Positions 1 through 64,000 of a DNA stretch of 64,000 bases are shown here, one piece after another. The number at the start of each line of letters is the position of its first letter. The first letter of the stretch is position 1. The translations under genes were made by a program, and so were the position numbers. Source of the stretch: Gammaproteobacteria bacterium (GTDB lineage Bacteria; Pseudomonadota; Gammaproteobacteria; Eutrophobiales; Eutrophobiaceae). A model generated the notes under the pieces. That model did no database searches, was not told the DNA's origin, and worked only from the letters and a program-made list of their open reading frames with translations. The stretch spans positions 1,738,178 to 1,802,177 of the forward strand of contig OZ253477.1 of the NCBI GenBank assembly GCA_965261775.1. Reading direction: 5' to 3'.

Positions 1-983
1 CAGATAAACAAGTACTGATAGTCAGTGACGAAACTGTGGCTCCGCTTTATTTGGACACACTGGAAAAAAATTTAATTGGTCTTGAGGTTAACACGTTCAT
101 ACTGACTGCGGGCGAAAGTGCCAAAAACCTGGGTAATTTTGAGCGTATTATCGGGTGGCTTATTGAAAAAAGATACGACCGTACCTGCACGCTTATAGCG
201 TTAGGTGGCGGCGTTGTCGGAGATTTGACAGGCTTTGTCGCTGCCTGCTATCAACGTGGAGTCGGGTTCATTCAAATTCCGACAACGTTGTTAGCCCAGG
301 TCGATTCATCCGTTGGTGGCAAGACAGCGGTCAATCACCCCCTGGGTAAAAACATGATAGGTGCTTTTTATCAGCCGCTGATAGTCATAGCAGATACTGG
401 CGTATTGGCGACATTGCCGACCAGGGAGCTGTCGGCAGGGCTTGCGGAAGTCATAAAATATGGTCTTATCTGCGACCGCGCCTTTTTTGACTGGCTTGAA
501 GATAATATTGAAGCGTTGTTGAAGCGCGATGAGTCCGCGCTTACATACGCAATAGAGCGTTCGTGCATCAACAAAGCGGAAGTGGTCGCCGCCGATGAAC
601 GCGAATCCGGCTTAAGAGCGATACTCAATCTTGGGCACACCTTCGGGCATGCCATTGAAACAGCTCTATCTTACAAGGAGTGGCTACATGGTGAGGCAGT
701 AGCCTGCGGTATGTTGATGGCGGCAGATCTATCAGTGCGTTTGGGGATATTGGATATTAGCTGCCAGGATAGAATCAGTGCCCTATTGGAAAAAGCAGCA
801 TTACCTGTCCGAATATATAAAAATGTCAGTCTGGAAAATATGTTGCACAATATGAAAATTGATAAAAAATCTAGAGGAGGATTGTTGTATTTAATTCTGT
901 TAAAAGATATCGGGGATGCGGTGATTACCGCTGATTACAGCCAAGAGGCATTGGTTGAAACAATAAACCATTTTCTGCAATAA
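1..983 (+). CDS. aroB: 3-dehydroquinate synthase, 5' end truncated by the window edge
   Basis: Reading frame is open from nt 3 ([18 protein letters not shown]...). Conserved AroB blocks [46 protein letters not shown] and [11 protein letters not shown] are present. Confidence 0.93.
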
Positions 984-1076
984 AGAATTAGCACCAGCGT
1001 TGAAGTACAGTTTTGTGGGAGTGCATCACCAGTGATAGCGGGACAGTGTGCTAATCGAAATTGTGGGCGATAAAAT

Positions 1077-1104
1077 AAGAAAGGGACCTTAAGGTCCCTT
1101 TCTT
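1077..1104. terminator. Bidirectional rho-independent terminator shared by aroB and the pqqA-like gene
   Basis: Perfect hairpin AAGAAAGGGACC-ttaa-GGTCCCTTTCTT. A U-rich tract follows on the minus strand (TTATTTTAT) and an AT-rich tract on the plus strand. Confidence 0.7.
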
Positions 1105-1128
1105 ATTATTAAAGGTTGGTTGTAAGTC

Positions 1129-1203
1129 TCACTTGTTATTAATATACATGGTGACTTCAAAACCAAAGCGAATGTCGTTGTATTCAGGTGTTTCCCATTT
1201 CAT
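1129..1203 (-). CDS. pqqA: PqqA-like RiPP precursor peptide, 24 aa, missed by the ORF track
   Basis: Minus-strand translation is MKWETPEYNDIRFGFEVTMYINNK. It is near-identical in pattern to known PqqA peptides (M-W-KPA-YTDLRIGFEVTMY-R) and keeps the cross-linked Glu and Tyr in EVTMY. AGGAGA sits 7 nt upstream of the ATG, and the terminator follows immediately. Confidence 0.7.
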   Translation of the reverse strand: MKWETPEYNDIRFGFEVTMYINNK

Positions 1204-1985
1204 GATAAATCTCCTGTGTTTAATAAGTATGTTAACTAATAAAGCAAATCACATGCCATTTTTTTAATTATTTTTTGAAATCAACAGGTTAAATAGAATA
1301 TCCCTTTTTCCAAAGGAGATGTTATCTATTGTTGGTTATTATAAACCGGGAGACTTGATTTATATTAACCAAAGTAGGAACCATCAGATTTCTTTAACTA
1401 CATATTATATATTTGTTGCTCCTAATGGGTTTCTCTAAGCTGTTACGCGAGCGCAATGGCTATCAAAAACTGAAAGATGTGATACACTCTGCCGGTCTTA
1501 TGTGCAAAATAGCAATGATAAAATGTCGTCGTAAAAATGTGCGCTTTTTAAAAATATCTTAGCTATATGTAAGTTGCATATCTGGACATCACTATCAAAT
1601 TGTAAGTCTAGTCTACCACCTCGCAACCGTATCGATAGGCCGCTTTGAAGGTTTTTTGGACTATAACCTGCAGTCTCTAAACAGTCTGATAAATATGATC
1701 CATAGAACGCGTTTACCAAAAAGTTTGGTCGACATGGTGTTCCCCATGTGACTGGTTTTAAGTATTAGCTGTGCGCCCGGTTCTGCATCTAGGACAAATT
1801 GTGTAAGACATGACGCTACACAAGCGTAGGACGAAACAGAACAAACCGCTATGGCAATGCGTTTACTTCGATGACCATGATTTGAAATCAAAGGTAAATT
1901 TAAATAATAATGTTCGCCCCTTATAAGATGTCCGGATTAATATCAAGCCGGCAAACGTCCGTTTTGTTGACCATGGGAAGTCATA

Positions 1986-3329
1986 ATGTGGCGAAATAAT
2001 TCACAACGGGCTTTCTGGTTATTGGCTGGTCCAATGATCATCAATAATATCAGTGTAGCCTTGCTGGGGTTAGTTGATACGGCGGTCATCGGTCATCTAG
2101 ATAGCGCTGTTTATCTGGGGGGCGTTGCTATCGGCGCAGTTATTTTTGATTTTCTCTATTGGGGAATGGGATTTTTGCGAATGGGAACAACAGGGATAAC
2201 GGCCCAAGCACATGGGCAAAGTAACGCAAGCGAGACAGGAGCGGTACTGGTACAGTCGCTGTTGACCGGTCTTGGCATCGCGTTGCTGATTATCTTGTTG
2301 CAGAATCCGATTATTTATATTGGTACGTCCCTGATGCAGGGCAGTGAACAGGTTAGTCATTATGCTCTGATCTACTGTCAGTGGATGATTTGGGGAGCGC
2401 CAGCGGTGATGGTATTGTTTTCCGTAAGCGGCTGGTTTCTGGGTATGCAAAATGCCTTTGCAGCGTTGACGGTGGGCGTGGTAGTTAATATTGTTAATAT
2501 CGTGCTAGATATTATCTTTGTCATTTATCTGAAGATGGACGTGCGGGGCGTCGCGCTAGCGTCGGTTATTGCACAGTATGCGGGTGTGTTTCTAGCAATG
2601 TTAATGATCCGGAAACAACTGCGCTACGGTAAAGTGGCGTGGTCATTCGAAAAAATAATGGATTTGAATAAACTCAAACGGTTTTGGTCACTTAACCACA
2701 ATATATTTATTCGGACGGTCTGTCTTTTGCTGGTTTTTGTATTTTTTACAAGGGAGGGAGCTAGATACGGGGATTCGGTTCTTGCGGCAAACTCAATACT
2801 GATGAAATTCTATCTGTTAATGGCGATGGTACTGGATGGTTTTAATCATGCGGCAGAAACCTTGGTGGGAAAGGCCGTCGGTATAAGGAGCGAGACCCTG
2901 TTTAACAAGGCAGTTAGTCTTACTCTGAGGTGGTCGTTCTGGTTTGGTCTCGCCTTCTGTATGTTTTTCTGGGTCGGCGGTAGCTGGTTAATCAACGTCC
3001 TGACCGATATTGACACTGTCAAAGAAACTGCCAATCACTATTTGCCGTGGGTGATAGCTTTACCGCTGTTTTCCGTCTGGTGTTTTCTGCTGGATGGTAT
3101 TTTTATCGGTGCCACCAGAGGCCCCGAGATGCGCAACGCGATGTTGCTCTGCACCTTCGTGTTTTTTTTACCGATCTGGTATATCTTTCGTCCTTTGGGT
3201 AATCATGGTTTATGGCTGGCGTTCACCTTTTTTATTATTATGCGGGGTGTGGTGCTTGGGGCCTATTACACTTTAATCAAAAGAAAAAACGGTTTTGTGG
3301 GGCCGTCGTCTGTTATCATTCGGAAATAA
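1986..3329 (+). CDS. dinF: MATE-family multidrug efflux transporter (DinF/NorM-like)
   Basis: 447 aa with about 12 predicted TM segments and a MATE-like N-terminus (LAGPMIINNISVALLGLVDTAVIGHL). Confidence 0.8.
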   Translation: MWRNNSQRAFWLLAGPMIINNISVALLGLVDTAVIGHLDSAVYLGGVAIGAVIFDFLYWGMGFLRMGTTGITAQAHGQSNASETGAVLVQSLLTGLGIALLIILLQNPIIYIGTSLMQGSEQVSHYALIYCQWMIWGAPAVMVLFSVSGWFLGMQNAFAALTVGVVVNIVNIVLDIIFVIYLKMDVRGVALASVIAQYAGVFLAMLMIRKQLRYGKVAWSFEKIMDLNKLKRFWSLNHNIFIRTVCLLLVFVFFTREGARYGDSVLAANSILMKFYLLMAMVLDGFNHAAETLVGKAVGIRSETLFNKAVSLTLRWSFWFGLAFCMFFWVGGSWLINVLTDIDTVKETANHYLPWVIALPLFSVWCFLLDGIFIGATRGPEMRNAMLLCTFVFFLPIWYIFRPLGNHGLWLAFTFFIIMRGVVLGAYYTLIKRKNGFVGPSSVIIRK

Positions 3330-3358
3330 TGCCTATGGGCCAATGACGGGATAATATT

Positions 3359-3889
3359 ATGGCAAAGACTAAACAGCGACGGGAGTTCATTTCGCTTAAT
3401 GTCGCGGTGTTGATAGTATCTGATACCCGCATGGAGAAAACGGATAAGTCCGGTAAATATCTAGTGGAAAGGCTGGAAAAGGAAGGACACAGGCTCTATG
3501 AAAAGCATATAGTGCGGGATGATATTTATCATATCCGCGCCGTTGTATCCGCCTGGATTGCCAATGGGGATGTACAGGTGATCCTGACGAGCGGCGGTAC
3601 TGGCATTACTGGCAGAGACGGGACGCCAGAAGCCGTGCGCGTGCTCCTTGATAAGGAAATTGAGGGATTCGGGGAAATCTTCCGAGCGGTTTCCTATACG
3701 CAGATTAAAACATCAACCATACAATCACGCGCCTTGGCCGGGGTGGCCAACGGCACCTATCTTTTTTGTCTGCCCGGTTCTGCTAGTGCCTGTGCAACCG
3801 CATGGAGTGATTTGATTCGATACCAACTAGATTACCGTACGCAACCTTGTAATCTGGTTGAACTAATGCCTCGCCTGAACGAAAAATAA
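3359..3889 (+). CDS. moaB: Molybdenum cofactor biosynthesis protein B
   Basis: Collinear with E. coli MoaB along almost the whole length (VSDTR...SGKYL, VSAWIANGDVQVILTSGGTG, EGFGEIFR, SRALAGVANGT, LPGSASAC, RTQPCN). Confidence 0.9.
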   Translation: MAKTKQRREFISLNVAVLIVSDTRMEKTDKSGKYLVERLEKEGHRLYEKHIVRDDIYHIRAVVSAWIANGDVQVILTSGGTGITGRDGTPEAVRVLLDKEIEGFGEIFRAVSYTQIKTSTIQSRALAGVANGTYLFCLPGSASACATAWSDLIRYQLDYRTQPCNLVELMPRLNEK

Positions 3890-3966
3890 GGGCATTTCGG
3901 TATAGGATCCCCGGCAGAACAATAGATATCATGACAATTAAAGCTATCAGAAAAGGGCCGAAAAAA

Positions 3967-5031
3967 ATGGCAAAATATGGCCCCTCTCTTTTAATAGGCG
4001 TATTACTGATATTTGTTTTCCCTTTGTGTGTGGTGGTGGGAGCCCCCTCCCCTGCCCATCCGGTCCAGGTAGATAAAGCGGTGATGATAGAGATTTCGCC
4101 ATTCGTCTGGGTCAATGGGACAGTGATCGGTCGTTATGACGCTCGCGTTGCGGCAGAGATTGATGGCAATCTTACAGATATCCTTGATATCGGTGATCAC
4201 GTTAAAGCAGGCGATGTAATCGCTCGGATTGATGACACCTCATATCGTCTTGCCTTGAATGAAGTCAAAGCGGAGATTTTACCGGTTGAGAGCATGCTTG
4301 CATTTTATCAGCGTGAAACGGCAAGACTGGAAAAACTAGCGGAGCAGAATAATGTGGCGAAAAACCGGTTGGATCAAACCCGTGCCAGCCGCGATGAGTC
4401 CATAGCCAGAATCCATGCTATCAAAGCGAGAATGGCGACCGTTCAGGATGAACTGGACAAGACTATGATTCAAGCCCCTTTTGATGGCATTGTGACCGAG
4501 CGTTTAAGCCAACCAGGTGAAAGAGTGGGGGCTGGCGATCAAGTTGTACGTTTGACCAACGTGGAACGTCTGGAGATCCAGGCACGCATTCGTCAGAATT
4601 ATTTTCCCTTTATCAAGCCAAATGATGTTTTGGTAGTAAAGAGCGGTACCGAAGAAATTCAGGGGAGGGTGCGTACTGTCATTCCGGTCGGGGATGATAT
4701 TTCAAGGCTGTATGAGATTCGGGTTGAGTTTAAGCAGACGGACTGGCTCGTTGGCGAGGCGGTGAAACTTGCCATACCTACTGAAAAAAAGCAGACCGTG
4801 CTTGCCGTTTCGCGTGACGCATTGGTGATCAGAAAAGACGGGCTGGTTATCTATAGAGTGAATGAACAAAACACGGCGGAGTTAATCCCTGTTAAAACAG
4901 GTATTTCCAATACCACGCATATTCAAATTATCGGTAACGTGAAAGAAAACGATAATGTGGTGGTTCGCGGCAATGAACGGTTGCAACCGGGACAAAAAGT
5001 AAATGTGATAAGTAACACCGGGCTCCCATGA
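3967..5031 (+). CDS. RND efflux periplasmic adaptor (membrane fusion protein, HlyD/AcrA family)
   Basis: N-terminal TM or signal segment, coiled-coil hairpin region and beta-barrel/lipoyl motifs. It overlaps the RND pump start by 4 nt. An alternative start lies at 3931. Confidence 0.8.
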   Translation: MAKYGPSLLIGVLLIFVFPLCVVVGAPSPAHPVQVDKAVMIEISPFVWVNGTVIGRYDARVAAEIDGNLTDILDIGDHVKAGDVIARIDDTSYRLALNEVKAEILPVESMLAFYQRETARLEKLAEQNNVAKNRLDQTRASRDESIARIHAIKARMATVQDELDKTMIQAPFDGIVTERLSQPGERVGAGDQVVRLTNVERLEIQARIRQNYFPFIKPNDVLVVKSGTEEIQGRVRTVIPVGDDISRLYEIRVEFKQTDWLVGEAVKLAIPTEKKQTVLAVSRDALVIRKDGLVIYRVNEQNTAELIPVKTGISNTTHIQIIGNVKENDNVVVRGNERLQPGQKVNVISNTGLP

Positions 5032-8000
5032 TTGCTACCCGTTTAAGCCTGGCAAACCCGGTTGCCTTGCTAGTCGCTGTTCTGCTTCTGCTTATATTCG
5101 GCCTGATCAGTTTTTTTCGGCTACCCGTTCAGTTAACGCCGGAACTTGAAGAACCCGAGATTACCATCACCACGAACTGGCGGGCCGCGGCGCCGAACGA
5201 GGTTGAGGCGGAAATTGTGGAACCACAGGAAGATGTTTTGAGAGGCTTGCCCGGGCTTGTGGAAATTCGCGCTCAGGCTTATGAAGGTAGGGCGGAGATC
5301 AATCTGCGCTTTGACGTTAATATGGATATGCGTCGTGCCTTGGTTGAAGTCATGAACCGACTCAATCAGGTTCCGGACTATCCCGATGACGCCGATGAGC
5401 CCTCCATATCGACAGTTGGTCAGGATGCACGCGCCATTGCCTGGTTTATCATTAAAACAGCCCCGGGGAATGACCAGCCCGTTGAAACCTACAAAGACTA
5501 TGTTGAAGAAGTCGTTCAGTCCCGTTTTGAACGTATTCCCGGTGTCGCTCGTTCGGAAGTCTATGGTGGTAGTGATCGCGAATTACGCATTACCTTTGAC
5601 CCTTATAAAATTGCCAGTTTTGACCTTCGGCTTGACAAAGTCATGCGATTGGTGGGGACCAGTGTTGATGTTTCTGGCGGTTTTGTAGATGTTGGAAAAC
5701 GTGAATACAGTTTGCGATTTGCGGGCAAATATGGTGCGCGTGACCTAGGGGAAATGATCTTAGATTGGCGAGAAGGCAGGCCGATATACCTGCGTGATGT
5801 TGCCGTGGTAGAAGATCGTTTATCGGACAAGGATAGTTTCGTCTTGACCAAGGGGACGCTTTCCATTGCGATCAACGCGCAACGTGAAACAGGTGTGAAT
5901 GTGTTACAGGTTATGTCCGGCCTGAAACAGGCGGTTGATGAACTTAATGCCGGTGCTCTGGAACGTGCCGGTTTGACGATGGAACAGGTTTATGACGAGA
6001 CAGTTTATATCCATCAGTCCATTAAAATGTTGCGCAATAATCTCGGCCTGGGAATCATTCTGGCGATCTTTGTTCTGTTTTTGTTCTTGTTAAAACCGTC
6101 GGCGACTATGATTGTCGCGACTTCCATTCCTATCTGTCTGATTGCCAGTTTCAGTATGATGGATATGATCGGCACGACGTTGAACGTTATATCACTGGCT
6201 GGACTGGCGTTTGCGGTAGGCATGGTGTTAGATGCTTCCATCATCATCCTAGAAAATATAGTGCGTTTGCGTGAAAAGGGGTTGTCCCCAGAAAAGGCCT
6301 CCCGGCAGGGGACGGATCAGGTCTGGGGTGCTTTGCTTGCGTCAACTCTGACTACTGTTGCTATCTTTTTGCCGGTCGTCTTTCTTCGCGATGAAGCTGG
6401 CCAGCTTTTTTCCGACCTGGCAATTACCATTGCCACCGCTATCAGTTTTTCCCTGCTGGTAGCCATTACGATTGTCCCGACAGCAGCGCGATTGTTTCTC
6501 ACAAATAGAAGATTTGTTGATCCGTATCATCATCTCTGGGAGAGGTTGTGCGGGATCATCATGAATTTGACGTGCACTCCCTTGCGTAGAAGCACATGGA
6601 TTATTCTCCTTATTTCCATCCCGTTTGCAATAATATTTTTTCTAAGACCGCAGGCGGATTATTTGCCAGATGGGAATCAGAACTTGGCCTTCGCCTTTAT
6701 CCTGCCGCCTCCCGGCATTAATATAAACACGCTCGAAAAAGAAATGGGCGCCATCGTCGCGGAGCGCATGCAACCTTATATTGAGGAGGTCAAAGAGCCT
6801 TATGTCCAACACTACTTTTTTGTTGCCTTTTCCCGCGGCGTATTCATGGGTGCGCGGGCGAAACACCATGAGGATGTGGATGAACTAGTTCCCCTGATCA
6901 ATTCGGTTGTGCAGGGTTTTCCAGATACGCTTGCTTTTGCCAAACAATCCTCGTTATTTCGCGGTTTCGGATCAGGTCGGACAATAGATATCAATATTCA
7001 ATCAAAAGATCTGCCGGCCTTGATGGATACGGCATTGCAAGCATTTTTTTCTATTATACCAATATACCCCAATACGCGGCCACAGCCCGGACTACAACTA
7101 TCACAACCGGAACTCCGCCTGATCCCAAATGAAAGACGTATCACCGAAGCGGGGCTGGATCGGTCGTTCGTTGCCGCGTTCATACAGACGCTCGGTGATG
7201 GTCGTTTTATCGGAGATTATTTTGATGGTGAGGAAACGCTGGATATTATTTTACGTTCTACCCCGTGGCGGACCCCGGAAGAACTGGGTACTATCCCGGT
7301 CGTGACGGCGAATACAGGAACCTTGCCTTTAAATGAATTGGTTAATGTTACGCGCACGGCAGGGCCGGAGCAAATCCGCCGCATCAACCGCCGCAGAACG
7401 GTGACGTTGCAGGTGTCTCCGCCGCCGACCACTTCGCTTGAAGAGGCGCTGGAAATTATTCAACATGATATTGCGCCGAAGATTCTCCAGCAATTGCCTG
7501 AAGACGGCGATATCCAGTATGGTGGTACAGCTGACAAGCTAACTACCACGTTGAATAATATGGCTAGCAGCTTTTTGCTGGCGATCACAATACTTTATTT
7601 ATTAATGAGTGCAATGTTCCGTTCTTTCCAGGTGAGTTTATTGGTAATGTTGGTCATTCCGCTCGCGACTTCGGGCGGGATACTGGCATTGCATATCATC
7701 AATCTGTTCACGTTTCAGCCGATGGACTTATTGACAATGATTGGTTTCATTATCCTGCTGGGACTGGTGGTGAATAATGCCATTCTGCTCGTTCATCAGG
7801 CGCGCTCTGCTGAAAGAGCGGGGGCGGATCGGACCAGTGCGGTCAAAGAGGCGATATTAATCAGATTAAGACCCATTATGATGAGCACCCTGACCAGTCT
7901 GTTCGGCATGTTGCCGTTGGCCATTATTCCAGGCGAAGGGACAGAGTTATATCGCGGTCTTGCTCTTGTAATTGTAGGAGGTATGCTGGTGAGTACATTT

Positions 8001-8066
8001 TTTACATTGATTTTACTGCCGAGTTTATTGCGTATCGGTGAAATGAAGAAGGTCTCAAATGTATAA
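5028..8066 (+). CDS. RND multidrug efflux permease (AcrB/HAE1 family)
   Basis: 1012 aa with 12 TM segments, two large periplasmic loops, and the conserved AcrB TM4 and TM10 regions (GLAFAVGMVLDASIIILENI). Confidence 0.9.
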   Translation: MIATRLSLANPVALLVAVLLLLIFGLISFFRLPVQLTPELEEPEITITTNWRAAAPNEVEAEIVEPQEDVLRGLPGLVEIRAQAYEGRAEINLRFDVNMDMRRALVEVMNRLNQVPDYPDDADEPSISTVGQDARAIAWFIIKTAPGNDQPVETYKDYVEEVVQSRFERIPGVARSEVYGGSDRELRITFDPYKIASFDLRLDKVMRLVGTSVDVSGGFVDVGKREYSLRFAGKYGARDLGEMILDWREGRPIYLRDVAVVEDRLSDKDSFVLTKGTLSIAINAQRETGVNVLQVMSGLKQAVDELNAGALERAGLTMEQVYDETVYIHQSIKMLRNNLGLGIILAIFVLFLFLLKPSATMIVATSIPICLIASFSMMDMIGTTLNVISLAGLAFAVGMVLDASIIILENIVRLREKGLSPEKASRQGTDQVWGALLASTLTTVAIFLPVVFLRDEAGQLFSDLAITIATAISFSLLVAITIVPTAARLFLTNRRFVDPYHHLWERLCGIIMNLTCTPLRRSTWIILLISIPFAIIFFLRPQADYLPDGNQNLAFAFILPPPGININTLEKEMGAIVAERMQPYIEEVKEPYVQHYFFVAFSRGVFMGARAKHHEDVDELVPLINSVVQGFPDTLAFAKQSSLFRGFGSGRTIDINIQSKDLPALMDTALQAFFSIIPIYPNTRPQPGLQLSQPELRLIPNERRITEAGLDRSFVAAFIQTLGDGRFIGDYFDGEETLDIILRSTPWRTPEELGTIPVVTANTGTLPLNELVNVTRTAGPEQIRRINRRRTVTLQVSPPPTTSLEEALEIIQHDIAPKILQQLPEDGDIQYGGTADKLTTTLNNMASSFLLAITILYLLMSAMFRSFQVSLLVMLVIPLATSGGILALHIINLFTFQPMDLLTMIGFIILLGLVVNNAILLVHQARSAERAGADRTSAVKEAILIRLRPIMMSTLTSLFGMLPLAIIPGEGTELYRGLALVIVGGMLVSTFFTLILLPSLLRIGEMKKVSNV

Positions 8067-9006
8067 TGGAAATATCTTGAAAAAAATACCCGTTTTGATT
8101 TTAAGCTTGTTGGGTGTGTTGCCGGCTCAGGCCGGACAGTATGTATTTTCCGAATCGGGTGATACTCTGATCGGTCTGGTTGAAATTGTGCGGGCCAGCC
8201 AGCGTGATACATTGCTAGATATTGCACGACGGCACGGTTTTGGTTATCAGGATATCAAACTGGTAAACCCTGGAGTGAATACTTGGTTGCCCAAAGAGGG
8301 CCAGAAAGTGGTATTACCGTCGCAGTTTGTGCTTCCGGTGGCGACGAAGACGGGTATTGTGATTAATATTCCAGAGATGCGTCTTTATTATTATCTTCCA
8401 GCAAAAAAGGGACAGTTACGGGAGGTGATCACCCATCCTCTGGGTGTTGGACAAGAGGGATGGGCAACGCCTTATATGCGGACAAAAATTATTGAAAAAA
8501 AAGAGCGCCCCAGCTGGTACCCGCCCGAGTCGATCCGTAAAGAGTATGCGGAAAGGGGGACACCTTTGCCGACAAAAGTTGAGGCTGGACCTGACAACCC
8601 GCTGGGTGATTTTGCCTTGCGTCTGGGCAACCCCGAATACCTGATCCACGGGACAAACAAACCCTACGGTGTTGGTATGCGAGTCAGTCACGGATGTATA
8701 CGCTTATATCCCGAAGATATTGAAGCGTTGTTTTTTCAAGTGGGGTTAAATACGCCTGTTAATATCATTAATCAGCCCTATAAAATAGGTATTAGAGATG
8801 GAGTTATCTATCTAGAGGCTCATCCGTATCTGATTGAAGACAGGGAAAAATATCAGAATAATCTTGCCAGTGTGGCTGACTTTATTCTTGAAAACGCCAA
8901 GGGGCGCAATTATGTCGTTGATTGGAATGCTGCTTATACGGCTATTGATAAACCGACCGGTCTGCCTATCGCAATCGGTATGTATCTTCTATCAAAAGAA
9001 AGCTAA
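8059..9006 (+). CDS. L,D-transpeptidase with N-terminal LysM domain (YkuD/ErfK/YbiS family)
   Basis: Signal peptide, then a LysM-like segment (DTLLDIARRHGFGYQDIKLVNP) and the YkuD catalytic motif HGTNKPYGVGMRVSHGCIRL. It overlaps the RND gene end by 8 nt. Confidence 0.85.
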   Translation: MYNGNILKKIPVLILSLLGVLPAQAGQYVFSESGDTLIGLVEIVRASQRDTLLDIARRHGFGYQDIKLVNPGVNTWLPKEGQKVVLPSQFVLPVATKTGIVINIPEMRLYYYLPAKKGQLREVITHPLGVGQEGWATPYMRTKIIEKKERPSWYPPESIRKEYAERGTPLPTKVEAGPDNPLGDFALRLGNPEYLIHGTNKPYGVGMRVSHGCIRLYPEDIEALFFQVGLNTPVNIINQPYKIGIRDGVIYLEAHPYLIEDREKYQNNLASVADFILENAKGRNYVVDWNAAYTAIDKPTGLPIAIGMYLLSKES

Positions 9007-9184
9007 TCCGTAAAGACAGCTTCATTTACTCACGCCGCATTTGTCAATCAGTCGGGATCTGGGCAGGTATTCGGAATACGGTCTCGGTAAAGGTGGATTT
9101 GGTAATTTACTTCATGAAATATTCAAGCAAAAGTGCTTCGCTATTTGTGTAAATCTGCTTAATTGCCAGATTATACACCGATGC

Positions 9185-9934
9185 TCAGTTGAGCCAACCG
9201 CCCGTCGCCTGAATTGGCGTCAGGATATTTGTCTTGTTCACCCAAGCCGAGACAGCCATTCGTGGAACGGATTTAATGACTTCAGGCAGTTCGGTTGTTA
9301 CGGTATGAGCGTTATCACCTTTATATAATGGAACCTTTTTGTAACCAAGTACCGTAAAATCATTTATTAAGCGGCGGTCATGATTCTCCCCTGCCTTGAC
9401 ATCGGTTTTGATATCAAAACCTAGAACCGCGATGTTTAGTATGTAGCGCGTTTTTTCTACTGCGTTGACCGGTGTATAGATTGCATCCACATTATTCATA
9501 TCATTGATCTTGAGTTGCAAGCGGCCTGTTTTTCGGTTTGAGGTCGTTGGAAGTTCTCTTGCTCCGAAAAATGAACGCCATTCCTTGCCATTCAGTAAAA
9601 AGCCGGGGGTATAGACTGTTGAAATATCGTTAGAAATCGCGTACTGGCGCTGGCGCGCAGAATATTCCGGCGAAGAAAACGGGTCTTTCCAGCCGATATA
9701 ATTCCAGTAATCCACGTGAAACCCAACTGGCACAAGAGATATCCATAGATCGGGATGTGATTTAAGTCGGCTCAACCAAGCATCCGCTGGTGGGCAACTG
9801 CTACAACCTTGAGAGGTATAAAGTTCAAGCAAACGTGCCTGTGTGACCGGACTGCTGATGACAATCTCAGCCTGCGGGGCTGCCGAATTCATGAAAAGAG
9901 AAAGGAAAAATAGAGATAGGCCGCGTTTAAACAT
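9185..9934 (-). CDS. DUF1223-family secreted thioredoxin-like protein
   Basis: Signal peptide MFKRGLSLFFLSLFMNSAAPQA and the CSSCPPAD motif typical of DUF1223. Confidence 0.65.
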   Translation of the reverse strand: MFKRGLSLFFLSLFMNSAAPQAEIVISSPVTQARLLELYTSQGCSSCPPADAWLSRLKSHPDLWISLVPVGFHVDYWNYIGWKDPFSSPEYSARQRQYAISNDISTVYTPGFLLNGKEWRSFFGARELPTTSNRKTGRLQLKINDMNNVDAIYTPVNAVEKTRYILNIAVLGFDIKTDVKAGENHDRRLINDFTVLGYKKVPLYKGDNAHTVTTELPEVIKSVPRMAVSAWVNKTNILTPIQATGGWLN

Positions 9935-10624
9935 TTTCGGTTACGTCGTTTAAAATCCTTTTGACTGTCAATGACAGCTTATGTTAAACGGAAACAGATG
10001 TACAGGTTTGTGTATCATTTAGAAGACAGGTAGCCCCCACGCTGACAGTCATGTTGTTTCCCAGAAAGGTGTGTTGTTGACCACTCTTTTTATGTATTTA
10101 CTAGGCGCCTCCTGACTACTCCCCGTCATCAGACGCCTCTCCCCAATATATATCCATCCACAACGGTGGCCGGATAATACGATCCCGTCGTTTGACACGC
10201 TTCTCCCGAAGCGGGGACCATACTGAAATCAACCTTGCTGTTATTTATCAGGCATTTTCTATATTTTTTCCGCTCATGGGCATGATAGTCAGCAAAGTCA
10301 AGCACACAGGCGCTGCCGTCAGGCGCTTTCATCGGGTACCATCAATTCACTTCTACCTGTCCCGGATGATTTACCGTGCCTTGAACAACAGCGCATGGAC
10401 ATAGGATGACAACATAAATATCCAGACGCTGGTTCCGTCTCTAGTTCAGGGAGCCGGTAACGCCGAAGGGGATGAGGAAAGTCCAGATTCAATTAGCAGT
10501 TTGATGATCCTGATAAGCCTTCCGCTGTTTTTCACTAGACTGTGACATCTCCAGAAGACGCACCACGGTATCCTCGGGGTGATAGACTGCATTAACAGTG
10601 ACGCTGAAACACCAGGGCTGGGAG

Positions 10625-12277
10625 TTAATGGCTTATCGCGCCTTCAGCGCCGAGACCGGTCTGGGAACGCACATATTGATCTTCAAAAGCCGCCGCTTCC
10701 CGCCGCGCTGATTGGGATTTATCCAGAACAGAGAACAGTGCGATGAATACAAACGCTGACGTCATTGAAAATAACGCCGGATGCTTATAGGGGAACAGTG
10801 GTTCCGCATTGCCCAGAATATCCACCCAGACTGTGGGTCCGAATATTACGCACAGCACAGCGGTAATCAGACCGATACTACCGCCGGTAAATGCGCCGCG
10901 TGTTGTCAACCTCTTCCAGTACATGGATAAAAATAGTATCGGGAAGTTAACACTAGCCGCAATTGCAAAAGCCAGACCTACCATATAGGCGACATTCTGT
11001 TTTTCAAAAATAATCCCGAGCAATATAGCGACTATCCCCAACAATATGGTAGCAAAGCGGGAGACTTTGATTTCCTCGCCTTCCAATGCCTCCCCGTGCC
11101 GAATGACGCTGGCATAGAGATCGTGCGATATGGCGGCAGCGCCGGATAAAGTCAGACCGGAAACCACGGCCAGTATCGTGGCGAAGGCAACGGCGGAAAT
11201 GAAGCCGAGAAAGACTTCACCGCCAACCGCTTCGGACAGATGCACAGCCGCCATATTATTCCCGCCGAGAATATCGCCCGTGTCAGCGTCCAGGAAATCG
11301 GGATTGCCCGTTACCAGTACAATCGCGCCAAAACCGATGATGAATGTCAGCACATAAAAATAACCAATAAACCCCGTGGCATAAAAAACGGACTTTCTCG
11401 CCTCGCGCGCATCGGGCACGGTGAAGAAACGCATCAGAATATGCGGCAATCCGGCTGTGCCAAACATCAACGCCAGACCCAGCGATATGGCGGAGACAGG
11501 GTCCGAAATCAGCCCTCCTGGCGACATGATGGCGATGCCGTTTTTATGCGTTTCAACTGCTCTGGAAAATAATGTCTCAAAAGAGAATCCCATTTTGTAC
11601 ATTATGGCAAGCGCGATAAAACTGGCGCCGGATAGCAACAGAACAGCCTTGATGATCTGCACCCAGGTCGTCGCCAGCATACCCCCGAAGGAGACGTACA
11701 GGATCATCAATATCCCAACTATAATCACCGCAACATAGTATTCAAAACCGAATAAAACCTGTATCAATTTTCCGGCACCCACCATCTGCGCGATCAGGTA
11801 AAGCAACACTACTGCCAATGTTCCGCAGGCCGCCAGACTTCTTATTGGGAGTGGCTTCAGGCGATAACTGACCGCATCGGAGAAGGTATATTTGCCCAGA
11901 TTTCGCAGACGCTCTGCCAGCAAGAACAGGATAATCGGCCATCCCGCCAGAAACCCGATGGAATAGATCAAACCGTCAAACCCGCTGGCGAATACCAGAC
12001 CGGATATGCCTAGGAATGAAGCGGCGGACATGAAATCGCCAGCGATGGCCAGACCATTTTGCAAACCAGTGATGGAGCCGCCAGCGGCATAAAAATCTCT
12101 GGTGGTGTTCATCCGCCGTGCGGCCCAATACGTCACTCCCAGAGTCGCTACGATAAAGATAAAAAACATCATGATCGCGATGATATTCAAGGGTGGCCGC
12201 GATGTTTCCCCGGCAAATGCCGAGGTAGAACAGATTAAAAATAATATTCCCCAGAACAGGCGAATACGCCTAGACAT
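10625..12277 (-). CDS. actP: Cation/acetate symporter ActP (sodium:solute symporter family)
   Basis: 550 aa. The N-terminal cleavable-like segment followed by [20 protein letters not shown] and [33 protein letters not shown] matches E. coli ActP closely. Confidence 0.9.
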
Positions 12278-12590
12278 CTTTGGATTGCCTGATATGGTTG
12301 ATGATATTATGTATCAGGTGATCGAATTCCGTATTTGCCCGATACACATAGGCGCCGGTCAGGCAAAAACTCAGCAGGATAACGAATAACCCGGCTAATA
12401 TTCCCCAAGTAATCATACGACCCTCAATCACCGGACGGGCAAAGACTTCCGGGACAAAGGCAATCACGAGGATAAAACCGAAATAGACAAGCATGGTGAT
12501 GCTGGTCAGCAACCAGCTGAATCTGCGGCGCTTTCTTTCTAGGTCATGAAATTTTTGATCGGAGTAGATTAGGCGATAAAGGTATTGCAT
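12270..12590 (-). CDS. yjcH: DUF485 inner-membrane protein (YjcH-like), partner of actP
   Basis: 106 aa with two TM segments. It overlaps the actP start, the canonical yjcH-actP arrangement. Confidence 0.8.
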
Positions 12591-12677
12591 TAAATCCTCC
12601 TGGCTTCAAACAGAAATCTATTGCATAACCAATCCAAATACTTCATAAGGGCAGAGTTGATTTGACAAGCACTTTGA

Positions 12678-13076
12678 CTATTTCGGTCGGACGTATAACA
12701 CTAAACTGTGATCGACCAATTCATAACCGTGTTCTGTTGCAATCTCCTTTTGCAGACGCTCAATTTCCTCATTTTGGAACTCGATTACCGTTCCTGTTTC
12801 CAGACAAATCATGTGGTCATGATGGTCGCCGCGATCTAGTTCAAAGACGGAGTGACCGGAATCAAAATGATGTCGTATCACCAGTCTCGCCCTTTCAAAC
12901 TGGGTCAATACTCGATAAACGGTTGCCAGACCTACCCTTTCATTTTGTTCAAGCAGTATCTTATAGACATCCTCTGCACTGAGATGACGTTCATCCGCCT
13001 CTTCCAGTATCTGTAATATACGCAGTCTCGGCGGGGTGGCTTTAAGACCGACTTTTTTTAAATCCCCTGCTTTCAA
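12678..13076 (-). CDS. fur: Ferric uptake regulator
   Basis: MKAGDLKKVGLKATPPRLRILQILEE...HLSAEDVYK..., HHDH metal-binding motif, 132 aa. fur lies divergent from bamE as in Pseudomonas. Confidence 0.92.
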   Translation of the reverse strand: MKAGDLKKVGLKATPPRLRILQILEEADERHLSAEDVYKILLEQNERVGLATVYRVLTQFERARLVIRHHFDSGHSVFELDRGDHHDHMICLETGTVIEFQNEEIERLQKEIATEHGYELVDHSLVLYVRPK

Positions 13077-13179
13077 AGGGTATCCTCCGGCTGGATTTTT
13101 TACCTATAGTGTGATTATACTATTAAACAATAGAAGTTATTGATGAAATTGACGACAACGATTATTCTGTTTCTCTTCA

Positions 13180-13530
13180 ATGCGAATCAATATCAATCCA
13201 ATGAATAGACTGGTTATTTTACTCTGCTTTCTGTTTTTTCTCTATGCTTGCAGTTCTGCCCAGTTTCCTTATAAAATCAATATCCAGCAGGGTAATGATC
13301 TTAAGCAGGCGATGCTGGACAGACTGGAACCAGGCATGGATAAGGAACAGGTGCAATTTATTATGGGGACGCCAGCAATTCTTGACCCTTTCCATAAGGA
13401 CCGTTGGGACTATATTTACAGCTTTCAGAGGGGAGACAATATCCGCGAACAACGCCATATCACACTACATTTCGAGGACGACAAGCTTATTTACATTTCG
13501 GGCGATGTCCAAGCTGCAGACAGCTGGTGA
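13180..13530 (+). CDS. bamE: Outer membrane protein assembly factor BamE (SmpA/OmlA lipoprotein)
   Basis: Lipobox LYAC, then the GMDKEQVQFIMGTP...RWDYIY motif. Confidence 0.85.
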   Translation: MRININPMNRLVILLCFLFFLYACSSAQFPYKINIQQGNDLKQAMLDRLEPGMDKEQVQFIMGTPAILDPFHKDRWDYIYSFQRGDNIREQRHITLHFEDDKLIYISGDVQAADSW

Positions 13531-13598
13531 TCTGACAAAGACGACATCCTCATGCAGATGACGAGCCGACCGCGAAACGCCAGATGCTATCCGTTTTT

Positions 13599-13892
13599 TT
13601 ACGCTTTGTTTTTCGCCGTTCGTCGACGTCGCATCTCCTTGGGGTCAAGCAGTAATGGTCTGTAAATCTCTACTCTGTCCCCCGTCGCAAGAGTGTCATT
13701 CAGCGAGCGAATTTTACCAAATACACCCACCTTGTTGATTGCCAAATCAATTTCAGAATAATGCGCTAGCAGACCCGATTGCATAATCGCGGTTTCGATG
13801 GTACATCCCTTCTTGACTTCAAGTTCAATGATACTCTGGTTGTCGGGCGTAATATAAATGATCTCAATATTGACCGTCGTTTTATCTTCCAT
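13599..13892 (-). CDS. ratB: RnfH/RatB-family ubiquitin-like small protein
   Basis: VNIEIIYITPDNQSIIELEVKKGCTIETAI with a basic C-terminal tail. It sits next to ratA as in E. coli and Pseudomonas. The ORF track starts it at 13922; an internal Met is preferred. Confidence 0.75.
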   Translation of the reverse strand: MEDKTTVNIEIIYITPDNQSIIELEVKKGCTIETAIMQSGLLAHYSEIDLAINKVGVFGKIRSLNDTLATGDRVEIYRPLLLDPKEMRRRRTAKNKA

Positions 13893-14319
13893 AAACAAAT
13901 TGGGCCCGTTCAATAAACGCATCTATCAGTGAATCCGTGATTTTTTGAAACGGCCTTCCCAAGGCCTGCTGAAGCAGTTTGTTTTTAAACTCAAACTGCA
14001 TTTCCAGCCGTACCGAACAGCCGCCATGGTCGTTATCCTTGAATCGCCAGCAACCCTTTAATGCCTTGAACGGCCCTTTAACGAGCGTTATATAAATTGC
14101 CGTGTCCTTTTGCATCGTGTTGGATGTCGTGAATTGCTGTTTAATACCGCCAACAGCAACAGATATTGAGGCCGTCAACGTATCATCGCCTCTGGCAGTG
14201 ATAGTCGAAGCCGTACACCAAGGTAGAAACTGAGGATAGGATTCAATATCGTTCACCAGCGCGAACATTTGCCCAGCACTGTATGCCTCAATATCAGCTT
14301 GTTTATTGACTCTAATCAA
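13882..14319 (-). CDS. ratA: RatA / SRPBCC (Coq10-like) ribosome-association toxin family protein
   Basis: 145 aa with SRPBCC fold motifs (YSAGQMFALVNDIESYPQFLPWC...). Confidence 0.8.
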   Translation of the reverse strand: MIRVNKQADIEAYSAGQMFALVNDIESYPQFLPWCTASTITARGDDTLTASISVAVGGIKQQFTTSNTMQKDTAIYITLVKGPFKALKGCWRFKDNDHGGCSVRLEMQFEFKNKLLQQALGRPFQKITDSLIDAFIERAQFVYGR

Positions 14320-14343
14320 AACGGCTCCGCGAAACCAACCAGC

Positions 14344-15735
14344 CTAGAATAAACCAAGTGCATTCAGTAAAATGGTGACCACACCCAAAGGAGCAACGTA
14401 GCGAAGCGCATAACGCCAGCATCGATAAACCCAACCGTCTGCCAGCCCCAACTCATCCATCGTTGAACGTTTGGACATTAACCAAGCTGCAAATATTGAA
14501 ATCAACAAACCACCTATAGGTAACATGATACTTGATGCCAAAATATCGAAAATATCAAAGAATCCGTTCTCTTTCGTCTGACCGGCAAAATTGAAAGAAA
14601 ACGCCCAATGATTAAATGATAACACCGTCACCACACCCAGCATCCAAACAAGCCCCCCAGTTATAGCCGTCGCCCTGACCCGAGTCATATCATGGCTTTC
14701 CACCAACCAAGACACCGCCGGTTCCAGCAATGAGATGGCAGAAGTCCACGCGGCCAACATGAGCAGGATAAAAAACAGAGTGCCGAAAAAATTGCCAAAC
14801 GGCATCTGCCCGAATGCGATGGGCAAAGTCATGAAGATTAGTCCAAAGCCGCCGGCAGGGTCCAGACCGTAACTGAATACGATTGGAAAGATGACTATGC
14901 CGGCCAGCAACGCCACGGTGGTATCTGCTATGGCAATCGTGAGGCAGTTAACACTGATGGACGATCTATCGGACAGATAGGAACCATAAATCATGATTGC
15001 GCCCATGCCGAGACTTAGCGTAAAGAATGCATGGCTCAATGCTGGCAAAAGCATGCTGTCAAGGAAACTCTTGTCGGCAATCTGCGCCGTATCAATCACA
15101 AACAGATAACGAATACCCTCCATAAACTTGTCGGTACTCATAGCGTAACCGACCAGGATCAAAAGCAGGATAAACAAGGCGGGCATTAAAAACCGGACAG
15201 CCTTTTCCAGACCGCTTTTCACCCCGCGGGAAATAACAATGATCGTCATCAGGATGAACAGGGTATGCCAGACGAGTAGCTTTTCTGGATCGGAAATCAA
15301 TTCGCTGAATACTTGTGTGGTATATGCTGCCTCACTACCCTCAAATACCCCCGCACTTGTCCTGAATATATAAGCAATTGTCAAACCGGCAATTACACTG
15401 TAGTAGGAAAGAATGATAAACCCGGCAATGACACCCATCCAGCCAAGAAACCGCCAGGCGTGGCTCAAACCTTCTTCGGATGCCAGGGTCGCCATGGTAT
15501 TAATCGGACTTTGGCGTCCCCGACGACCCAGTAATACCTCTGCCATCAGGATAGGAATACCGACAAGAAATATGCAAACCAGATAAACAAATACAAAGGC
15601 GGCGCCGCCGTTTTCACCAGCATGATAGGGAAAGCGCCAGATGTTCCCAAGCCCCACTGCAGAGCCGGTTGCGGCAAGGATAAATGCCCAGCGGGATGAC
15701 CATTGACCATGAATGGAAAAACGTTTTGTTGACAT
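14344..15735 (-). CDS. Sodium-dependent transporter, neurotransmitter:sodium symporter (SNF/NSS) family
   Basis: GNIWRFPY motif with GENGGAAF, 12 TM segments, 463 aa. Confidence 0.85.
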   Translation of the reverse strand: MSTKRFSIHGQWSSRWAFILAATGSAVGLGNIWRFPYHAGENGGAAFVFVYLVCIFLVGIPILMAEVLLGRRGRQSPINTMATLASEEGLSHAWRFLGWMGVIAGFIILSYYSVIAGLTIAYIFRTSAGVFEGSEAAYTTQVFSELISDPEKLLVWHTLFILMTIIVISRGVKSGLEKAVRFLMPALFILLLILVGYAMSTDKFMEGIRYLFVIDTAQIADKSFLDSMLLPALSHAFFTLSLGMGAIMIYGSYLSDRSSISVNCLTIAIADTTVALLAGIVIFPIVFSYGLDPAGGFGLIFMTLPIAFGQMPFGNFFGTLFFILLMLAAWTSAISLLEPAVSWLVESHDMTRVRATAITGGLVWMLGVVTVLSFNHWAFSFNFAGQTKENGFFDIFDILASSIMLPIGGLLISIFAAWLMSKRSTMDELGLADGWVYRCWRYALRYVAPLGVVTILLNALGLF

Positions 15736-16026
15736 AAACCTTTATCCTGCTACTTGGTTATTGATTTTATGTAGGAGTTAACCGGTTCAAAAAGCTATGA
15801 TGATTATAAAGGATTTAAAAAGGGGCCTATATAAAATTCTATCAAAGTGTTTCTTTATCTAATTTTAAGCAGATCGGGCAGGAAGTAAGCTGGATTGTCC
15901 CTAATGGTTCTGTCTTTCTTTAACGATTTCGTTATAGTCTGGTTACAGTAGCCTGCGGGAGTGCAGGCTACGGTCTCATCTACAGAGATATTATTATTCT
16001 CAAAATCCTTGACTATTTCCTGCTGT

Positions 16027-16660
16027 TTACCCTGATTGAAACAGTGGAAATGGGTGGATACTGTAAGTACAAGCATTGCTCGTTCTTGCCGATAAATTTA
16101 TGAACTGCCTGCAACTCAGCACGGCTTTTTTGGTGTCAAGGGTATCTTTAGCTTTACTAATATGCCTATGATAAAGTCTGGTTCCTCGCCTAGAAAGTCC
16201 ATCAATTGATATTTCTTCACATCCTGTTTGCTTAGCGAATGTCCCTCGCACGCTTGTGGCACATTTTACCACCGATAGACGTTTCACTCTCTTCTATCAC
16301 AACTAGGCAAGTCGCCGGTCTGTTCAAGCATTTTTCGTAAATGCTTGTGGCAATCTGTGTATTGCGGGATACCAGCTTTTCGTTCTTTACCCGGCTTATG
16401 CTGATTCTGCCAAAATGCGGAAAAAGCGGCTCGCTTTCCTGCGGTGCAGAACCTCTATATGTTCCCGTTTGGCTTGCTTTTCTGGGAAAGCGCCACCATA
16501 GATTGATACCGATCCAAACTTTCTCGCCTGACGTTGTCTAGTATTACACATCACAGGTTTATAAAAGTCTGGTGGACAGAATTATATTGGTATCGGGCGA
16601 CGCCGATTCTGTGCCGGCCACGAAACTGGCACGAAGGTCCGTTCGTATCTTAAAGAAAGT
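16027..16660 (-). pseudogene. mutM: Decayed formamidopyrimidine-DNA glycosylase gene (mutM/fpg relic) downstream of rpmG
   Basis: Collinear fragments in shifting minus-strand frames match MutM. RQRQARKFG matches VQRRAKYL, FPEKQAKREHIEVL matches LPPEKHDHVDLV, IYEKCLNRPATC matches YLHQKCAKKKTAIK, SIGGKM matches VGVGNIY, and the C-terminal ...AVLSCRQF matches ATFYCRQCQ with the zinc-finger cysteines lost. Several stops and frameshifts interrupt it. The rpmB-rpmG-mutM synteny of E. coli and Pseudomonas predicts mutM at this position. Confidence 0.5.
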
Positions 16661-16667
16661 GCCGGTT

Positions 16668-16823
16668 TTATTTGATCTTCGCTTCCTTGTAAAGGACATG
16701 TTTGCGGATAACCGGATCAAATTTTTTAATTTCCATTTTGTCCGGTTTGGTGCGTTTGTTCTTGGTGGTGGTGTAATAATGCCCCGTATTTGCCGAGGAG
16801 ACGAGCTTTATTTTTTCGCGCAT
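16668..16823 (-). CDS. rpmG: 50S ribosomal protein L33, missed by the ORF track (51 aa)
   Basis: Minus-strand translation is [51 protein letters not shown]. It lies directly downstream of rpmB. Confidence 0.92.
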
Positions 16824-16835
16824 GGCGATTCTCCG

Positions 16836-17072
16836 TTAAATATTCTCGCCGCGGGCACGCATATCCGCGAGCGCTTTATTAATGCCATTTTTATCGATCA
16901 TGCGTAGACCCTGTTTACTGACGCGCAATCGTACCCAGCGATTTTCGCTTTCTACCCAGAATCGTCTGTATTGTAAATTGGGTAAAAAACGGCGTTTCGT
17001 TTTGTTATTGGCATGGGAGACATTGTTTCCTACCATTGGTTTTTTACCTGTTATCTGACATACCCGCGACAT
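16836..17072 (-). CDS. rpmB: 50S ribosomal protein L28
   Basis: [64 protein letters not shown]. The start is placed at the internal Met, giving the canonical 78 aa. Confidence 0.93.
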
Positions 17073-17203
17073 AATTTTCTCGCCAATGTTTACAAAATAG
17101 AGCAAAAGATAATGAAAGAGAGCGAATTCTAACCGTATTTAATATGGCATGCAAGGGAAGCATCCATTTTTTATTCGCTGGTCGTCCGACTTCGGGAAAG
17201 GCA

Positions 17204-17887
17204 TCATAGTAATCCCTTTTCGGCAAAGGAGGTAGTCTTTTTGTTACCGATGATGACATGATCAAGCACTCGGACATCAATCAGAGCAAGGGCCTTTTTC
17301 AGTTCTTTTGTCAATATAATGTCGGCCCGGCTCGGTTCTGCAATACCGGAAGGATGATTATGGGAAAAGATAACAGCGGCGGCGTTATGTTTTATGGCCA
17401 TGCGGATGATTTCTCTTGCGTATACATGAGCAGTGTCAATGGTACCAAAAAAGAGTTTGTTAAAACTGATTAGACGGTGATGGTTATCAAGGTATAAACA
17501 AGCGAATACTTCATGCGGGTAGGAACGCAGTTTCATGCTTAAATATCCCGCCGTTTGTTCCGGGTTGCTGAATGTTTCGCCAGTTTCCAGTCCAGATTGA
17601 AGATAGCGGCGGCCGAGTTCAAGTGCAGCTTGAATCTGGGCATATTTGGCTTCTCCCAAGCCCTTTGTCTGGCAGAATTCATTTTTATCAAGGTCAACGA
17701 TTTGTCGCAATCCTTTGAATTTTCCCAATAGTCTCCGTGCCAGATCGAGTGCAGAGGTACCTTTGCGGCCAGTTCTGAGAAAAATGCATAATATTTCTGC
17801 ATCCGATAACGCCTCTGGTCCTTTTTCAAGCAGTTTTTCTCTGGGCCGTTCATTGACAGGCCAATTTGAGATAGTCATTTGTAACAC
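17204..17887 (-). CDS. radC: RadC/UPF0758 JAB-domain protein
   Basis: N-terminal HhH region (ERPREKLLEKGPEALSDAEILCIFLRTG) and a C-terminal JAB/MPN domain with HNHPSG. Confidence 0.9.
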   Translation of the reverse strand: MLQMTISNWPVNERPREKLLEKGPEALSDAEILCIFLRTGRKGTSALDLARRLLGKFKGLRQIVDLDKNEFCQTKGLGEAKYAQIQAALELGRRYLQSGLETGETFSNPEQTAGYLSMKLRSYPHEVFACLYLDNHHRLISFNKLFFGTIDTAHVYAREIIRMAIKHNAAAVIFSHNHPSGIAEPSRADIILTKELKKALALIDVRVLDHVIIGNKKTTSFAEKGLL

Positions 17888-17976
17888 TCCCTGTTAATTA
17901 TGATTAAAATATATTTTTTAATAATGGCTATATCTCATTATCAGTGCCCGCCTATGATAAGGTAAAATGACATAAG

Positions 17977-19194
17977 ATGTACCGACTGATCGACAATAAA
18001 CATATTCTGCTTGGTGTCACCGGTGGCATCGCCGCCTATAAATCGGCGACATTAATACGTTTATTGCGCCGCCATGGTGCAGAAGTGCGTGTTGTCATGA
18101 CACCCAACGCGACCAAATTTATTACACCATTAACGTTACAGGCGCTTTCGGGGAATCCGGTGCATGTCGAATTGATGGGGGTAACGTCGGAATCGGCTAT
18201 GGTCCATATTGATTTAGCCCGCTGGGCGGATTTGGTCATCGTTGCACCGGCCAGTGCCGGCTTTATTGCCCGCTACGCGCATGGTTTTGCCGATGACCTT
18301 CCGGGGTCGATATGTCTGGCAACAATGTCCCCGGTCATGATCGCCCCAGCGATGAACAGACAAATGTGGTTGAATCCAGCGACTCAGGAAAATCTGCGAA
18401 GGGTAAAGGCATTTGGTGTCCGTATTCTGGGTCCCGCCGAAGGGGATCAGGCCTGCGGTGAAAATGGCCCTGGCCGTATGCTGGAGCCTGAGGAACTTGC
18501 CGAGCGGGTGGTTGAGTCTTTTCAACCGTACAGCCTTGCGGGCATCCGTTTAATGGTCACCGCAGGTCCTACGCGTGAAGCCATTGACCCGGTACGTTTT
18601 ATCAGTAATCGAAGTTCGGGCCATATGGGCTATGCCATTGCCGAGGTTGCCTCTGAGGCGGGTGCCGATGTGTCGGTCATTTCCGGACCGGTCAAACTGC
18701 CCCTCCCGGAAAGGGTTAAAATAACCCGGGTCGTCTCCGCAGAAGAGATGTATGAAAGCGTGATGCGTCAAATTGACGGAATTGATATTTTTATCGCAAC
18801 GGCAGCGGTGGCGGATTACCGGCCACAGTCGACATCCAGAGGAAAGATAAAAAAGCAGGCGCCCCGGCTTGAACTCACACTGGTTAAAAACCCAGATATT
18901 TTGGGGGCGGTGGCGGCGCTTGATAGAACCCCCTTCACTGTCGGTTTTGCGGCTGAAACGGAAAACCTTGAGGCAAACGCCAGGATTAAACTGGATGAGA
19001 AAAAGCTGGACATGATCGTAGCCAATAAGGTCGGTGAAGGTCTCGGGTTTGAAACAAGCATTAATGCTCTGACCATTATCTGGAAGGACGGGCAAAAACG
19101 GCTGGCAGAAGCGCCAAAAGGAAAACTGGCAAGAGACCTGATACGCTTCGTCGCTGATCGCTATCATGCAAAGCGAACCAGTTACATTCACTAG
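17977..19194 (+). CDS. coaBC: Bifunctional phosphopantothenoylcysteine decarboxylase / phosphopantothenate-cysteine ligase
   Basis: ILLGVTGGIAAYKS flavoprotein N-domain and a CoaB C-domain. It lies divergent from radC as in E. coli and Pseudomonas. Confidence 0.93.
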   Translation: MYRLIDNKHILLGVTGGIAAYKSATLIRLLRRHGAEVRVVMTPNATKFITPLTLQALSGNPVHVELMGVTSESAMVHIDLARWADLVIVAPASAGFIARYAHGFADDLPGSICLATMSPVMIAPAMNRQMWLNPATQENLRRVKAFGVRILGPAEGDQACGENGPGRMLEPEELAERVVESFQPYSLAGIRLMVTAGPTREAIDPVRFISNRSSGHMGYAIAEVASEAGADVSVISGPVKLPLPERVKITRVVSAEEMYESVMRQIDGIDIFIATAAVADYRPQSTSRGKIKKQAPRLELTLVKNPDILGAVAALDRTPFTVGFAAETENLEANARIKLDEKKLDMIVANKVGEGLGFETSINALTIIWKDGQKRLAEAPKGKLARDLIRFVADRYHAKRTSYIH

Positions 19195-19269
19195 ATGGTT
19201 GTCTCAATGGTTTACTTCTATCGTCAGATAATTCAATTCGGGCTGGTCTGACCGAAGGAGGTATTTATC

Positions 19270-19731
19270 ATGAAAAGCAAAATCCATCTTATCGCTGCGA
19301 TTACTGGCACGCTGTGCATTAGCGTGTTTTTTATTTCTACGGTGCTGGTGGAGTTGTTTGGTTCGGCGGAAGCTATCAAAACGGTGAAATCGCTGATTGT
19401 CAGCCCCGGATTATTTATTCTGGTGCCGGCCATGGCATTGACGGGCATCACAGGTACCATGCTGGGTAAAGGCCGAACCGCCGGGCTGGTGGGGGCGAAG
19501 CGCAAGCGTATGCCATTCATCGCCGCCAATGGTTTGTTGATTCTGGTGCCTTCGGCGATTTTCCTGGATCAATGGGCATCCGTGTATCACTTCGGCACGG
19601 CGTTTTTTGCCGTGCAGGGGTTAGAACTGGTGATGGGTTCAGTAAACCTGACACTGATGGGGCTGAATATGCGCGATGGGTTGAAGATGAAAGGCAGGTT
19701 TCGGCGAGGACGAGGCAGCGCTGAAGGGTGA
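19270..19731 (+). CDS. Hypothetical small inner-membrane protein, about 4 TM segments
   Basis: 153-aa ORF with a good SD (GGAGG). It is hydrophobic with a basic C-terminus. It occupies the slot where dut normally follows coaBC. Confidence 0.5.
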   Translation: MKSKIHLIAAITGTLCISVFFISTVLVELFGSAEAIKTVKSLIVSPGLFILVPAMALTGITGTMLGKGRTAGLVGAKRKRMPFIAANGLLILVPSAIFLDQWASVYHFGTAFFAVQGLELVMGSVNLTLMGLNMRDGLKMKGRFRRGRGSAEG

Positions 19732-20224
19732 AGGGTTGATCGGGCGGATCAGTCGGGTCAGCCAGACCGGGCGGTTCACGAAGGAGTGTATTAACAGGGC
19801 AGTTTGTCTGTCGCCAAAAATATGCTGGCATAAAATGTAGTGGCGATTGTTCAAGGGAAACTGGTCAAATCCCGGGACATATCTGTCAACGAATGAAACA
19901 TTGGTGGCCGTTGCCGTCGCGAATCAGTCTCATTTTGATAAGGCCTTGAAGTTGGGCTATTTCTGCTTTGGTACCTATGTTTTTGGTGAAACCTCAATTC
20001 CATCGCTCAGAGGCCCCGTTGAACAGACTTAAAAGGGCGGAATGGATAGGCAATACTAATCTGGGAGGGCATTTATTCGAAACATCGGAAGAACATATTG
20101 TCTCGGTGGAACATATCAATAATGGTGCATTTAAATGAATCGTGTAGCTTTAATATCATTGTACTGGAAAGATTGTTTGCAGGTTATTGGTTTGGTGGGG
20201 GGTATATGGACTTAGTTCAACGTG

Positions 20225-20556
20225 CTAATGGGAGAAGTTTGGTTTTGACTGAGAATAGGGAACCCCGAGTATGCGGCAGAAGAGGAGCTGGACTTAATGT
20301 TGATGATACGTGTCGGAAAGTCGCTTATTAGTCGGGCCAACGTGATATCGTTTCAGTAGTCCGGTCAAGTTTCTACGGTTTTTTGATTATTCCTGTTGCA
20401 ATTATTATTGCGCTTTTGGTGGCTATTTTTCTTGTGCTGATTAAACTGAAGCGTATTCTGGCAGAGACGGAAGATAAAGATGGTTATATAAGCTATGAAG
20501 GTACCATCAAGGCGATACCGCCTACCCTTCTAGCCTGCAATGGTTTTAGAGAATAA
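20225..20556 (+). pseudogene. dut: Possible dUTPase relic (dut pseudogene)
   Basis: Weak collinear motif echoes sit in two frames with Dut-like spacing. EPRV-CGRRGAGLNVDD echoes DPRV..SGSAGLDLRA, LIIPVAIIIAL echoes LVPTGLAIHIAD, and DKDGYISYEG echoes IDSDYQGQL. The coaBC-dut-algC synteny predicts dut here. There is no intact ORF. Confidence 0.3.
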
Positions 20557-20579
20557 AGGCTCGGAGGAGGGCAAAGTCG

Positions 20580-21986
20580 ATGAAAAATAATACCGCAATA
20601 CCACAACCTGATATTGCTTCGGTCATTTTTCGCGCATATGACATAAGGGGCATCGTCGGCGAGATGTTAAATGAAGATGTTATTTATGAAATTGCCCGGG
20701 CAGTCGGCACCAAGGCAAATGCGCTTGACCAGCAATGTATCATCGTTGGACGTGATGGTCGAAACTCAAGCGCTGGATTGCTTGGGAGCTTAATCAAAGG
20801 TTTACTTGATACGGGCAGGGACGTTATTGATATCGGGCTAGTCCCGACGCCGGTATTATATTTTGCTACCCACCATTTACAAACGGGTAATGGTATTATG
20901 GTAACGGGTAGTCATAATGCCCCCGAGTATAATGGCCTGAAAATCATGCTGGCGGGTAACTGCCTGAGTGGTGATGAAATCAAGGCGATTCAAACCATGA
21001 TTGGTACCGATGCGCTAGTTTCGGGACGAGGTAATCTGAGTCACGTTGACATGGAGGAGGATTATATTCAGCGTATTTGCGAGGATATGCCGTCCGTGCG
21101 GGGTCACCCGTTAAAGATCGTTGTTGACTGCGGTAATGGGGCGGCAGGCATCATCGCACCCCGGCTAATCAGAGCCATGGGACATGATGTGGTTGAGATA
21201 TACTGTGATATTGACGGTGATTTCCCCGGTCATCATCCCGACCCCAGCCAACCAGAGAACCTGCAGGATCTTATCGCAAAAGTGAAAGCGGAAGGCGCCG
21301 ATATCGGTTTTGCATTTGATGGCGATGGTGATCGCCTCGGATTGGTTGATGCGAAAGGTAATATTATTTGGCCCGACCGGCAACTTATGTTGTTGTGCAG
21401 GGATGTCCTGGCGAGAAACCCGGGGGCACAGATCATATTTGATGTGAAATGCAGTCGCCACTTGGAATCAATTATAGAGATTAATGGCGGACGGCCATTG
21501 ATGTGGAAGACAGGCCATTCTTTTATCAAGAACAAAATGAAAGAGGTGAATGCACCACTCGCTGGCGAGATGAGCGGCCATATGTTTTTCAAGGAGCGCT
21601 GGTACGGTTTTGATGACGCTTTATATACCGCTGCCCGGTTTATTGAGATTTTTACTAGCGTACAGGCCACGCCAACGGAATTGTTTATGGGCTTGCCGGC
21701 AGGGGTCTCCACGCCAGAACTCCGCCTGCCTTTGGCAGAAGCCGAGCATCACGATTTTATGGAAAAATTAACTGAAAAGCTGCTGGTGGCCGGTTCCAGA
21801 TTAATCAGTATTGATGGTCTCCGTATTGAGTACAGTGATGGTTGGGGTTTAGCCAGACCTTCCAACACCTCGCCCTGTATCGTCATGCGTTTTGAAGGAG
21901 AAAGTAAAACCTCGCTTAAGCGTATCCAATCCCAGTTTCGCACTGCCATAAAAGAAGTCAAGGCAGATGCGGAAATACCATTTTAA
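20580..21986 (+). CDS. algC: Phosphomannomutase/phosphoglucomutase
   Basis: Active-site loop TGSHNAPEYNGLK, metal-binding DGDGDR and a sugar-binding C-terminal domain. 468 aa, upstream of argB as in Pseudomonas. Confidence 0.93.
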   Translation: MKNNTAIPQPDIASVIFRAYDIRGIVGEMLNEDVIYEIARAVGTKANALDQQCIIVGRDGRNSSAGLLGSLIKGLLDTGRDVIDIGLVPTPVLYFATHHLQTGNGIMVTGSHNAPEYNGLKIMLAGNCLSGDEIKAIQTMIGTDALVSGRGNLSHVDMEEDYIQRICEDMPSVRGHPLKIVVDCGNGAAGIIAPRLIRAMGHDVVEIYCDIDGDFPGHHPDPSQPENLQDLIAKVKAEGADIGFAFDGDGDRLGLVDAKGNIIWPDRQLMLLCRDVLARNPGAQIIFDVKCSRHLESIIEINGGRPLMWKTGHSFIKNKMKEVNAPLAGEMSGHMFFKERWYGFDDALYTAARFIEIFTSVQATPTELFMGLPAGVSTPELRLPLAEAEHHDFMEKLTEKLLVAGSRLISIDGLRIEYSDGWGLARPSNTSPCIVMRFEGESKTSLKRIQSQFRTAIKEVKADAEIPF

Positions 21987-22021
21987 TTATGATAGCAATG
22001 GACATTTTATCTTGAGTATAA

Positions 22022-22942
<921 letters not shown>

Positions 22943-23445
22943 TAAGAGATGATTGCTCTGACACCAAGTCAAACAGACGACAATAGTGAATAAGGGCCTG
23001 CACATCATGCCCGCTGGCCTGTCCGAAGTTGCTCCGTTCCATCATTTTTCCAGAAGGCAAAAATGTTTGAGCCCTGATTGATGAGGAACATTCCGTATTT
23101 GGCTTGATTAATCAGACCATCGGGAATGCGCCTGTCGTCATCAGCCACCATACAGTAATTGTCCAGCTTATATTGGGTTTTGCGGAGAAAACCCGGGAAT
23201 TATGCACATATTGAACAGCAATGTTTTGCTAGACGAGAACGTACAGCTACAAATACGCGCCGTGCCATTTTTTAGATGGTTTGAAATACAGTTACATCAG
23301 ATTTTGCGGGAGGTAAATCTGGTTGAAGGATATAGGGTGTTCAATAATTAGACAACATGGAAGGCAGATGCCTGTTTTCGTGTACAACTCGTTAGTTTGA
23401 GGGAAAATAATAGTTTGGTCAGCAGGCAGGGTTGTTCACATAGCC

Positions 23446-24069
23446 TTATTGGATACCTTTTAATTCTTTAAAGCGCTTGATAGACGCTGTGAGCGTTTCT
23501 TTAATATTCTGCTGCTCTTGGCGTTTTTGGGTTATAAAATCGTTATTTTTTTTCATTTGTTGTTTTAAAGATTTAATATTATTAAGAAAATTTTCTGGTG
23601 GGAGTTTACCTTCCCTTTCCAGTTCAGCGGCTCTTTCAGTATAATCATCAAGATCAGACTGGAGTTTCTTATTACGTTCTTGTGTGAGTTTTATCGTTCC
23701 TTCCAATGCCAAAACACGGTCATCACGCACACGTTCTATGTCATTAACAGAGCTGAAAGTCTTCAGCAGGGCATCATCCATGGTTTTTTGTTTCTCCTCC
23801 CGCTCTTTTCGTTCCGCTTCCAGTCGGGCGAGGCGATCTTTTTCCTCCATTTCTTCCTCTGTTTTAATACGTTCTTTTCTATTGCTTACCCAATTGCCCT
23901 CACTGATTTCCTGATAACCTTTTTGCACGTATTGAGGCGGGACCGCATTACCGCACTCTTTGATCCCTTCATTGTTTACCCAGCACTTTATTAGTGCCTG
24001 AACGTTCCTTGGCGATGTTAACGCACTTGATGCCAATAAAATCAGTAGCGCACTGAATACAGTTCTCAT
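23446..24069 (-). CDS. Secreted DUF4124-like coiled-coil protein
   Basis: Signal peptide, then CWVNNEGIKECGNAVPPQY (DUF4124-like W-x-D/N-x-x-G...P-P motif), then a long charged coiled coil (EEMEEKDRLARLEAERKEREEKQK...). Confidence 0.6.
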   Translation of the reverse strand: MRTVFSALLILLASSALTSPRNVQALIKCWVNNEGIKECGNAVPPQYVQKGYQEISEGNWVSNRKERIKTEEEMEEKDRLARLEAERKEREEKQKTMDDALLKTFSSVNDIERVRDDRVLALEGTIKLTQERNKKLQSDLDDYTERAAELEREGKLPPENFLNNIKSLKQQMKKNNDFITQKRQEQQNIKETLTASIKRFKELKGIQ

Positions 24070-24142
24070 CTTTGACCCTATAATAACAATCATTCGTTTA
24101 ACTCAGTATAACACGGTTGATTTTCTTATATTATACGTAATT

Positions 24143-24784
24143 CTAAGCGCCATATTTTGCTATATAGTTGTAAATTGAATCAAGTTGTGAGGACATTTTC
24201 TCCTTTTTTGATAGGTAGGCAACGATTTCATCTAGTTTAATGATGCTCGTGACTTTTATTCCATGAGTTCGTTCAACCTCTTGCAAGGCGGAATGTTTCC
24301 CCCTTCCGCGTTCTTGGCGATCCAGAGCGATCGTGGTTGCGACGGCACTGGCACCGTTTTCCCGAATGATATCAATGGCTTCTCTGATTGAAATCCCTGC
24401 CGAAATAACATCGTCAACGATTAATATCCTGCCGTTGATTTCGGCACCGAATGTCATCCCTCTCTCTCCGTGGTCCTTTCGCTCTTTTCGATCGAAACAA
24501 AAAGGGTAGTTTTTCCTGTAGCGCTGTTGAAAGGCGATGGCAAGGGCTGATACCAATGGTATTCCCTTATACGCCGGACCATAGATCATGTCAAAATCAA
24601 TCTCAGCATGTTCAATAGCCGCTGCGTAAAACTCGCCCAGTGCCAGCAGGCTTTTGCCATCATTAAACAGGCCGGTATCGAAAAAATAAGGGCTGATACG
24701 GTTGGATTTAAGCCGGAATTCCCCAAAACGTAGTACCTGCTTTTCAATGGCAAACTCAATAAATGCTTTCTGGTATGGCTGCAT
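24143..24784 (-). CDS. pyrE: Orotate phosphoribosyltransferase
   Basis: PRPP-binding motif ILIVDDVISAG and a PyrE N-terminus (QKAFIEFAIEKQVLRFGEF). Confidence 0.93.
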   Translation of the reverse strand: MQPYQKAFIEFAIEKQVLRFGEFRLKSNRISPYFFDTGLFNDGKSLLALGEFYAAAIEHAEIDFDMIYGPAYKGIPLVSALAIAFQQRYRKNYPFCFDRKERKDHGERGMTFGAEINGRILIVDDVISAGISIREAIDIIRENGASAVATTIALDRQERGRGKHSALQEVERTHGIKVTSIIKLDEIVAYLSKKEKMSSQLDSIYNYIAKYGA

Positions 24785-24845
24785 AACTTTTGCCTCTCTG
24801 GATAACTAATGATCTGTTTACCATTATGATACAGTGTAAAGCAAT

Positions 24846-25622
24846 ATGACGAGGATAATTACGCTTAATGTTAATGGCATACGCTCGGCGTATAAAAAAG
24901 GTTTTTTTGACTGGCTAACGCAACAAAAGGCGGATATTGTATGCCTGCAGGAAACCAAAGCGCAGGTTGGTCAACTGCATGATGGAATCCTTAAGCCTGC
25001 CGGTTTCCATGTCTGTTTCAATGATGCTTTGAAGAAAGGCTATAGTGGTGTCGCCATCTACAGCAGGAAAAAACCCAGCAGTACCGTCCGTGAACTGGGC
25101 TGGCCGGAGGCGGATGACGAAGGCCGTTATCTGCAAATTGATTTTACTGGTTTGAGCGTTGTTTCTCTGTACCTGCCGTCTGGTTCTTCCGGCAAAGAAC
25201 GACAGGCGATCAAATTTGATTTTCTCGATCGTTTTATGCCTTTGTTAGAAAAAATGCGTCGGCGACGGCGGCAATATATTATTTGCGGCGACTGGAATAT
25301 TGCACATAAAAAGATCGATATCAAAAACTGGAGAGGAAACCTGAAAAACTCCGGTTTTTTACCAGAAGAACGTGTCTGGATGGACAGGCTGTTCGGCACT
25401 GTGGGGATGGTGGATGCCTTTCGGGTATTGAACCCGAAGGCGGATCAATATACTTGGTGGTCTAATCGCGGTCAGGCCCGCGCCAAAAATGTCGGCTGGC
25501 GCATAGATTATCAGGTCGTTACTCCGGGGTTGAAGGACAAAATCAAATCCGTCACTATCTATAAGGAGCAATGGTTTTCTGACCACGCGCCTTTGATTAT
25601 GGACTACGACCTGGAAATTTAA
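24846..25622 (+). CDS. crc: Exonuclease III-family (EEP) protein, most similar to the catabolite repression control protein Crc
   Basis: ExoIII fold motifs (LNVNGIR, DIVCLQETK). The basic stretch RRRRRQYIICGDWNIAHKKIDIKNW and the C-terminus SDHAPLIMDYD are Crc-specific. The gene lies divergent from pyrE, exactly as pyrE-crc in Pseudomonas. Confidence 0.75.
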   Translation: MTRIITLNVNGIRSAYKKGFFDWLTQQKADIVCLQETKAQVGQLHDGILKPAGFHVCFNDALKKGYSGVAIYSRKKPSSTVRELGWPEADDEGRYLQIDFTGLSVVSLYLPSGSSGKERQAIKFDFLDRFMPLLEKMRRRRRQYIICGDWNIAHKKIDIKNWRGNLKNSGFLPEERVWMDRLFGTVGMVDAFRVLNPKADQYTWWSNRGQARAKNVGWRIDYQVVTPGLKDKIKSVTIYKEQWFSDHAPLIMDYDLEI

Positions 25623-25635
25623 TTTTCAGATTAAT

Positions 25636-26214
25636 TCAGAATAAGTGGCGGCCCAGTTCCAGCAGGGGTGCCACCAGCATGATCATCATCAGGTTTAATA
25701 TCACGATAACGACAAGTGGCGACCAGTCGAGACCACCTGTGGGCGGGATCAGATTCCTCGCCAGTTTTAACAGTGGTTCGCTTAACTGATGCATGATGAT
25801 CGTGCCCGGATTGTATGTTGTCGGGCTGATCCAACTGATGATGATTTGTATGAGGATGATAAAAATATAGATATAAATGGCGGTTTTCAGGATATAGGCG
25901 ATGATAAGCACGGTTAGACTTGCTGCCCCCGGCACATGACCTGTGCTGATCAGCGTGGTCAGCATGATTTCAATTCCTTGGACGGACATCAGCAACAAGA
26001 TGGACGCGCAGTCAATTCTCTTATAGCCCGGAATAACCCGCCGCAACGGTATTAAAGGTGGGTTGGTGATTCTGATAATCAACTGTGACAGGGGGTTGTA
26101 AAAATCCGCCCTGACGCAGGTCAGCATAAAGCGCAGCAGGACAACGATACCATAAAGGCCGAAAGTCACTTCAATAAGAAAAATACCCGCCTGACCGAGA
26201 TAATTGCCAGTCAT
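25636..26214 (-). CDS. yggT: YggT-family membrane protein
   Basis: Two YGGT repeats, four TM segments, downstream of proC. Confidence 0.8.
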   Translation of the reverse strand: MTGNYLGQAGIFLIEVTFGLYGIVVLLRFMLTCVRADFYNPLSQLIIRITNPPLIPLRRVIPGYKRIDCASILLLMSVQGIEIMLTTLISTGHVPGAASLTVLIIAYILKTAIYIYIFIILIQIIISWISPTTYNPGTIIMHQLSEPLLKLARNLIPPTGGLDWSPLVVIVILNLMMIMLVAPLLELGRHLF

Positions 26215-26216
26215 GT

Positions 26217-27041
26217 TTATTCCTCAAATTCTGCGGAAAGCGCTTGCGCTTGTTGTGTTGCTGCCTTGATAGCCTCTTGCACGATGGTTCCCAGATTTTT
26301 TCGTGTAAATACTTCTAACGCCTGCTCGGTGGCACCTCCGGGTGATGTTACCTGTTTTCGCAGTGTTGCCGGGTCGGCACTGGACAAAAGTGCCATCTTT
26401 GCGCTACCCACGGCCGTTTCCAAGATTAACAGCCGTGCTTGCTCTTTATTCAATCCCATATCTTCCGCTGCCTTTTCCATACATTCCATCAGATAAAAAA
26501 AGTAGGCTGGACCACAACCGGACAGTGCTGTCACACAATCCATTTGTGTCTCATCGTTTAACCAGATGGTGCTGCCTACCGAGCGTATTAGAGTTTCCGC
26601 GCAATTTTTTTGTATCTCCGTAACATGCTCATTAGCGAGGAGGGCAGATACTCCCGCCTGTATCAGCGCGGGCGTGTTTGGCATCACCCGTAAAATGGCT
26701 GCTGGATGCCCAAGCCAGCGTGCAATCGAATCCAGTTTTATTCCTGCCGCGATGGAGATGATTAACTTCTCCGTATCTCTCAGCGCAGGGGCGACCTCTG
26801 TGACGACGCCGTGCATAACCTGGGGTTTTACTGCCAGCACAATGATATCTGCCCCTGCGGCAACAGTTTGGTTATCGGCATCGGTGTGGAGCCCGAATTG
26901 TTCGGACAATATCCGCCGTTGTTCTGGATCGGGGTCTGATGCCGCAAGGTGGTCGGTCGGCATGCCGTTTGCGACCAATCCGCCGATCAGGTTTCGGCCC
27001 ATATTGCCACAACCGATAAAGGCAATATTAGTGTTTTCCAT
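26217..27041 (-). CDS. proC: Pyrroline-5-carboxylate reductase
   Basis: IAFIGCGNMG Rossmann motif and a ProC C-terminal dimerisation domain. Confidence 0.93.
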   Translation of the reverse strand: MENTNIAFIGCGNMGRNLIGGLVANGMPTDHLAASDPDPEQRRILSEQFGLHTDADNQTVAAGADIIVLAVKPQVMHGVVTEVAPALRDTEKLIISIAAGIKLDSIARWLGHPAAILRVMPNTPALIQAGVSALLANEHVTEIQKNCAETLIRSVGSTIWLNDETQMDCVTALSGCGPAYFFYLMECMEKAAEDMGLNKEQARLLILETAVGSAKMALLSSADPATLRKQVTSPGGATEQALEVFTRKNLGTIVQEAIKAATQQAQALSAEFEE

Positions 27042-27720
27042 AGCAATGAGCTGGCGTCAAATGGTTGTAGAGGTCGGTCGAGAGGAACAGTAAATGACCA
27101 AAGGTCTCGCACGTAATCAGTGGGGTGTCCAGTTCAAGACAGATTCGGGTACGCGATCGCAGACATTCTCGTAATGCAACGAACAGCTTACGCTGCGTTG
27201 CCAGTGAAACATTTGGTGCAGATAGCGTCATCACGCCCCACCCTCGAAATATTTTCGAAAATTTCAACGCTTTAATGAAGCCGGAGGTGTTATTGGTAGC
27301 GATATCAGGTTTACTCGCTTCGCCGCTGATGTTGACATGGAGGCAGGCATTCAGAACGGACTTTTTTTTTGGTCTCAAGCCATTCAGATGCCTGATTGTT
27401 TTGAACCTGTCAACAGTATACACCCAGTCGAAGTCGCTGGCGATTTGTCCGGTTTTATTGGTTTGGATTGAACCGACGGAATGCCGGACCAGCGTTGAAT
27501 TACTGATGCACGTTATTTTTTTCATTGCTTCCAGGCAGTAATTTTCGCCAAAATGTTTCTACCTTCAAATGTATATCGTGGCCATTATTTTTTTCGAGCT
27601 ATGATTTTTATTGATTAAAGATGCACAGAGTTGTCTAAACGGTTATAGTCTTCTTCTGGAATTTTTAATGCGAACTCTAATTTTAGTCAGGTTAACCGTT
27701 TGTTTCATATAAGAGATGGT
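27028..27720 (-). pseudogene. yggS: PLP-homeostasis protein YggS, disrupted by in-frame stops in the N-terminal third
   Basis: The C-terminal two-thirds is in frame (GSIQTNK..FDWVYTVDR..LHVNISGEASK..GVMTLSAP). Upstream, the same frame reads ...LCASLINKNHSSKKIMATIYI*R*KHFGENY. That is collinear with YggS LLAVSKTKP...GENY but carries two stop codons. A further upstream fragment MKQTVNLTKIRVRIKNSRRRL* matches the YggS N-terminus and also ends in a stop. Confidence 0.6.
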
Positions 27721-27926
27721 GGTCTGTGATTTGAATATTGGACTGAAATATTTCAATGAATGATCGTTACTTGAATTTTATAAAGATAACCATATCTTCA
27801 AGCCTATTTTTATAGGGTATTATAAAGTAAAATTCAAAATTGATCGAAAATATTTTTCGATAATACGCGCTTATTATAACGCGATTAAGTATCATTCATC
27901 TATTGTATTACCTATAGGAGGTATAA

Positions 27927-28961
27927 ATGGATATTAGCGAACTTTTGGCTTTTGGTATTAAAAAAGGTTGTTCCGACGTGCATTTATCATCGGGTTTACC
28001 TCCGATGATACGTGTTGATGGTGACATACGTCGTCTCGATGCTGAGCCTCTGGAGCATAAAGATGTCCATGAGATGGTGTATGACATTATGAACGACAAG
28101 CAGAGGAAGGATTATGAGGAATTTCTGGAATGCGATTTTTCCTTTGAAATTCCCAACTTGTCCCGTTTTCGTGTAAATGCCTTTAATCAAAACCGCGGAG
28201 CAGGAGCTGCGTTTCGCGTCGTCCCTTCCGAGGTTCTGTCGCTTGAAGCGTTGGGGACCCCCAAGATATTTGAGCAAATTGCCGGTTATCCGCGAGGAGT
28301 GGTGTTGGTTACCGGGCCTACCGGTACGGGTAAGTCAACAACACTGGCCGCCATGGTGAACCATAAGAACCAGCATGAACACTCGCATATCTTGACGATT
28401 GAAGATCCGATCGAATTTGTGCATAAAAGCGAAAAATGTCTTATCAATCAGCGTGAAGTCCATCAGGATACGCTTGGTTTTAGTGAAGCATTACGCTCGG
28501 CAATGCGTGAAGATCCGGATGTGATCATGGTCGGTGAACTGCGTGATCTGGAAACCATACGCCTGGCATTAACAGCGGCAGAGACCGGCCATCTGGTGTT
28601 TGCAACCGTGCATACCTCTTCGGCTGCTTCCACTATTGACCGGATAGTTGACGTATTTCCGGCCGCGGAAAAGAGTATGGTGCGTACGATGTTGTCCGAG
28701 TCATTGAGGGCAGTTATCTCACAGGTATTGTTGAAGAAAAAGAGCGGTGGTCGTGTGGCAGCATATGAAATCATGATTGTTACCCCCGCCATTCGTAATC
28801 TGATTCGTGAAAATAAAGCTGCACAGATGTTCTCGGCGATACAAACGGGACAGCAGTTTGGTATGCAGACACTTGACCAGCATCTGCAAAAATTGGTACA
28901 GCAAAATATCGTTGCCCGTCAGGAGGCACTGACCAAAGTGGAAAACAAAGATCATTTCTAG
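27927..28961 (+). CDS. pilT: Type IV pilus twitching-motility retraction ATPase PilT
   Basis: Walker A GPTGTGKST, Asp and His boxes, and the PilT-specific AIRNLIRE motif. 344 aa. Confidence 0.93.
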   Translation: MDISELLAFGIKKGCSDVHLSSGLPPMIRVDGDIRRLDAEPLEHKDVHEMVYDIMNDKQRKDYEEFLECDFSFEIPNLSRFRVNAFNQNRGAGAAFRVVPSEVLSLEALGTPKIFEQIAGYPRGVVLVTGPTGTGKSTTLAAMVNHKNQHEHSHILTIEDPIEFVHKSEKCLINQREVHQDTLGFSEALRSAMREDPDVIMVGELRDLETIRLALTAAETGHLVFATVHTSSAASTIDRIVDVFPAAEKSMVRTMLSESLRAVISQVLLKKKSGGRVAAYEIMIVTPAIRNLIRENKAAQMFSAIQTGQQFGMQTLDQHLQKLVQQNIVARQEALTKVENKDHF

Positions 28962-29038
28962 CGGTTCTTGAAGATAAAATCTAATAAAACTCAGGAACTG
29001 TTCCTGAAAATATATTGGCTTCTTAAAAGAGAATAGAT

Positions 29039-30220
29039 ATGGAAAGAGAAACGGCTATTAGAACAATGCGCGAGCTTCTCAAGCTGATGGTCGATAAAGG
29101 CGGATCGGATTTATTTATTACGGTCGGTTTTCCGCCAGCTATTAAATTTCACGGCAAGGTGGAACCGGTTTCTAAAACCAAACTCAAACCGGAAAATACA
29201 GAGGCGCTGGTGTATGTAGTTATGAATGACAAGCAATTAAAGGAGTATGAAGCCACCAAGGAATGTAATTTCGCTGTTTCGCCTTTTGGTATTGGCCGTT
29301 TTCGCGCCAATGCATTTATTCAGCAGGGTTACTGTGGTTTGGTTATGCGCGTGATCGAAACAGAAGTACCGGAGATTGATAAATTAAGGTTGCCCCCAGT
29401 ATTAAAGGATGTGGTCATGGCCAAGACAGGTTTAATTATTATGGCGGGTGGCACCGGTTCTGGTAAATCAACCTCGCTGGCGGCTATGATCAACCATCGT
29501 AATCAGAATAGCTGTGAACATATTATTACCATAGAGGACCCCATTGAATATGTTCACAAGCATAAGAACTCAATTGTAACACAGCGTGAGGTGGGCGTGG
29601 ATACTGACGACTGGGGAATCGCGCTTAAGAATGCATTACGACAGGCCCCTGACGTCATTCTAATTGGTGAGATTCGAGACCGGAGAACGATGGAATTTGG
29701 TCTTGCCTTTGCGGAAACGGGGCAGTTGGCAATGGCGACCTTGCATGCTAATAACTCCAATCAGGCACTTGATCGCATTGTTAACTTTTTTCCGGAAGAA
29801 CGAAGGGAACAGCTATTGATGGATATATCATTGAACCTGAGAGCCGTTATCTCCCAACGGTTGTTAAAGAAAAAAAATGGAGAAGGTCAGGTGGTCGCTG
29901 TTGAAGTTATGTTGAATTCGCCGCTTATCGCCGACTTGATCCTGAAAGGTGAGGTACATGAAATTAAATCTGTCATGTTCAAATCTGATCGTCTAGGCAT
30001 GCAGACTTTCGATCAGTCTTTATTTGAACTGTACGAGTCTGACCAGATCAGTTACGAGGATGCTGTACGTACAGCCGACTCAATGAACGAATTACGCTTG
30101 AGAATTAAATTGGAAAGCAAAAAAGAGGTAAGAAAGGGGATAAATGATGTAGACCATCTCAGCCTAGAACGAACGCACCACGACAAAAATGACGATAAAA
30201 ATCAGCCAAGAACCCCTTAG
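29039..30220 (+). CDS. pilU: PilU-type type IV pilus retraction ATPase with a charged C-terminal extension
   Basis: Walker A GGTGSGKST and a His box. It lacks AIRNLIRE and has PLIADLILKG instead. 393 aa with an unusual ~40-aa Lys/Asp-rich tail. Confidence 0.88.
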   Translation: MERETAIRTMRELLKLMVDKGGSDLFITVGFPPAIKFHGKVEPVSKTKLKPENTEALVYVVMNDKQLKEYEATKECNFAVSPFGIGRFRANAFIQQGYCGLVMRVIETEVPEIDKLRLPPVLKDVVMAKTGLIIMAGGTGSGKSTSLAAMINHRNQNSCEHIITIEDPIEYVHKHKNSIVTQREVGVDTDDWGIALKNALRQAPDVILIGEIRDRRTMEFGLAFAETGQLAMATLHANNSNQALDRIVNFFPEERREQLLMDISLNLRAVISQRLLKKKNGEGQVVAVEVMLNSPLIADLILKGEVHEIKSVMFKSDRLGMQTFDQSLFELYESDQISYEDAVRTADSMNELRLRIKLESKKEVRKGINDVDHLSLERTHHDKNDDKNQPRTP

Positions 30221-30236
30221 TTTTACAGGAAAATCC

Positions 30237-31304
30237 ATGAATATAGAGCCTTATCTTAAATTAATGATTGAAGAAAATGCCTCCGATATTTTTTTTACGG
30301 TAAATGCGGATGTTAAAATCAAAACAGAAGGCGAGATCAGGTCTGTCGGTAAAACAGTTTTAACTAGTGAATTGATAGAGAAAATTGCTGACAGCATCAT
30401 GGATGAATACCACAAAGAACGATTTAGTAAAGATTTGCAGTGTGATTTTAGCATCAGTTTTTTTGATAGTCTTTCTTCTTCTGCCCGTTTCCGGGCTAAT
30501 GTATTTCGCCAGCGTGGTGATATTTGCATCGTAATACGTTTTATCCCGGGCAAGATTCCAACGTTTCAAGAATTGGGACTCCCGGAAATTTTAGCCGAAT
30601 TGATCATGAAAAGGCGCGGTCTTCTGCTCATAGTGGGTGGAACGAGTTCGGGTAAATCGACAACGATGGCAGCCATGGTTAATCACCGTAATCAAAGCAT
30701 GGCGGGTCATATACTGACCATAGAAGACCCGATAGAATTTAGTCATCCTAACCTTAAATCCATAGTTAGTCAGCGTGAAGTGGGTGTAGACACAAAGTCA
30801 TACCCCGATGCATTGAAGTCAGCAATGCGTGAGGCCCCGGATGTCGTTCTCGTTGGCGAGATTCGTGATCGTGAAACGATGGAGGCAGCTCTTGAATTAG
30901 CCAATACGGGCCATCTGGTCATCGCTACTATGCATGCGGTTAATGCTGACCAAGCGATAGACCGCGTGATTAATTTGTTTCCACAGGAGCTCCATAAACG
31001 GGTATTCACGGATTTATCGTTAAGCGTACATGCGATCATATCACAGCGTCTGGTTCTGAATGTGGATAATGGGCGTTGTGCGGCATTCGAAATTCTGATT
31101 AAGACCCCCTACATTGCCGAACTGATACTGAAAGGAGATGTTGGTAAAATCAAGACCGCTATGAGTGAAAGCGGTCAATACGGGATGCAAACGTTTGATG
31201 CAGCCTTGCTGAACTTATACAGAGAAGGTCGTATTGTACTTGAAGAAGCATTAAGCAATGCCGATTCAAGGTCTGACCTTGAGTCCAAGATCAATTTCAG
31301 CTAG
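30237..31304 (+). CDS. Second PilU-type retraction ATPase paralog
   Basis: Walker A GGTSSGKST, His box GHLVIATMH, and PYIAELILKG. The start is placed at the internal Met (MNIEPYLKLM), 17 nt after the pilU stop. Confidence 0.85.
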   Translation: MNIEPYLKLMIEENASDIFFTVNADVKIKTEGEIRSVGKTVLTSELIEKIADSIMDEYHKERFSKDLQCDFSISFFDSLSSSARFRANVFRQRGDICIVIRFIPGKIPTFQELGLPEILAELIMKRRGLLLIVGGTSSGKSTTMAAMVNHRNQSMAGHILTIEDPIEFSHPNLKSIVSQREVGVDTKSYPDALKSAMREAPDVVLVGEIRDRETMEAALELANTGHLVIATMHAVNADQAIDRVINLFPQELHKRVFTDLSLSVHAIISQRLVLNVDNGRCAAFEILIKTPYIAELILKGDVGKIKTAMSESGQYGMQTFDAALLNLYREGRIVLEEALSNADSRSDLESKINFS

Positions 31305-31341
31305 CTCGCATTTTTTCAGATTACAAAGAGGTGTATCGTTT

Positions 31342-32487
31342 ATGCGGGCTTTCAGTTCCAAGAGGCGATTCGTCTGTTGTGCGATGCTTGGTTTGGGTGG
31401 GATGGCGTTTTCCCCGTTTATGCGGGCGGGGAATTCAATATCTGGTAAATTGCTGCTCCGCGAGACGCAGTTTGATGTGACACTGGGTATTGAAATCCCC
31501 GCTGGCAGTTCTATTCGCCAAGTGGCGCAGTCAAATCAGCCGGTGATCAGAAACCAGCCTTTTCTCTGGCACGGTGCTCCAGATGGCGGTGCCTGTTTTG
31601 CGACCAAAGATAATGGCTGGATATATGTTTCCAACAGCGAAATGCGTGATGACGAAGGTGGTGTCAGCGCTATACGGTTTAACAGCCGGGCTGAAATTAT
31701 TGCCGCTTACCCAATCCTCAGGAATACATCCCTTAATTGCGCCGGGGGTCGGACGCCGTGGCAGACTTGGTTATCCTGCGAGGAAAACGGAGATGATGGA
31801 CAGGTCTATGAGTGTGACCCTTTTGGCGAACAGCACGCTGTCGTGCGTCCGGCAATGGGTTCATTTAACCATGAGGCAGCGACAGTTGATCCGACCACGG
31901 GTGACGTTTACATGACCGAAGATGTCAAAGACGGTTGCCTTTACCGCTTCAGACCGACGGTACAGGGTGACTTATCTTCAGGGATTCTGGAAGTAGCCAT
32001 AAACGGCAAAAACGTGTTAATGTGGAAGCAAATTGGAGACCCGTCAGGCAAAAGAGGTCCGTTGCGTTATCAGTTTGATGAGGCGGCCAGATTCAAGGGC
32101 GGGGAAGGTATCGTCTATTATGACGGACAGGTTTTCTTCACGACCAAGAGGGATAATACCGTGTGGCGATACGATACGCACAGGGGTTCAATAGGCGCGA
32201 TATACAAGGGAAGCGATTACCAAAATCCCTTGCTGACGGGGCTGGATAATATTGAAGTTTCCCACTCGGGTGAATTGATCATCGCCGAGGATGGCGGTAA
32301 TATGCAGATCGTCGCTTTGGATCATGATTATCATCCCCATGCGCTGGTTACGGTATACGGGCAGGACAGATCGGAAATAACGGGCCCCGCCTTTTCGCCA
32401 GATGGCCGACGGCTGTACTTTTCTTCACAACGAGGAAAAACAGGCAGAAGCAGGGATGGTATCAGTTACGAATTGACAATGCCCTGA
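31342..32487 (+). CDS. PhoX/DUF839-family putative secreted phosphatase-like beta-propeller protein
   Basis: Candidate Tat signal (SKRRFVCCAMLGLGGMAF) and the DUF839/PhoX signature NCAGGRTPWQTWLSCEEN. The ORF track begins 84 nt further upstream. Confidence 0.65.
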   Translation: MRAFSSKRRFVCCAMLGLGGMAFSPFMRAGNSISGKLLLRETQFDVTLGIEIPAGSSIRQVAQSNQPVIRNQPFLWHGAPDGGACFATKDNGWIYVSNSEMRDDEGGVSAIRFNSRAEIIAAYPILRNTSLNCAGGRTPWQTWLSCEENGDDGQVYECDPFGEQHAVVRPAMGSFNHEAATVDPTTGDVYMTEDVKDGCLYRFRPTVQGDLSSGILEVAINGKNVLMWKQIGDPSGKRGPLRYQFDEAARFKGGEGIVYYDGQVFFTTKRDNTVWRYDTHRGSIGAIYKGSDYQNPLLTGLDNIEVSHSGELIIAEDGGNMQIVALDHDYHPHALVTVYGQDRSEITGPAFSPDGRRLYFSSQRGKTGRSRDGISYELTMP

Positions 32488-32669
32488 ATTGATGGATGCG
32501 GTGGTTCCTGTGCCGCGATTGCAATAGCAAAATATATCCGCCGTCGGAATGCGCCGAACACCAAGACAACGATATATTGACAAGGCACATAGGATATTTG
32601 TGGATAAAATATTGTCGACCCTCGTGTGTGAGGGGCTACATGAAAAGGCCATCTGCAGAAATCGCTAAG

Positions 32670-32865
32670 ATAGCGGGTATCAACCACGATATCGTCTCAG
32701 ACATTGAACTTGAACCAAGGTTCAAGGTGGGTGTCCCGGCCGGTACATCAGGCTTGCCATGAAATGGCCATGCACATCACAATACCGCGTCAAACTCCCG
32801 TTTTCGTAACTTATAAGCTCAAGTTACCATGAGCAGATAACGAATATCACAGAAGATACCCAAAT
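32670..32865 (-). ncRNA. ssrS: 6S RNA (SsrS)
   Basis: The minus strand immediately downstream of zapA contains the conserved 6S 3'-central hairpin CACCUUGAACCUUGGUUCAAG (E. coli CACCUUGAACCAAGGGUUCAAGG). A closing terminal stem pairs 5' GGGUAUC with 3' GAUACCC. Total length is about 190 nt. The placement matches the zapA-ssrS synteny. Confidence 0.6.
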
Positions 32866-32896
32866 TTGTCTTTGCAACAGAATCAATATAAACAGT

Positions 32897-33211
32897 TTAT
32901 GCGTCAAGCCGTTTCTCTTCGGTTAACGCACTATCAAGCTTCATATGCAACCGTTTAAGTACCATGTTTATCTCCAAATTATAGTCACTATTTTGTTGTT
33001 TGCAAGTCAGAAATTCATCGGTGATATTCAGAGCGGTCATTACCGCGATGCGTTCGGAACCTATGACCCCGCTGTTCTTCTTCGTCTCCAGCGTCTTTTT
33101 GTTCAGGTAAGCGACAGCGTCAAGGAGCGGTTTTTTTTCTTCTTCCGTACAGTTAATAAGATAGTCTTTGTCAAGAATAGTTACCTTTACCGGTTGTTTT
33201 GCTTTGTTCAT
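32897..33211 (-). CDS. zapA: Cell division protein ZapA
   Basis: VKVTILDKDYLINCTEEEKKPLLDAVAYLNKK...ERIAVMTALNITDE. 104 aa. Confidence 0.9.
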   Translation of the reverse strand: MNKAKQPVKVTILDKDYLINCTEEEKKPLLDAVAYLNKKTLETKKNSGVIGSERIAVMTALNITDEFLTCKQQNSDYNLEINMVLKRLHMKLDSALTEEKRLDA

Positions 33212-33426
33212 GAGCTTTTTTCCATTGCATGCAGACGGGTAATCATTGATTCTATACGCATTCTGGCCTGTTCCGTTTTTTTGATCAGAGTAGCGCGTTC
33301 ATTGATCAAGTTTGTCTGCTGATTTCGCAGCGCTTGATTTTCCGATGTCAGTTTCTTAACCCTGCTGACGAGTTCATCAACACGTTTTTCCAGTACACTC
33401 AGATCAATATTCGCGTTGTTGTTCAT
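33208..33426 (-). CDS. Small coiled-coil protein of the family found upstream of zapA (TIGR02449-like)
   Basis: 72-aa all-helical heptad sequence that overlaps the zapA start by 4 nt. Pseudomonas has the same arrangement. Confidence 0.65.
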   Translation of the reverse strand: MNNNANIDLSVLEKRVDELVSRVKKLTSENQALRNQQTNLINERATLIKKTEQARMRIESMITRLHAMEKSS

Positions 33427-33785
33427 GGCGATTTTTCAGAAAGGTTGAAAGTAACAGTGATGAATTTACCTTATTTTCATTGCCGTTTATATGCTGAATA
33501 TTAGAAAGGCTCGCTTAATAGGTCAACAGTCTGTCATATTTATTTCGGTTTTAACTTCTTCCCTCCCGACATTTTCGGAGAGACACCCCGGTAAAAAGCC
33601 GGCATATACGATGCGTCTCAATAGGGATATAATCTCCGCTGGTTCAGGGACGAAAGCGAAGGCCATTACACCCCGTTTTTTGTTTATGCAATAGAGAATG
33701 AGGCAGTTGAAGATGATTTTCTTGAAAAATGAATTATATTCACAATACTGGTGTATCGCCGTAACGGTGATCATGGGGGCCGCTC

Positions 33786-35129
33786 TTGATGAATGACCCT
33801 GCGACCCTGCCCGTGACGGAGAAAAAAGAATATGAGCGCCGTCGTAAGAGACTAATGGACATGATTGGCGCCAATAGCATTGCAATACTACCTACGGCGT
33901 CGGTTTGTATGCGTAATCGTGATGTCGGCTTCCCCTTCCGCCCCGACAGCGATTTTTATTACCTGACCGGTTATTCGGAGCCTGAGGCTGTTGTCGTTTT
34001 GATCCCTGATCGCGTTGAAGGCGAATTTATTTTATTTTGCCGGGAGCGCGATCCGGATAAGGAAATGTGGCACGGGTGCCGGGTCGGTCTCAAGGGTGCA
34101 GTGGACATTTACGGTGCCAATGACGCCTATCCGATTGAGGATATAGACGATATTCTGCCCAACCTGATTAAAAACCACGAGCGTGTTTTTTACAATATGG
34201 GCAATCATCCGCATTTTGATCAGCGCATACCGGTCTGGGTTAACCAGATTAGGCGTAGTGTCCGCACCGGTATTGTTGCGCCAGACACCTTTATATCGCT
34301 GAATCATTTTTTACATGATATGCGCCTGTATAAAAGCCCCTATGAAATAGGGTTGATGCGTCGGGCCGCTGGAATATCCGCCGCTGCGCACAAACGTGCG
34401 ATGCAAAACTGTCGTCCCGGTCTATATGAATATCAGATCGAAGCCGAATTGTTACATGAATTTATGCGACGTGGTGCCCGCGCACCGGCCTATCCTGCCA
34501 TCGTTGGTGCGGGAACGAACGGTTGTATATTGCATTACACGGATAATCGGGCGTCCATGGTGGCTGGCGATTTATTGTTGATCGACGCAGGGGCGGAATA
34601 CCAGGGTTACGCGAGCGACATTACGCGGACTTTCCCCGTCAATGGCCGGTTTTCCGGTGCGCAACGGAAAGTTTATGAACTGGTGTTGGCGGCACAGCTC
34701 GCTGCCATCGCGAAAGTCAGATCTGGCAGGAAATGGAATGAACCACATGACGCGGCGGTCAGGGTGTTGACTGAAGGTATGGTGGAACTGGGCATTCTGA
34801 AAGGCAAGTCAGATAAACTGATAAAAGAACAGCGCTATACGCAGTACTATATGCATCAGACCGGACACTGGCTTGGTATGGATGTGCACGATGTAGGTGA
34901 TTATAAAGTAGATGGCGAGTGGCGCACGCTAGAACCCGGCATGGTTATGACCATTGAACCCGGACTTTATCTGCCCGCCAATACCCGTGGGCTTAATAAA
35001 AAATGGTGGAATATCGGTATCCGTATTGAAGATGATGTGTTGGTTACGAAACAGGGGTGCGAAATATTCAGTCGGGATGCGCCCAAAGACCCGGACGAGA
35101 TAGAGGGACTAATGGTTGATGCGGCATGA
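33786..35129 (+). CDS. pepP: Xaa-Pro aminopeptidase
   Basis: Pita-bread fold with metal ligands (DAGAEYQGYASDITRT, HQTGHWLGMDVHD, EPGMVMTIEPG). 447 aa. Confidence 0.93.
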   Translation: MMNDPATLPVTEKKEYERRRKRLMDMIGANSIAILPTASVCMRNRDVGFPFRPDSDFYYLTGYSEPEAVVVLIPDRVEGEFILFCRERDPDKEMWHGCRVGLKGAVDIYGANDAYPIEDIDDILPNLIKNHERVFYNMGNHPHFDQRIPVWVNQIRRSVRTGIVAPDTFISLNHFLHDMRLYKSPYEIGLMRRAAGISAAAHKRAMQNCRPGLYEYQIEAELLHEFMRRGARAPAYPAIVGAGTNGCILHYTDNRASMVAGDLLLIDAGAEYQGYASDITRTFPVNGRFSGAQRKVYELVLAAQLAAIAKVRSGRKWNEPHDAAVRVLTEGMVELGILKGKSDKLIKEQRYTQYYMHQTGHWLGMDVHDVGDYKVDGEWRTLEPGMVMTIEPGLYLPANTRGLNKKWWNIGIRIEDDVLVTKQGCEIFSRDAPKDPDEIEGLMVDAA

Positions 35130-36333
35130 TTACGACATCGCTATCATCGGGGCCGGTATGACTGGCGCTAGTCTGGCCTGTGCACTGGCCCCGTCTAGAC
35201 GGTGTATCGCCGTTATTGAGCCGACCCTGCCAGATAATGACCGGCGCACCACTTATGATGATCGGGGCATTACGCTTTCGCCCTCGTCAAGGCGGGTATT
35301 GGAACATATCGGAGTTTGGCGACAACTGTCCGCGCACATCACTCCGATAACACAGATACATATTTCAGAACGGGGTCATTTTGGCATGGTGCGCCTAAAG
35401 GCATCCGATTTGGGCAGGCCGGAGCTGGCTTATGTCGCGATCGCGAAAAAGCTCGGTCAGGCGTTACACCAGCGGCTGAATAGTATCAATAATATCATGT
35501 TGCTTTGTCCGGCGGAATTAAACCGTTTTCAATATATTGACCGGGGTGTCAGCCTGGATATCCGCGTCGAAAATGATAATCGGACGATAACAGCCGGACT
35601 GTTGGTTGCCTGCGACGGCAGCCATTCACGGGTAAGACATCTTGCCGGTATTGACGTAAAAGAAAACGATTTCAGACAGGTTGCGATGGTTGCTGGTATC
35701 ACGACGCAGAAAGCGAATAATGGCGTTGCCTACGAGCGTTTTACCCCGCATGGGCCGATTGCCTTGTTGCCCGTCGGCGCGAATAAATCGGTATTGGTAT
35801 TCACGGTGGAAAGCGATGAGGCTGAACGGTATATGGCAAAATCCGACGCGCAGTTTATCCGTGATATAGAATGTGAGTTTGGCCGCCGCCTGGGCGGGAT
35901 TGAGTATATCGGCGCCCGCCGTTCCTATCCCGTCAAGTTTATCAAAGCGCTTGAGCAGATTCAGCGCCGCCTGGTGTTGTTGGGTAATGCGGCGCAGACA
36001 TTGCATCCCAATGCCGCGCAGGGCTTCAACCTCGGCCTGCGCGATGTGGCGGGTCTGGCAGAGTGCGTACTGAATGGGACTGATAGGGGTATGGAGCCGG
36101 GTGACGCCGATATACTACGGGACTACCATGATCTCAGAAAAAAGGATCAGGACAAAATCATACGATTTACCAATACGATCGCATCATGTTTTTATAACCG
36201 TTTGCCGATATTAAGCTCCGCGAGAAATCTGGGGTTGTTATTGCTGGATATTATGCCCGGCGTCAAATTACCTCTAGCGGATGTGGCGATGGGTTTATCC
36301 GGTATACAGCCGAAGATCGTCAGGGAAGGGTAG
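35116..36333 (+). CDS. ubiH: 2-octaprenyl-6-methoxyphenol hydroxylase (FAD-dependent monooxygenase)
   Basis: DIAIIGAGMTGASLA FAD motif and UbiH/UbiF family motifs. It follows pepP as in E. coli and Pseudomonas. Confidence 0.88.
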   Translation: MMRHDYDIAIIGAGMTGASLACALAPSRRCIAVIEPTLPDNDRRTTYDDRGITLSPSSRRVLEHIGVWRQLSAHITPITQIHISERGHFGMVRLKASDLGRPELAYVAIAKKLGQALHQRLNSINNIMLLCPAELNRFQYIDRGVSLDIRVENDNRTITAGLLVACDGSHSRVRHLAGIDVKENDFRQVAMVAGITTQKANNGVAYERFTPHGPIALLPVGANKSVLVFTVESDEAERYMAKSDAQFIRDIECEFGRRLGGIEYIGARRSYPVKFIKALEQIQRRLVLLGNAAQTLHPNAAQGFNLGLRDVAGLAECVLNGTDRGMEPGDADILRDYHDLRKKDQDKIIRFTNTIASCFYNRLPILSSARNLGLLLLDIMPGVKLPLADVAMGLSGIQPKIVREG

Positions 36334-36335
36334 GA

Positions 36336-37565
36336 GTGGCATTATCTAAACAGAAACTTGACGCCGATGTCATTGTTGTCGGTGGCAGCATTGTCGGTGG
36401 AACGTTTGCGTGTTTGTTAGCCCGGGCCGGGTTCAGGGTGATACTGCTTAATGCGGACGAGAGACAGACCCTGACCGCTATACAGGCGGATGTACGTACC
36501 CTTGCCATCAGCATTGCTTCGGCGCAAATTTTGAAACGAGCGGGTGCGTGGCAACGCCTGCCTCGGGACAAGGTTGCCAAGTTCACCAAGATGTATGTAT
36601 GGGATGAAAACAGTGACGGCGAGGTATACTTTAATAGCGCCTCCATCTGTCAGGCGAGGATGGGTTATATCATTCCACAGAGGGAGATCGTCGTCGCCTT
36701 GCAGGCGCAGTTACATGATATGGAAAATGTACGTTGTTTATGGTCGGTTTCCCCCACCCGACTGGAAGTTCAGGATAAAACAGCGTGGGTTGTTACCGAA
36801 GAGGGTTTACGATTCAGCGCCAGACTGCTTGTTGCCGCCGATGGGAGTCATTCCGGTGTCAGGCGTCTGGCCGGTATTTATCACCAGCGACACGACTATA
36901 AACAGTCTGCGCTGGCTTGCGTGGTCACTACGGAATATCCGCATGAAAAAGTAGCCCGACAACGTTTTCTTGAATACGGACCCCTGGCGTTTCTGCCAAT
37001 GGTCTCGCCGCATCAGTCCGCGATTGTCTGGTCCGGCCGTCCAGGCGACATCCGGCGTCTGCAGAAAATAGACGAAACCGCATTTCATGACGAATTGGCG
37101 GAGGCCTTCAATCATAAACTGGGCGCGGTCAGTCGTAGCGGCGAACGCTTTGTTTTTCCTCTGGGCAGGATGCAGGCAGAATGTTATTGCAAACCGCGTA
37201 TCGCCCTAATCGGCGACAGTGCACACACCGTTCATCCGCTGGCGGGTTTGGGTGCCAATCTCGGTCTTTTGGACGCCGCAGTATTGGTTGAAACAATAAC
37301 GGATTGCCATCGGCGCGGGCGAGATTTTGGTCTCATGCAGGTGTTGCGTCGCTATGAGCGCTGTCGCAAGTTTGAAAACCGTACTGTAATGTATCTGCTG
37401 GATGGGATAAAATACCTTTTTGAAGATAATCGCCATCCCTTGCGCGGGCTACGTAGTATCGGTCTTGATATGTTTGACGGTTTGCCTCTGCTCAAACCGA
37501 TCATTATGAAAAGGGCCATGGGGCTGGAAGGCGACCTGCCGCAGATGGCACGTCATGGACGATGA
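36336..37565 (+). CDS. ubiI: 2-octaprenylphenol hydroxylase (UbiI/VisC family FAD monooxygenase)
   Basis: DVIVVGGSIVGGTFA FAD motif. It is a paralog of ubiH in the canonical ubiH-ubiI tandem. Confidence 0.85.
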   Translation: MALSKQKLDADVIVVGGSIVGGTFACLLARAGFRVILLNADERQTLTAIQADVRTLAISIASAQILKRAGAWQRLPRDKVAKFTKMYVWDENSDGEVYFNSASICQARMGYIIPQREIVVALQAQLHDMENVRCLWSVSPTRLEVQDKTAWVVTEEGLRFSARLLVAADGSHSGVRRLAGIYHQRHDYKQSALACVVTTEYPHEKVARQRFLEYGPLAFLPMVSPHQSAIVWSGRPGDIRRLQKIDETAFHDELAEAFNHKLGAVSRSGERFVFPLGRMQAECYCKPRIALIGDSAHTVHPLAGLGANLGLLDAAVLVETITDCHRRGRDFGLMQVLRRYERCRKFENRTVMYLLDGIKYLFEDNRHPLRGLRSIGLDMFDGLPLLKPIIMKRAMGLEGDLPQMARHGR

Positions 37566-37587
37566 CAGCATTGCTCTGGAGTAAATC

Positions 37588-39276
37588 ATGTCCGATAGCC
37601 CTGATACCAATACCAATAACTTTATCCGCAATATCATCAACGATGATATAAAGCGGAATAAAAATGGCGTCAAGGTGCTCACGCGTTTCCCGCCTGAACC
37701 GAATGGCTATTTACATATAGGTCACGCCAAATCAATGTGCCTTAACTTTGGCTTGGCGGCGGACTATGATGGTTTTTGCAACTTGCGTTTTGATGATACC
37801 AACCCGGAAAAAGAAGAGGCTGAATACACGGAGGCGATAGAGCGTGACATCAAATGGCTGGGTTTCACATGGGATGAACGCCGTTTCTTCGCCTCAGATT
37901 ATTTTGAAAAATTATACGAATTTGCGCGATGTCTGATCCAGAAAGGCAAGGCTTATGTTGATCATCTGTCGGCAGATGAAATAAGGGAGTATCGGGGGAC
38001 ATTGACCGAGCCGGGGAAGCCCAGTCCATATCGTGATCGTAGTGTTGACGAAAATCTGGAACTGTTTGCACGCATGCGCAACGGTGAGTTTGCAGAAGGG
38101 GAATGTTTGTTACGGGCAAAGATTGATATGGCCTCACCGAATGTCAATATGCGCGACCCGGCTATTTATCGGATTAAAAAAAGGGAACACCATCGTACCG
38201 GGAATAAATGGTGTATCTATCCACTGTATGATTATACGCATTGCCTGTCCGACGCCCTGGAAGGGGTTACTTATTCATTATGCACGCTTGAATTTGAAGA
38301 CCACCGTCCTCTGTATGACTGGTTTCTGGAACAGTTGAACGTACCCTGTCGCCCCCGCCAGATTGAGTTTGCGCGCCTTAATCTAGCCTACACGGTTACC
38401 AGCAAGCGAAAACTAAAAGAACTGGTAGAAGATGAGATCGTCTCTGGCTGGGACGACCCGCGTATGCCGACGATAATCGGGATGCGTCGTCGCGGTTATC
38501 CTCCAGCGGCCATCCGTGATTTCTGCGAACGTATCGGCGTCACAAAAAGTGACAGTTTGGTGGAGTTCAGCGTTCTGGAAAACTGTGTCAGGGCCAATCT
38601 GGAAAAGCACGCACGTCGGATGCTGGCAGTCCTGAATCCTCTCAAGATCGTTGTTGAAAATTATCCTGAGAATCATACCGAAAAGCTGGAGGCGCCTTGG
38701 CACCCGCAAAAGCCAGAAATGGGAAGTCGCCTGCTCCCCTTCTCGCGGGAACTCTATATTGAGCGCGATGACTTTATGGAATATCCGTCTGGAAAATTCT
38801 TTCGTCTGGGACCGGGGCGGGAAGTCCGGTTGCGTTATGCCTACTGTATTACCTGCCATGAAGTGATTAAAAATGATAACGGTGATATTGTTGAGCTGAG
38901 GTGTTGCTACGATCCCGCCACTCGGGGCGGCAAAACGCCGGATGGGCGCAAGGTTCGGGGGACGATCCACTGGGTATCGGCGGCGCATGCCCTGACTGCT
39001 AAAGTGAGACTGTATGACAAGCTGTTTCTTGATCCCAGACCGGATAGTAACCAGCATGAAACAGACTGGAAAACATTTCTCAATCCCAATTCGTCCAGGA
39101 TTATAGAAAAAGCCAGTCTAGAACCTTCTCTGATCGGGGCCGAACCGGAAATGGTATTTCAATTCGAACGTCTCGGTTATTTTTACGTTGATAGCAAAGA
39201 CAGCAGGAAGGGAAAGCCCGTCTTTAACCGTATCGTTACCCTGAGAGATTCCTGGGCAAAGCAGAAAGGAAAATAG
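37588..39276 (+). CDS. glnS: Glutaminyl-tRNA synthetase
   Basis: HIGH motif ([14 protein letters not shown]), VTSKR (KMSKS variant), 562 aa. Confidence 0.94.
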
Positions 39277-39511
39277 GTTAATATTCTTATCTCCGGTACT
39301 AGCCGTTATTAGTAGAAAGTAGAAAGATTATTTATGCTTGTTTATGACAAATCAGCCCGTGAGCTAATGATGAGGGATATGGTTTCTGTTCCGCGGTTGA
39401 TAAGTCGCATTTCAGGTTGTATTCAGGGGGCAATACCCCCTTCCTATACTCCGAATGTTCAATTGGGCAAATATTGCTTTTTGGCAGACTTGGAAAAAGT
39501 CAACTGAATAC

Positions 39512-40408
39512 ATGCAGATAAATCCGGACATACTGTATCGTTCACGGCTTGACAGTTTGCCACTGATTCACAGTGGCAAGGTCAGAGACCTTTACGCCGT
39601 TGATGATCGGCACATGTTGATTGTGACCAGCGACAGGATCTCGGCCTTTGACGTTGTCTTGCCGGACCTCATACCAGGGAAAGGCCAGATTCTGAACGAA
39701 ATATCCAATTTCTGGTTCGGAAAATTTGAGCGCCTCATCCCTAATCATCTTGTCGCTGTCGGAGTGGGAGACGTTATTGAAGACCCGGATGAACTTGAGA
39801 TGCTTGCTGGGCGTGCCGTGGTTGTCAAAAAATTAAAGGCCTTATCGGTAGAGGCGGTCGTGCGCGGCTATCTCATTGGTTCCGGTTGGAAGGACTACCA
39901 AACAAGCCATTCCGTTTGCGGGATCCCGTTACCGGATAATTTGCAACAGGCGGAAAAACTATCAGAGCCGCTCTTTACCCCGGCAACAAAGGCCAATGTC
40001 GGTGAGCATGACGAAAATATTGATTTTAAGCGAATGGCCGATTTGACTGGTCGGGAAACGGCGGAGCAGATACGGGATATCAGCATCCGGCTTTACTCCT
40101 TGGCGGCGGAGTATGCTTTGGAGAAAAATATTATTATTGCGGATACCAAGTTTGAATTTGGCTTGGATGATAACGGAGAACTGGTTTTAATTGATGAGTT
40201 ACTCACGCCAGATTCTTCCCGTTTTTGGCCAATGGAATCTTACCGTGCGGGAACAAGCCCGCCTAGTTTCGACAAACAGTATGTTCGTGATTATCTGGAA
40301 AGTCTGGATTGGGACAAGCGCCCACCCGCCCCGTCCCTGTCGCCGCAGGTGATTGAAAACACCATGGCAAAGTATGCCGAGGCCAGAGACAAACTGATAT
40401 TGAGGTGA
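39512..40408 (+). CDS. purC: Phosphoribosylaminoimidazole-succinocarboxamide synthase (SAICAR synthetase), long form
   Basis: [11 protein letters not shown] and DRISAFD motifs. The start is placed at the internal Met (MQINPDILY); the ORF track extends 19 codons upstream. Confidence 0.88.
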
Positions 40409-40415
40409 GCTTGGT

Positions 40416-41054
40416 ATGTGGAAAATAGAGAAATTAATCGATGGTTATCAACGTTTCTATAGATGTTATTTTGAAGAACAGCCGGAGCGCTATGAAAGAC
40501 TGTTCAAAGTGGGTCAATCGCCGGGTGTGATGATAGTGGCCTGTTGCGATTCCAGAGTTCCCCCCGAACAGATAACGGACGCTGTGCCGGGCGATGTCTT
40601 TACCGTACGTAATGTCGCCAATCTTGTGCCGGAAAACGCCGCGCTGATAGAAGATTACAGTACCTGCGCCGCCGTGGAATTCGCTGTCAGATCTCTGGGT
40701 GTCAGGCATATTATTATCATGGGGCATAGTCAGTGTGGCGGGATAAGAAGACTCATGGAAGGAGACACCGATCAGACTTACGACTTTGTTGACTCTTGGA
40801 TGAAATCCATTAGTCACGTTCGCAAGGCTGTTTTAGATGTTCATTCCGGTAAGCCGTTTGCTGAACAGTGCGCCTTTTGTGAAAAGGCGTCTATTGTCAA
40901 TTCGCTTGAAAATCTGAAAACGTTTCCCTGGCTTAAAGAAAAGGTGGATGCGGGTGAACTGTCTTTGCACGGCTGGTATTTTGATATCGGCACGGGCAAT
41001 CTGCTTGTTGGACAGGATGATGAATTTATTCCTTTGGATGGAACAGGCGATTGA
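40416..41054 (+). CDS. Beta-class carbonic anhydrase
   Basis: CCDSRV and GHSQCGG zinc-ligand motifs. 212 aa. Confidence 0.9.
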   Translation: MWKIEKLIDGYQRFYRCYFEEQPERYERLFKVGQSPGVMIVACCDSRVPPEQITDAVPGDVFTVRNVANLVPENAALIEDYSTCAAVEFAVRSLGVRHIIIMGHSQCGGIRRLMEGDTDQTYDFVDSWMKSISHVRKAVLDVHSGKPFAEQCAFCEKASIVNSLENLKTFPWLKEKVDAGELSLHGWYFDIGTGNLLVGQDDEFIPLDGTGD

Positions 41055-42175
41055 GGACAGAGAGGTAAATATGCCGCACCTTGAAAAGGTTGCTCTAATG
41101 AGAGCGATGCCACGACCTCATCAGCAATATTCACATGTCGGTGACTCTTGAAACATTGGATGATATCCAGGGGGCTAGTGCCTACCTTGTTATTATGGTT
41201 TTTTCCTTATTCCCTTTATTGGTATCGATAGTGATCGGGGTCAAAGCAAAATAGAAGCGGGGGCAGGAGATTGGGGGCTATTGACGGCTTGTTAGGTGGG
41301 CATGGATATGACCCGGATCGGGGCAGAAAACTCTCAAAAGAGAAGCGCATATAAAACGTTTCCCATAGTTTACTTTATCCAGAAATGATCTGAATCTTTC
41401 CGATTAAAGCATTAAGGATAAACTAATTACGGATTTACAAAGCCCGCAGGGTCCCGCAATTAAGACCGCAAATCAAACCCATTTTGTGCATCTGGACACT
41501 CAGGTTGTTTCCATTGAAAGGTAAAGTGTATTAGAACCATTTGCGGAGCTCGGTTCCGTTTTGATATATTTGTGCTCGGGGTTTCTCCTAGCAAGACTAC
41601 AAGCAGCTCGAAAGAGAATAATCGAGAGTCATTATCTTAAAGTTATTATCTTAAGGCAAAATTAAGGCAAAAATCGCAGTTTCTGCCATTAATAAACAGG
41701 GGGTAGGAATATTTTAGACTGGAAGGATGATTCTTGTGCGGCTGGAGGGGTATGCGGGTTAACCCAATGTGGATTTTTGGAGCGATATATTGCTAAATAT
41801 GAACTAGTAAAAAAGGTATCTAAAGGAATGGAGACTCGTATGAGTTAAGGCGTCGAATTTAATGTAAGGTAATTAAATTCATAGGGTACAAATACGGTTG
41901 TGGCAAAGAGTGTGATTATATTATTCAGTCTATTTTGAAATTAGCTGCGATCACCTTCGCTTTTACACAAGAAGAAATTAGGGTTAGAGATATATCGTCT
42001 CCATAGCGATGAGATATTTTAAGAATGAGCCAATCGGGTCAAATTGACAGAAGCCTATGAAGCCAGATACGTAATCATTGAAGGTTTTTCGGGGGAAATT
42101 GGCAGATAGCAACAAAAAGACTAATTATCTTGCAGGAGATCAACTAATATGTTGTGTACTAACAGTATATCTATT

Positions 42176-42610
42176 ATGAAACACGTTACATTTATTGCAA
42201 TATCCCTTGTGTTTTTATGGCCGCTTGATGGTCTTCGCGCTGATGGAACACTGCGTTCAGAAACACCGGAAGGTGTGCGTCTTTATTTTATCCAGCCAAA
42301 ATCCGATCAGACCGTTTCGCGGGAATTTGATGTCCTCTTTGGATTATCTGGTATGGGTGTCGCGCCTGCCGGCATTAATGTTGAAAATACCGGTCACCAC
42401 CATTTGTTGATAGATGTAAACGAACTTCCAGATATGAACAAACCGATTCCCGCCAGCGATAATATCAAGCATTTTGGCAAAGGTGAGACCCAGACCCGAC
42501 TAAAGCTAATGCCGGGCAGCCATACCCTGCAACTCTTGCTGGGAAATTATTTACATATCCCGCATGACAAACCGGTGCTGTCGGAGAAAATAACCGTCAT
42601 TGTGGAGTAA
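42176..42610 (+). CDS. Secreted DUF4399-like protein
   Basis: Signal peptide and an NTGHHHLLID motif. About 145 aa. Confidence 0.55.
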   Translation: MKHVTFIAISLVFLWPLDGLRADGTLRSETPEGVRLYFIQPKSDQTVSREFDVLFGLSGMGVAPAGINVENTGHHHLLIDVNELPDMNKPIPASDNIKHFGKGETQTRLKLMPGSHTLQLLLGNYLHIPHDKPVLSEKITVIVE

Positions 42611-42749
42611 TACCGGTGATGGAGGGGCGTTGTCCACGGTAGTGGTTATATCCTGATCAGGAAACCCTCGACGTAGTTATTGATAATACAGTTCTGCAGT
42701 CAGTGCAAATAGAATAAGCATTTTGCTTGGATAATTGCTGAAGCCGGAT

Positions 42750-43733
42750 TTATCGGGAAAGGACCTCTTCAAATAAAGTCTGATACTTTTTTATCATCTG
42801 TGTGAGCGTAAACTGGCTTTCAATTTTTGCGCGATTATATTCCCCCATCTCCCGGCACAGCTTTGGGGCCGCCGCCAGGTAGTTAATTTTCTCTGCAAAT
42901 TCCGCTACCGCTCCCGGCGTACAGAGAAAGCCACCCTCATTATTGTCAAGCAACTCCGGCAGGGACGAACAATTGCTTGCAATCACGGGCAATCCGCATG
43001 ACATGGCTTCCGCCACGCTCAGCCCGAATCCTTCCCGATAACTCGGAAACAGGAAAATATCTGCTTCATGATAAAGCCTGTGTATTTCCGTATGAGAGTA
43101 TTGCCCGACGGGGTGCGCCTTGTCGTGGCGAATAAGGACTCTGGTGTTGCGTAGGCCGGTCGTATAGCGTAATTCGATATTACCCGCTACCTTGTCAAGG
43201 ATGGCGGGGATTAGGTCCGTCCCCTTTTTAGGCGATAAATTACCGCAGAATAGCAACGTTATTTTGCTGGAATCTGATTTTGGGCGGGGGAAAAATCTGT
43301 TCGTATCAACACCGTTATGAATCACGCAAATATCGCCCTGATAAGCCAGTTCGCGGCGTACCAACCGGGCAATATAGTGACTAACTGCGGTGATTCTGGA
43401 CGATTTTGACAGTGCATATCGTGTATATAATCTCAGGTCCGTTTGATAGTGTATTTTCTGTAACAAAGATGAATATTGATGGATGTACTTATCTAAAACG
43501 AACCCGTGAAACGTCGAAACAAGCGGGGTGCCCTTTCTTCTAGAAAAAATCGCGTAGTCCACTGGAGTGTGGATAATATCGGCCCTTTCATGGCCAATCA
43601 GGCGTAGCAATGGCGGGAAAAGTGCTAAATACGGATGATAGGCTTTTACTCTATAGTCTGAAATGCCCTGTTCCAGCATTTTATGTACTATATAAGCGCC
43701 ACTGCCACGGGGCGTCATACTTACGATTTTCAT
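42750..43733 (-). CDS. Family GT4 glycosyltransferase (group 1)
   Basis: C-terminal EGFGLSVAEAMSCGLPVIAS motif typical of GT-B/GT4 enzymes. 327 aa. Confidence 0.85.
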   Translation of the reverse strand: MKIVSMTPRGSGAYIVHKMLEQGISDYRVKAYHPYLALFPPLLRLIGHERADIIHTPVDYAIFSRRKGTPLVSTFHGFVLDKYIHQYSSLLQKIHYQTDLRLYTRYALSKSSRITAVSHYIARLVRRELAYQGDICVIHNGVDTNRFFPRPKSDSSKITLLFCGNLSPKKGTDLIPAILDKVAGNIELRYTTGLRNTRVLIRHDKAHPVGQYSHTEIHRLYHEADIFLFPSYREGFGLSVAEAMSCGLPVIASNCSSLPELLDNNEGGFLCTPGAVAEFAEKINYLAAAPKLCREMGEYNRAKIESQFTLTQMIKKYQTLFEEVLSR

Positions 43734-44260
43734 GATAACCCGAATAGTGCGTAAAGGCGCATTAAAAAATTTATCTCTGATTTCAAATCACGTTCACTAA
43801 AATGATTAGCGTTGCCAACATATTACCGTCTGTCCTGTTTCGTTTTATGTCAAATCTGGTGCCACACCTTCAGCAAAGGGCACAGTTTTTTAATTTGATT
43901 TATCCTGAATTCGAAATTCTCTATGAAATATTCAAGCAGGAAGATAACGCTCTAAAGCCGTCATTAAACGGCATGTGGTTTCACAAGGATCCTTTCGGAG
44001 AAAGTCCCTGTGCAAATCGTAGCCAATCGTTCTTGCTTTTTCCGTCCACGCAGAATTTTAATCTCTCCCTCTAGTTCCCGGGGGTATTTCCGTGACCATT
44101 TCAACGATCTGAGCCGAAATTAAAATATTTTCATCGTCAATATCGATATATGATATCACCAAGGTTTCCCCCTGCCCTTTCCGCTGGTAATCACTTAATT
44201 ATAGCCGTCACCAGTGCCGCCATTTAAATTGTTTGCCCTGAGAATATCCAATCCCGAGGT

Positions 44261-44533
44261 TTATTCCTCTATCCCAAAATAGCCGCGAATCACTTTACCG
44301 TTCTTTATGATTTTGTTTACCATATCCAGTGCCTGATTAATCGGTATTGCCAAACCTATTCCTTCTGAACCACCGTAGCTTGACACAATCGTTGTGTTGA
44401 ATCCAATTAGCCCACCTTTGATACTCACCAAGTGCCCGCCAGCGTTGCCCAAATTAATATCGGTATCCTTTCTTTCCCCTGCATGCAATATAGTCGGTTT
44501 AACAGTCTCCCGGTAAAATTCACAGGTAATCAA
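44261..44533 (-). pseudogene. Fragment of an HtrA/DegS-type serine protease gene with the active-site Ser replaced
   Basis: The 90-aa ORF matches only the C-terminal part of the trypsin-like domain (DINLGNAGGHLV..GIGLAIP..VIRGYFGIEE). GNSGG has become GNAGG, so the catalytic Ser is lost. The His and Asp part and the PDZ domain are missing. The flanking 43.8-44.65 kb has no other ORF. Confidence 0.55.
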
Positions 44534-44695
44534 TTTTACTTATCATGTTATAATGACGAAAGTTGATGGATGACAAAAGTGATGAATTTGGTTATAAGTA
44601 ATGCCAATAGTTGATAGTTGAATGCGTGCATTTCATGGTTCTCCATTCAATTATTCATTTACAAAAAGCTTGGTATCACCTCTTGAGGTAGCATA

Positions 44696-45292
44696 ATGGA
44701 AAATAAATCTGTTGATATGCGTCGGAGGCGTCTGCTTACCGTCGTTGCTACGGTTGCAGGCGGCGCCGGTATGATCGGCGCGGCGGCACCGTTCATTGCA
44801 ACTATGGCACCAAGTTCCAGGGCTAAGGCGATCGGTGCACCGGTTGAAATTGATATCTCCAAACTCCAGCCCGGAGATCTCGTGATCGAAAAATGGCGGG
44901 GTAAGCCGATTTGGATCCTGAGACGTACCCGGCAAATGCTGGACGATATCCGCGCACAGAAAAATGCGGTCAGTGACCCCAGTTCGGATAACAGCATACA
45001 GCCCGAATATGCCAAAAATGAATTCCGTGCGCGCAAGGATGAATTTCTTGTGATGATTGGTATATGCACCCATCTGCAATGCTCGCCCAACTATATTCCA
45101 AAAGACGCTGATAAAACGCCCGTCGCCGACTGGAAAGGCGGTTTCTTCTGTCCCTGTCACGGTTCGCGTTTTGACCTTGCCGGCCGTGTCTTCAAAGGTG
45201 TTCCGGCCCCGACCAATCTGGTGATCCCGCCCTACCAGTTTTTGCCGTCTGGCAACTTGCTGGTAGGTGATGACAACGGCACTGTATCATGA
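44696..45292 (+). CDS. petA: Ubiquinol-cytochrome c reductase Rieske iron-sulfur subunit
   Basis: Tat motif RRRRLL and the Rieske boxes CTHLQC and CPCHGS. Confidence 0.93.
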   Translation: MENKSVDMRRRRLLTVVATVAGGAGMIGAAAPFIATMAPSSRAKAIGAPVEIDISKLQPGDLVIEKWRGKPIWILRRTRQMLDDIRAQKNAVSDPSSDNSIQPEYAKNEFRARKDEFLVMIGICTHLQCSPNYIPKDADKTPVADWKGGFFCPCHGSRFDLAGRVFKGVPAPTNLVIPPYQFLPSGNLLVGDDNGTVS

Positions 45293-46548
45293 CGGTTGTC
45301 GGCAAGCGGATTGTTCACGGACTCTGCGGGCTACGGGATTGGGTTGATGCCCGTTTTCCGCTGACCAAGCTCTGGGATGAACATCTGGCAAAATATTACG
45401 CGCCCAAAAATTTCAATTTCTGGTATTACTTCGGTTCGTTGGCGTTACTTGTTTTTGTCATTCAAATTTTGACCGGCATCTGGTTGACGATGAATTACAA
45501 ACCGTCAGCCGAGGATGCTTTCGCCTCGGTGGAATATATTATGCGCGACGTTCCGTGGGGCTGGTGGATACGCTATATGCACTCGACTGGCGCCTCGGCA
45601 TTCTTTGTCGTGATTTATTGCCACATGTTTCGCGCACTGCTCTACGGTTCATACAAAAAGCCGCGCGAACTGTTATGGCTCTCGGGCATGGGCCTGTATC
45701 TGGTATTGATGGGCGAAGCCTTTTTCGGCTATCTTTTGCCTTGGGGACAGATGTCTTACTGGGGTGCTCAGGTTATCATCTCGCTTTTCGGTGCCCTGCC
45801 CGTTATCGGAGATGAACTGTCGCTTCTGATCCGCGGCGACTTTTTTGTTTCGGATGTCACGCTCAACCGTTTTTTTGCATTGCACGTCATCGCGTTTCCG
45901 CTCTTGATGCTTATTCTGATTGCAATGCATATTATGGCGTTGCATGAGGTTGGGTCAAATAATCCGGACGGTGTTGAAATCAAAAAAAATAAAGATGCCA
46001 ACGGCGTTCCCTTGGATGGTATTCCGTTTCATCCCTATTACACGGTAAAGGATATTTTTGGCGCTTCGGTCTTTTTGATCTTTTTTTTCGGTGTGGTCTT
46101 TTTTGCGCCGGAGATGAAAGTACCGGGGACACAAGGTCTGTTTCTGGAAAGCACCAATTTTCTCCCGGCAGATCCCCTGAAAACGCCCGAACATATCGCG
46201 CCCGTCTGGTACTTTACGCCTTTTTACGCCATCTTGCGTGCTATTCCGAACCAACTGGGCGGTATCTTTGCAATGGGATTGTCGGTCAGCCTCTTTCTAT
46301 TGCTACCGTGGCTGGACAGAAGCCCGGTTAAATCGTGGCGTTATCGCGGGGTGAATTACCGTATCGCGTTGACGGTTTTTATTATCAGTTTCCTTGCTTT
46401 GGGCTGGCTGGGATTACAGGCGGTATCATCGCTTTATATCCTGCTAGCGCGCTTTTTCACCGTGACGTACTTTTTGTTCTTTTTTCTGATGCCGGTTTAT
46501 ACCGCGATGGATAATGACAAAACTGTTCCAGACAGGGTAAGGGACTGA
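45289..46548 (+). CDS. petB: Cytochrome b of the bc1 complex
   Basis: 419 aa, 8 or more TM segments, heme-ligand His pairs. It overlaps petA by 4 nt. Confidence 0.93.
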   Translation: MTVVGKRIVHGLCGLRDWVDARFPLTKLWDEHLAKYYAPKNFNFWYYFGSLALLVFVIQILTGIWLTMNYKPSAEDAFASVEYIMRDVPWGWWIRYMHSTGASAFFVVIYCHMFRALLYGSYKKPRELLWLSGMGLYLVLMGEAFFGYLLPWGQMSYWGAQVIISLFGALPVIGDELSLLIRGDFFVSDVTLNRFFALHVIAFPLLMLILIAMHIMALHEVGSNNPDGVEIKKNKDANGVPLDGIPFHPYYTVKDIFGASVFLIFFFGVVFFAPEMKVPGTQGLFLESTNFLPADPLKTPEHIAPVWYFTPFYAILRAIPNQLGGIFAMGLSVSLFLLLPWLDRSPVKSWRYRGVNYRIALTVFIISFLALGWLGLQAVSSLYILLARFFTVTYFLFFFLMPVYTAMDNDKTVPDRVRD

Positions 46549-47300
46549 TGAAAAAAGACTGTCTGTCGGTGCTGTTCTTGTCGGTATTTTCAACCAGTGT
46601 CCTTGCAGCCGGAAACACTGAATTAATGCATATAGACGTTGATCTGTCTGAGGCATCGTTGCAGCGCGGCGCCAGGACTTTCGCCAACTATTGTTCAGGT
46701 TGCCATTCGGCCGTCTATATGCGTTACAACCGTATCGGCAAAGACCTAAATATCCCTGATGAAGTGTTAAGGACAAATTTTATCTTCGGTCCTGATAAAA
46801 TAGGTGACACAATGACAATCGCTATGCGTGATACGGATGCGCTTGGTTATTTTGGTGTTGTTCCACCAGACTTGTCCCTTGTCGCTCGCGCCAGAGGGGC
46901 GGACTGGTTATATACCTACCTGCAGACATTCTATATTGATGAGTCGCGCCCGTTCGGGGTAAATAATCTGGTTTTTAAGGATGTGGCCATGCCGCACGTA
47001 CTCTGGGAATTACAGGGCATGCAGCGTCTGGACCATCAAAGTGGCGACGAAGCACATCGTACGCCCGGCTATCAGGCTCTGAAAGTGGTCGCCCCGGGGA
47101 CGCACACGAAAGAAGAATATGATCGCTTGGTTCGTGATCTGGTGAATTTCATGGTCTATATGGGCGAACCTATCAAGCTGAAACGTACCAAAATAGGCAC
47201 CTGGGTTATGATATACCTGTTTGGTTTTATGATTATTGCCTGGCTATTGAAAAAGGAATATTGGAAAGACGTCGTCAGTCGAAACGCCAAACCCCGATAA
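46548..47300 (+). CDS. petC: Cytochrome c1
   Basis: Signal peptide, CSGCHS heme-binding motif, C-terminal TM anchor. Confidence 0.92.
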   Translation: MKKDCLSVLFLSVFSTSVLAAGNTELMHIDVDLSEASLQRGARTFANYCSGCHSAVYMRYNRIGKDLNIPDEVLRTNFIFGPDKIGDTMTIAMRDTDALGYFGVVPPDLSLVARARGADWLYTYLQTFYIDESRPFGVNNLVFKDVAMPHVLWELQGMQRLDHQSGDEAHRTPGYQALKVVAPGTHTKEEYDRLVRDLVNFMVYMGEPIKLKRTKIGTWVMIYLFGFMIIAWLLKKEYWKDVVSRNAKPR

Positions 47301-47372
47301 ATGATTCCCGCCAGCGAAGTCTGGCTATCCTTCAAATGGTATATAATGGCCTCAATTTTACTTGGAGAGACC

Positions 47373-48005
47373 ATGTTAGATATTCCCAATCGACGCCCGG
47401 TAACGGCGCTGTATTTAGATGACACTAGCCCCATTGGTCATATAGTTCGTATTGTATTGGCGGAAAAGAATGTCAGCGCCGAAATCAATTATATTGACGA
47501 TAACAATCGCCCTGAGTCGTTAAATAATCTGAATCCATACAATTCGCTTCTGACCATGGTTGATCGGGACTTGGTGCTGTATGACGCTCAGATCATTATA
47601 GAATATCTGGATGAACGCTTTCCGCACCCCCCCCTGATGCCGATTGATCCGATTGACCGCGCCAATAATCGTCAACTGCGTTATCGCGTAATGCGCGATC
47701 TGTACAGCGTGGTGGAGACACCGGATAGCAACGGGAAGACGATGACCCCCGGCGCCAGAAAAGATCTGCGTGATAATCTGACCGCCATTGCGCCGACCTT
47801 CGCCTACAACCCTTACTTTATGTCACAGGAGTACTCCTTAGTGGATTGTTGTATGGTGCCGCTGATGTGGAGGTTGACTCAATACGGTATTAAACTGCCC
47901 GCGTCTTCGGCTCAACATCTGCAGAAATATGCTGACAGACTCTTCAAACGTGCGGCCTTCAAGCGTAGTCTTTCCGATGTTGAAAAAGGATATAATGCTA
48001 CCTGA
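47373..48005 (+). CDS. sspA: Stringent starvation protein A (GST-like)
   Basis: VRIVLAEK, LVDRDLVLYDAQIIIEYLDERFPHPPLMP. It follows petABC as in Pseudomonas and Legionella. The start is placed at the internal Met to match SspA length. Confidence 0.88.
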   Translation: MLDIPNRRPVTALYLDDTSPIGHIVRIVLAEKNVSAEINYIDDNNRPESLNNLNPYNSLLTMVDRDLVLYDAQIIIEYLDERFPHPPLMPIDPIDRANNRQLRYRVMRDLYSVVETPDSNGKTMTPGARKDLRDNLTAIAPTFAYNPYFMSQEYSLVDCCMVPLMWRLTQYGIKLPASSAQHLQKYADRLFKRAAFKRSLSDVEKGYNAT

Positions 48006-48029
48006 AAAATACATCACAAATGAATAGCT

Positions 48030-48413
48030 ATGATGAATTCAAATCGTCCTTACCTGTTACGCGCACTGTATGACTGGATTTGCGATAATGGCCTGACGCC
48101 CTGCCTCATGGTCAACGCCGATGGTAACAGCCTTGCCGTCCTGCAGGAATTCGTCCAGGATGGCCGTATTGTCTTCAATATTTCGCCCAGTGCCGTCCGC
48201 GATCTGAGCCTTGATAATGATTACATCAGTTTCACGGGGCGTTTCTCCGCCCGTAGCATGGATGTCTATTTTCCCGTCGACAATGTATTCGCCATTTATG
48301 CCAGAGAAAACAATCGGGGCATGTATTTCCAGGAAGAACCGCAGGGGATGGAAAACAGCGCCGACCACCGGGTGGAAAAAAAGAAAAAACCGCATTTGAA
48401 AATCGTTAAATAA
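48030..48413 (+). CDS. sspB: Stringent starvation protein B (ClpXP adaptor)
   Basis: RPYLLRALYDWICDNGLTP...DGRIVFNISPSAV, with an acidic/basic tail. Confidence 0.9.
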   Translation: MMNSNRPYLLRALYDWICDNGLTPCLMVNADGNSLAVLQEFVQDGRIVFNISPSAVRDLSLDNDYISFTGRFSARSMDVYFPVDNVFAIYARENNRGMYFQEEPQGMENSADHRVEKKKKPHLKIVK

Positions 48414-48495
48414 TCCAATTTTCCGCTTGCGGGCTTTTTCTGCAGATGGCTTGGTGTGAAGTGTGCAAACTCAGCCGTTGTTTATACGCTGGCGG

Positions 48496-48519
48496 AAAAC
48501 CGAAGCCTTTGGTTTTTTT
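48496..48519 (+). terminator. Candidate rho-independent terminator downstream of sspB
   Basis: AAAACC-gaagccttt-GGTTTT stem-loop followed by a T-run. Confidence 0.4.
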
Positions 48520-48543
48520 ATCTGCAGATTATGCAGATAATTA

Positions 48544-49185
48544 TCACACTTTCCAGTGAACGAAGTTTTTTAACAGGGTGAGCCCGTCGTGCTGGCTTTT
48601 TTCAGGGTGGAACTGGACCGCAAAAAGATTATCGCGTGCCACAGCCGAAGTATAGCGGAACATATAATCCGTGCTACCGGCAATATCGGACTCCAGTGCC
48701 GATTTGACATAGTAGCTGTGTAAAAAATAAAAGCGGTTGCCGTCTTTTATATCTTTCCACAACGGATGCGGTTTGGACTGATAGACCCGATTCCAACCGA
48801 TTGATGGTATTTTGTACACATTGCCGTTTTCATCCTTGACGTTATCGGAAAAGCGGAGGACATTGCCTGGCAGTATGCCAAGGCATCCGGTGCCGTTGTT
48901 TTCATTACTGTAATCCATTAACGATTGTAGACCCAGACAGATACCGAGAAAGGGTTTGTCCGTCAGGCACTCTCGAATGACCTCATCCAACATACGTTCT
49001 TTCAAGTGTGCCATACACTGTCCTATCGCTCCCTGCCCCGGAAAAACAATCCTTTCCGCCCGCAGGATCTCTTCGGGACGACTGCTGATAGCGACGCTGT
49101 GCCGACCTTCGGTCGCGGTTTCAAGCGCTTTGGCGACCGATCGCAGATTGCTGCTACCGTAATCCAGTATGACGATCTTGTCCAT
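48544..49185 (-). CDS. hisH: Imidazole glycerol phosphate synthase glutaminase subunit
   Basis: IVILDYGSSNLRSV, a GATase1 catalytic Cys (LGICLGLQ), and an HPEKS motif. Confidence 0.93.
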   Translation of the reverse strand: MDKIVILDYGSSNLRSVAKALETATEGRHSVAISSRPEEILRAERIVFPGQGAIGQCMAHLKERMLDEVIRECLTDKPFLGICLGLQSLMDYSNENNGTGCLGILPGNVLRFSDNVKDENGNVYKIPSIGWNRVYQSKPHPLWKDIKDGNRFYFLHSYYVKSALESDIAGSTDYMFRYTSAVARDNLFAVQFHPEKSQHDGLTLLKNFVHWKV

Positions 49186-49433
49186 ATTACTTTTTCGATG
49201 GAATGCGTTAACCCTGATAATCCATGGCAGATTTCAAGTTTATTCGCAGATTCTCTCTTCATGCGGCCCGTCGCGCAACGCGAAGCGCGATGAAAAGGGC
49301 GCGGGAATGACAGCAGGGTCGGATTTCACGGGGTAGCCGCATTGTTTAATAAAGACACCGGAACTCTGTGATGGTAAAAGAACTTGAGCACAGAATCAAT
49401 CACGCAGGGGGGGAATATATCTTAAACAACTCT

Positions 49434-50036
49434 TCAGAGCGTGCCCTTGGTGGAAGGGAGGATGCCTTTCATACGCGGATCCGGTTCCACTGCACTACGC
49501 AGAGCGCGGCCAAACGCTTTGAAAATTGTTTCGGCAATATGATGGGAATTGCGTCCCCTGATATTATCAATGTGCAGGGTGACCATCGCGTGGTTGACGA
49601 ATCCCTGAAAGAATTCAAAAATTAAATCCACATCAAATTCGCCGACTCTGGAGCGGGAATAATTTACGTGATATTCAAGTCCCGGACGACCGGAGCAATC
49701 TATCACGACACGTGAAAGTGCTTCATCCAGAGGTACGCAGGCGTTTGCATAACGGCGTATTCCCGTTTTATCGCCCAGCGCCCGGGTAAAGGTTCGTCCC
49801 AGCGTAATGCCAATATCTTCTACAGTGTGGTGCGCATCAATTTCGAGGTCTCCTTTGGCATTGACAACAAGGTCAAATACGCCATGACGCGCAACCTGAT
49901 CCAGCATGTGCTCCAGAAAGGGGATGCCTATATTCAGATCAGACTTACCGGAGCCATCCAGATCAAGCGAAATCTCGATCTGTGTTTCCCTTGTGCTGTG
50001 TTTAATGTTTGCGCTACGATTACTCATCGGTTCCAA
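49434..50036 (-). CDS. hisB: Imidazoleglycerol-phosphate dehydratase (monofunctional)
   Basis: [23 protein letters not shown], and the two IGPD His motifs. Confidence 0.93.
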
Positions 50037-50085
50037 TATCTGAAAAAACGTTATTATAGGATAACCTTTCAGGCGATGGTTACCA

Positions 50086-51000
50086 ATGATTAATATTAAA
50101 CATATCCGGCAATATTTACTGGGACTTCAGGATCATATCTGCGACGCTCTATTGCAACTGGACGGTGATTTAATCCGCACAGAGGATAAATGGACGCGCG
50201 AGGCCGGTGGTGGTGGGCGTAGTTGTATCATGCGACAGGGCAAGGTTTTTGAACAAGCCGGGATGAACTTTTCTCATGTGTATGGAGAGGGATTGCCCGC
50301 TTCTGCCACGGCACATCGCCCGGAGCTTGTGGGCCGACCATTTCAGTCCTTGGGTGATTCGCTGATTGTACATCCTTTGAACCCTTATGTTCCAACTGTG
50401 CACATGAATGTGCGTTTTTTTATGGCTGAACGGACAGGTGAGGAACCGATCTGGTGGTTTGGCGGCGGATTTGATTTAACACCGTACTATGGGTTCGGCG
50501 AGGATGCGCGCTATTGGCATAAAATTGCCAAGGCAGCCTGTGTGGGTTTCGGTGGCAATGACACTTATTACCGATATAAAAAATGGTGTGATGATTATTT
50601 TTTCCTCAAACACCGACGAGAAGCGCGTGGTATAGGCGGTTTATTTTTTGATGATCTGAACGAATGGGGTTATGAAGCTTGTTTTGCCTTCATGCGGAGC
50701 ATCGGAGACCATTTTCTGCAGGCATATATGCCAATAGTCAAAAGACGCATGCAGACGGTATATGGCGAACGTGAACGCAATTTTCAATTGTACCGTCGCG
50801 GACGCTATGTTGAATTCAACCTAATCCAGGACCGCGGTACCTTATTTGGCTTACAGTCTGGCGGACGTACGGAATCCATCCTGATATCATTGCCGCCGAT
50901 GGTGCGCTGGGAATATGGCTGGCGACCCAAACCGGGTTCGGTTGAAGCGGAGCTCTATGATGTCTTCCTGAAACCGAGAGATTGGCTTGAAGATGATTAA
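50086..51000 (+). CDS. hemF: Oxygen-dependent coproporphyrinogen-III oxidase
   Basis: [18 protein letters not shown] and [14 protein letters not shown] motifs. 304 aa. Confidence 0.93.
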
Positions 51001-51033
51001 TCTCTGTTTGTTAAACTTCAAGCCACAAGTGCT

Positions 51034-51074
51034 AACCCGGTTACTTTAAAGATTTTGAATTCGGGTTTTTTTTA
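51034..51074 (+). terminator. Candidate terminator after hemF
   Basis: AACCCG...CGGGTT stem followed by T8. The loop is long, so this is less certain. Confidence 0.4.
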
Positions 51075-51426
51075 AACACTTGTGCAATTAATGTTTCAGC
51101 GGGCTTATCAACTATCCGAAAAAACACAGCCGTCAATATGCTTGAGGCCTTTGTGCGAGAGGTGGCAACAACAAAAATAAGGTAAAACAACATACACAGT
51201 GTTTTATAATGGTGCCTGCTTTAATGATCATTAAATGAAATTAAGAATCCAGGGAAACAACGTCCGTCTTTACGAAAAGTCTTGCCCAGGCTTTAGAAAA
51301 AAGCGACTGTCAGGGCATAGAAAGACATCTGAAATCGCCCTGTTTTGCGCTGGAAAATCAATTTCCTTTTAGATATCGTTCAGGTCAAATCATAAGTCAG
51401 CCGGTAATTATTTTACAGATAAATCA

Positions 51427-52086
51427 CTATAGTGCTTGAATCTCAACACGGTTGTCGTTTCCAACAAGTAATACATCCGCTGACCGCTGTGCGAATAAAC
51501 CATTGGTGACGATGCCGGCGATCTGATTCAGTTGCTGTTCCATGAGCGGTGGGTTTTCAATATTGAGCCCATGAATATCCAGAATGCTGTTGCCATTATC
51601 GGTTTTGAAATTCTGACGCAACACGGGTTTGCCGCCAAGTTTGATAAATTGTCGGGCGATATAGTTTTGTGCCATTGGGATCACTTCAACGGGGAGGGGA
51701 AAGTTACCCAGCACGGATACTATTTTGCTGTCATCAATGATACAGACAAATTTGTCACTGACTGTAGCGATGACCTTTTCCCGCGTCAAAGCCCCGCCGC
51801 CGCCCTTTACCAAATGATGAAAGGGAGTCGCTTCATCGGCACTGTCAATATAGACAGGAAGGCTGTCGATACTGTCAAGACCAAAAACAGGTATGCCGTA
51901 TTTTTTAAGCAATTTTTCACTAGCGATTGAAGCAGGCACCGCGCCTTTTATTTTTTTCCTGCTCCGCCCGAGCGCCTCAATGAAAAAATTAACAGTACTG
52001 CCACTGCCCACGCCGATGATGGCATCATCCTCAATATAATCCATGGCTGCTAAGGCCACCTGCCTTTTCTTATTATCCTGCGACAT
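51427..52086 (-). CDS. rpiA: Ribose-5-phosphate isomerase A
   Basis: GVGSGST, DSADE and KGGGGAL motifs. 219 aa. Confidence 0.93.
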   Translation of the reverse strand: MSQDNKKRQVALAAMDYIEDDAIIGVGSGSTVNFFIEALGRSRKKIKGAVPASIASEKLLKKYGIPVFGLDSIDSLPVYIDSADEATPFHHLVKGGGGALTREKVIATVSDKFVCIIDDSKIVSVLGNFPLPVEVIPMAQNYIARQFIKLGGKPVLRQNFKTDNGNSILDIHGLNIENPPLMEQQLNQIAGIVTNGLFAQRSADVLLVGNDNRVEIQAL

Positions 52087-52133
52087 GTCCGTATTGTTGA
52101 AAATAGGTTTGTGTTGTATTAAATGCTATCTTA

Positions 52134-53669
52134 TTGTTCGTGTTTGATGAATATAAAAAACTGATTGAAGAGGCGGAAGGCCGAATCTACGCAGTCGCGA
52201 AACGAACCTCCCTTGACCACACTCCCCTGCTCTCCGCCCGTTACAATAATAATATCCGCTTGAAACGGGAAGATCAGCAACCTGTTTTTTCTTATAAATT
52301 ACGCGGTGCCTACAATATGATTGCCTGCCTGTCTGAACGGGAAAAAGAGCGTGGCATCATTGCCGCCTCGGCGGGCAATCATGCGCAGGGGGTCGCGCTG
52401 TCCGCACAACGCCTGAATATCAAAGCGGTGATCGTGATGCCAAAGACCACGCCAGAGATCAAGATCAGTGCGGTCACACGTATGCGGGCGGAGGTGATGT
52501 TGCATGGCAATACCTATGATGACGCGCAGGAGCACGCGCTCAAAATATCGGCGGAAAAAAATATGCGTTATATCCCTCCGTACGACCATCCTCTGATAAT
52601 CGCGGGGCAGGCCGTTGTTGGCGTTGAACTGATGGCGCAACATCCTGCTACGCCGGATATCATCTTCGTTCCGGTTGGCGGCGGCGGTCTGATTGCCGGT
52701 ATTGCCGCTTACACCAAACGGTATTTTCCTCATGTCAAAGTTATCGGTGTTGAACCCGATGAAGCACCTTGTATGCATCATGCCTTTGCGGCAGGGGAAC
52801 GCGTGATTCTGGAAAAGATCGGGATCTTCGCCGACGGCGCCGCTGTCAGGCAGGCCGGGGAAGAAAACTATCGCCTTGCGAAAGAACTGGTTGATGAAAT
52901 ATTACTGGTGAGTATTGACGAAATCTGTGCAGCGATAAAAGATATTTTTGAAGATACGCGTTCCATTCCCGAACCGGCAGGGGCATTGGCACTGGCGGGA
53001 CTGAAACAATATGTGTTCAAAAAAAACATTGGGGGCAAAGAGTTGGTGGCCATTTTCAGCGGTGCGAATGTCAATTTTGATCGTTTGCGTCATATTGCCG
53101 AACTGTCGGCGTTGGGAGAGAATCGCGAGGCCCTGTTAGCGATTAATATCCCGGAACGCCCGGGTAGTTTCAAACAGCTTTGTCATGATCTTGCCCCGCG
53201 TCTGATCACCGAATTTAATTATCGCTATGCGGACAATAATGAGGCCCATGTGTTCGTTGGCGTGCAGCTCAAACACGGCATTGGCGAAAAGGACACGTTG
53301 TTGAAACAATTTAAGGAAAAAGGCTATAAGACGATTGACCTGAGTAATGATGTGATCGCCAAAATGCACATCCGCTATATGGTCGGTGGGCATGCGCCAC
53401 AGATAGAGAATGAAGTCATTTATCGGTTTGAATTCCCGGAACGCCCCGGCGCCTTGCTGCATTTTCTGACGAAAATGCAGGGACGCTGGAATATCAGTTT
53501 ATTCCATTATCGAAACCACGGCGCCGCTTATGGCCGTGTGTTGATGGGCTTTCAGGTCAAGACGGAAGAACGGGAAGAATTTCAGGAATTTGTCAAATCA
53601 TTGAATATTCCTTACTGGATAGAGACGGAAAACCCAGCATATCAGGTGTTTTTAGGGCATCATGTCTGA
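52134..53669 (+). CDS. ilvA: Biosynthetic threonine dehydratase with two C-terminal ACT-like domains
   Basis: PLP-binding FSYKLRGAYN, SAGNHAQG, and a 511-aa length with a regulatory C-terminal tandem. Confidence 0.93.
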   Translation: MFVFDEYKKLIEEAEGRIYAVAKRTSLDHTPLLSARYNNNIRLKREDQQPVFSYKLRGAYNMIACLSEREKERGIIAASAGNHAQGVALSAQRLNIKAVIVMPKTTPEIKISAVTRMRAEVMLHGNTYDDAQEHALKISAEKNMRYIPPYDHPLIIAGQAVVGVELMAQHPATPDIIFVPVGGGGLIAGIAAYTKRYFPHVKVIGVEPDEAPCMHHAFAAGERVILEKIGIFADGAAVRQAGEENYRLAKELVDEILLVSIDEICAAIKDIFEDTRSIPEPAGALALAGLKQYVFKKNIGGKELVAIFSGANVNFDRLRHIAELSALGENREALLAINIPERPGSFKQLCHDLAPRLITEFNYRYADNNEAHVFVGVQLKHGIGEKDTLLKQFKEKGYKTIDLSNDVIAKMHIRYMVGGHAPQIENEVIYRFEFPERPGALLHFLTKMQGRWNISLFHYRNHGAAYGRVLMGFQVKTEEREEFQEFVKSLNIPYWIETENPAYQVFLGHHV

Positions 53670-53788
53670 TTCCTCATAAAACACTGTTTTAACGTTGGAT
53701 GTAAGGTTATGTCGAAAAGAAAAGACAAACCCGTATATTTCTATTTTAGCCGTTCAATCCGACATCAGATTACAAAAATTGGATAAAA

Positions 53789-54529
53789 ATGGATATGCTG
53801 AAAAAATATTTCAAGAATCTTTATGATCGCACAATGCTAGAGTCGTATTCTCGGGCACACGAAGAAATCTTTATTGCATTAAAAAACGGCGGTATCTGTC
53901 TGGATTGTGGGGCAAACTCGGGTCAAAAATTCGATCTGTTAGATCAAAGGCTGGGATTGGAAAAGGCTGAATATACGGGAATAGAATGGAACCCGAATCT
54001 CGTTCAAATTGCGTGCGATAAGGGATTAAATGTGACACAGGGAGACTTGAATAAGGGATTGAAATTTCAGGATAATATGTATAAATGTATTTTCGGCCTG
54101 TCTGTTTTGGAACATCTCTTAAATCCATGCAAGTTTCTTAGAGAATCCTATCGTTGTCTGGAAAAAGGGGGAAAGCTGGTTATTTTGACCCCGAATATCA
54201 GTACTTATTTTACGGCTTTTTTGATTTTGACGGGGAAAATGCCGTCAAGCGGTCCTTACCCGGATTCGGATGCATTACTCAAGCGTGAAGAGGTATTCAA
54301 AGTAACCTCTGAAAGTGTGCAATGGGATACTGAAACTGATACACCTGTTAATCGGCATCTTGTGGTATTCAGCTTCCGGGTTCTGAAATCTTATTTGCAA
54401 ATGCTTGGTTTTGAACAAATAAAAGGTTACGGATATGGTCTGTATCCATTCCCCAACTTTATGCAGGGCTTTCTGGAAAAGGTCGATCCGTATCATTGCC
54501 ATCAAATGGTTTTCGTGGCTCAAAAATAG
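53789..54529 (+). CDS. Class I SAM-dependent methyltransferase of unknown specificity
   Basis: Motif I LDCGANSGQ and a post-I acidic residue. 246 aa. Confidence 0.6.
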   Translation: MDMLKKYFKNLYDRTMLESYSRAHEEIFIALKNGGICLDCGANSGQKFDLLDQRLGLEKAEYTGIEWNPNLVQIACDKGLNVTQGDLNKGLKFQDNMYKCIFGLSVLEHLLNPCKFLRESYRCLEKGGKLVILTPNISTYFTAFLILTGKMPSSGPYPDSDALLKREEVFKVTSESVQWDTETDTPVNRHLVVFSFRVLKSYLQMLGFEQIKGYGYGLYPFPNFMQGFLEKVDPYHCHQMVFVAQK

Positions 54530-54601
54530 AGGTTTGTCTCACAATACGGATAATTGGTATTTTTGTAAGGTTTTCGGTTTTGCCTCATTCCCGCAGGGAA
54601 C

Positions 54602-55369
54602 TTACCGTGGATGGTCCGGCATTGATTGTGCCAGTATGTTGCCGTCACGTTGCCGGATTAATTTGATAATAGCGTCAAATTGCGTTGATAACATTTCCGG
54701 ATCTGTTGAGCGCAGGACAATATTAACGCCCTGTTTTCCATCCCTGAAATAGGGGTAGCTACCTATGCTGACGTTGCCGTTACGCCCCTGAATCTCGCTC
54801 ATGCCGTCGGCGAGCATACTCTCGGTCAGATTTGTGGAAACATTTGCCGTCAGAAACGGCGGTCCGTCTGAAAGCCTGGAATATACCCCATCGAGCATGG
54901 CACGCATGATTTCGGGAACACCAGCCAACACGAATACATTATTGATTTGATAACCTGGCGCTCCGCTTACCGGGTTATCGATCAGTACGGCGTCTTTTGG
55001 TATATCGGCCATCTTTAGTCTTGCCTCGGTCAGATCGCCCGTTCCGTGATGCCGTTGCATTTGTGCCACCACATCCTCACGGCGTTCCAGTTCAATGCCA
55101 AAGGCTTTGGCGACAGATGCGGTGGTAATATCGTCGTGGGTCGGTCCGATCCCGCCAGTCGTAAAGACATAATCACAGTTTTTCGAGTAAAACATTACCT
55201 TGTCTATAATCTTTTGTTCAATGTCGGGAACAATGCTGACTTCCGTCAATACGATACCCAGTTTCTCAAGATATCGGGCAATCCAGACGACGTTTATATC
55301 CTGCGTACGACCGGATAATATCTCGTTACCGACGATCAATACAGCGGCGGTTTTGGTTTGTGATTCCAT
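54602..55369 (-). CDS. CinA-like MoCF-binding (MoaB/MogA fold) domain protein
   Basis: AAVLIVGNEILSGRTQD...TTGGIGPTHDD molybdopterin-binding fold. It lacks the CinA C-terminal deamidase domain. The start is placed at the internal Met. Confidence 0.7.
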   Translation of the reverse strand: MESQTKTAAVLIVGNEILSGRTQDINVVWIARYLEKLGIVLTEVSIVPDIEQKIIDKVMFYSKNCDYVFTTGGIGPTHDDITTASVAKAFGIELERREDVVAQMQRHHGTGDLTEARLKMADIPKDAVLIDNPVSGAPGYQINNVFVLAGVPEIMRAMLDGVYSRLSDGPPFLTANVSTNLTESMLADGMSEIQGRNGNVSIGSYPYFRDGKQGVNIVLRSTDPEMLSTQFDAIIKLIRQRDGNILAQSMPDHPR

Positions 55370-55468
55370 ATCGTAAATGAAAAATGCCTCGAACTTTTGA
55401 TAAAACCGGAAAATATAAACTGCCAAGGCAAATGATCAGCGGTTTTTGTGTCTGGAACAAAAATCGGA

Positions 55469-55849
55469 CTATGCGGCTTGCTCCGGAATGTGATCTTCTA
55501 TACGGCGGATATTGTTTTCCGCGTCAAGATAGACAAGCGTTGGTTTGAATTCATGTATTTTATTTGCATTGAGTCGCCCGTAAGCGCAGATAATTACCGT
55601 ATCGCCAGGAGCAGCTTTATGGGCGGCGGCGCCATTGACGGAAATAATGCGTGAATTATTTTCAGCGCGAATGGCGTAGGTAGTAAAGCGCTCGCCATTG
55701 CTGACATTATAAATGTGGATCTGTTCATATTCATGGATTCCTGCCGTATTCAGCAGGGCACTGTCAATCGCGCAGGAACCATCATATTCAAGTTCGGCGT
55801 GTGTCACGTGCGCTTGATGAAGTTTTGCTTTTAAAACGGTGATTTCCAT
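55469..55849 (-). CDS. panD: Aspartate 1-decarboxylase
   Basis: [41 protein letters not shown]. 126 aa from the internal Met. Confidence 0.92.
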
Positions 55850-55899
55850 TAACGCTATTCCAAATTTGAGTGTGTTCAGGTTTGGCAGATAATCACTGT

Positions 55900-56754
55900 T
55901 CAATCATAAACATCTACCGTGATATTGTCAATCAAACGGGTTTTTCCCAACCAGGCGGCGGCGATGATCACAAGTTTACGATTGATCGGCGATTTTAATG
56001 TTTCAGCGTCACAGATACTGAAATATTCAGACTGGAAACCGGCTTTTTTCAACACCGTCATTGATTGATCAGCAAGTTTTTTATAGTCACGTTCGCCACT
56101 TTTTATGGTCTCCGCCGCCTTCATCAGGCATTGATAAAGCATTGGCGCACACTTTCTTTCTTCCTCGGAAAGATAATGATTGCGAGAGCTTATTGCCAAA
56201 CCGTCGGCTTCGCGCACGGTTGCCAGGCCGATAATTTCAATGGGTAAATCAAGACTTCTGACCAGAGCGCGGATGATTAAAAGTTGTTGGTAATCCTTTT
56301 TACCGAACAGGGCGATGTCGGGTTTCGTAATATTAAATAATTTTAATACCACTGTGGCGACACCTTTAAAATGTCCCGGACGAAATTTGCCACAGTAGAT
56401 TGAATCAAGCGCCGGCACGACCACTTCGGCTTCAATATCAAGTTTCGGGTAAATTTCAGCCGGAGTGGGGATGAAGACAAGGTCAGTATCCAGTTCTTCA
56501 AGTAACCGTAGATCAACATCCGGTGTTCGGGGATAATCATCAAAATCTTCTCCCTCAACAAATTGGGTGGGGTTGACAAAAATACTGACGACCACATATT
56601 TAGCGGTTTGTTTTGCATGTTTCACCAGCGACAGATGACCCCGATGCAGGTTGCCCATGGTCGGCACCAGGGCTATTTTCCCCGGTGACATACGGGCGTA
56701 CTCAAGTTGTCCACGTGCTTCCCTGATTGTTGCTGCGTACAGCATTATCAACAA
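55900..56754 (-). CDS. panC: Pantoate-beta-alanine ligase
   Basis: [12 protein letters not shown] (HIGH-like), [10 protein letters not shown]. 284 aa. Confidence 0.93.
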
Positions 56755-56766
56755 GAGATTACGAAC

Positions 56767-57411
56767 CTAGGTTGCACCTGGATTGAAATAATGTCTACCA
56801 AGCGGTAGCCGGGCGATATGTGACAACAGTAATGAGTAGGACTCATCATCTTCGGATAAATCAAATTTTTCCGTATTGACAATGAGTAACGGTGATGATG
56901 CATAGTGATGAAAAAATTCAACATAGGCATCTGATATTTTTTTTAAGTACATGCGATCAATAAAACGTTCATAATAGTATTTCCGTTCAATAATGCGTTG
57001 CATTAACACATCAATCGGCGCCTGCAGATAAATGACCAGATCAGGGACGGGTGCACTCAGGGTCAGATGCTCATAGACCTGATGATACAAGGCCAATTCA
57101 TCGGCATCCAGATTGACAGAGGCAAACAGTTTGTCTTTCTCAATTAAAAAGTCTGCAACCTGCGCCGACTTGAACATATCTGTTTGCCGCAGGGTTCCGA
57201 TTTGTTTTGCGCGCTGCAACAAAAAAAATAGTTGTGTGGGCAGGGCGACCGATCTTTGATTCTCATAAAAACGCGGCAGGAATGGATTTTCCGCCGCCAG
57301 CTCCAGCATCAGTTCGCCACTGAACGTATTTGCCAGACGTTTGGCCAGAGTGGTTTTACCTACACCTATTGGCCCTTCGACGACAATATAATTGGGTGCT
57401 TTCTGTGTCAT
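56767..57411 (-). CDS. Deoxynucleoside kinase (dGK/dAK/dCK family)
   Basis: P-loop IVVEGPIGVGKTT and dNK family motifs (ENPFLPRFY, ERFIDRMYL). It occupies the position where panB usually sits. Confidence 0.75.
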   Translation of the reverse strand: MTQKAPNYIVVEGPIGVGKTTLAKRLANTFSGELMLELAAENPFLPRFYENQRSVALPTQLFFLLQRAKQIGTLRQTDMFKSAQVADFLIEKDKLFASVNLDADELALYHQVYEHLTLSAPVPDLVIYLQAPIDVLMQRIIERKYYYERFIDRMYLKKISDAYVEFFHHYASSPLLIVNTEKFDLSEDDESYSLLLSHIARLPLGRHYFNPGAT

Positions 57412-57887
57412 TGCAACAACTCCAATTCGTCCGCATTGACCTTGTCCAGATAATCATTAATGGAGCCCGCGCCGGGGATGTGACAATCGGGTTTGACCTC
57501 TGCCAGTGGCACTAGTACAAAGGCCCGTCGTAACATCTCAACATGGGGCACTGTCAGACGTTTATTGGTGATTTTTTCATCGCCGTACATTAATATATCC
57601 AAATCCAGCGTTCGCTCCCCCCAGATTTTTTTACGTACGCGACCGTGTCTGTTTTCTATATCCTGTAAACAATCCAGTAAAGTCACCGGGTCCAGCCATG
57701 TATCAATTTCCGCAACAGCATTGATAAAATCATCTTGATCTTGCGGACCGACCGGTTTGCTTTTATACAATGACGAAACCGCGATCAGCCTGGTTTTTGC
57801 CATCTCGTCCAGTGCTGTTATAGCGGTATCTATATGTCGTTCGGGAAAATCCATATTACTGCCCAGTCCGATGAAAGCACTTGTCAT
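57408..57887 (-). CDS. folK: 6-hydroxymethyl-7,8-dihydropterin pyrophosphokinase
   Basis: AFIGLGSN, GPQDQDDFINAV, WGERTLDLDIL. It follows pcnB as in E. coli. Confidence 0.92.
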   Translation of the reverse strand: MTSAFIGLGSNMDFPERHIDTAITALDEMAKTRLIAVSSLYKSKPVGPQDQDDFINAVAEIDTWLDPVTLLDCLQDIENRHGRVRKKIWGERTLDLDILMYGDEKITNKRLTVPHVEMLRRAFVLVPLAEVKPDCHIPGAGSINDYLDKVNADELELLQ

Positions 57888-57898
57888 TTTTTCTCCCG

Positions 57899-59203
57899 TT
57901 ATTGTCGGCGGCGGCGACGTGATCGAGGTCGGTGGTGAGTTGATTGTGCGTTCCTCTCTTTAGTCGGGGGTGCCTTGTTTTGTTCCCGTGTCCAGTGAGC
58001 AAGCTGTTCCTGAAGAGATTCCCCCGCCCGGGCGCGCAACAACAGAAAATCATAGGCTGAGCGAAAATGGGGGTGTGCCAGAACACGATCCGGACGTTTC
58101 TTGAGACGTTTTAACTTGAACTGCAAAAACCATATATCACGTGCCATTTGTGTAAAACGCCTGGGCATGGCGATACTTGATATCTGTCTGGAGATTACAC
58201 TATCCCCGGCAAGCCTCACGGCCTCCATTTCAGGCAGACCATTGGCGATATGTTTATCGGTATGCATACGCATGATCTCCCATAATAGTATGGACAGCAA
58301 AAAGCCCGGCGTTATGGCTTGACCGTCATTGAATCGCTGATCGGTATTTTCCAGCGCTTGCACGATAAAAGTACGTGAATAAGAGTTCCCTGGCGCATCC
58401 AGCAGATGATCCGTTTGTGGGAAAAGATACTTGAACAGTTTGTAATGCCGAAGCAGTTCAAATGTCCGTACTGCATATCCTCCCATAAAAAGTTTAAGGG
58501 TTTCTTCAAATAAACGTGCGGTAGGAATTTTCTCCAACAGGGATGAATGCCGGTCAATAGTCTTTTCCGCTTCGGTATGAATATGTAAATCAAGTTTGGC
58601 TGCAAACCGGACCGCTCGTAGCATTCTGACCGGGTCCTCGGTATACCGTTGCCCGGCATCGCCGATTAATCTTAGCTGCCCGGCCTCTAGATCTTTAATG
58701 CCGCCGACATAGTCAATAATTGAGAAATCCTCAATATTGTAAAAAAGCGCATTGATCGTAAAATCCCGCCGCCAGACATCATCATCAATGTCGCCATAAA
58801 CATTGTCGCGCAATATCTGCCCGTCTTCGCTGTGTCGTCCGCTGTGATCAGAAACATGATGCGATGCCCGGAATGTCGATACTTCAATGATCTCATTGCC
58901 GAAGCGGACGTGGGCCAGACGGAAACGTCTCCCGATCAGACGACAGTTATGAAATAACTCGCGGATCTGCTCCGGTCTCGCGTCGGTGACGACGTCAAAA
59001 TCCTTTGGTTCCCGGCCAAGTAATATATCACGGACACAACCACCTACCAGACAGGCGTTATATCCCGCATTTTTCAAGCGATAGAGGATTTTCAGTGCAT
59101 TGTCGCTGATCAAAGCGCGGGAAACGGGGTGTTGGCTCCTCGGAATAATCGTCGGTTTTATTCCAAGCTGGGTTACTTTCTCAGATTGATCTGCGCTGCT
59201 CAT
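57899..59203 (-). CDS. pcnB: Poly(A) polymerase I
   Basis: LVGGCVRDILLGREPKDFDV nucleotidyltransferase motif and a basic C-terminus. 434 aa. Confidence 0.92.
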   Translation of the reverse strand: MSSADQSEKVTQLGIKPTIIPRSQHPVSRALISDNALKILYRLKNAGYNACLVGGCVRDILLGREPKDFDVVTDARPEQIRELFHNCRLIGRRFRLAHVRFGNEIIEVSTFRASHHVSDHSGRHSEDGQILRDNVYGDIDDDVWRRDFTINALFYNIEDFSIIDYVGGIKDLEAGQLRLIGDAGQRYTEDPVRMLRAVRFAAKLDLHIHTEAEKTIDRHSSLLEKIPTARLFEETLKLFMGGYAVRTFELLRHYKLFKYLFPQTDHLLDAPGNSYSRTFIVQALENTDQRFNDGQAITPGFLLSILLWEIMRMHTDKHIANGLPEMEAVRLAGDSVISRQISSIAMPRRFTQMARDIWFLQFKLKRLKKRPDRVLAHPHFRSAYDFLLLRARAGESLQEQLAHWTREQNKAPPTKERNAQSTHHRPRSRRRRRQ

Positions 59204-59241
59204 ATTACCACCTCCGTTTATTGAAAATTTCCTGGTAAGCG

Positions 59242-61062
59242 TTACGCAACTTGTTCCGTACTGTCGGAAGGGTGCTTATCAAACTGCAGTTCCGCCAGGT
59301 GCTTATAAATTCTGCTTTTCTGTATCAGCTGCTGATGTTTGCCAATATCAATAATCCTGCCTTTGTTCATGACGACAATTCGGTCCGCTTTGATCACCGT
59401 TGACAAACGGTGCGCGATTACCAGAGTCGTATGGTCCTTCATCACATGGTCAAAGGCTTCATGCACCAGTTTTTCATTTTCGGAATCAAGTGCGCTAGTG
59501 GCCTCATCAAGCAATATTATCGGTGCCTGCTTCAGTATCGCCCTGGCAATGGCGATACGCTGTCGCTGCCCACCAGAAAGCCGCACACCTTTTTCGCCAA
59601 GATAGGCGTCATAGCCCTCGGGCTGCTGATGGATAAACTCATCAACTATCGCGGCACTTGCAGCAATCTTGACTTGTGCATCACTCGCTTTCGGGTTTCC
59701 ATAACGGATATTCTCCATGGCTGTTGTGGAAAACAGCACTGTGTTTTGTGGCACGATAGCGATTTGTTTTCGAAGTTCCCCGGGGTCAAATTTCCTGATA
59801 TCAATATCATCTATCAGTATCCGGCCGGATTGCGGTTCGTAAAAACGCATTAACAACTGAAAGATAGTGCTCTTGCCAGCCCCGGACGGGCCAACCAGTG
59901 CAACGGTTTCTCCGGGTTCAATACGCAGATTAAAATCACACAGCACCCGATTTGACGGTCGTGAGGGATAGCTGAAATGAACATCTTCGAACCGGATATG
60001 CCCGCTTATATGTTGCGGTATAGTGATTGGATGTGACGATGCTGTGATATCCGGTTGTGCATGCAGTAATTCCATCAGGCGTTCCAGCGCCCCTGCTGCG
60101 CGTTGAATATCGCTCCAGACTTCGCCCAGTGAACCGATACTGCTGGCAAGAAAGAGTGCGTACAATAAAAACTGTCCCAATGAGCCTGGCGTCATCTTGC
60201 TCTCTGCAATACTGTGTGCCCCGGTCCATAATACCAGCACAATCGTGCCGAAAGTTGATGTTATGATGACGGCAGTCAACAGGGAACTGACTCGCAAACG
60301 TCGGCGGGCAGCAAGGAAAATATCTTCCACCGAGCGACTGAACCGATCACTGAGAAGACCCTCCAGCGTAAAGGATTGAATGACATTGATCGCGTGCAGA
60401 GATTCATCGGCGATACTATTTGAATCAGCAATACGGTCCTGATTGCTGCGCGAGAGTTTCCTGATCTTGTAGCCGTACAACAATATCGGACCAACAACAA
60501 TCGGGATCAATAAAACAATCATCAGCGTCAATCCGATATCGGTCACGAATAGCATGATCAGGCAGCCGACCACGCTGAACAGGCTACGCAACGCGATTGA
60601 CATCCCGGCACCGAACACACTCTGGACCAAAGTTGTATCCGTTGTTAACCGTGATAACACTTCGCCTGTGCGGGTCGTTTCAAAGAAAGTCGGTCCCATC
60701 CTGATCACATGTCTGTAGACGGCGGAACGAATATCAGCGATAAAACGTTCGCCGATCCACATGACCAGATAATAACGTAATGAGGCAAATACGGCGAAAA
60801 ATATTGCTAGACCAAACAAAACCAGAAAAGGAATATTAATATTATCGGAAATACTGTTGCCGGAAAAACCGTAATCAATGATATTCCGAATCGCGACGGG
60901 CATGCCCAGCATTGCAATTGACGCAATACCGAGACAGATAAATGCAAGCAACATATGGCGGCGGTAAGGACGCAAAAAGGGCAACGCCCATTTCAACGGT
61001 TTAAGATTATTTCCTTTGGGGCGATCAACGTTCCCGGCATTGTTCACACTGTATCTGGCCAT
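59242..61062 (-). CDS. ABC exporter, fused permease/ATPase (MsbA/MdlB-like half transporter)
   Basis: 6-TM domain followed by an NBD with Walker A GPSGAGKST, signature LSGGQRQR and Walker B ILLDEATSALD. Confidence 0.88.
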   Translation of the reverse strand: MARYSVNNAGNVDRPKGNNLKPLKWALPFLRPYRRHMLLAFICLGIASIAMLGMPVAIRNIIDYGFSGNSISDNINIPFLVLFGLAIFFAVFASLRYYLVMWIGERFIADIRSAVYRHVIRMGPTFFETTRTGEVLSRLTTDTTLVQSVFGAGMSIALRSLFSVVGCLIMLFVTDIGLTLMIVLLIPIVVGPILLYGYKIRKLSRSNQDRIADSNSIADESLHAINVIQSFTLEGLLSDRFSRSVEDIFLAARRRLRVSSLLTAVIITSTFGTIVLVLWTGAHSIAESKMTPGSLGQFLLYALFLASSIGSLGEVWSDIQRAAGALERLMELLHAQPDITASSHPITIPQHISGHIRFEDVHFSYPSRPSNRVLCDFNLRIEPGETVALVGPSGAGKSTIFQLLMRFYEPQSGRILIDDIDIRKFDPGELRKQIAIVPQNTVLFSTTAMENIRYGNPKASDAQVKIAASAAIVDEFIHQQPEGYDAYLGEKGVRLSGGQRQRIAIARAILKQAPIILLDEATSALDSENEKLVHEAFDHVMKDHTTLVIAHRLSTVIKADRIVVMNKGRIIDIGKHQQLIQKSRIYKHLAELQFDKHPSDSTEQVA

Positions 61063-61470
61063 TCTAGCGCGGATAATTCGTGAAAAATTTTGAATTCAGG
61101 TCTGTATCAGCCGAATAGTACCTGTAATGGTTCAACAAGTAATCGCTGAGCCTGCCAAAGCACTCGCCGTCCGCTGGAAGTGCATAGCCGTCGTCATGGT
61201 CCGGGATCTGTGCGTAAGATGTGACGACAACAGGCGTAAGGCGAAACAGAAAAAGCTGTAGTTTGGTAATAATACCCATTACTAATAATAATCGTTAAAT
61301 GGACGATGGTAAATAATCAAGGCCATCTTCATGAAATATTTCGGGCTTGTTGCTGTTCAACCGATAAGCCTTCGCCCTGACTTAAAATCGTCTGTATGGG
61401 CGACGGCTGGAATATGAACAAGCCATGCCTTTATTTCCACTATCTTCGTTACCCATAGGACCAGTTTTCA

Positions 61471-62814
61471 TTAATCATATACAGTTGTTTTTAGTAATAA
61501 TGCCAGCATCAGCACAACGATGAGCATCACTGAAAATATCATGATATTTAAAGTGGCTTTACGGTGATGACTAATCCAGCGCATTATTTTTTGCCTGAGA
61601 GACTCTGGTTGTGCATCAATGGCATTACCATACATAAAGTGGCGAATGTCGTTGGCAAAGTCGGAGACTGTTGCGTAGCGATCTTCCGGTAAATATCGTG
61701 TTGCCTTTGCGACAATAGCTAATAACTGTTTCTGTTCATCAGCTTCTTTGGCATAAAGCGATGGCGGATCGATTTGACCGCAGCGGGCTTTCGTTATCAC
61801 CTCATCACTGTCTTTGCCGTTAATGGCACGGAGAAGCGTAACCAGCTCAAACAGGATCAGACCCAGAGAATACAAATCACTGCGATGGTCAAGGATATCA
61901 AGGTCGCCTTCGGCTTGTTCAGGTGACATATAAGCGGGTGTGCCTATTGCCTGACCCATCTTGGTCTTATCCTTATCATGAACCTCATCAGGGTCAATCA
62001 ATACAGTTTTATCACTGAAAGTTTCCCTGTCTACATCAATGGTTTTCGCGATACCCCAGTCCATGACATAAACTTCATTGTAAGGTCCAATCATGATATT
62101 TTTCGGTTTCAGATCACGATGAATGACACCCTTGCGATGGGCATAATGCATTGCATCACAGACCTTGAGAAAGTGTTCCAGGCGGATACGCAGGGTATGA
62201 TACTTATCCGGTTTGCCGTGTGCATCATATTGTTTCCGGGTTTCGCGGATATGATCCTTTAGTGTAATGCCATTAATCAGTTTCATCGTATAACCAGCGT
62301 TATTACGATCACTTTCCACTAAACCATATACCGGCACAATATTGGGATGTTGTAATTGTGCGGTGATCTGGGCTTCCATATAAAAACGCCCGATATAATT
62401 TCGGATATTGCCTATATGCGGGTGTATTTTTTTATAGGCGACGTTGCGATTCAACCTGTTATCACGTGCCACCAGGATTTCGCCCATAGAACCTTCACCA
62501 ATAGACTCAAGGACAGTGTAGTCCCCCACATCCGTGTGTGTACAAGTCGTTTTGTAGACGTCCATATCTGCATTCTGGCGACGTTTCCCGATATTGGTAA
62601 ACCCTTCCGTATATGAAATCGTAGAGAGATCTATCTTTTCCTGTATCTGGATATTTTTGTACTCAGCTTTGCTGATATGCTTATGTCTATAAAGATGCGC
62701 AACGAAATCTTCTTCAGAATGACAACTGTTCGTCACAATATATTCCTCGTAAAGCGATTCCAGCTCAGACGGGCTGATGGAGCTGATAATTTCCTTTATT
62801 GTTTCGGTCAACAT
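61471..62814 (-). CDS. Hanks-type serine/threonine protein kinase with a C-terminal membrane anchor
   Basis: G-loop GEGSMGEI, Lys in VAYKK, catalytic loop HRDLKPKN, DWG in place of DFG, activation loop GTPAYMSPE, and a C-terminal TM helix. An N-terminal ~100 aa is of unknown fold. Confidence 0.85.
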   Translation of the reverse strand: MLTETIKEIISSISPSELESLYEEYIVTNSCHSEEDFVAHLYRHKHISKAEYKNIQIQEKIDLSTISYTEGFTNIGKRRQNADMDVYKTTCTHTDVGDYTVLESIGEGSMGEILVARDNRLNRNVAYKKIHPHIGNIRNYIGRFYMEAQITAQLQHPNIVPVYGLVESDRNNAGYTMKLINGITLKDHIRETRKQYDAHGKPDKYHTLRIRLEHFLKVCDAMHYAHRKGVIHRDLKPKNIMIGPYNEVYVMDWGIAKTIDVDRETFSDKTVLIDPDEVHDKDKTKMGQAIGTPAYMSPEQAEGDLDILDHRSDLYSLGLILFELVTLLRAINGKDSDEVITKARCGQIDPPSLYAKEADEQKQLLAIVAKATRYLPEDRYATVSDFANDIRHFMYGNAIDAQPESLRQKIMRWISHHRKATLNIMIFSVMLIVVLMLALLLKTTVYD

Positions 62815-63336
62815 GGCGGACTTTAATAATTCATGCAGGGTTTCAAATTCAGGTCAAATCGCGCAAGCCGTGCCGCAAACAGGCATAAAATGAGGGTAAA
62901 CTGTCATGGTAACAACTTCCTTTATGAGATCGGGTCAATTAGACAAAAAATAAGAAAACCTTTTATGGAACATACTATCGCTTATAGCTATAGCGCTGAA
63001 ATACTAATCAGGTTATCACAAGAGTAACTGTAGTAACTCATTCAGATAACGCAATCCCCTTACGGTTGGTATTATCGCCTCGCCTTTTGTACAGAATAGC
63101 TGTTTTTGCCGTGCCTGATATATTTTTTCTGTATTATACCGCCAATGGCAAATTGATTCGCCGTGAAAATAAGGCAGCGGGGACACCTTTCAGCAGACGC
63201 ATGGCATTTATCGTAAATTCCGGAGATAAATCCCGTTCATCCAGTGTGTAATAATAACGCCTAGGCAGGCTGTGACACTTGTAATGCCGATCCCGGCGGT
63301 GATATCGGTAATCTTGCTGTGCGCTCCGGCTCAGTT

Positions 63337-64000
63337 TCAGGGTGTGCCTCTGACACATTCACTTGTTCGTATGCCGCATTCCCGCTGTTCAGATGCCTCC
63401 GGTCGTTCCAGCAGAAACGCGACTGGCTTCCTCTCTGGATAATACCACTCGGAATAAAACGGGGTAACCCGATAGCTTCCGTCATCCGCTATCCTTTGTG
63501 TCGGGTAGAATGGCGGGGGCAAGGATTGTCCATTCCGGGCTGCCTGCGCTGGCGCCAGAATAAACCGGCACTGCCCGAACAAACCATCGTCCGGGAATGG
63601 AAACGCCGCCCGTCGAGCGTACAGCATTACCATCGTGGCCTCTGGCGCATAGATGCAGTCCTGTTCCGGGACATACGCTGTCAGTCTCTGTAATACCGCA
63701 ATCACATCCCGGTTCCGCACGGCCAGTGCCAATGCCCGTGTCTCTGTGGACGCCCCTTCCAGCCAGAAGCGGCTACGCCGATATGGCATCAGTTCCTCCT
63801 CAATATCGGTATAGGCGCGACTGATAAAGTTCCGGCTGTTGGGGGCGGCCAATACGGTGATGGAGACGCAGGCCAGCGCCAGCAGCAGATAATGGGCTCT
63901 GGCGGATTGGCGGGAGGCAAAAATGCCAAACCAGATATAACAGACAAACAACGGCAGCAGGGGGTAAAAAAAGCGGGAGACAAAATACACGCCGGTATAA
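63337..64000 (-). CDS. Hypothetical membrane/periplasmic protein, possibly 5'-partial at the window edge
   Basis: No stop upstream of the GTG at 63990 before the window ends. One N-terminal TM helix, then a Pro/Arg-rich soluble domain. The segment is locally GC-rich. Confidence 0.5.
   Translation of the reverse strand, partial: YTGVYFVSRFFYPLLPLFVCYIWFGIFASRQSARAHYLLLALACVSITVLAAPNSRNFISRAYTDIEEELMPYRRSRFWLEGASTETRALALAVRNRDVIAVLQRLTAYVPEQDCIYAPEATMVMLYARRAAFPFPDDGLFGQCRFILAPAQAARNGQSLPPPFYPTQRIADDGSYRVTPFYSEWYYPERKPVAFLLERPEASEQRECGIRTSECVRGTP

Follow-up and report, generated by a model that had tools for sequence, protein, structure and literature searches.

A predicted stand-alone pqqA gene beside aroB in an uncultured marine gammaproteobacterial lineage

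Known pqqA arrangements and the gene in the window

In the canonical pqqABCDE(F) operons of Klebsiella, Pseudomonas and Acinetobacter, pqqA is the first gene. The encoded peptide, PqqA, contains a Glu-x-x-x-Tyr pair in an E-V/I-T-x-Y core; the two residues are cross-linked and are the source of the atoms of pyrroloquinoline quinone (PQQ). Other bacteria keep pqqA elsewhere. According to PMC4109929, and to Ge et al. 2015 as cited in PMC11317620, genomes of the Methylophilaceae carry 3-12 copies of pqqA against one pqqBCDEFG, and the account in PMC11317620 gives five pqqA copies for Methylovorus, with the supply of PqqA reported to be rate-limiting. In Methylosinus trichosporium OB3b, pqqA is unlinked to pqqBCDE and pqqFG and had escaped annotation, and the expression of this gene was about 12,000 units compared with 160-370 for pqqB-E, a difference of about 40-fold (PMC3615186). 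Methylorubrum extorquens AM1 possesses the orphan genes pqqA2 and pqqA3, which respond to lanthanides, and a four-fold up-regulation of orphan pqqA was found with soluble neodymium (PMC11317620).

The stretch of DNA analyzed here, 64 kb in total and referred to as the window, contains a 24-codon minus-strand ORF that the original prediction had described as pqqA-like (Table 1). Translation of this ORF confirmed the prediction, giving MKWETPEYNDIRFGFEVTMYINNK. The peptide matched the Pfam family PF08042 (PqqA) with a score of 43.4 bits (cut-off 21.1; E 3e-11), in an alignment that spanned all 19 model positions. Additionally, it reached 47.1 bits with the NCBIfam model TIGR02107, an equivalog for the PQQ precursor peptide, for which the cut-off is 20 (E 1.4e-12). 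At E-values between 1e-11 and 1e-12 a chance match is excluded, even though 64 kb contains a few thousand short ORFs. Residues 16-20 read E-V-T-M-Y, the core expected from the prediction, with Glu16 and Tyr20 forming the E-x3-Y pair. PqqA peptides have about 20-30 residues and their own translation signals, and the window gene combines 24 codons with an AGGAG Shine-Dalgarno (SD) sequence of its own, as had been predicted. A motif scan of the 64-kb window revealed a single PqqA-like motif (n=1), the one in this gene. Judged by its sequence, the ORF is a real, self-contained gene of the PqqA family. The annotation as pqqA is sound and is not a discovery; NCBI nr already holds an identical peptide, named 'pyrroloquinoline quinone precursor peptide PqqA', in metagenome-assembled genomes (MAGs) of the same lineage. 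Nor is the gene unusual, since pqqA copies separated from the genes for the processing enzymes are well known from earlier work.

Table 1. Coordinates of the features in the window and in related loci.
Feature	Position	Strand	Description
pqqA CDS	1129..1203	(-)	24 codons plus TGA stop; product MKWETPEYNDIRFGFEVTMYINNK (translation, HMM matches, NCBI nr)
Shine-Dalgarno sequence AGGAG	1211..1215	(-)	7 nt 5' of the pqqA ATG, read from the sequence
Hairpin, predicted intrinsic terminator of pqqA	1074..1107	both strands	perfect 15-bp stem, 4-nt loop, U-rich 3' arms
Intergenic region, pqqA/MatE divergent spacer	1216..1985		770 nt, AT-rich, GC about 0.31-0.40
aroB (3-dehydroquinate synthase), 3' part	1..983	(+)	convergent on pqqA; truncated by the window start; Pfam DHQ_synthase and DHQS_C
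MatE-family efflux transporter gene	1986..3329	(+)	divergent from pqqA; Pfam MatE; context, outside the pqqA unit
Window Pfam content, first part			aroB, MatE, MoaB, HlyD/AcrB, ActP, Fur, BamE, CoaBC, ArgB, PilT/U, UbiH/F
Window Pfam content, second part			GlnRS, PetABC, SspAB, HisBH, HemF, RpiA, IlvA, PanCD, FolK, PcnB
Tandem pqqA pairs	L127 2895-3077; L141 3925-4105; L159 4206-4399; L176 4959-5154; L180 2482-2665		
Paralog cluster loci	L126 567-5124; L138 3180-7501; L151; L184		wider context in L193, L195, L197, L198

The pqqA gene is followed by a hairpin that starts 21 nt past its stop codon and lies 90 nt past the aroB stop (position 983). The predicted fold has a free energy of -23.5 kcal/mol (z = -6.4), and no shuffled sequence equaled it. 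A simple terminator scan of the window did not call this hairpin because its U-rich stretch sits inside the long stem. The original prediction had described a perfect hairpin terminator shared with aroB. The perfect stem stands; its bidirectional use is plausible, as U-rich 3' arms are present on both strands, and the hairpin probably also terminates the convergent aroB. The promoter of pqqA must reside within the divergent spacer between pqqA and the MatE gene, where a sigma-70 promoter scan revealed no convincing site positioned to drive pqqA. The region 5' of the gene folded no better than shuffled sequences (z = -0.76), and a GC content as low as that of the spacer is usual in intergenic DNA. 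At the Rfam gathering thresholds, no family was found at the pqqA locus. A sub-threshold match to RF02420 (30.9 bits against 50) was dismissed because its score came mainly from the terminator hairpin.

Compared with the canonical operons, of which L199 and L255 are environmental examples, the window gene encodes a peptide of the same family with the same Glu/Tyr core, but it forms a separate predicted transcription unit with its own terminator. The small, unlinked pqqA of M. trichosporium OB3b, which is transcribed alone, matches the monocistronic SD-ORF-terminator anatomy predicted for the window. The OB3b peptide, however, belongs to an alphaproteobacterial type whose C-terminal tail is longer, and expression of its gene has been measured, whereas the window gene is known from sequence alone. 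In the Methylophilaceae (Methylotenera, Methylophilus and Methylovorus), several dispersed stand-alone pqqA genes likewise occur per genome, and the peptides, of the KWETP.Y.D.RFGFEVTMY type, closely resemble those of the window's lineage. The presumed role in both groups is to boost the precursor supply or to regulate it separately. In contrast to the window's lineage, which is uncultured and gammaproteobacterial, the Methylophilaceae are cultured betaproteobacterial methylotrophs in which pqqBCDE has been demonstrated. M. extorquens AM1 also has extra pqqA copies outside the pqq operon, separately regulated in that organism; AM1 differs in having an operon-linked pqqA as well, while 0/74 copies are operon-linked in the window's lineage.

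Searches for pqqB-E in the window and in related loci

The claim that PqqB, PqqC, PqqD and PqqE are missing from the 64 kb held in Pfam, motif and tblastn searches. Among 61 non-overlapping window ORFs of at least 90 aa, Pfam detected no Radical_SAM/SPASM, TENA_THI-4 (PqqC), PqqD or Lactamase_B_2 (PqqB-type) domain, and the domain content of these ORFs is that of an ordinary gammaproteobacterial housekeeping region (Table 1). When 17 PqqB/C/D/E/F proteins from four environmental pqq operons were used as tblastn queries against the window and about 675 kb of related loci, the best E-value was 0.36; conserved-motif scans for pqqB-E were also negative in the window and in the related loci. An operon-linked pqqA has pqqB a few hundred nucleotides downstream on the same strand. 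On the 3' side of the window gene, the terminator is reached after 21 nt and the next gene is the convergent aroB (DHQ_synthase N and C domains), as predicted, instead of pqqB. Furthermore, neither a radical SAM/SPASM protein nor an RRE/PqqD-like maturase of a different radical-SAM/RRE RiPP pathway adjoins the window pqqA.

We found no pqqB, C, D or E in the fetched flanks of any of the 74 related and window copies described below. TIGR03866 beta-propeller homologs (also described below) served as anchors on four long contigs, and neither pqqBCDE nor a PQQ dehydrogenase was present within 10 kb of them. A codon-biased PqqE motif was found at 120 loci (L199-L318) in a scan of metagenomes, and none of these loci was tied to the window's lineage. 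The sole mid-GC candidate of that scan, L214, was considered as a source of the lineage's PqqC and rejected, as a homolog search placed it as alphaproteobacterial and Sneathiella-like.

The original prediction assumed that pqqA is immediately followed by pqqB-E in known producers, which is an over-generalization because unlinked, orphan and multicopy pqqA genes have been documented (PMC3615186, PMC4109929, PMC11317620). Our own comparison of environmental pqqB-C-E clusters agrees with these reports. In a rough sample of 36 clusters, comprising metagenome loci from L199-L318 with at least 400 nt available 5' of pqqB, 22 had no motif-recognizable pqqA within 600 nt of pqqB; this number is an upper bound because divergent PqqA peptides are missed by the motif. 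It follows that adjacency of pqqA and pqqB is far from universal. In L291, 5.3 kb were available 5' of pqqB and no motif-recognizable pqqA was present within 600 nt, and in L215 pqqA was located directly before pqqC, with no pqqB between them.

Related copies in the lineage, an accessory cluster and phages

The nearest relative of the MatE protein was a 340-aa fragment with 98% identity on the ENA metagenome contig L188; the next relative showed 71%. L188 and the window have 95-97% DNA identity and share the gene order pilNOPQ-aroK-aroB-[pqqA]-MatE-MoaB. The pqqA gene of L188 is present at the same site between aroB and MatE, where it had not been called as a gene. As evident from the alignment, the CDS, the SD and about 200 nt 5' of the pqqA ATG were almost unchanged, the only coding change being Lys24 to Arg, and the terminator hairpin was identical. 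The aroB-proximal spacer, on the other hand, differed by a 21-nt indel and scattered substitutions. In L188 the 21-nt insertion lies directly 3' of the aroB stop, and about 150 nt (L188 6143-6296) are extra in the pqqA-MatE spacer relative to the window (about position 1402); the pqqA unit between these two indels was almost unchanged. MatE homologs at about 70% identity occurred in uncultured gammaproteobacterial MAGs, where they were flanked by other genes, with neither aroB nor pqqA among them. This difference in flanks indicates that the aroB-MatE insertion site is specific to the species-level lineage of the window.

A collection of species-representative genomes was scanned with a degenerate nucleotide pattern encoding MKWETPEY.DIRFGFEVTMYI..K. 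At least 72 copies at 67 loci were identified in this way, distributed over 43 assemblies of uncultured marine Gammaproteobacteria (assemblies counted by accession prefix, all counts being lower bounds), and 23 of the 43 assemblies contained two or three copies, dispersed or in tandem. The pattern demanded a C-terminal Lys, whereas L188 ends in Arg, and the window's own species was not among the matches. The MAGs were labeled Gammaproteobacteria, 'Legionellales', 'Thiotrichaceae' or 'Enterobacteriaceae' bacterium, the last label surely being wrong; among the matched genomes were several closed chromosomes, 2.5-3.6 Mb in size. The window gene has the stand-alone anatomy and is present in one copy in the 64 kb, while more than one copy occurs in the 23 assemblies noted above.

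Together with the window and L188, the scan gave 74 copies, which comprised 66 distinct coding sequences and only three peptides. The constancy of the peptide in the 72 scanned copies was for the most part imposed by the search, since only three codons (9, 22 and 23) were free in the pattern. Across the 74 copies, codon 9 encoded Asn or Ser, codon 22 Asn and codon 23 only Asn, with synonymous variation; the E-V-T-M-Y core was present in 74/74 copies, although it was fixed by the search pattern. A purine-rich SD-like motif of the GGAG/GAGG type was seen a few nucleotides 5' of the ATG in 73/73 aligned upstream regions (judged by eye, uncounted). We found a stem of at least 8 bp after the stop codon in 62 of the 71 unique units, with a median start 19 nt past the stop, and a run of at least four U in 60 of these 62. 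Of the remaining nine units, five were the leading members of tandem pairs, and the other four had stems of 6-7 bp with U7-8 tails. The stem cores comprised 21 different sequences; a structure that is kept while the stem sequence varies is as expected of a functional terminator. On these signals, the related pqqA unit is a predicted self-contained minigene that is monocistronic, or bicistronic where it has been tandem-duplicated.

Tandem pairs were observed at five loci, with 37-53 nt between the copies (Table 1). Each copy of a pair had its own SD and a terminator followed only the second, so that the pairs are probably bicistronic.

The neighbors of the related copies were unrelated genes, among them cytochrome b561, L,D-transpeptidase, DUF302, ExbB, DsbA, photolyase, cytochrome c, EngB, sensor kinases and sigma-54 regulators. 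The neighbors scanned with Pfam/NCBIfam, which were part of the total, were housekeeping genes or accessory genes of PQQ catabolism.

In four genomes (L126, L138, L151 and L184), one pqqA paralog was located inside an accessory cluster of PQQ-dependent catabolism. One side of this paralog was occupied by a TIGR03866 'PQQ-dependent catabolism-associated beta-propeller protein' (322 bits; cut-off 287), next to which was a TIGR03863-like substrate-binding protein that scored 125.5 bits, below the cut-off of 413.6. On the opposite side, a sensor kinase accompanies a LuxR-type response regulator; in related loci, the homolog of this kinase has a LapD_MoxY_N domain. Within 20 kb around the beta-propeller gene, we also found a tungsten-type aldehyde:ferredoxin oxidoreductase, a MimR-like activator and a TonB-ExbBD system. 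The genes are ordered as aldehyde:ferredoxin oxidoreductase and ferredoxin, MimR-like activator, TIGR03863-like binding protein, TIGR03866 beta-propeller and pqqA, followed by the LuxR-type regulator, the MoxY-like kinase and TonB-ExbBD. Beta-propeller homologs were widespread on contigs of the lineage that also carry its MatE or pqqA, including a chromosome of 2,504,188 nt and contigs of 181,292 nt and 46,200 nt; the contigs were equated with one another by their lengths. Together, these genes point indirectly to a use of PQQ by the lineage.

A report on viruses of methylotrophs in Lake Baikal describes a PqqA encoded by phage (PMC7678222). When IMG/VR was scanned with a broad DNA pattern for PqqA, at least 120 contigs (L001-L120) matched, which suggests that phage-borne PqqA is common. 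Among the matches listed, all peptides were typical PqqA of 23-25 residues, and pqqB was present downstream on only one contig, the other copies standing alone without pqqB-E. Several copies among the matches listed showed 86-94% DNA identity to the window gene within the CDS only, and no contig among these at least 120 matches was syntenic with the window. Annotation with PHROGs revealed two of the contigs to be tailed-phage fragments: in L060 (pqqA at 7085-7138), head-tail adaptor, protease and tail tubular genes surround pqqA, and in L114 (pqqA at 10501-10566), the large terminase and portal genes are the immediate neighbors of pqqA. The peptides of L060 and L114 (...ICNK and ...INAK) are near-identical to that of the window. 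A stand-alone pqqA is meaningful in a phage only when its hosts are able to process the peptide. The window copy resembles the phage PqqA of Lake Baikal in standing alone without processing genes, but it differs in being chromosomal and located among housekeeping genes, with no phage genes nearby.

Function of the gene and further observations

The window gene is very probably a functional monocistronic pqqA that supplies PqqB-E encoded elsewhere, which is the reading of the original prediction that the evidence favors. In this mechanism, the gene's own promoter, SD, 24-codon ORF and intrinsic terminator would give rise to the ribosomal precursor peptide of pyrroloquinoline quinone. PqqD would bind the N-terminal part of the peptide, PqqE would cross-link Glu16 to Tyr20, and the cross-linked product would be trimmed and oxidized by PqqF/G-type peptidases, PqqB and PqqC encoded elsewhere on the chromosome. 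Each PQQ made uses up one PqqA molecule, and separate transcription would allow this consumed substrate to be made in excess of the enzymes. With a separate and often multicopy gene, the precursor supply would be set independently of the catalytic enzymes. We infer that the gene is transcribed, that pqqBCDE exists in this genome and that the peptide is converted to PQQ.

A different reading holds that the gene is a decaying remnant, no longer expressed or used, which is either all that survives of a former pqq operon or a defunct duplicate. The lack of pqqB-E within 64 kb would fit such a remnant, as would the absence of the aroB-pqqA-MatE order from relatives at about 70% protein identity and the promoter scan that gave no site for pqqA. 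Decay is nevertheless contradicted by the intact ORF, SD and terminator and by the retention of the gene in L188, where K24R is the only change in the peptide while the flanking intergenic DNA of this 95-97% identical relative has accumulated substitutions and indels. The same peptide is also maintained in 66 distinct nucleotide versions, and no fragments of pqqB-E lie beside the gene; we therefore regard a remnant as scarcely credible. It is also very unlikely that the peptide is merely PqqA-like and has another fate in a lineage without pqqBCDE, either through an unknown modification or by being active itself. The finding that 0/74 copies are linked to pqqB-E can be read in this way, as can the failure to find pqqBCDE in the lineage loci sampled (flanks, about 675 kb, as distinct from whole genomes) and the position of one paralog near TonB-ExbBD and a tungsten-type aldehyde oxidoreductase, in place of a PQQ dehydrogenase. 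However, the peptide keeps every canonical PqqA hallmark at an equivalog score, and accessory genes of PQQ catabolism are present in the lineage. The different modification system put forward in the original prediction is without support, as no radical-SAM, RRE or other maturase was found near any of the 74 copies, whose neighbors were partly scanned with Pfam/NCBIfam, and a CxxxCxxC motif was present in 0/54 neighbor-gene clusters within 3 kb of the copies. The missing pqqBCDE reflects a limited search with no lineage-specific bait, which differs from a negative whole-genome search. There is only a slim chance that the lineage is truly without pqqBCDE yet keeps dispersed pqqA minigenes, found in phages too, that feed an unknown route or act in another way; if pqqBCDE were truly absent from a complete genome, the finding would matter much more.

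Phage contigs with pqqA at 86-94% DNA identity (among the matches listed), a site specific to the species-level lineage of the window, and copies that occur in many unrelated contexts and in tandem pairs in the relatives raise the question of a recent mobile acquisition through phage or recombination, by which the gene would be a functional accessory extra copy and another copy the principal pqqA. We consider this rather unlikely. No integrase or phage genes were found at the site, a search for MITE-like flanking repeats around the pqqA unit found none, and the low GC of the spacer, as stated above, is ordinary. Moreover, this alternative concerns only the origin of the gene and is compatible with a functional monocistronic pqqA that supplies enzymes encoded elsewhere.

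In terms of annotation, a 75-nt gene that is skipped by ORF callers is the putative precursor gene of an essential redox cofactor and should be annotated. All pqqA copies seen in the lineage were SD-ORF-terminator units of the same self-contained kind (with the terminator after the second copy in tandem pairs). With this gene, an uncultured marine gammaproteobacterial family with genomes of 2.5-3.6 Mb joins the bacteria already known to keep the supply of the precursor separate from the PQQ enzymes; the gene leaves the understanding of PQQ biogenesis unchanged. The paralog in the accessory cluster and the near-identical phage copies suggest that PQQ-dependent metabolism matters to the lineage.

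Some further features were observed in the course of the analysis. In copies of the Ser9 type (e.g. L157 at about 500-555, L150 and L165), a GC-rich hairpin, GTGTCCCGG...CCGGG, with a U-rich run and a conserved TTAAC motif behind it, precedes the SD by only about 25 nt. Given this short distance to the SD, the hairpin must belong to the pqqA 5' leader, where it could be an attenuator or a 5' stabilizing stem; the window pqqA has the TTAAC motif without significant 5' structure. The only Rfam report elsewhere in the window was a 6S (SsrS) RNA gene at 32677-32858 (-), with a score of 71.7 bits for RF00013 against a gathering threshold of 46.4. A eukaryote-type Ser/Thr protein kinase gene (Pkinase domain) is located at 61471-62814 (-) of the window, and Pkinase genes fused to a response regulator recur beside the PQQ-accessory cluster in the related MAGs L193, L195, L197 and L198.

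Follow-up and report, generated by a model that had tools for sequence, protein, structure and literature searches.

Does a stretch of bacterial DNA in which disabled genes and long open spacers lie among well-conserved operons belong to a genome recently restricted to a host, or does it reflect a milder form of gene loss? We examined this question in 64,000 contiguous nucleotides (hereafter, the window) from an uncultured gammaproteobacterium with a small genome (at least 2.2 Mb), whose closest sequenced relatives are ~65–78% identical to it at the protein level. The original prediction, made from the letters of the window, listed relics of mutM, dut, yggS and htrA/degS. It proposed that decay concentrates in DNA-fidelity and quality-control genes, as in a recently host-restricted symbiont or pathogen. 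Our data support local, ongoing gene loss at conserved syntenic positions with lowered coding density. This pattern is already familiar, and the window is ordinary in kind.

Coding density is lowered across the window

A coding density of 85–90% is usual in bacteria, in which deletional bias removes pseudogenes (PMC5091035). The coding fraction of the window is 82.4%, clearly below that range, a drop that is modest and measured on 64 kb. For comparison, three loci on the nearest large contig from a relative are 93–94% coding. Of the 61 spacers in the window, 11 are at least 400 nt long, and none of the 55 in those three loci reaches that length (Fisher p = 7e-4). For the syntenic block from rpmG to the third pilT, a gene-table tally gives ~81% coding in the window and ~94% in relative L087.

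Four relics (yggS, slmA, degS and the AlgC N-terminal domain), each combining residual homology and disabling lesions at a syntenic position, lie beside ~62 intact genes in the 64 kb. The genes flanking them are full-length and well conserved. All five ORF-free stretches named in the original prediction (1204–1985, 19731–20580, 22943–23445, 41055–42148 and 62815–63336) are present as described. Of these, 22943–23445 is an slmA pseudogene and 19732–20579 is mostly an AlgC relic, and no relic was recognised in the other three.

yggS and degS are decayed in place

The predicted yggS relic (27028–27708, minus strand) is real, as indicated by its TIGR00044 match, tblastn, its in-frame stop codons and synteny. 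Relatives L008 and L087 carry an intact yggS in the same slot, between proC and pilT. The relic contains three in-frame stops (TAA at 27645–27643, TGA at 27567–27565 and TAG at 27561–27559; codons 22, 48 and 50), and its largest open piece is the ORF at 27028–27525. The C-terminus is lost: ~80 nt are gone from the 3' end, leaving it degenerate or shortened. A tblastn alignment spanning the stops is 40% identical to the relatives' YggS, and the score against NCBIfam TIGR00044 is 47 bits (cutoff, 106). Stop-codon reassignment was considered and ruled out because the three in-frame stops are of three different kinds, all of which end normal genes.

The degS/htrA-like serine protease relic (44015–44467, minus strand) is likewise confirmed by tblastn, Pfam and synteny. 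It corresponds to residues 211–365 of a ~372-aa Trypsin+PDZ protease, the N-terminal ~210 residues having been deleted. The best block is 64% identical by tblastn, and the Pfam Trypsin match has E = 0.003. At least one in-frame stop and at least three frame changes distribute the remaining homology over three reading frames, and the GNSGG motif has become GNAGG, replacing the catalytic Ser with Ala. Three relatives carry an intact 372–375-aa Trypsin+PDZ gene divergently upstream of petA. In the window petABC is complete, so the bc1 complex is intact, as predicted. The same degS lesions are common to the sister strains (97–98.7% nucleotide identity) in four independent assemblies, and sister strains L082 and L083 have one further stop.

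Two overlooked relics, slmA and the N-terminal domain of AlgC

Two pseudogenes had escaped the first reading. An slmA pseudogene (22943–23445, plus strand), recognised by SlmA HMMs, alignments and synteny, occupies the entire spacer between argB and a 215-aa gene. Its reading frame changes at least four times and is interrupted by several stops, and it matches Pfam SlmA-like_C (E = 5e-9) and a custom SlmA HMM (1e-10). L087 has an intact 196-aa slmA at the same position. The C-terminal protein fragment ("...FWKNDGTEQLRTGQRA*") previously read here from the minus strand (~22985–23190) is an antisense reading of this plus-strand pseudogene.

The second relic (19890–20579, plus strand) is the decayed N-terminal extension (~390 aa) of a long AlgC. 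It passes through frames +2, +3, +1 and +3, with stops, directly upstream of an intact 468-aa PMM/PGM gene. Together, tblastn and tblastx against the 839–869-aa AlgC of four relatives give summed E values of 1e-16 to 3e-20, and a residual codon-usage signal persists (z = 5.3). The intact gene (20580–21986, plus strand; NCBIfam phosphomannomutase/phosphoglucomutase, E = 7e-145) is the catalytic part of algC and shares 66–71% identity with the C-terminal half of AlgC in relatives.

No mutM or dut relic in the window

The two remaining predicted relics are not there. For mutM, tblastn with three relatives' MutM (E up to 10), six-frame Pfam and a custom HMM (--max) returned only noise in the window, and the synteny of the nearest relatives does not predict the gene, which in relatives lies five genes from rpmG or is missing at the locus. 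The 15736–17203 gap concerned contains intact rpmB and rpmG (17072–16836 and 16823–16668, minus strand; Pfam Ribosomal_L28, 5e-28, and Ribosomal_L33, 1.5e-15).

No dUTPase similarity was found anywhere in the window by tblastn, Pfam or family HMM. The mutM and dut HMMs, applied with --max, drew on sequences from 30 and 55 relatives; the best E values for these two genes in the window were ~0.3 (tblastn) and ~2–8 (HMMs), with zero Pfam matches. All close relatives have the gene order coaBC-dut-algC. In the window, the conserved dut slot holds an intact gene for a 153-aa membrane protein with four TM segments (19270–19731, plus strand). We rejected this gene as a dut relic: it is intact, widely conserved (hits in 722 representative clusters at E ≤ 1e-3, of which the full-length ones reach 58% identity) and free of dUTPase similarity. 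It matched no Pfam or NCBIfam family.

Clean deletions and the functions lost

Judged against the conserved gene orders of relatives, dut, panB and pilZ are clean deletions. Three relative loci have the order pcnB-folK-dNK-panB-panC-panD, with a panB of ~265 aa. In the window, panB is missing from dNK-panB-panC-panD, as the original prediction had noted, leaving a 12-nt dNK/panC junction (56755–56766), and no panB similarity was found anywhere in the window. smpB, also reported absent from its usual neighbourhood, is indeed not beside ratA, its presumed position.

The losses that could be verified affect PLP homeostasis (yggS), nucleoid occlusion (slmA), an envelope-stress protease (degS) and pantothenate (panB), together with pilZ, dut and an accessory domain of AlgC. 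Of these, dut alone, gone from its conserved slot, bears on DNA fidelity, and a concentration of decay in DNA-fidelity and quality-control genes is not supported. There is no mutM relic in the window, and xthA and radC are intact. The erosion is probably not aimed at DNA-fidelity genes, and is probably neither a mutator-driven nor an IS-driven collapse. Intact copies of the lost genes may exist outside the window.

Host restriction is doubtful

Host restriction would mean an early reductive genome of a recently host-restricted symbiont or pathogen, with genome-wide relaxed selection and drift and preferential loss of DNA-fidelity and quality-control genes. Several observations point this way. 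Pseudogenes occupy core syntenic slots, dut, degS and yggS are lost, and the missing panB interrupts the pantothenate pathway, as would be compatible with provisioning by a host. The contig is 2.21 Mb (2,210,108 bp) compared to 2.85 Mb for a related complete chromosome. In addition, 82% coding resembles facultative symbionts such as Hamiltonella defensa (80.8%; PMC5091035).

Compared with early reductive genomes sensu McCutcheon and Moran 2012 (PMC5091035), the window shows pseudogenes and lowered coding density. However, it shows neither proliferation of mobile elements nor a shift to A+T. A search of the 64 kb, with all ORFs annotated, detected no IS elements, no transposase domains, no repeats of at least 25 nt and no tandem repeats. 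The GC content of the window is 46.6%, exceeding the 39–43% of the seven closest coaBC loci. For intact genes, dN/dS is ~0.14 against both sister strains. Tajima-type relative-rate tests on merely 611 sites were significant with two outgroups and null with two others, giving no consistent acceleration. Amino-acid and cofactor biosynthesis genes are intact (argB, proC, hisBH, ilvA, panCD, ubiHI, hemF, purC, pyrE), and the supposed loss of mutM is unproven. Host restriction is unsupported by composition or mobile DNA, and we regard it as doubtful.

Losses occurred within conserved operons

Ordinary turnover and rearrangement in a free-living bacterium, with no reductive regime, would make the spacers scars of synteny breakpoints and the "lost" genes relocated ones. 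Synteny does differ left of rpmG, around the DUF4399, glycosyltransferase and degS genes, and downstream of the carbonic anhydrase gene. The essential murA and hisGDC, neighbours of degS in relatives, must exist elsewhere, and selection on the remaining genes is normal. However, the four in-place pseudogenes and three clean deletions lie within perfectly conserved operons, which makes them losses and not block relocations, and coding density is 11 points under that of the relative in the same syntenic block. We consider turnover alone an unlikely account, and favour loss of individual genes in place.

Spacers without a detectable relic

Seven spacers contain no detectable relic, and their residual codon signal is faint (z 0.6–2.7). 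This codon-usage test for "fossil coding" is too insensitive for these spacers, because the known degS relic itself reaches only z = 1.8. The spacers could be non-coding for other reasons, as rearrangement breakpoints, regulatory regions or RNAs of unrecognised kinds.

The 932-nt spacer claimed as the mutM site (15736–16667; codon-signal z = 0.6) holds no coding remnant detectable by Pfam, tblastn or HMMs for MutM, ABC-2 cluster proteins and desaturase. Its strong hairpin (15945–15974) and its folding relative to 20 shuffles (z = -3.6; local z ~-3) suggest a structured RNA only weakly and inconsistently. A 782-nt AT-rich spacer (1204–1985), between an orphan pqqA (1203–1129, minus strand) and a MATE transporter gene, has a fold z of -0.7. 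The 522-nt spacer upstream of a Ser/Thr kinase gene (62815–63336) has a faint minus-strand codon signal (z = 2.7).

The largest, a 1094-nt spacer (41055–42148), is indel-polymorphic in the strain alignment. Sister strain L082 is without bases 41159–41811 (653 nt), and a 90-nt segment present in L081 and L082 is missing from the window at 41811/41812, giving three alleles through independent deletions of 653 and 90 nt. The spacer has no Pfam match, no Rfam match and no terminal repeats. Neither it nor 15736–16667 showed traces of the genes that relatives have beside rpmG, the carbonic anhydrase gene or degS (queries: ABC-2 cluster, desaturase, fba-tkt, MMPL-hisC, panB, pilZ). A mobile element as the origin of the spacers was rejected, there being no repeats, and no terminal inverted repeats or target-site duplications at the 653-nt indel. 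Among the sister strains, relics are still gaining stops and spacers still shrinking by deletion.

The long spacers might instead be functional, holding unannotated small RNAs, leaders, riboswitches or small proteins. Certain gaps do hold real small genes (rpmB, rpmG, zapA, a TIGR02449 protein gene, pqqA and 6S RNA), and the 15736–16667 spacer folds better than its shuffles. Large spacers diverge 3–4 times as fast as codon positions 1+2 and at 60–75% of the four-fold-site rate, with indels present; in the L082 comparison the values are 0.039 for large spacers and 0.063 for four-fold sites (p = 0.002). This slower rate could mean some constraint, or composition-dependent mutation rates. However, Rfam at E ≤ 0.1 yields only 6S RNA in the window, the other spacers fold no better than shuffles, and there is no similarity to any relative locus. 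Furthermore, two of the listed spacers are demonstrably pseudogenes and the largest tolerates both deletions. A general function for the long spacers is very unlikely.

Although sister contigs at 2x and 5x coverage hold likely sequencing indels (cytochrome b is split in L082, and a glycosyltransferase in L081 and L082), the idea that the pseudogenes and gaps are sequencing or assembly indels in a metagenome-assembled genome is effectively refuted, because the relics are far too degraded for sequencing error (32–40% identical to relatives compared to 60–78% for neighbours, stops of all three kinds, hundreds of bases missing), the degS lesions recur in four independent assemblies and the flanking genes are full-length and conserved.

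A probable stepwise erosion of single genes

The lineage is probably shedding dispensable genes singly from otherwise conserved operons. A gene would first lose its function through point mutations, frameshifts or the deletion of a part, after which its DNA would drift and be pared down by small and medium deletions. Such a process would leave genes at different stages next to one another. yggS, slmA, degS and the AlgC N-terminal domain can still be recognised as pseudogenes, the anonymous long spacers are probably older relics or scars left by rearrangement, and panB, pilZ and dut have left clean junctions with nothing remaining. At the algC locus, a single replacement probably brought in the 153-aa gene at the expense of dut and of the 5' end of the long algC. 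What was left of the N-terminal domain may then have decayed, with translation from an internal start codon keeping the catalytic domain in use. The remaining genes are under clear purifying selection, and we therefore describe the process as an erosion of accessory and housekeeping functions that is moderate and still under way. This regime may be a local one, since our view covers 64 kb and the genome measures at least 2.2 Mb.

A more specific proposal is a marine-type lineage at an early, "quiet" stage of reduction, with dut, slmA, degS, yggS, panB and pilZ going without IS expansion, AT drift or measurable relaxation of selection. We think this rather unlikely.

The main value of these results is that they correct the annotation: slmA and the AlgC N-terminal domain account for two spacers as pseudogenes, two of the claimed relics are not there and several gaps contain small genes. 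In addition, stepwise pseudogene erosion is visible between sister strains. If the pattern is genome-wide, the lineage would show in nature how reduction begins beyond the well-studied insect symbionts, and the joint loss of dut, slmA, degS and panB would predict effects on uracil handling, cell-division control, the envelope-stress response and pantothenate dependence. Were genome-wide data and a host or restricted niche to confirm it, the lineage would be a useful non-insect, non-enterobacterial case of the onset of reduction.

Comparison with known systems

Streamlined free-living marine bacteria (SAR11) have very high coding density and tiny spacers. The window shares a small genome and accessory gene loss with them, but is the opposite in density and spacers.

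Sodalis glossinidius, Serratia symbiotica, Hamiltonella defensa and Mycobacterium leprae are examples of early or moderate genome degradation. Features shared with such facultative or recently host-restricted bacteria are the inactivation of housekeeping genes at their usual positions, a density below 85–90%, the deletion of pseudogenes and a genome in the 2–4 Mb class. Unlike those bacteria, the window has no proliferating mobile elements, is not richer in AT than its relatives and shows no clear rise in dN/dS. Its biosynthetic genes are largely intact, and a coding density of 82% lies towards the mild end.

Deletional bias and the dynamics of pseudogene extinction in bacteria were reportedly described by Mira, Ochman and Moran in 2001 and by Kuo and Ochman in 2010, both of which PMC5091035 cites. 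The graded series in the window, from fresh pseudogene to anonymous spacer to clean junction, is like that model. Independent deletions in the same spacer of sister strains are what it predicts, and we see no qualitative difference. The window would be one more illustration of the deletional-bias model, in an uncultured lineage.

Coding density and intergenic spacers

The window has a G+C content of 46.6% and carries housekeeping genes of gammaproteobacterial type in familiar order. Proteins were annotated with NCBIfam and Pfam, and RNAs with Rfam. The nearest species-level relatives are uncultured 'Gammaproteobacteria' and 'Thiotrichaceae' MAGs (CoaBC identity 63-66%), with an 871-kb JGI contig (Ga0675948_0000027) serving as the best reference (78% identity to the window's ArgB and 72% to PetA); three annotated loci of this contig (L087, L084, and L168) were used. 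Two sister-strain contigs, L081 and L082, overlap positions 34225-55291 at 98.7% and 97% nucleotide identity, respectively. Single-base indels split the glycosyltransferase, a methyltransferase, and cytochrome b in these contigs (L081 2041-3025 and 13241-13573; L082 10594-11854). At 2-5x coverage, these splits probably reflect sequencing errors, and we left them out of the pseudogene count.

Bacterial coding density is typically 85-90% (PMC5091035). Across the same syntenic block, from rpmG to the third pilT, a tally of the gene table gives a coding fraction of approximately 94% in the relative and 81% in the window. For whole loci, the values are 93-94% in the relative and 82.4% in the window. 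Spacers of at least 400 nt account for 11 of 61 in the window, compared to 0 of 55 in the relative (Fisher p = 7e-4).

Relics of yggS, degS, and slmA

Relics of yggS and htrA/degS had been predicted at positions where gene order calls for intact genes, and both were confirmed. In two relatives' loci (L008 and L087), an intact yggS of 229-232 aa lies between proC and pilT. At the same position, the window has a single frame (27708-27028, minus strand) with 40% identity to YggS, in which codons 22, 48, and 50 are the stops TAA, TGA, and TAG, respectively. Recoding is ruled out, since each of the three stops is also used at the ends of normal genes. The final ~35 residues are not recognisable, and ~80 nt have been lost before proC. 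The gap at 27526-27926 consists of the 5' part of this relic and a normal divergent promoter region.

The relatives' counterpart of the degS relic is a protease of 372-375 aa with Trypsin and PDZ domains, divergent from petA. Only residues 211-365 can be traced in the window (44467-44015, minus strand), in three frames with in-frame stops; the initial ~210 residues are deleted and GNSGG has become GNAGG. These lesions are identical in the sister-strain contigs L081, L082, and L083, showing that the gene died before the strains split, and one extra stop in L082 and L083 indicates that decay is still under way. In the relatives, the genes MMPL-mlaC-bolA-murA-hisG-hisD-hisC lie between DUF4399 and degS (L084 1-9877), while window positions 42149-44695 lack this block and hold a glycosyltransferase gene in its stead. 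Since murA is an essential gene, the block must have been relocated, which marks a rearrangement breakpoint beside the degS relic.

The original prediction also described a series of ORF-free stretches. These exist, but 22943-23445 and most of 19732-20579 are pseudogene DNA. The former is a plus-strand slmA pseudogene (Pfam SlmA-like_C, 5e-9) with at least four frame changes, and the C-terminal protein fragment reported there on the minus strand is an antisense reading of it.

Probable replacement of dut and truncation of algC

All close relatives have the gene order coaBC-dut-algC. A decayed dut had been proposed at this position, but we detected no dUTPase similarity anywhere in the window, and the relatives' dut slot is occupied exactly by an intact gene for a four-helix, 153-aa membrane protein (19270-19731, plus strand). 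Therefore, dut is absent from its conserved position rather than decayed there. The 153-aa protein has 722 representative homologue clusters and matches no Pfam or NCBIfam family.

Most of the region 19732-20579 derives from an N-terminal extension of AlgC that has decayed. Relatives encode an AlgC of 839-869 aa (L087 7451-9970; L005 11650-14184 and L008 11605-14199 in other relatives; window counterpart 19890-21986), and similarity to the first ~390 aa runs through frames +2, +3, +1, and +3 of the window, with stops. In the relatives, a single membrane helix is predicted in this extension, which matches no Pfam domain. The phosphomannomutase/phosphoglucomutase part is intact in the window (468 aa, 66-71% identity to relatives), so this lineage has lost the N-terminal domain and kept the enzyme. 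The window lacks both dut and the initial ~100 codons of the long algC, and the 153-aa gene is located between coaBC and the relic; a single replacement event therefore probably eliminated dut together with the 5' end of algC.

Losses without a relic, and the mutM locus

As predicted, panB is missing from its usual neighbourhood. The cluster pcnB-folK-dNK-panB-panC-panD is present in three relatives' loci (L089, L094, and L098); in the window, panB is cleanly absent at a 12-nt junction (56754-56767), and panC and panD are intact. Unless the genome carries panB at another site, the pantothenate pathway is broken at this step. Three tandem genes for PilT-family ATPases (27927-31304) are conserved with L087 16173-20060, and the pilZ-domain gene that follows the third paralogue in L087 is missing from the window. 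The gene smpB is not adjacent to ratA, an observation made on the window alone.

Our data do not support the proposed mutM relic. Intact rpmB and rpmG lie in the 15736-17203 gap, and the remaining 932 nt have no MutM similarity by tblastn (E up to 10), Pfam, or an unfiltered HMM search with a profile from 30 relatives. In relatives, an ABC-2 transporter cluster separates mutM from rpmG or mutM is missing from the locus, so synteny does not predict mutM here. Within the spacer 15736-16667, upstream of a Na+-dependent SNF-family transporter gene, is a near-perfect hairpin with a 12-bp stem (15945-15974). It has no Rfam match; sliding 200-nt windows around it give fold z-scores of about -3 on both strands, and the 455-nt fold reaches only -1.6.

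Unexplained spacers and small features

Seven spacers remain without explanation (1204-1985, 9935-10624, 15736-16667, 41055-42148, 51001-51426, 61063-61470, and 62815-63336). They contain no repeats, have no Pfam match in six frames and no Rfam match at E<=0.1, and resemble no relative locus compared. A codon-usage "fossil" test gave z-scores of 0.6-2.7 for these spacers and 5.3, 4.8, 2.9, and 1.8 for the four known relics, the two ranges overlapping too far for the test to discriminate.

Genuine small features are present in other gaps: pqqA, zapA, a TIGR02449 protein, and 6S RNA. The pqqA precursor-peptide gene (1129-1203, minus strand; MKWETPEYNDIRFGFEVTMYINNK; TIGR02107, score 47 bits, cutoff 20) stands alone and is followed by a palindrome (hairpin ~1079-1105). 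As aroB ends at 983, no pqqBCDE adjoins it. The gene is an orphan copy, or else all that survives of a lost pqq operon. The TIGR02449-family gene, zapA, and 6S RNA are in their usual order at 32677-33426 (minus strand); the overlapping ORFs 32496-32762 and 32945-33322 are spurious. The 5-formyltetrahydrofolate cyclo-ligase gene, a common 3' neighbour of 6S RNA, is absent, as is the ygfB-like gene usual upstream of pepP, where there are only 359 nt of room.

Spacer evolution between strains

Divergence of the large spacers from the two sister strains is 0.019 and 0.039 per site. Four-fold sites diverge by 0.025 and 0.063, and first and second codon positions by ~0.005-0.014; indels are also present in the large spacers. 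The 1.1-kb spacer has three alleles: complete in L081 and shortened by 90 nt in the window and by 653 nt in L082 (window 41159-41811 and 41811/41812; L081 1013-1102; L082 6929-7011). The two deletions are independent, and the spacer shows no mobile-element signatures and no signs of repeats or target duplication. Deletion is eroding these spacers, whose DNA is under weak or no constraint. In intact genes, dN/dS is 0.14, showing that selection on the remaining genes is effective.

Interpretation

The observations behind the original prediction are partly confirmed and its interpretation is partly supported. Decay is best explained as piecemeal, ongoing gene loss followed by deletional erosion. 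The window does not support recent host restriction, as first suggested: it contains no IS elements, its GC content is higher than that of the relatives, many biosynthetic genes are retained, and relative-rate tests reveal no clear acceleration. Nor is a concentration of decay in DNA-fidelity genes supported, as the verified losses span mixed functions and dut alone belongs to that class. The advanced decay and the identical lesions in four independent assemblies rule out an assembly artefact. Gene loss followed by deletional erosion is a known process, of which the window is a new instance, real but ordinary.

Follow-up and report, generated by a model that had tools for sequence, protein, structure and literature searches.

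In Escherichia coli, the genes run in the order yicR(radC)-rpmB-rpmG-mutM and form an operon, as stated in the part of PMC4725251 that cites Gifford and Wallace (1999). Together with other repair genes, mutM has been lost or pseudogenised in the reduced genomes of host-restricted bacteria, including Blochmannia, Sodalis-allied louse symbionts, and Rickettsia (PMC4389277, PMC11137140, PMC1779305), and the presence of mutM correlates with proteome size (PMC3288817). Here, we report a gene-free interval of 932 nt between rpmG and a transporter gene in a 64,000-nt stretch of gammaproteobacterial DNA (the window), which is probably an ancient relic of mutM (fpg), that is, nonfunctional DNA left by gene loss.

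The locus resembles the E. coli operon, as outlined in that source, in that radC, rpmB, and rpmG lie on one strand and are followed by Fpg-like sequence on the same strand; the 932-nt gap would also roughly accommodate one fpg gene (813 nt) and a spacer. Unlike the operon outlined there, it holds no open reading frame (ORF), only a faint remnant that would represent the C-terminal two-thirds of the protein, and fpg in this organism's relatives lies 4 to 6 kb off, behind a desaturase gene and an ABC-transporter cluster. As in host-restricted reduced genomes, a repair gene would have become a noncoding relic in a smallish genome (source contig, 2.21 Mb) with other pseudogenes nearby: in the window, slmA is a clear pseudogene with in-frame stops, a PGM-like gene is another (its N-terminal domain is frameshifted), and dut is missing nearby. 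Unlike those genomes, this one showed no AT drift relative to its relatives (GC content, 46.6% for the window versus 41 to 45% in the closest relatives), and the organism groups with marine or sediment gammaproteobacterial metagenome-assembled genomes (MAGs). The putative relic would also be far older and more eroded than the pseudogenes that are usually annotated.

The interval (15736-16667) is bordered by rpmG (16668-16823, minus strand; Pfam Ribosomal_L33), which follows rpmB (16836-17072/17105, minus strand; Ribosomal_L28); radC (17204-17878; RadC) lies upstream of rpmB, and coaBC/dfp (17977-19194; DFP) is divergent. On the other side lies a gene for a sodium:neurotransmitter-symporter-family (SNF) transporter (14344-15735, minus strand; Pfam SNF), a gene that opens a conserved SNF-ratA-rnfH-bamE-fur block. 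Of 80 metagenome loci that retain this block, none had rpmG upstream; a divergent smpB or kinase gene occupied that place in most of them. The gap sits exactly at the break between the blocks radC-rpmB-rpmG and SNF-ratA-rnfH-bamE-fur.

No intact gene was found in the interval, which the sequence-only reading had put at ~850 bp without an intact ORF; the absence of an ORF held, and the length was corrected to 932 nt. The longest ORFs were 73 to 88 amino acids (none exceeded 88), among them an 86-amino-acid ORF (16027-16287) and a 73-amino-acid ORF (15855-16076), and hexamer coding scores were ~0 on both strands (mean best-frame log-likelihood ratio [LLR], −1.5 and −3.0), whereas the flanking genes scored +16 to +20. 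Neither repeats nor tRNAs were found in the gap, Rfam gave no family at an E value of ≤1, and comparison with a plasmid collection and promoter and terminator scans found nothing. Six-frame translations matched no Pfam family at an E value of ≤10, and a search of 5.8 billion proteins with all six frames returned no homologue at an E value of ≤10. Against the corresponding loci of 160 relatives (blastn, and tblastn of 8,779 and 6,883 ORFs), the only matches were at the ends of the flanking genes. On the plus strand, 'DRIILVSGDADSVPATKLARR' (~16580) had been picked out by eye as a NYN-domain remnant, which found no support in Pfam or the protein search. The 932 nt are most likely dead DNA with a very faint trace of mutM and perhaps also of a desaturase neighbour. 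On this reading, the locus no longer encodes anything and makes no Fpg.

The Fpg/Nei (H2TH) family, represented in Pfam by Fapy_DNA_glyco (PF01149), H2TH (PF06831), and zf-FPG_IleRS (PF06827), gave no significant match in the gap, where every family threshold failed. Searches with tblastn, using the Fpg of E. coli and of six relatives, found no match in the gap, and the E. coli protein found no mutM, intact or otherwise, elsewhere in the 64-kb window. An Fpg hidden Markov model (hmmsearch --max) reached at best −0.9 bits in the gap, a score reached by 23% of shuffles, and frame-by-frame comparison with hhalign gave P values of 0.07 to 0.27. A phmmer search of the three minus-strand frames against PDB returned no Fpg and one spurious Tetherin-Nef match. 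A functional Fpg would need a continuous ORF of ~270 codons, and there is none; the Fpg-like segments are spread over three frames and separated by stops. The catalytic motif PELPEVE (Pro2, Glu3), invariant in all seven reference sequences, is not present in the gap, GNIY is absent, the VGVGNIY match proposed earlier was not confirmed, no other catalytic or diagnostic Fpg motif is intact, and neither His nor Cys ligands can be assigned with confidence. As for the C-terminal four-cysteine zinc finger (CxxC...CxxC), one CxxC-like 'CPIC' occurs at 15880-15869; the segment containing it fits other parts of Fpg just as well, and no second pair accompanies it.

The Fpg profile was compared with the DNA using a custom-made chaining statistic that tolerates frameshifts and deletions; a first attempt with frameshift-tolerant Smith-Waterman alignment and linear gaps had given borderline, inconsistent alignments and was dropped. 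Because a decoy likewise outscored dinucleotide shuffles, these were not trusted as the only null, and the score was instead set against real genomic chunks, profiles of decoy families, and permuted profiles. The minus strand of the gap scored 72.7 (plus strand, 47.1; reversed profile, 50.5), a value reached by 1/526 chunk-strands elsewhere in the window and 0/1,296 from relatives (1/1,822 in total), by 1/300 column-permuted and 4/300 block-shuffled profiles, and by 0/300 dinucleotide shuffles (z, 4.8). All of the top four among 548 window chunk-strands overlapped the gap on the minus strand. Fpg profiles ranked first and second among 49 family profiles run on the two strands, and six decoy profiles were unremarkable on the gap. 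A spacing-aware variant scored 71.7 (reached by 3/1,822), with six segments at near-proportional spacing (18/23, 183/205, 30/43, 51/46, and 135/133 nt), and the top hhalign matches of two frames were collinear and correctly spaced. A second Fpg profile was weaker (65.8, reached by 1.3% of chunks), and 3% of trials with residue-shuffled single queries did as well as the real one. When Fpg columns 110-271 were set against 15736-16260 (minus strand), the score was 61.1, reached by 0/472 window chunks and 1/2,327 chunks from relatives (1/2,799 in total).

The residual similarity is Fpg-specific, strand-specific, and collinear. It is faint, with p values of about 0.0005 to 0.013 depending on the profile and the null, and yields no clear alignment; the sole positive evidence for a mutM relic comes from this custom-made statistic, and how significant it is varies with the profile. 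The collinear minus-strand MutM fragments in shifting frames described by the sequence-only reading were borne out weakly by the chain score, although no standard tool sees them; of the check that it had proposed (tblastn of MutM with frameshift-tolerant alignment), tblastn found nothing, and the frameshift-tolerant chaining gave a signal. In calibration, a score of 72.7 corresponded to a real fpg gene with ~60% of sites overwritten and 10 indels (~45% nucleotide differences). In simulations, fpg genes carrying 10 indels still scored at least 138 when as many as ~38% of their nucleotides differed, and HMMER found them up to ~30%.

Two core segments were stable. 'SKQDVKKYQLMDFLGEEP' (16179-16232, minus strand) aligned with Fpg profile columns 118-135 (..dplqHkLl..LGPEP), at the start of the H2TH domain, and was recovered in place by five of seven single Fpg queries, both profile dynamic-programming (DP) alignments, and hhalign. 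'HQKSRAELQAVHKFIGKNE' (16078-16137, minus strand) aligned with columns 145-164 (..srkrtqaIKtfiMDs..; hhalign P, 0.073); this segment and 'SKQDVKKYQLMDFLGEEP' differ in frame and are 43 nt apart, where 30 nt was expected. Residual likeness to the family includes LGEEP for LGPEP at the H2TH start and, in the next helix, ..AVHKFI for ..AIKtFI. A weak third match, 'LFQSG' (16030-16044, minus strand; columns 178-182, eSLFlaG), was accepted only in the spacing-aware alignment (46 nt versus 51 nt expected) and was also found with the L016 query. The C-terminal Fpg-like stretch 'TPAGYCNQTITKSLKKDRTIRDNPAYF/CPICLK' (15863-15962, minus strand) is ambiguous, resembling either GGTTlRDF..GkPGYF (columns 205-236) or the zinc-finger region (columns 244-271, with CPIC as CxxC); this stretch and the two core segments together account for the score of 61.1 on columns 110-271.

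Outside the two core segments, the same DNA aligned to different parts of Fpg between runs. The faint support extends to the C-terminal two-thirds of the protein only (profile columns ~118-271, window positions ~16232-15860), and the putative relic runs ~170 nt past the left edge of 16027 given by the sequence-only reading. The score of columns 1-117 set against 16233-16667 (minus strand) was reached by 18% of the null, and the N-terminal fragments QRRAKYL and EKHDHVDL named earlier were not supported, the same DNA matching three Fpg regions in different runs. Nor was the placement of the zinc-finger tail within 16027-16090 confirmed; the best C-terminal matches lie outside that range, at 15962-15863. 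With its N-terminal catalytic domain undetectable and no ORF, the sequence would be at most a former member of the family. A decayed mutM on the minus strand after rpmB-rpmG nevertheless became the best-supported explanation of the gap, in the reduced form of a C-terminal two-thirds.

Among relatives compared across the region, the three closest had RadC proteins 75 to 79% identical; the only one above 80% (P0002, 91%; run DRR466689) was represented by a 1.4-kb contig that stops before rpmB. None of ~34 relatives with radC-rpmB-rpmG had fpg adjoining rpmG. Seven carried fpg on the same strand 4 to 6 kb downstream of rpmG; in one (L163), the order was rpmG, a desaturase gene on the opposite strand, four ABC-transporter genes, and fpg. 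In the three closest relatives, and in many others, a convergent FA_desaturase gene (391 to 393 amino acids) directly followed rpmG. Because no relative has fpg next to rpmG and seven have it 4 to 6 kb downstream, a multikilobase deletion is implied, and the position and orientation of the putative relic are loosely consistent with the relatives' fpg only if such a deletion is assumed. The claim that mutM had decayed at its syntenic position downstream of rpmB-rpmG therefore holds for strand and direction and fails for adjacency; the comparison with relatives proposed alongside it yielded a co-oriented fpg at a distance, while the gap itself went unmatched in the 160 loci.

This convergent desaturase may be the source of the gap's rpmG-proximal half. 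Collinear weak matches on the plus strand (16209-16658) comprise IFLH (16209-16220), 'PVCSSIFRKCLW' (16315-16350), 'LCIAGYQLFVLYPAYADSAKMRKKRLAF' (16355-16438; ..GGeeLHNNHHAfasSAK.., with all His lost), and further matches at 16497-16565 and 16623-16658. The best hmmsearch frame, on the plus strand, reached 1.8 bits (equalled by 1.3% of shuffles), and the desaturase chain score on 16170-16667 (plus strand) was 60.4, a value that 0.8% of chunks from the window and 0.7% of those from relatives reached; the data had already been seen when the gap was divided into Fpg and desaturase halves. Over the whole gap, the desaturase test was not significant (reached by 10% of chunks; z, 1.1 to 1.2 among family profiles [f26]), and the SNF-proximal half carried no desaturase signal (70% level). 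All His residues of the HRKHH and HNNHH boxes are replaced.

We propose that the ancestral order was as in the relatives (rpmG, convergent desaturase, four-gene ABC cluster, and fpg), with fpg once cotranscribed or co-oriented with radC-rpmB-rpmG. Deletions would have shrunk those 5 to 6 kb to <1 kb in this lineage, and the remainder would have accumulated many frameshifts and stops while drifting to ~45% nucleotide difference. The SNF-proximal half (~16232-15860, minus strand) would then be the heavily eroded C-terminal two-thirds of mutM/fpg, and the gene-free interval as a whole (15736-16667) is presumed to be relic DNA. The SNF promoter must fall inside the relic sequence, and the rpmBG transcript would end somewhere within it.

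The gap might instead have no descent from mutM and be a plain noncoding spacer or rearrangement scar, its Fpg fragments being chance matches, which we regard as possible but doubtful. Every standard homology tool was negative, the synteny break is documented by the 80 SNF-anchored loci, comparable Fpg chain scores arise by chance about once per 500 to 2,000 chunks, the alternative profile gave only p = 0.013, and segment assignments were unstable. A spacer of this kind, however, leaves unaccounted for a family- and strand-specific signal at a single site predicted beforehand, with Fpg ranked first of 49 while the reversed profile, the plus strand, and the decoys all remained at background, as well as spacing proportional to that of the real gene and pseudogenes demonstrably nearby. 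A relic of the desaturase alone, with the Fpg signal spurious, is unlikely: it would suit the gene content of the relatives at this position and the plus-strand scores above, but its whole-gap score is unremarkable, the SNF-proximal half is empty of it, its histidine-box residues are all gone, and the stronger minus-strand Fpg signal in 15736-16260 is left unexplained. An intact mutM with frameshifts introduced by sequencing or assembly errors, an outcome that the sequence-only reading had named as its own refutation, has position alone in its favour and is scarcely credible. Such error is excluded because the signal strength corresponds to ~45% nucleotide differences and many indels, where even ~38% in simulation still scored at least 138; error rates of that order are impossible where the flanking genes are intact.

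It is very unlikely that the gap is functional noncoding or small-ORF sequence, such as an SNF 5′ leader, a regulatory RNA, a small RNA (sRNA), or genes for the 86- and 73-amino-acid proteins. The gap did fold better than shuffles (z, −3.6 for the minus strand and −2.1 for the plus strand; 20 shuffles each) and contains two strong hairpins, one at 15945-15974 (12-nt arms, 92% complementary, 6-nt loop) and a second at 16325-16347 (9-nt perfect arms, 5-nt loop), and the SNF promoter needs a place in it. The excess folding is on both strands, which points to DNA palindromes rather than strand-specific RNA, and this reading also faces the lack of any Rfam family at the cutoff above, of a coding signal, of ORF homologues, and of conservation of the interval in the 160 relatives' loci. 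Neither hairpin is a classical terminator, since no T-run follows either. The 165 nt upstream of SNF folded like shuffles (z, −0.27), as did the rpmG-proximal 116 nt, and therefore no terminator or leader structure was identified at either end. That the relic was co-opted, with dead-mutM sequence supplying a promoter and a structured leader or small RNA that controls SNF or terminates rpmBG and is kept by selection, is likewise improbable.

The decayed mutM, if real, would place the loss of the Fpg glycosylase far back in the history of a gammaproteobacterial lineage whose genome is small (~2.2 Mb), adding to the nearby signs of erosion (dead slmA, missing dut, and truncated PGM-like gene). 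It most likely reflects ordinary gene loss in a shrinking genome, and mutM loss in reduced genomes is already well documented. The loss may have affected 8-oxoG repair and would be relevant to models of the organism's mutation spectrum; the analysis did not demonstrate the predicted G:C to T:A bias, and at a coarse level GC content gave no sign of such a drift. Several ~1-kb "intergenic" stretches are probably dead genes, which matters for annotation. A relic at ~45% nucleotide divergence escapes every routine tool, and cross-frame chaining of weak profile matches can still reveal it.

The interval between rpmG (16668-16823, minus strand) and the gene for a sodium:neurotransmitter-symporter-family (SNF) transporter (14344-15735, minus strand) is 932 nt long (15736-16667), not ~850 bp as first estimated. 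Upstream of rpmG lie rpmB (16836-17072/17105) and radC (17204-17878), both on the minus strand, and then coaBC/dfp (17977-19194), divergent from this cluster. That no intact gene is left in the interval was borne out: its ORFs measure 25 to 88 aa, and a hexamer score, computed in frame after training on 48 kb of long ORFs from the window, averaged −1.5 on the minus and −3.0 on the plus strand, compared with +16 to +20 in flanking genes. No Rfam match (E ≤ 1), tRNA, plasmid match, or repeat in common with the rest of the window was found, and the interval looks non-coding on every routine measure. Both strands folded more stably than shuffled sequence (z = −3.6 and −2.1, from only 20 shuffles each), with two strong hairpins, at 15945-15974 (12-nt arms, 92% complementarity) and 16325-16347 (9-nt perfect arms). 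Neither hairpin is followed by a T-run, no terminator or leader structure was found at either end of the gap, and the excess folding looks like DNA palindromes rather than strand-specific RNA.

Sequence comparison suggests that the interval probably holds an ancient relic of mutM (fpg; minus strand, about 16232-15860); of the sequence-only reading, the relic and its strand are kept, and the N-terminal fragments, gap size, and coordinates are not. Standard searches were negative. A tblastn search with E. coli Fpg (53% identical, in a seven-sequence alignment, to the Fpg of L163, a relative's locus), matched nothing in the gap and found no intact mutM across the 64-kb window. Pfam gave no family in six frames (E ≤ 10), 15,662 ORFs of 160 related loci (including six or seven genuine fpg genes) gave noise only, a search of three minus- and three plus-strand frames against 5.8 billion proteins (E ≤ 10) gave no relative, and no Fpg came up when PDB sequences were searched in full with phmmer. 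The best Fpg HMM hit in the gap (--max) was −0.9 bits, which 23% of dinucleotide shuffles reached, and when hhalign compared the three minus-strand frames with the 7-sequence Fpg alignment, P was 0.11, 0.27, and 0.073. As a positive control, HMMER recovered a real fpg carrying 30% random substitutions and 8 indels in every trial, and at 40% substitutions in 83% of trials, so any relic must be more eroded than this; decay beyond that level also excludes sequencing errors as the source of the frameshifts.

A signal was obtained with a statistic of our own (chain score), computed by dynamic programming of a protein or profile against DNA; the alignment may cross frameshifts and stops and may jump, at a flat cost, from one collinear segment to the next. 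Different single Fpg queries returned the same gap segments (best score, 82; residue-shuffled Fpg, 66 ± 7; reversed Fpg, at most 53). With a position-specific matrix from a 6-sequence Fpg HMM, the minus strand of the gap scored 72.7, the plus strand 47.1, and the reversed profile 50.5. This value was reached by 1 of 526 other 932-nt chunk-strands (pieces on one strand) of the window (mean, 43.7; SD, 7.2), by none of 1,296 from relatives' loci (GC content, 38-50%; true fpg genes left out), by none of 300 dinucleotide shuffles, by 1 of 300 column-permuted profiles, and by 4 of 300 profiles whose columns were shuffled in blocks of 12; four of the window's five top-scoring chunks overlap the gap on the minus strand. 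Outside the gap, the top chance scores (73.0 and 80.1, two variants) came from 17476-18407 and 61979-62910, both minus strand, which lie in intact unrelated genes. A variant penalizing departures from proportional spacing scored the gap at 71.7 (3 of 1,822 null chunks scored at least as high) and aligned six segments spaced nearly as in a real gene, with successive profile gaps of 18, 183, 30, 51, and 135 nt corresponding to DNA gaps of 23, 205, 43, 46, and 133 nt. Six decoy profiles (desaturase, RadC, RatA, Fur, Dfp, and SNF) were unremarkable on the gap, and among 49 family profiles auto-built from relatives' loci, the two for Fpg ranked first and second on its minus strand. The auto-built Fpg profile, with a divergent Fpg-like protein in place of E. 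coli Fpg, scored only 65.8, a value reached by 1.3% of chunks. Given a custom statistic, several variants tried, and this weaker alternative profile, we place significance between p = 0.0005 and p = 0.013.

Two core segments were stable in all methods: 'SKQDVKKYQLMDFLGEEP' (16232-16179, minus strand), matching Fpg 118-135 and ending in the invariant LGPEP, and 'HQKSRAELQAVHKFI' (16135-16091, minus strand), matching Fpg 146-160 in another frame, 43 nt away where 30 nt is expected. A strong contribution also came from 'TPAGYCNQTITKSLKKDRTIRDNPAYF/CPICLK' (15962-15863, minus strand), for which the aligned Fpg region is either GGTTLRDF..GKPGYF or the zinc-finger tail. Fpg columns 110-271 scored 61.1 against 15736-16260 on the minus strand (reached by 0 of 472 window and 1 of 2,327 relatives' chunks); columns 1-117 against 16233-16667, same strand, reached only the 18% level of the null, which leaves the proposed N-terminal fragments 'QRRAKYL' and 'EKHDHVDL' unsupported. 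In this rpmG-proximal half, the Arg-rich 'RQRQARKFGSV' was matched to three different Fpg motifs from run to run. Of the collinear minus-strand fragments in shifting frames originally described at 16027-16660, what stands is a faint, C-terminal chain signal invisible to all standard tools, which overlaps those coordinates and runs ~170 nt past their left edge.

The main rival reading, which we regard as less likely, makes the interval an anonymous rearrangement scar that resembles Fpg by chance. Chance alone does yield a chain score this high in roughly one of every 500-2,000 chunks. For calibration, the L163 fpg (outside the profile) with 60% of sites overwritten and 10 indels (~45% observed differences) scored a median of 77, and with 70% overwritten it scored 46; the relic is only just detectable. 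The E. coli order yicR-rpmB-rpmG-mutM (PMC4725251) agrees with Fpg-like sequence after rpmG, so the position is syntenic in that sense. Among relatives it agrees loosely (same strand, a few kilobases downstream), and none has fpg next to rpmG: of ~31 species-representative loci with radC-rpmB-rpmG (RadC identity in the nearest genomes, only 56-64%), six carry fpg on the same strand 4-6 kb downstream, so a deletion of several kilobases must be assumed. On the other side, SNF-ratA-rnfH-bamE-fur (12678-15735) is conserved in 80 metagenome loci, where a divergent smpB or a Ser/Thr kinase-like 800-aa gene, never rpmG, lies upstream of the block. In the window, smpB is not beside SNF, which places a rearrangement breakpoint where the gap meets SNF. 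With relatives' gene orders differing on both sides, the gap is a lineage-specific junction. One metagenome contig (L117) has a divergent Fpg/Nei-family gene (4483-5355, minus strand; 32% identical to E. coli Fpg) directly upstream of, and divergent from, its SNF homologue (at 5435); the orientation differs from the relic's, and the adjacency is probably coincidence.

The mutM relic is possibly joined to a second one. A convergent ~390-aa fatty-acid desaturase gene directly follows rpmG in many species-representative loci and in all closer relatives found via the protein database (RadC 75-79% identical); in L163 (110-kb contig), rpmG is followed by the desaturase (opposite strand), then a four-gene ABC cluster, and then fpg (rpmG strand). 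The desaturase was tested on the gap because the nearest relatives carry one there. Its HMM scored best, at 1.8 bits, in a frame of the plus strand, which is the orientation expected (1.3% of shuffles scored as high); there were two adjacent collinear matches, one being 'LCIAGYQLFVLYPAYADSAKMRKKRLAF' against '..GGEELHNNHHAFASSAKFS..'. Its chain score was unremarkable over the whole gap (10% level), was 60.4 on 16170-16667 of the plus strand (0.7-0.8% of null chunks score as high), and showed nothing in the SNF-proximal half. Since this partition was chosen after the data were seen, a desaturase remnant is proposed tentatively. A composite of a desaturase remnant beside rpmG (plus strand) and an fpg C-terminal remnant beside SNF (minus strand) would match the gene order and orientations of relatives after loss of the genes in between. 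On our reading, the relic was left by deletion and prolonged neutral decay in a genome that is losing genes. Loss of mutM of this sort is well documented (PMC3288817, PMC4389277, and PMC11137140), and the gap would be one more case.

Dead genes are the more to be expected in this genome (source contig, 2.21 Mb) because slmA, part of a PGM/PMM-like gene, and dut have all been lost no more than 8 kb from the gap. SlmA is a nucleoid-occlusion factor of the TetR family; its pseudogene (22989-23348, plus strand; 33% identity to L163 SlmA; tblastn E = 2e-13) has three in-frame stops and deletions, leaving a 49-aa ORF. The PGM/PMM-like protein (845 aa in L163, with a membrane-anchored N-terminal domain) has that domain broken over three frames with a stop (19892-20517, plus strand; E = 1e-17), and its catalytic part (20550-21986) is intact, the start now lying at ~20550. 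The dUTPase gene dut, which separates dfp from the PGM-like gene in L162 and L163, is absent in the window, and its place (19195-19890) holds a hydrophobic 153-aa ORF of no family (19270-19731). This erosion fits reductive evolution. The 64-kb window gave no indication of host restriction, and G:C to T:A drift was not visible coarsely (GC content is 46.6%, compared with 41-45% in loci of the three closest relatives; radC and dfp are not lower in GC3). Another eroded gene may lie in the gene-free ~1.07 kb at 41055-42124, between beta-carbonic anhydrase and DUF4399 genes (no Pfam match in any frame), and a smaller gap occurs at 984-1660.
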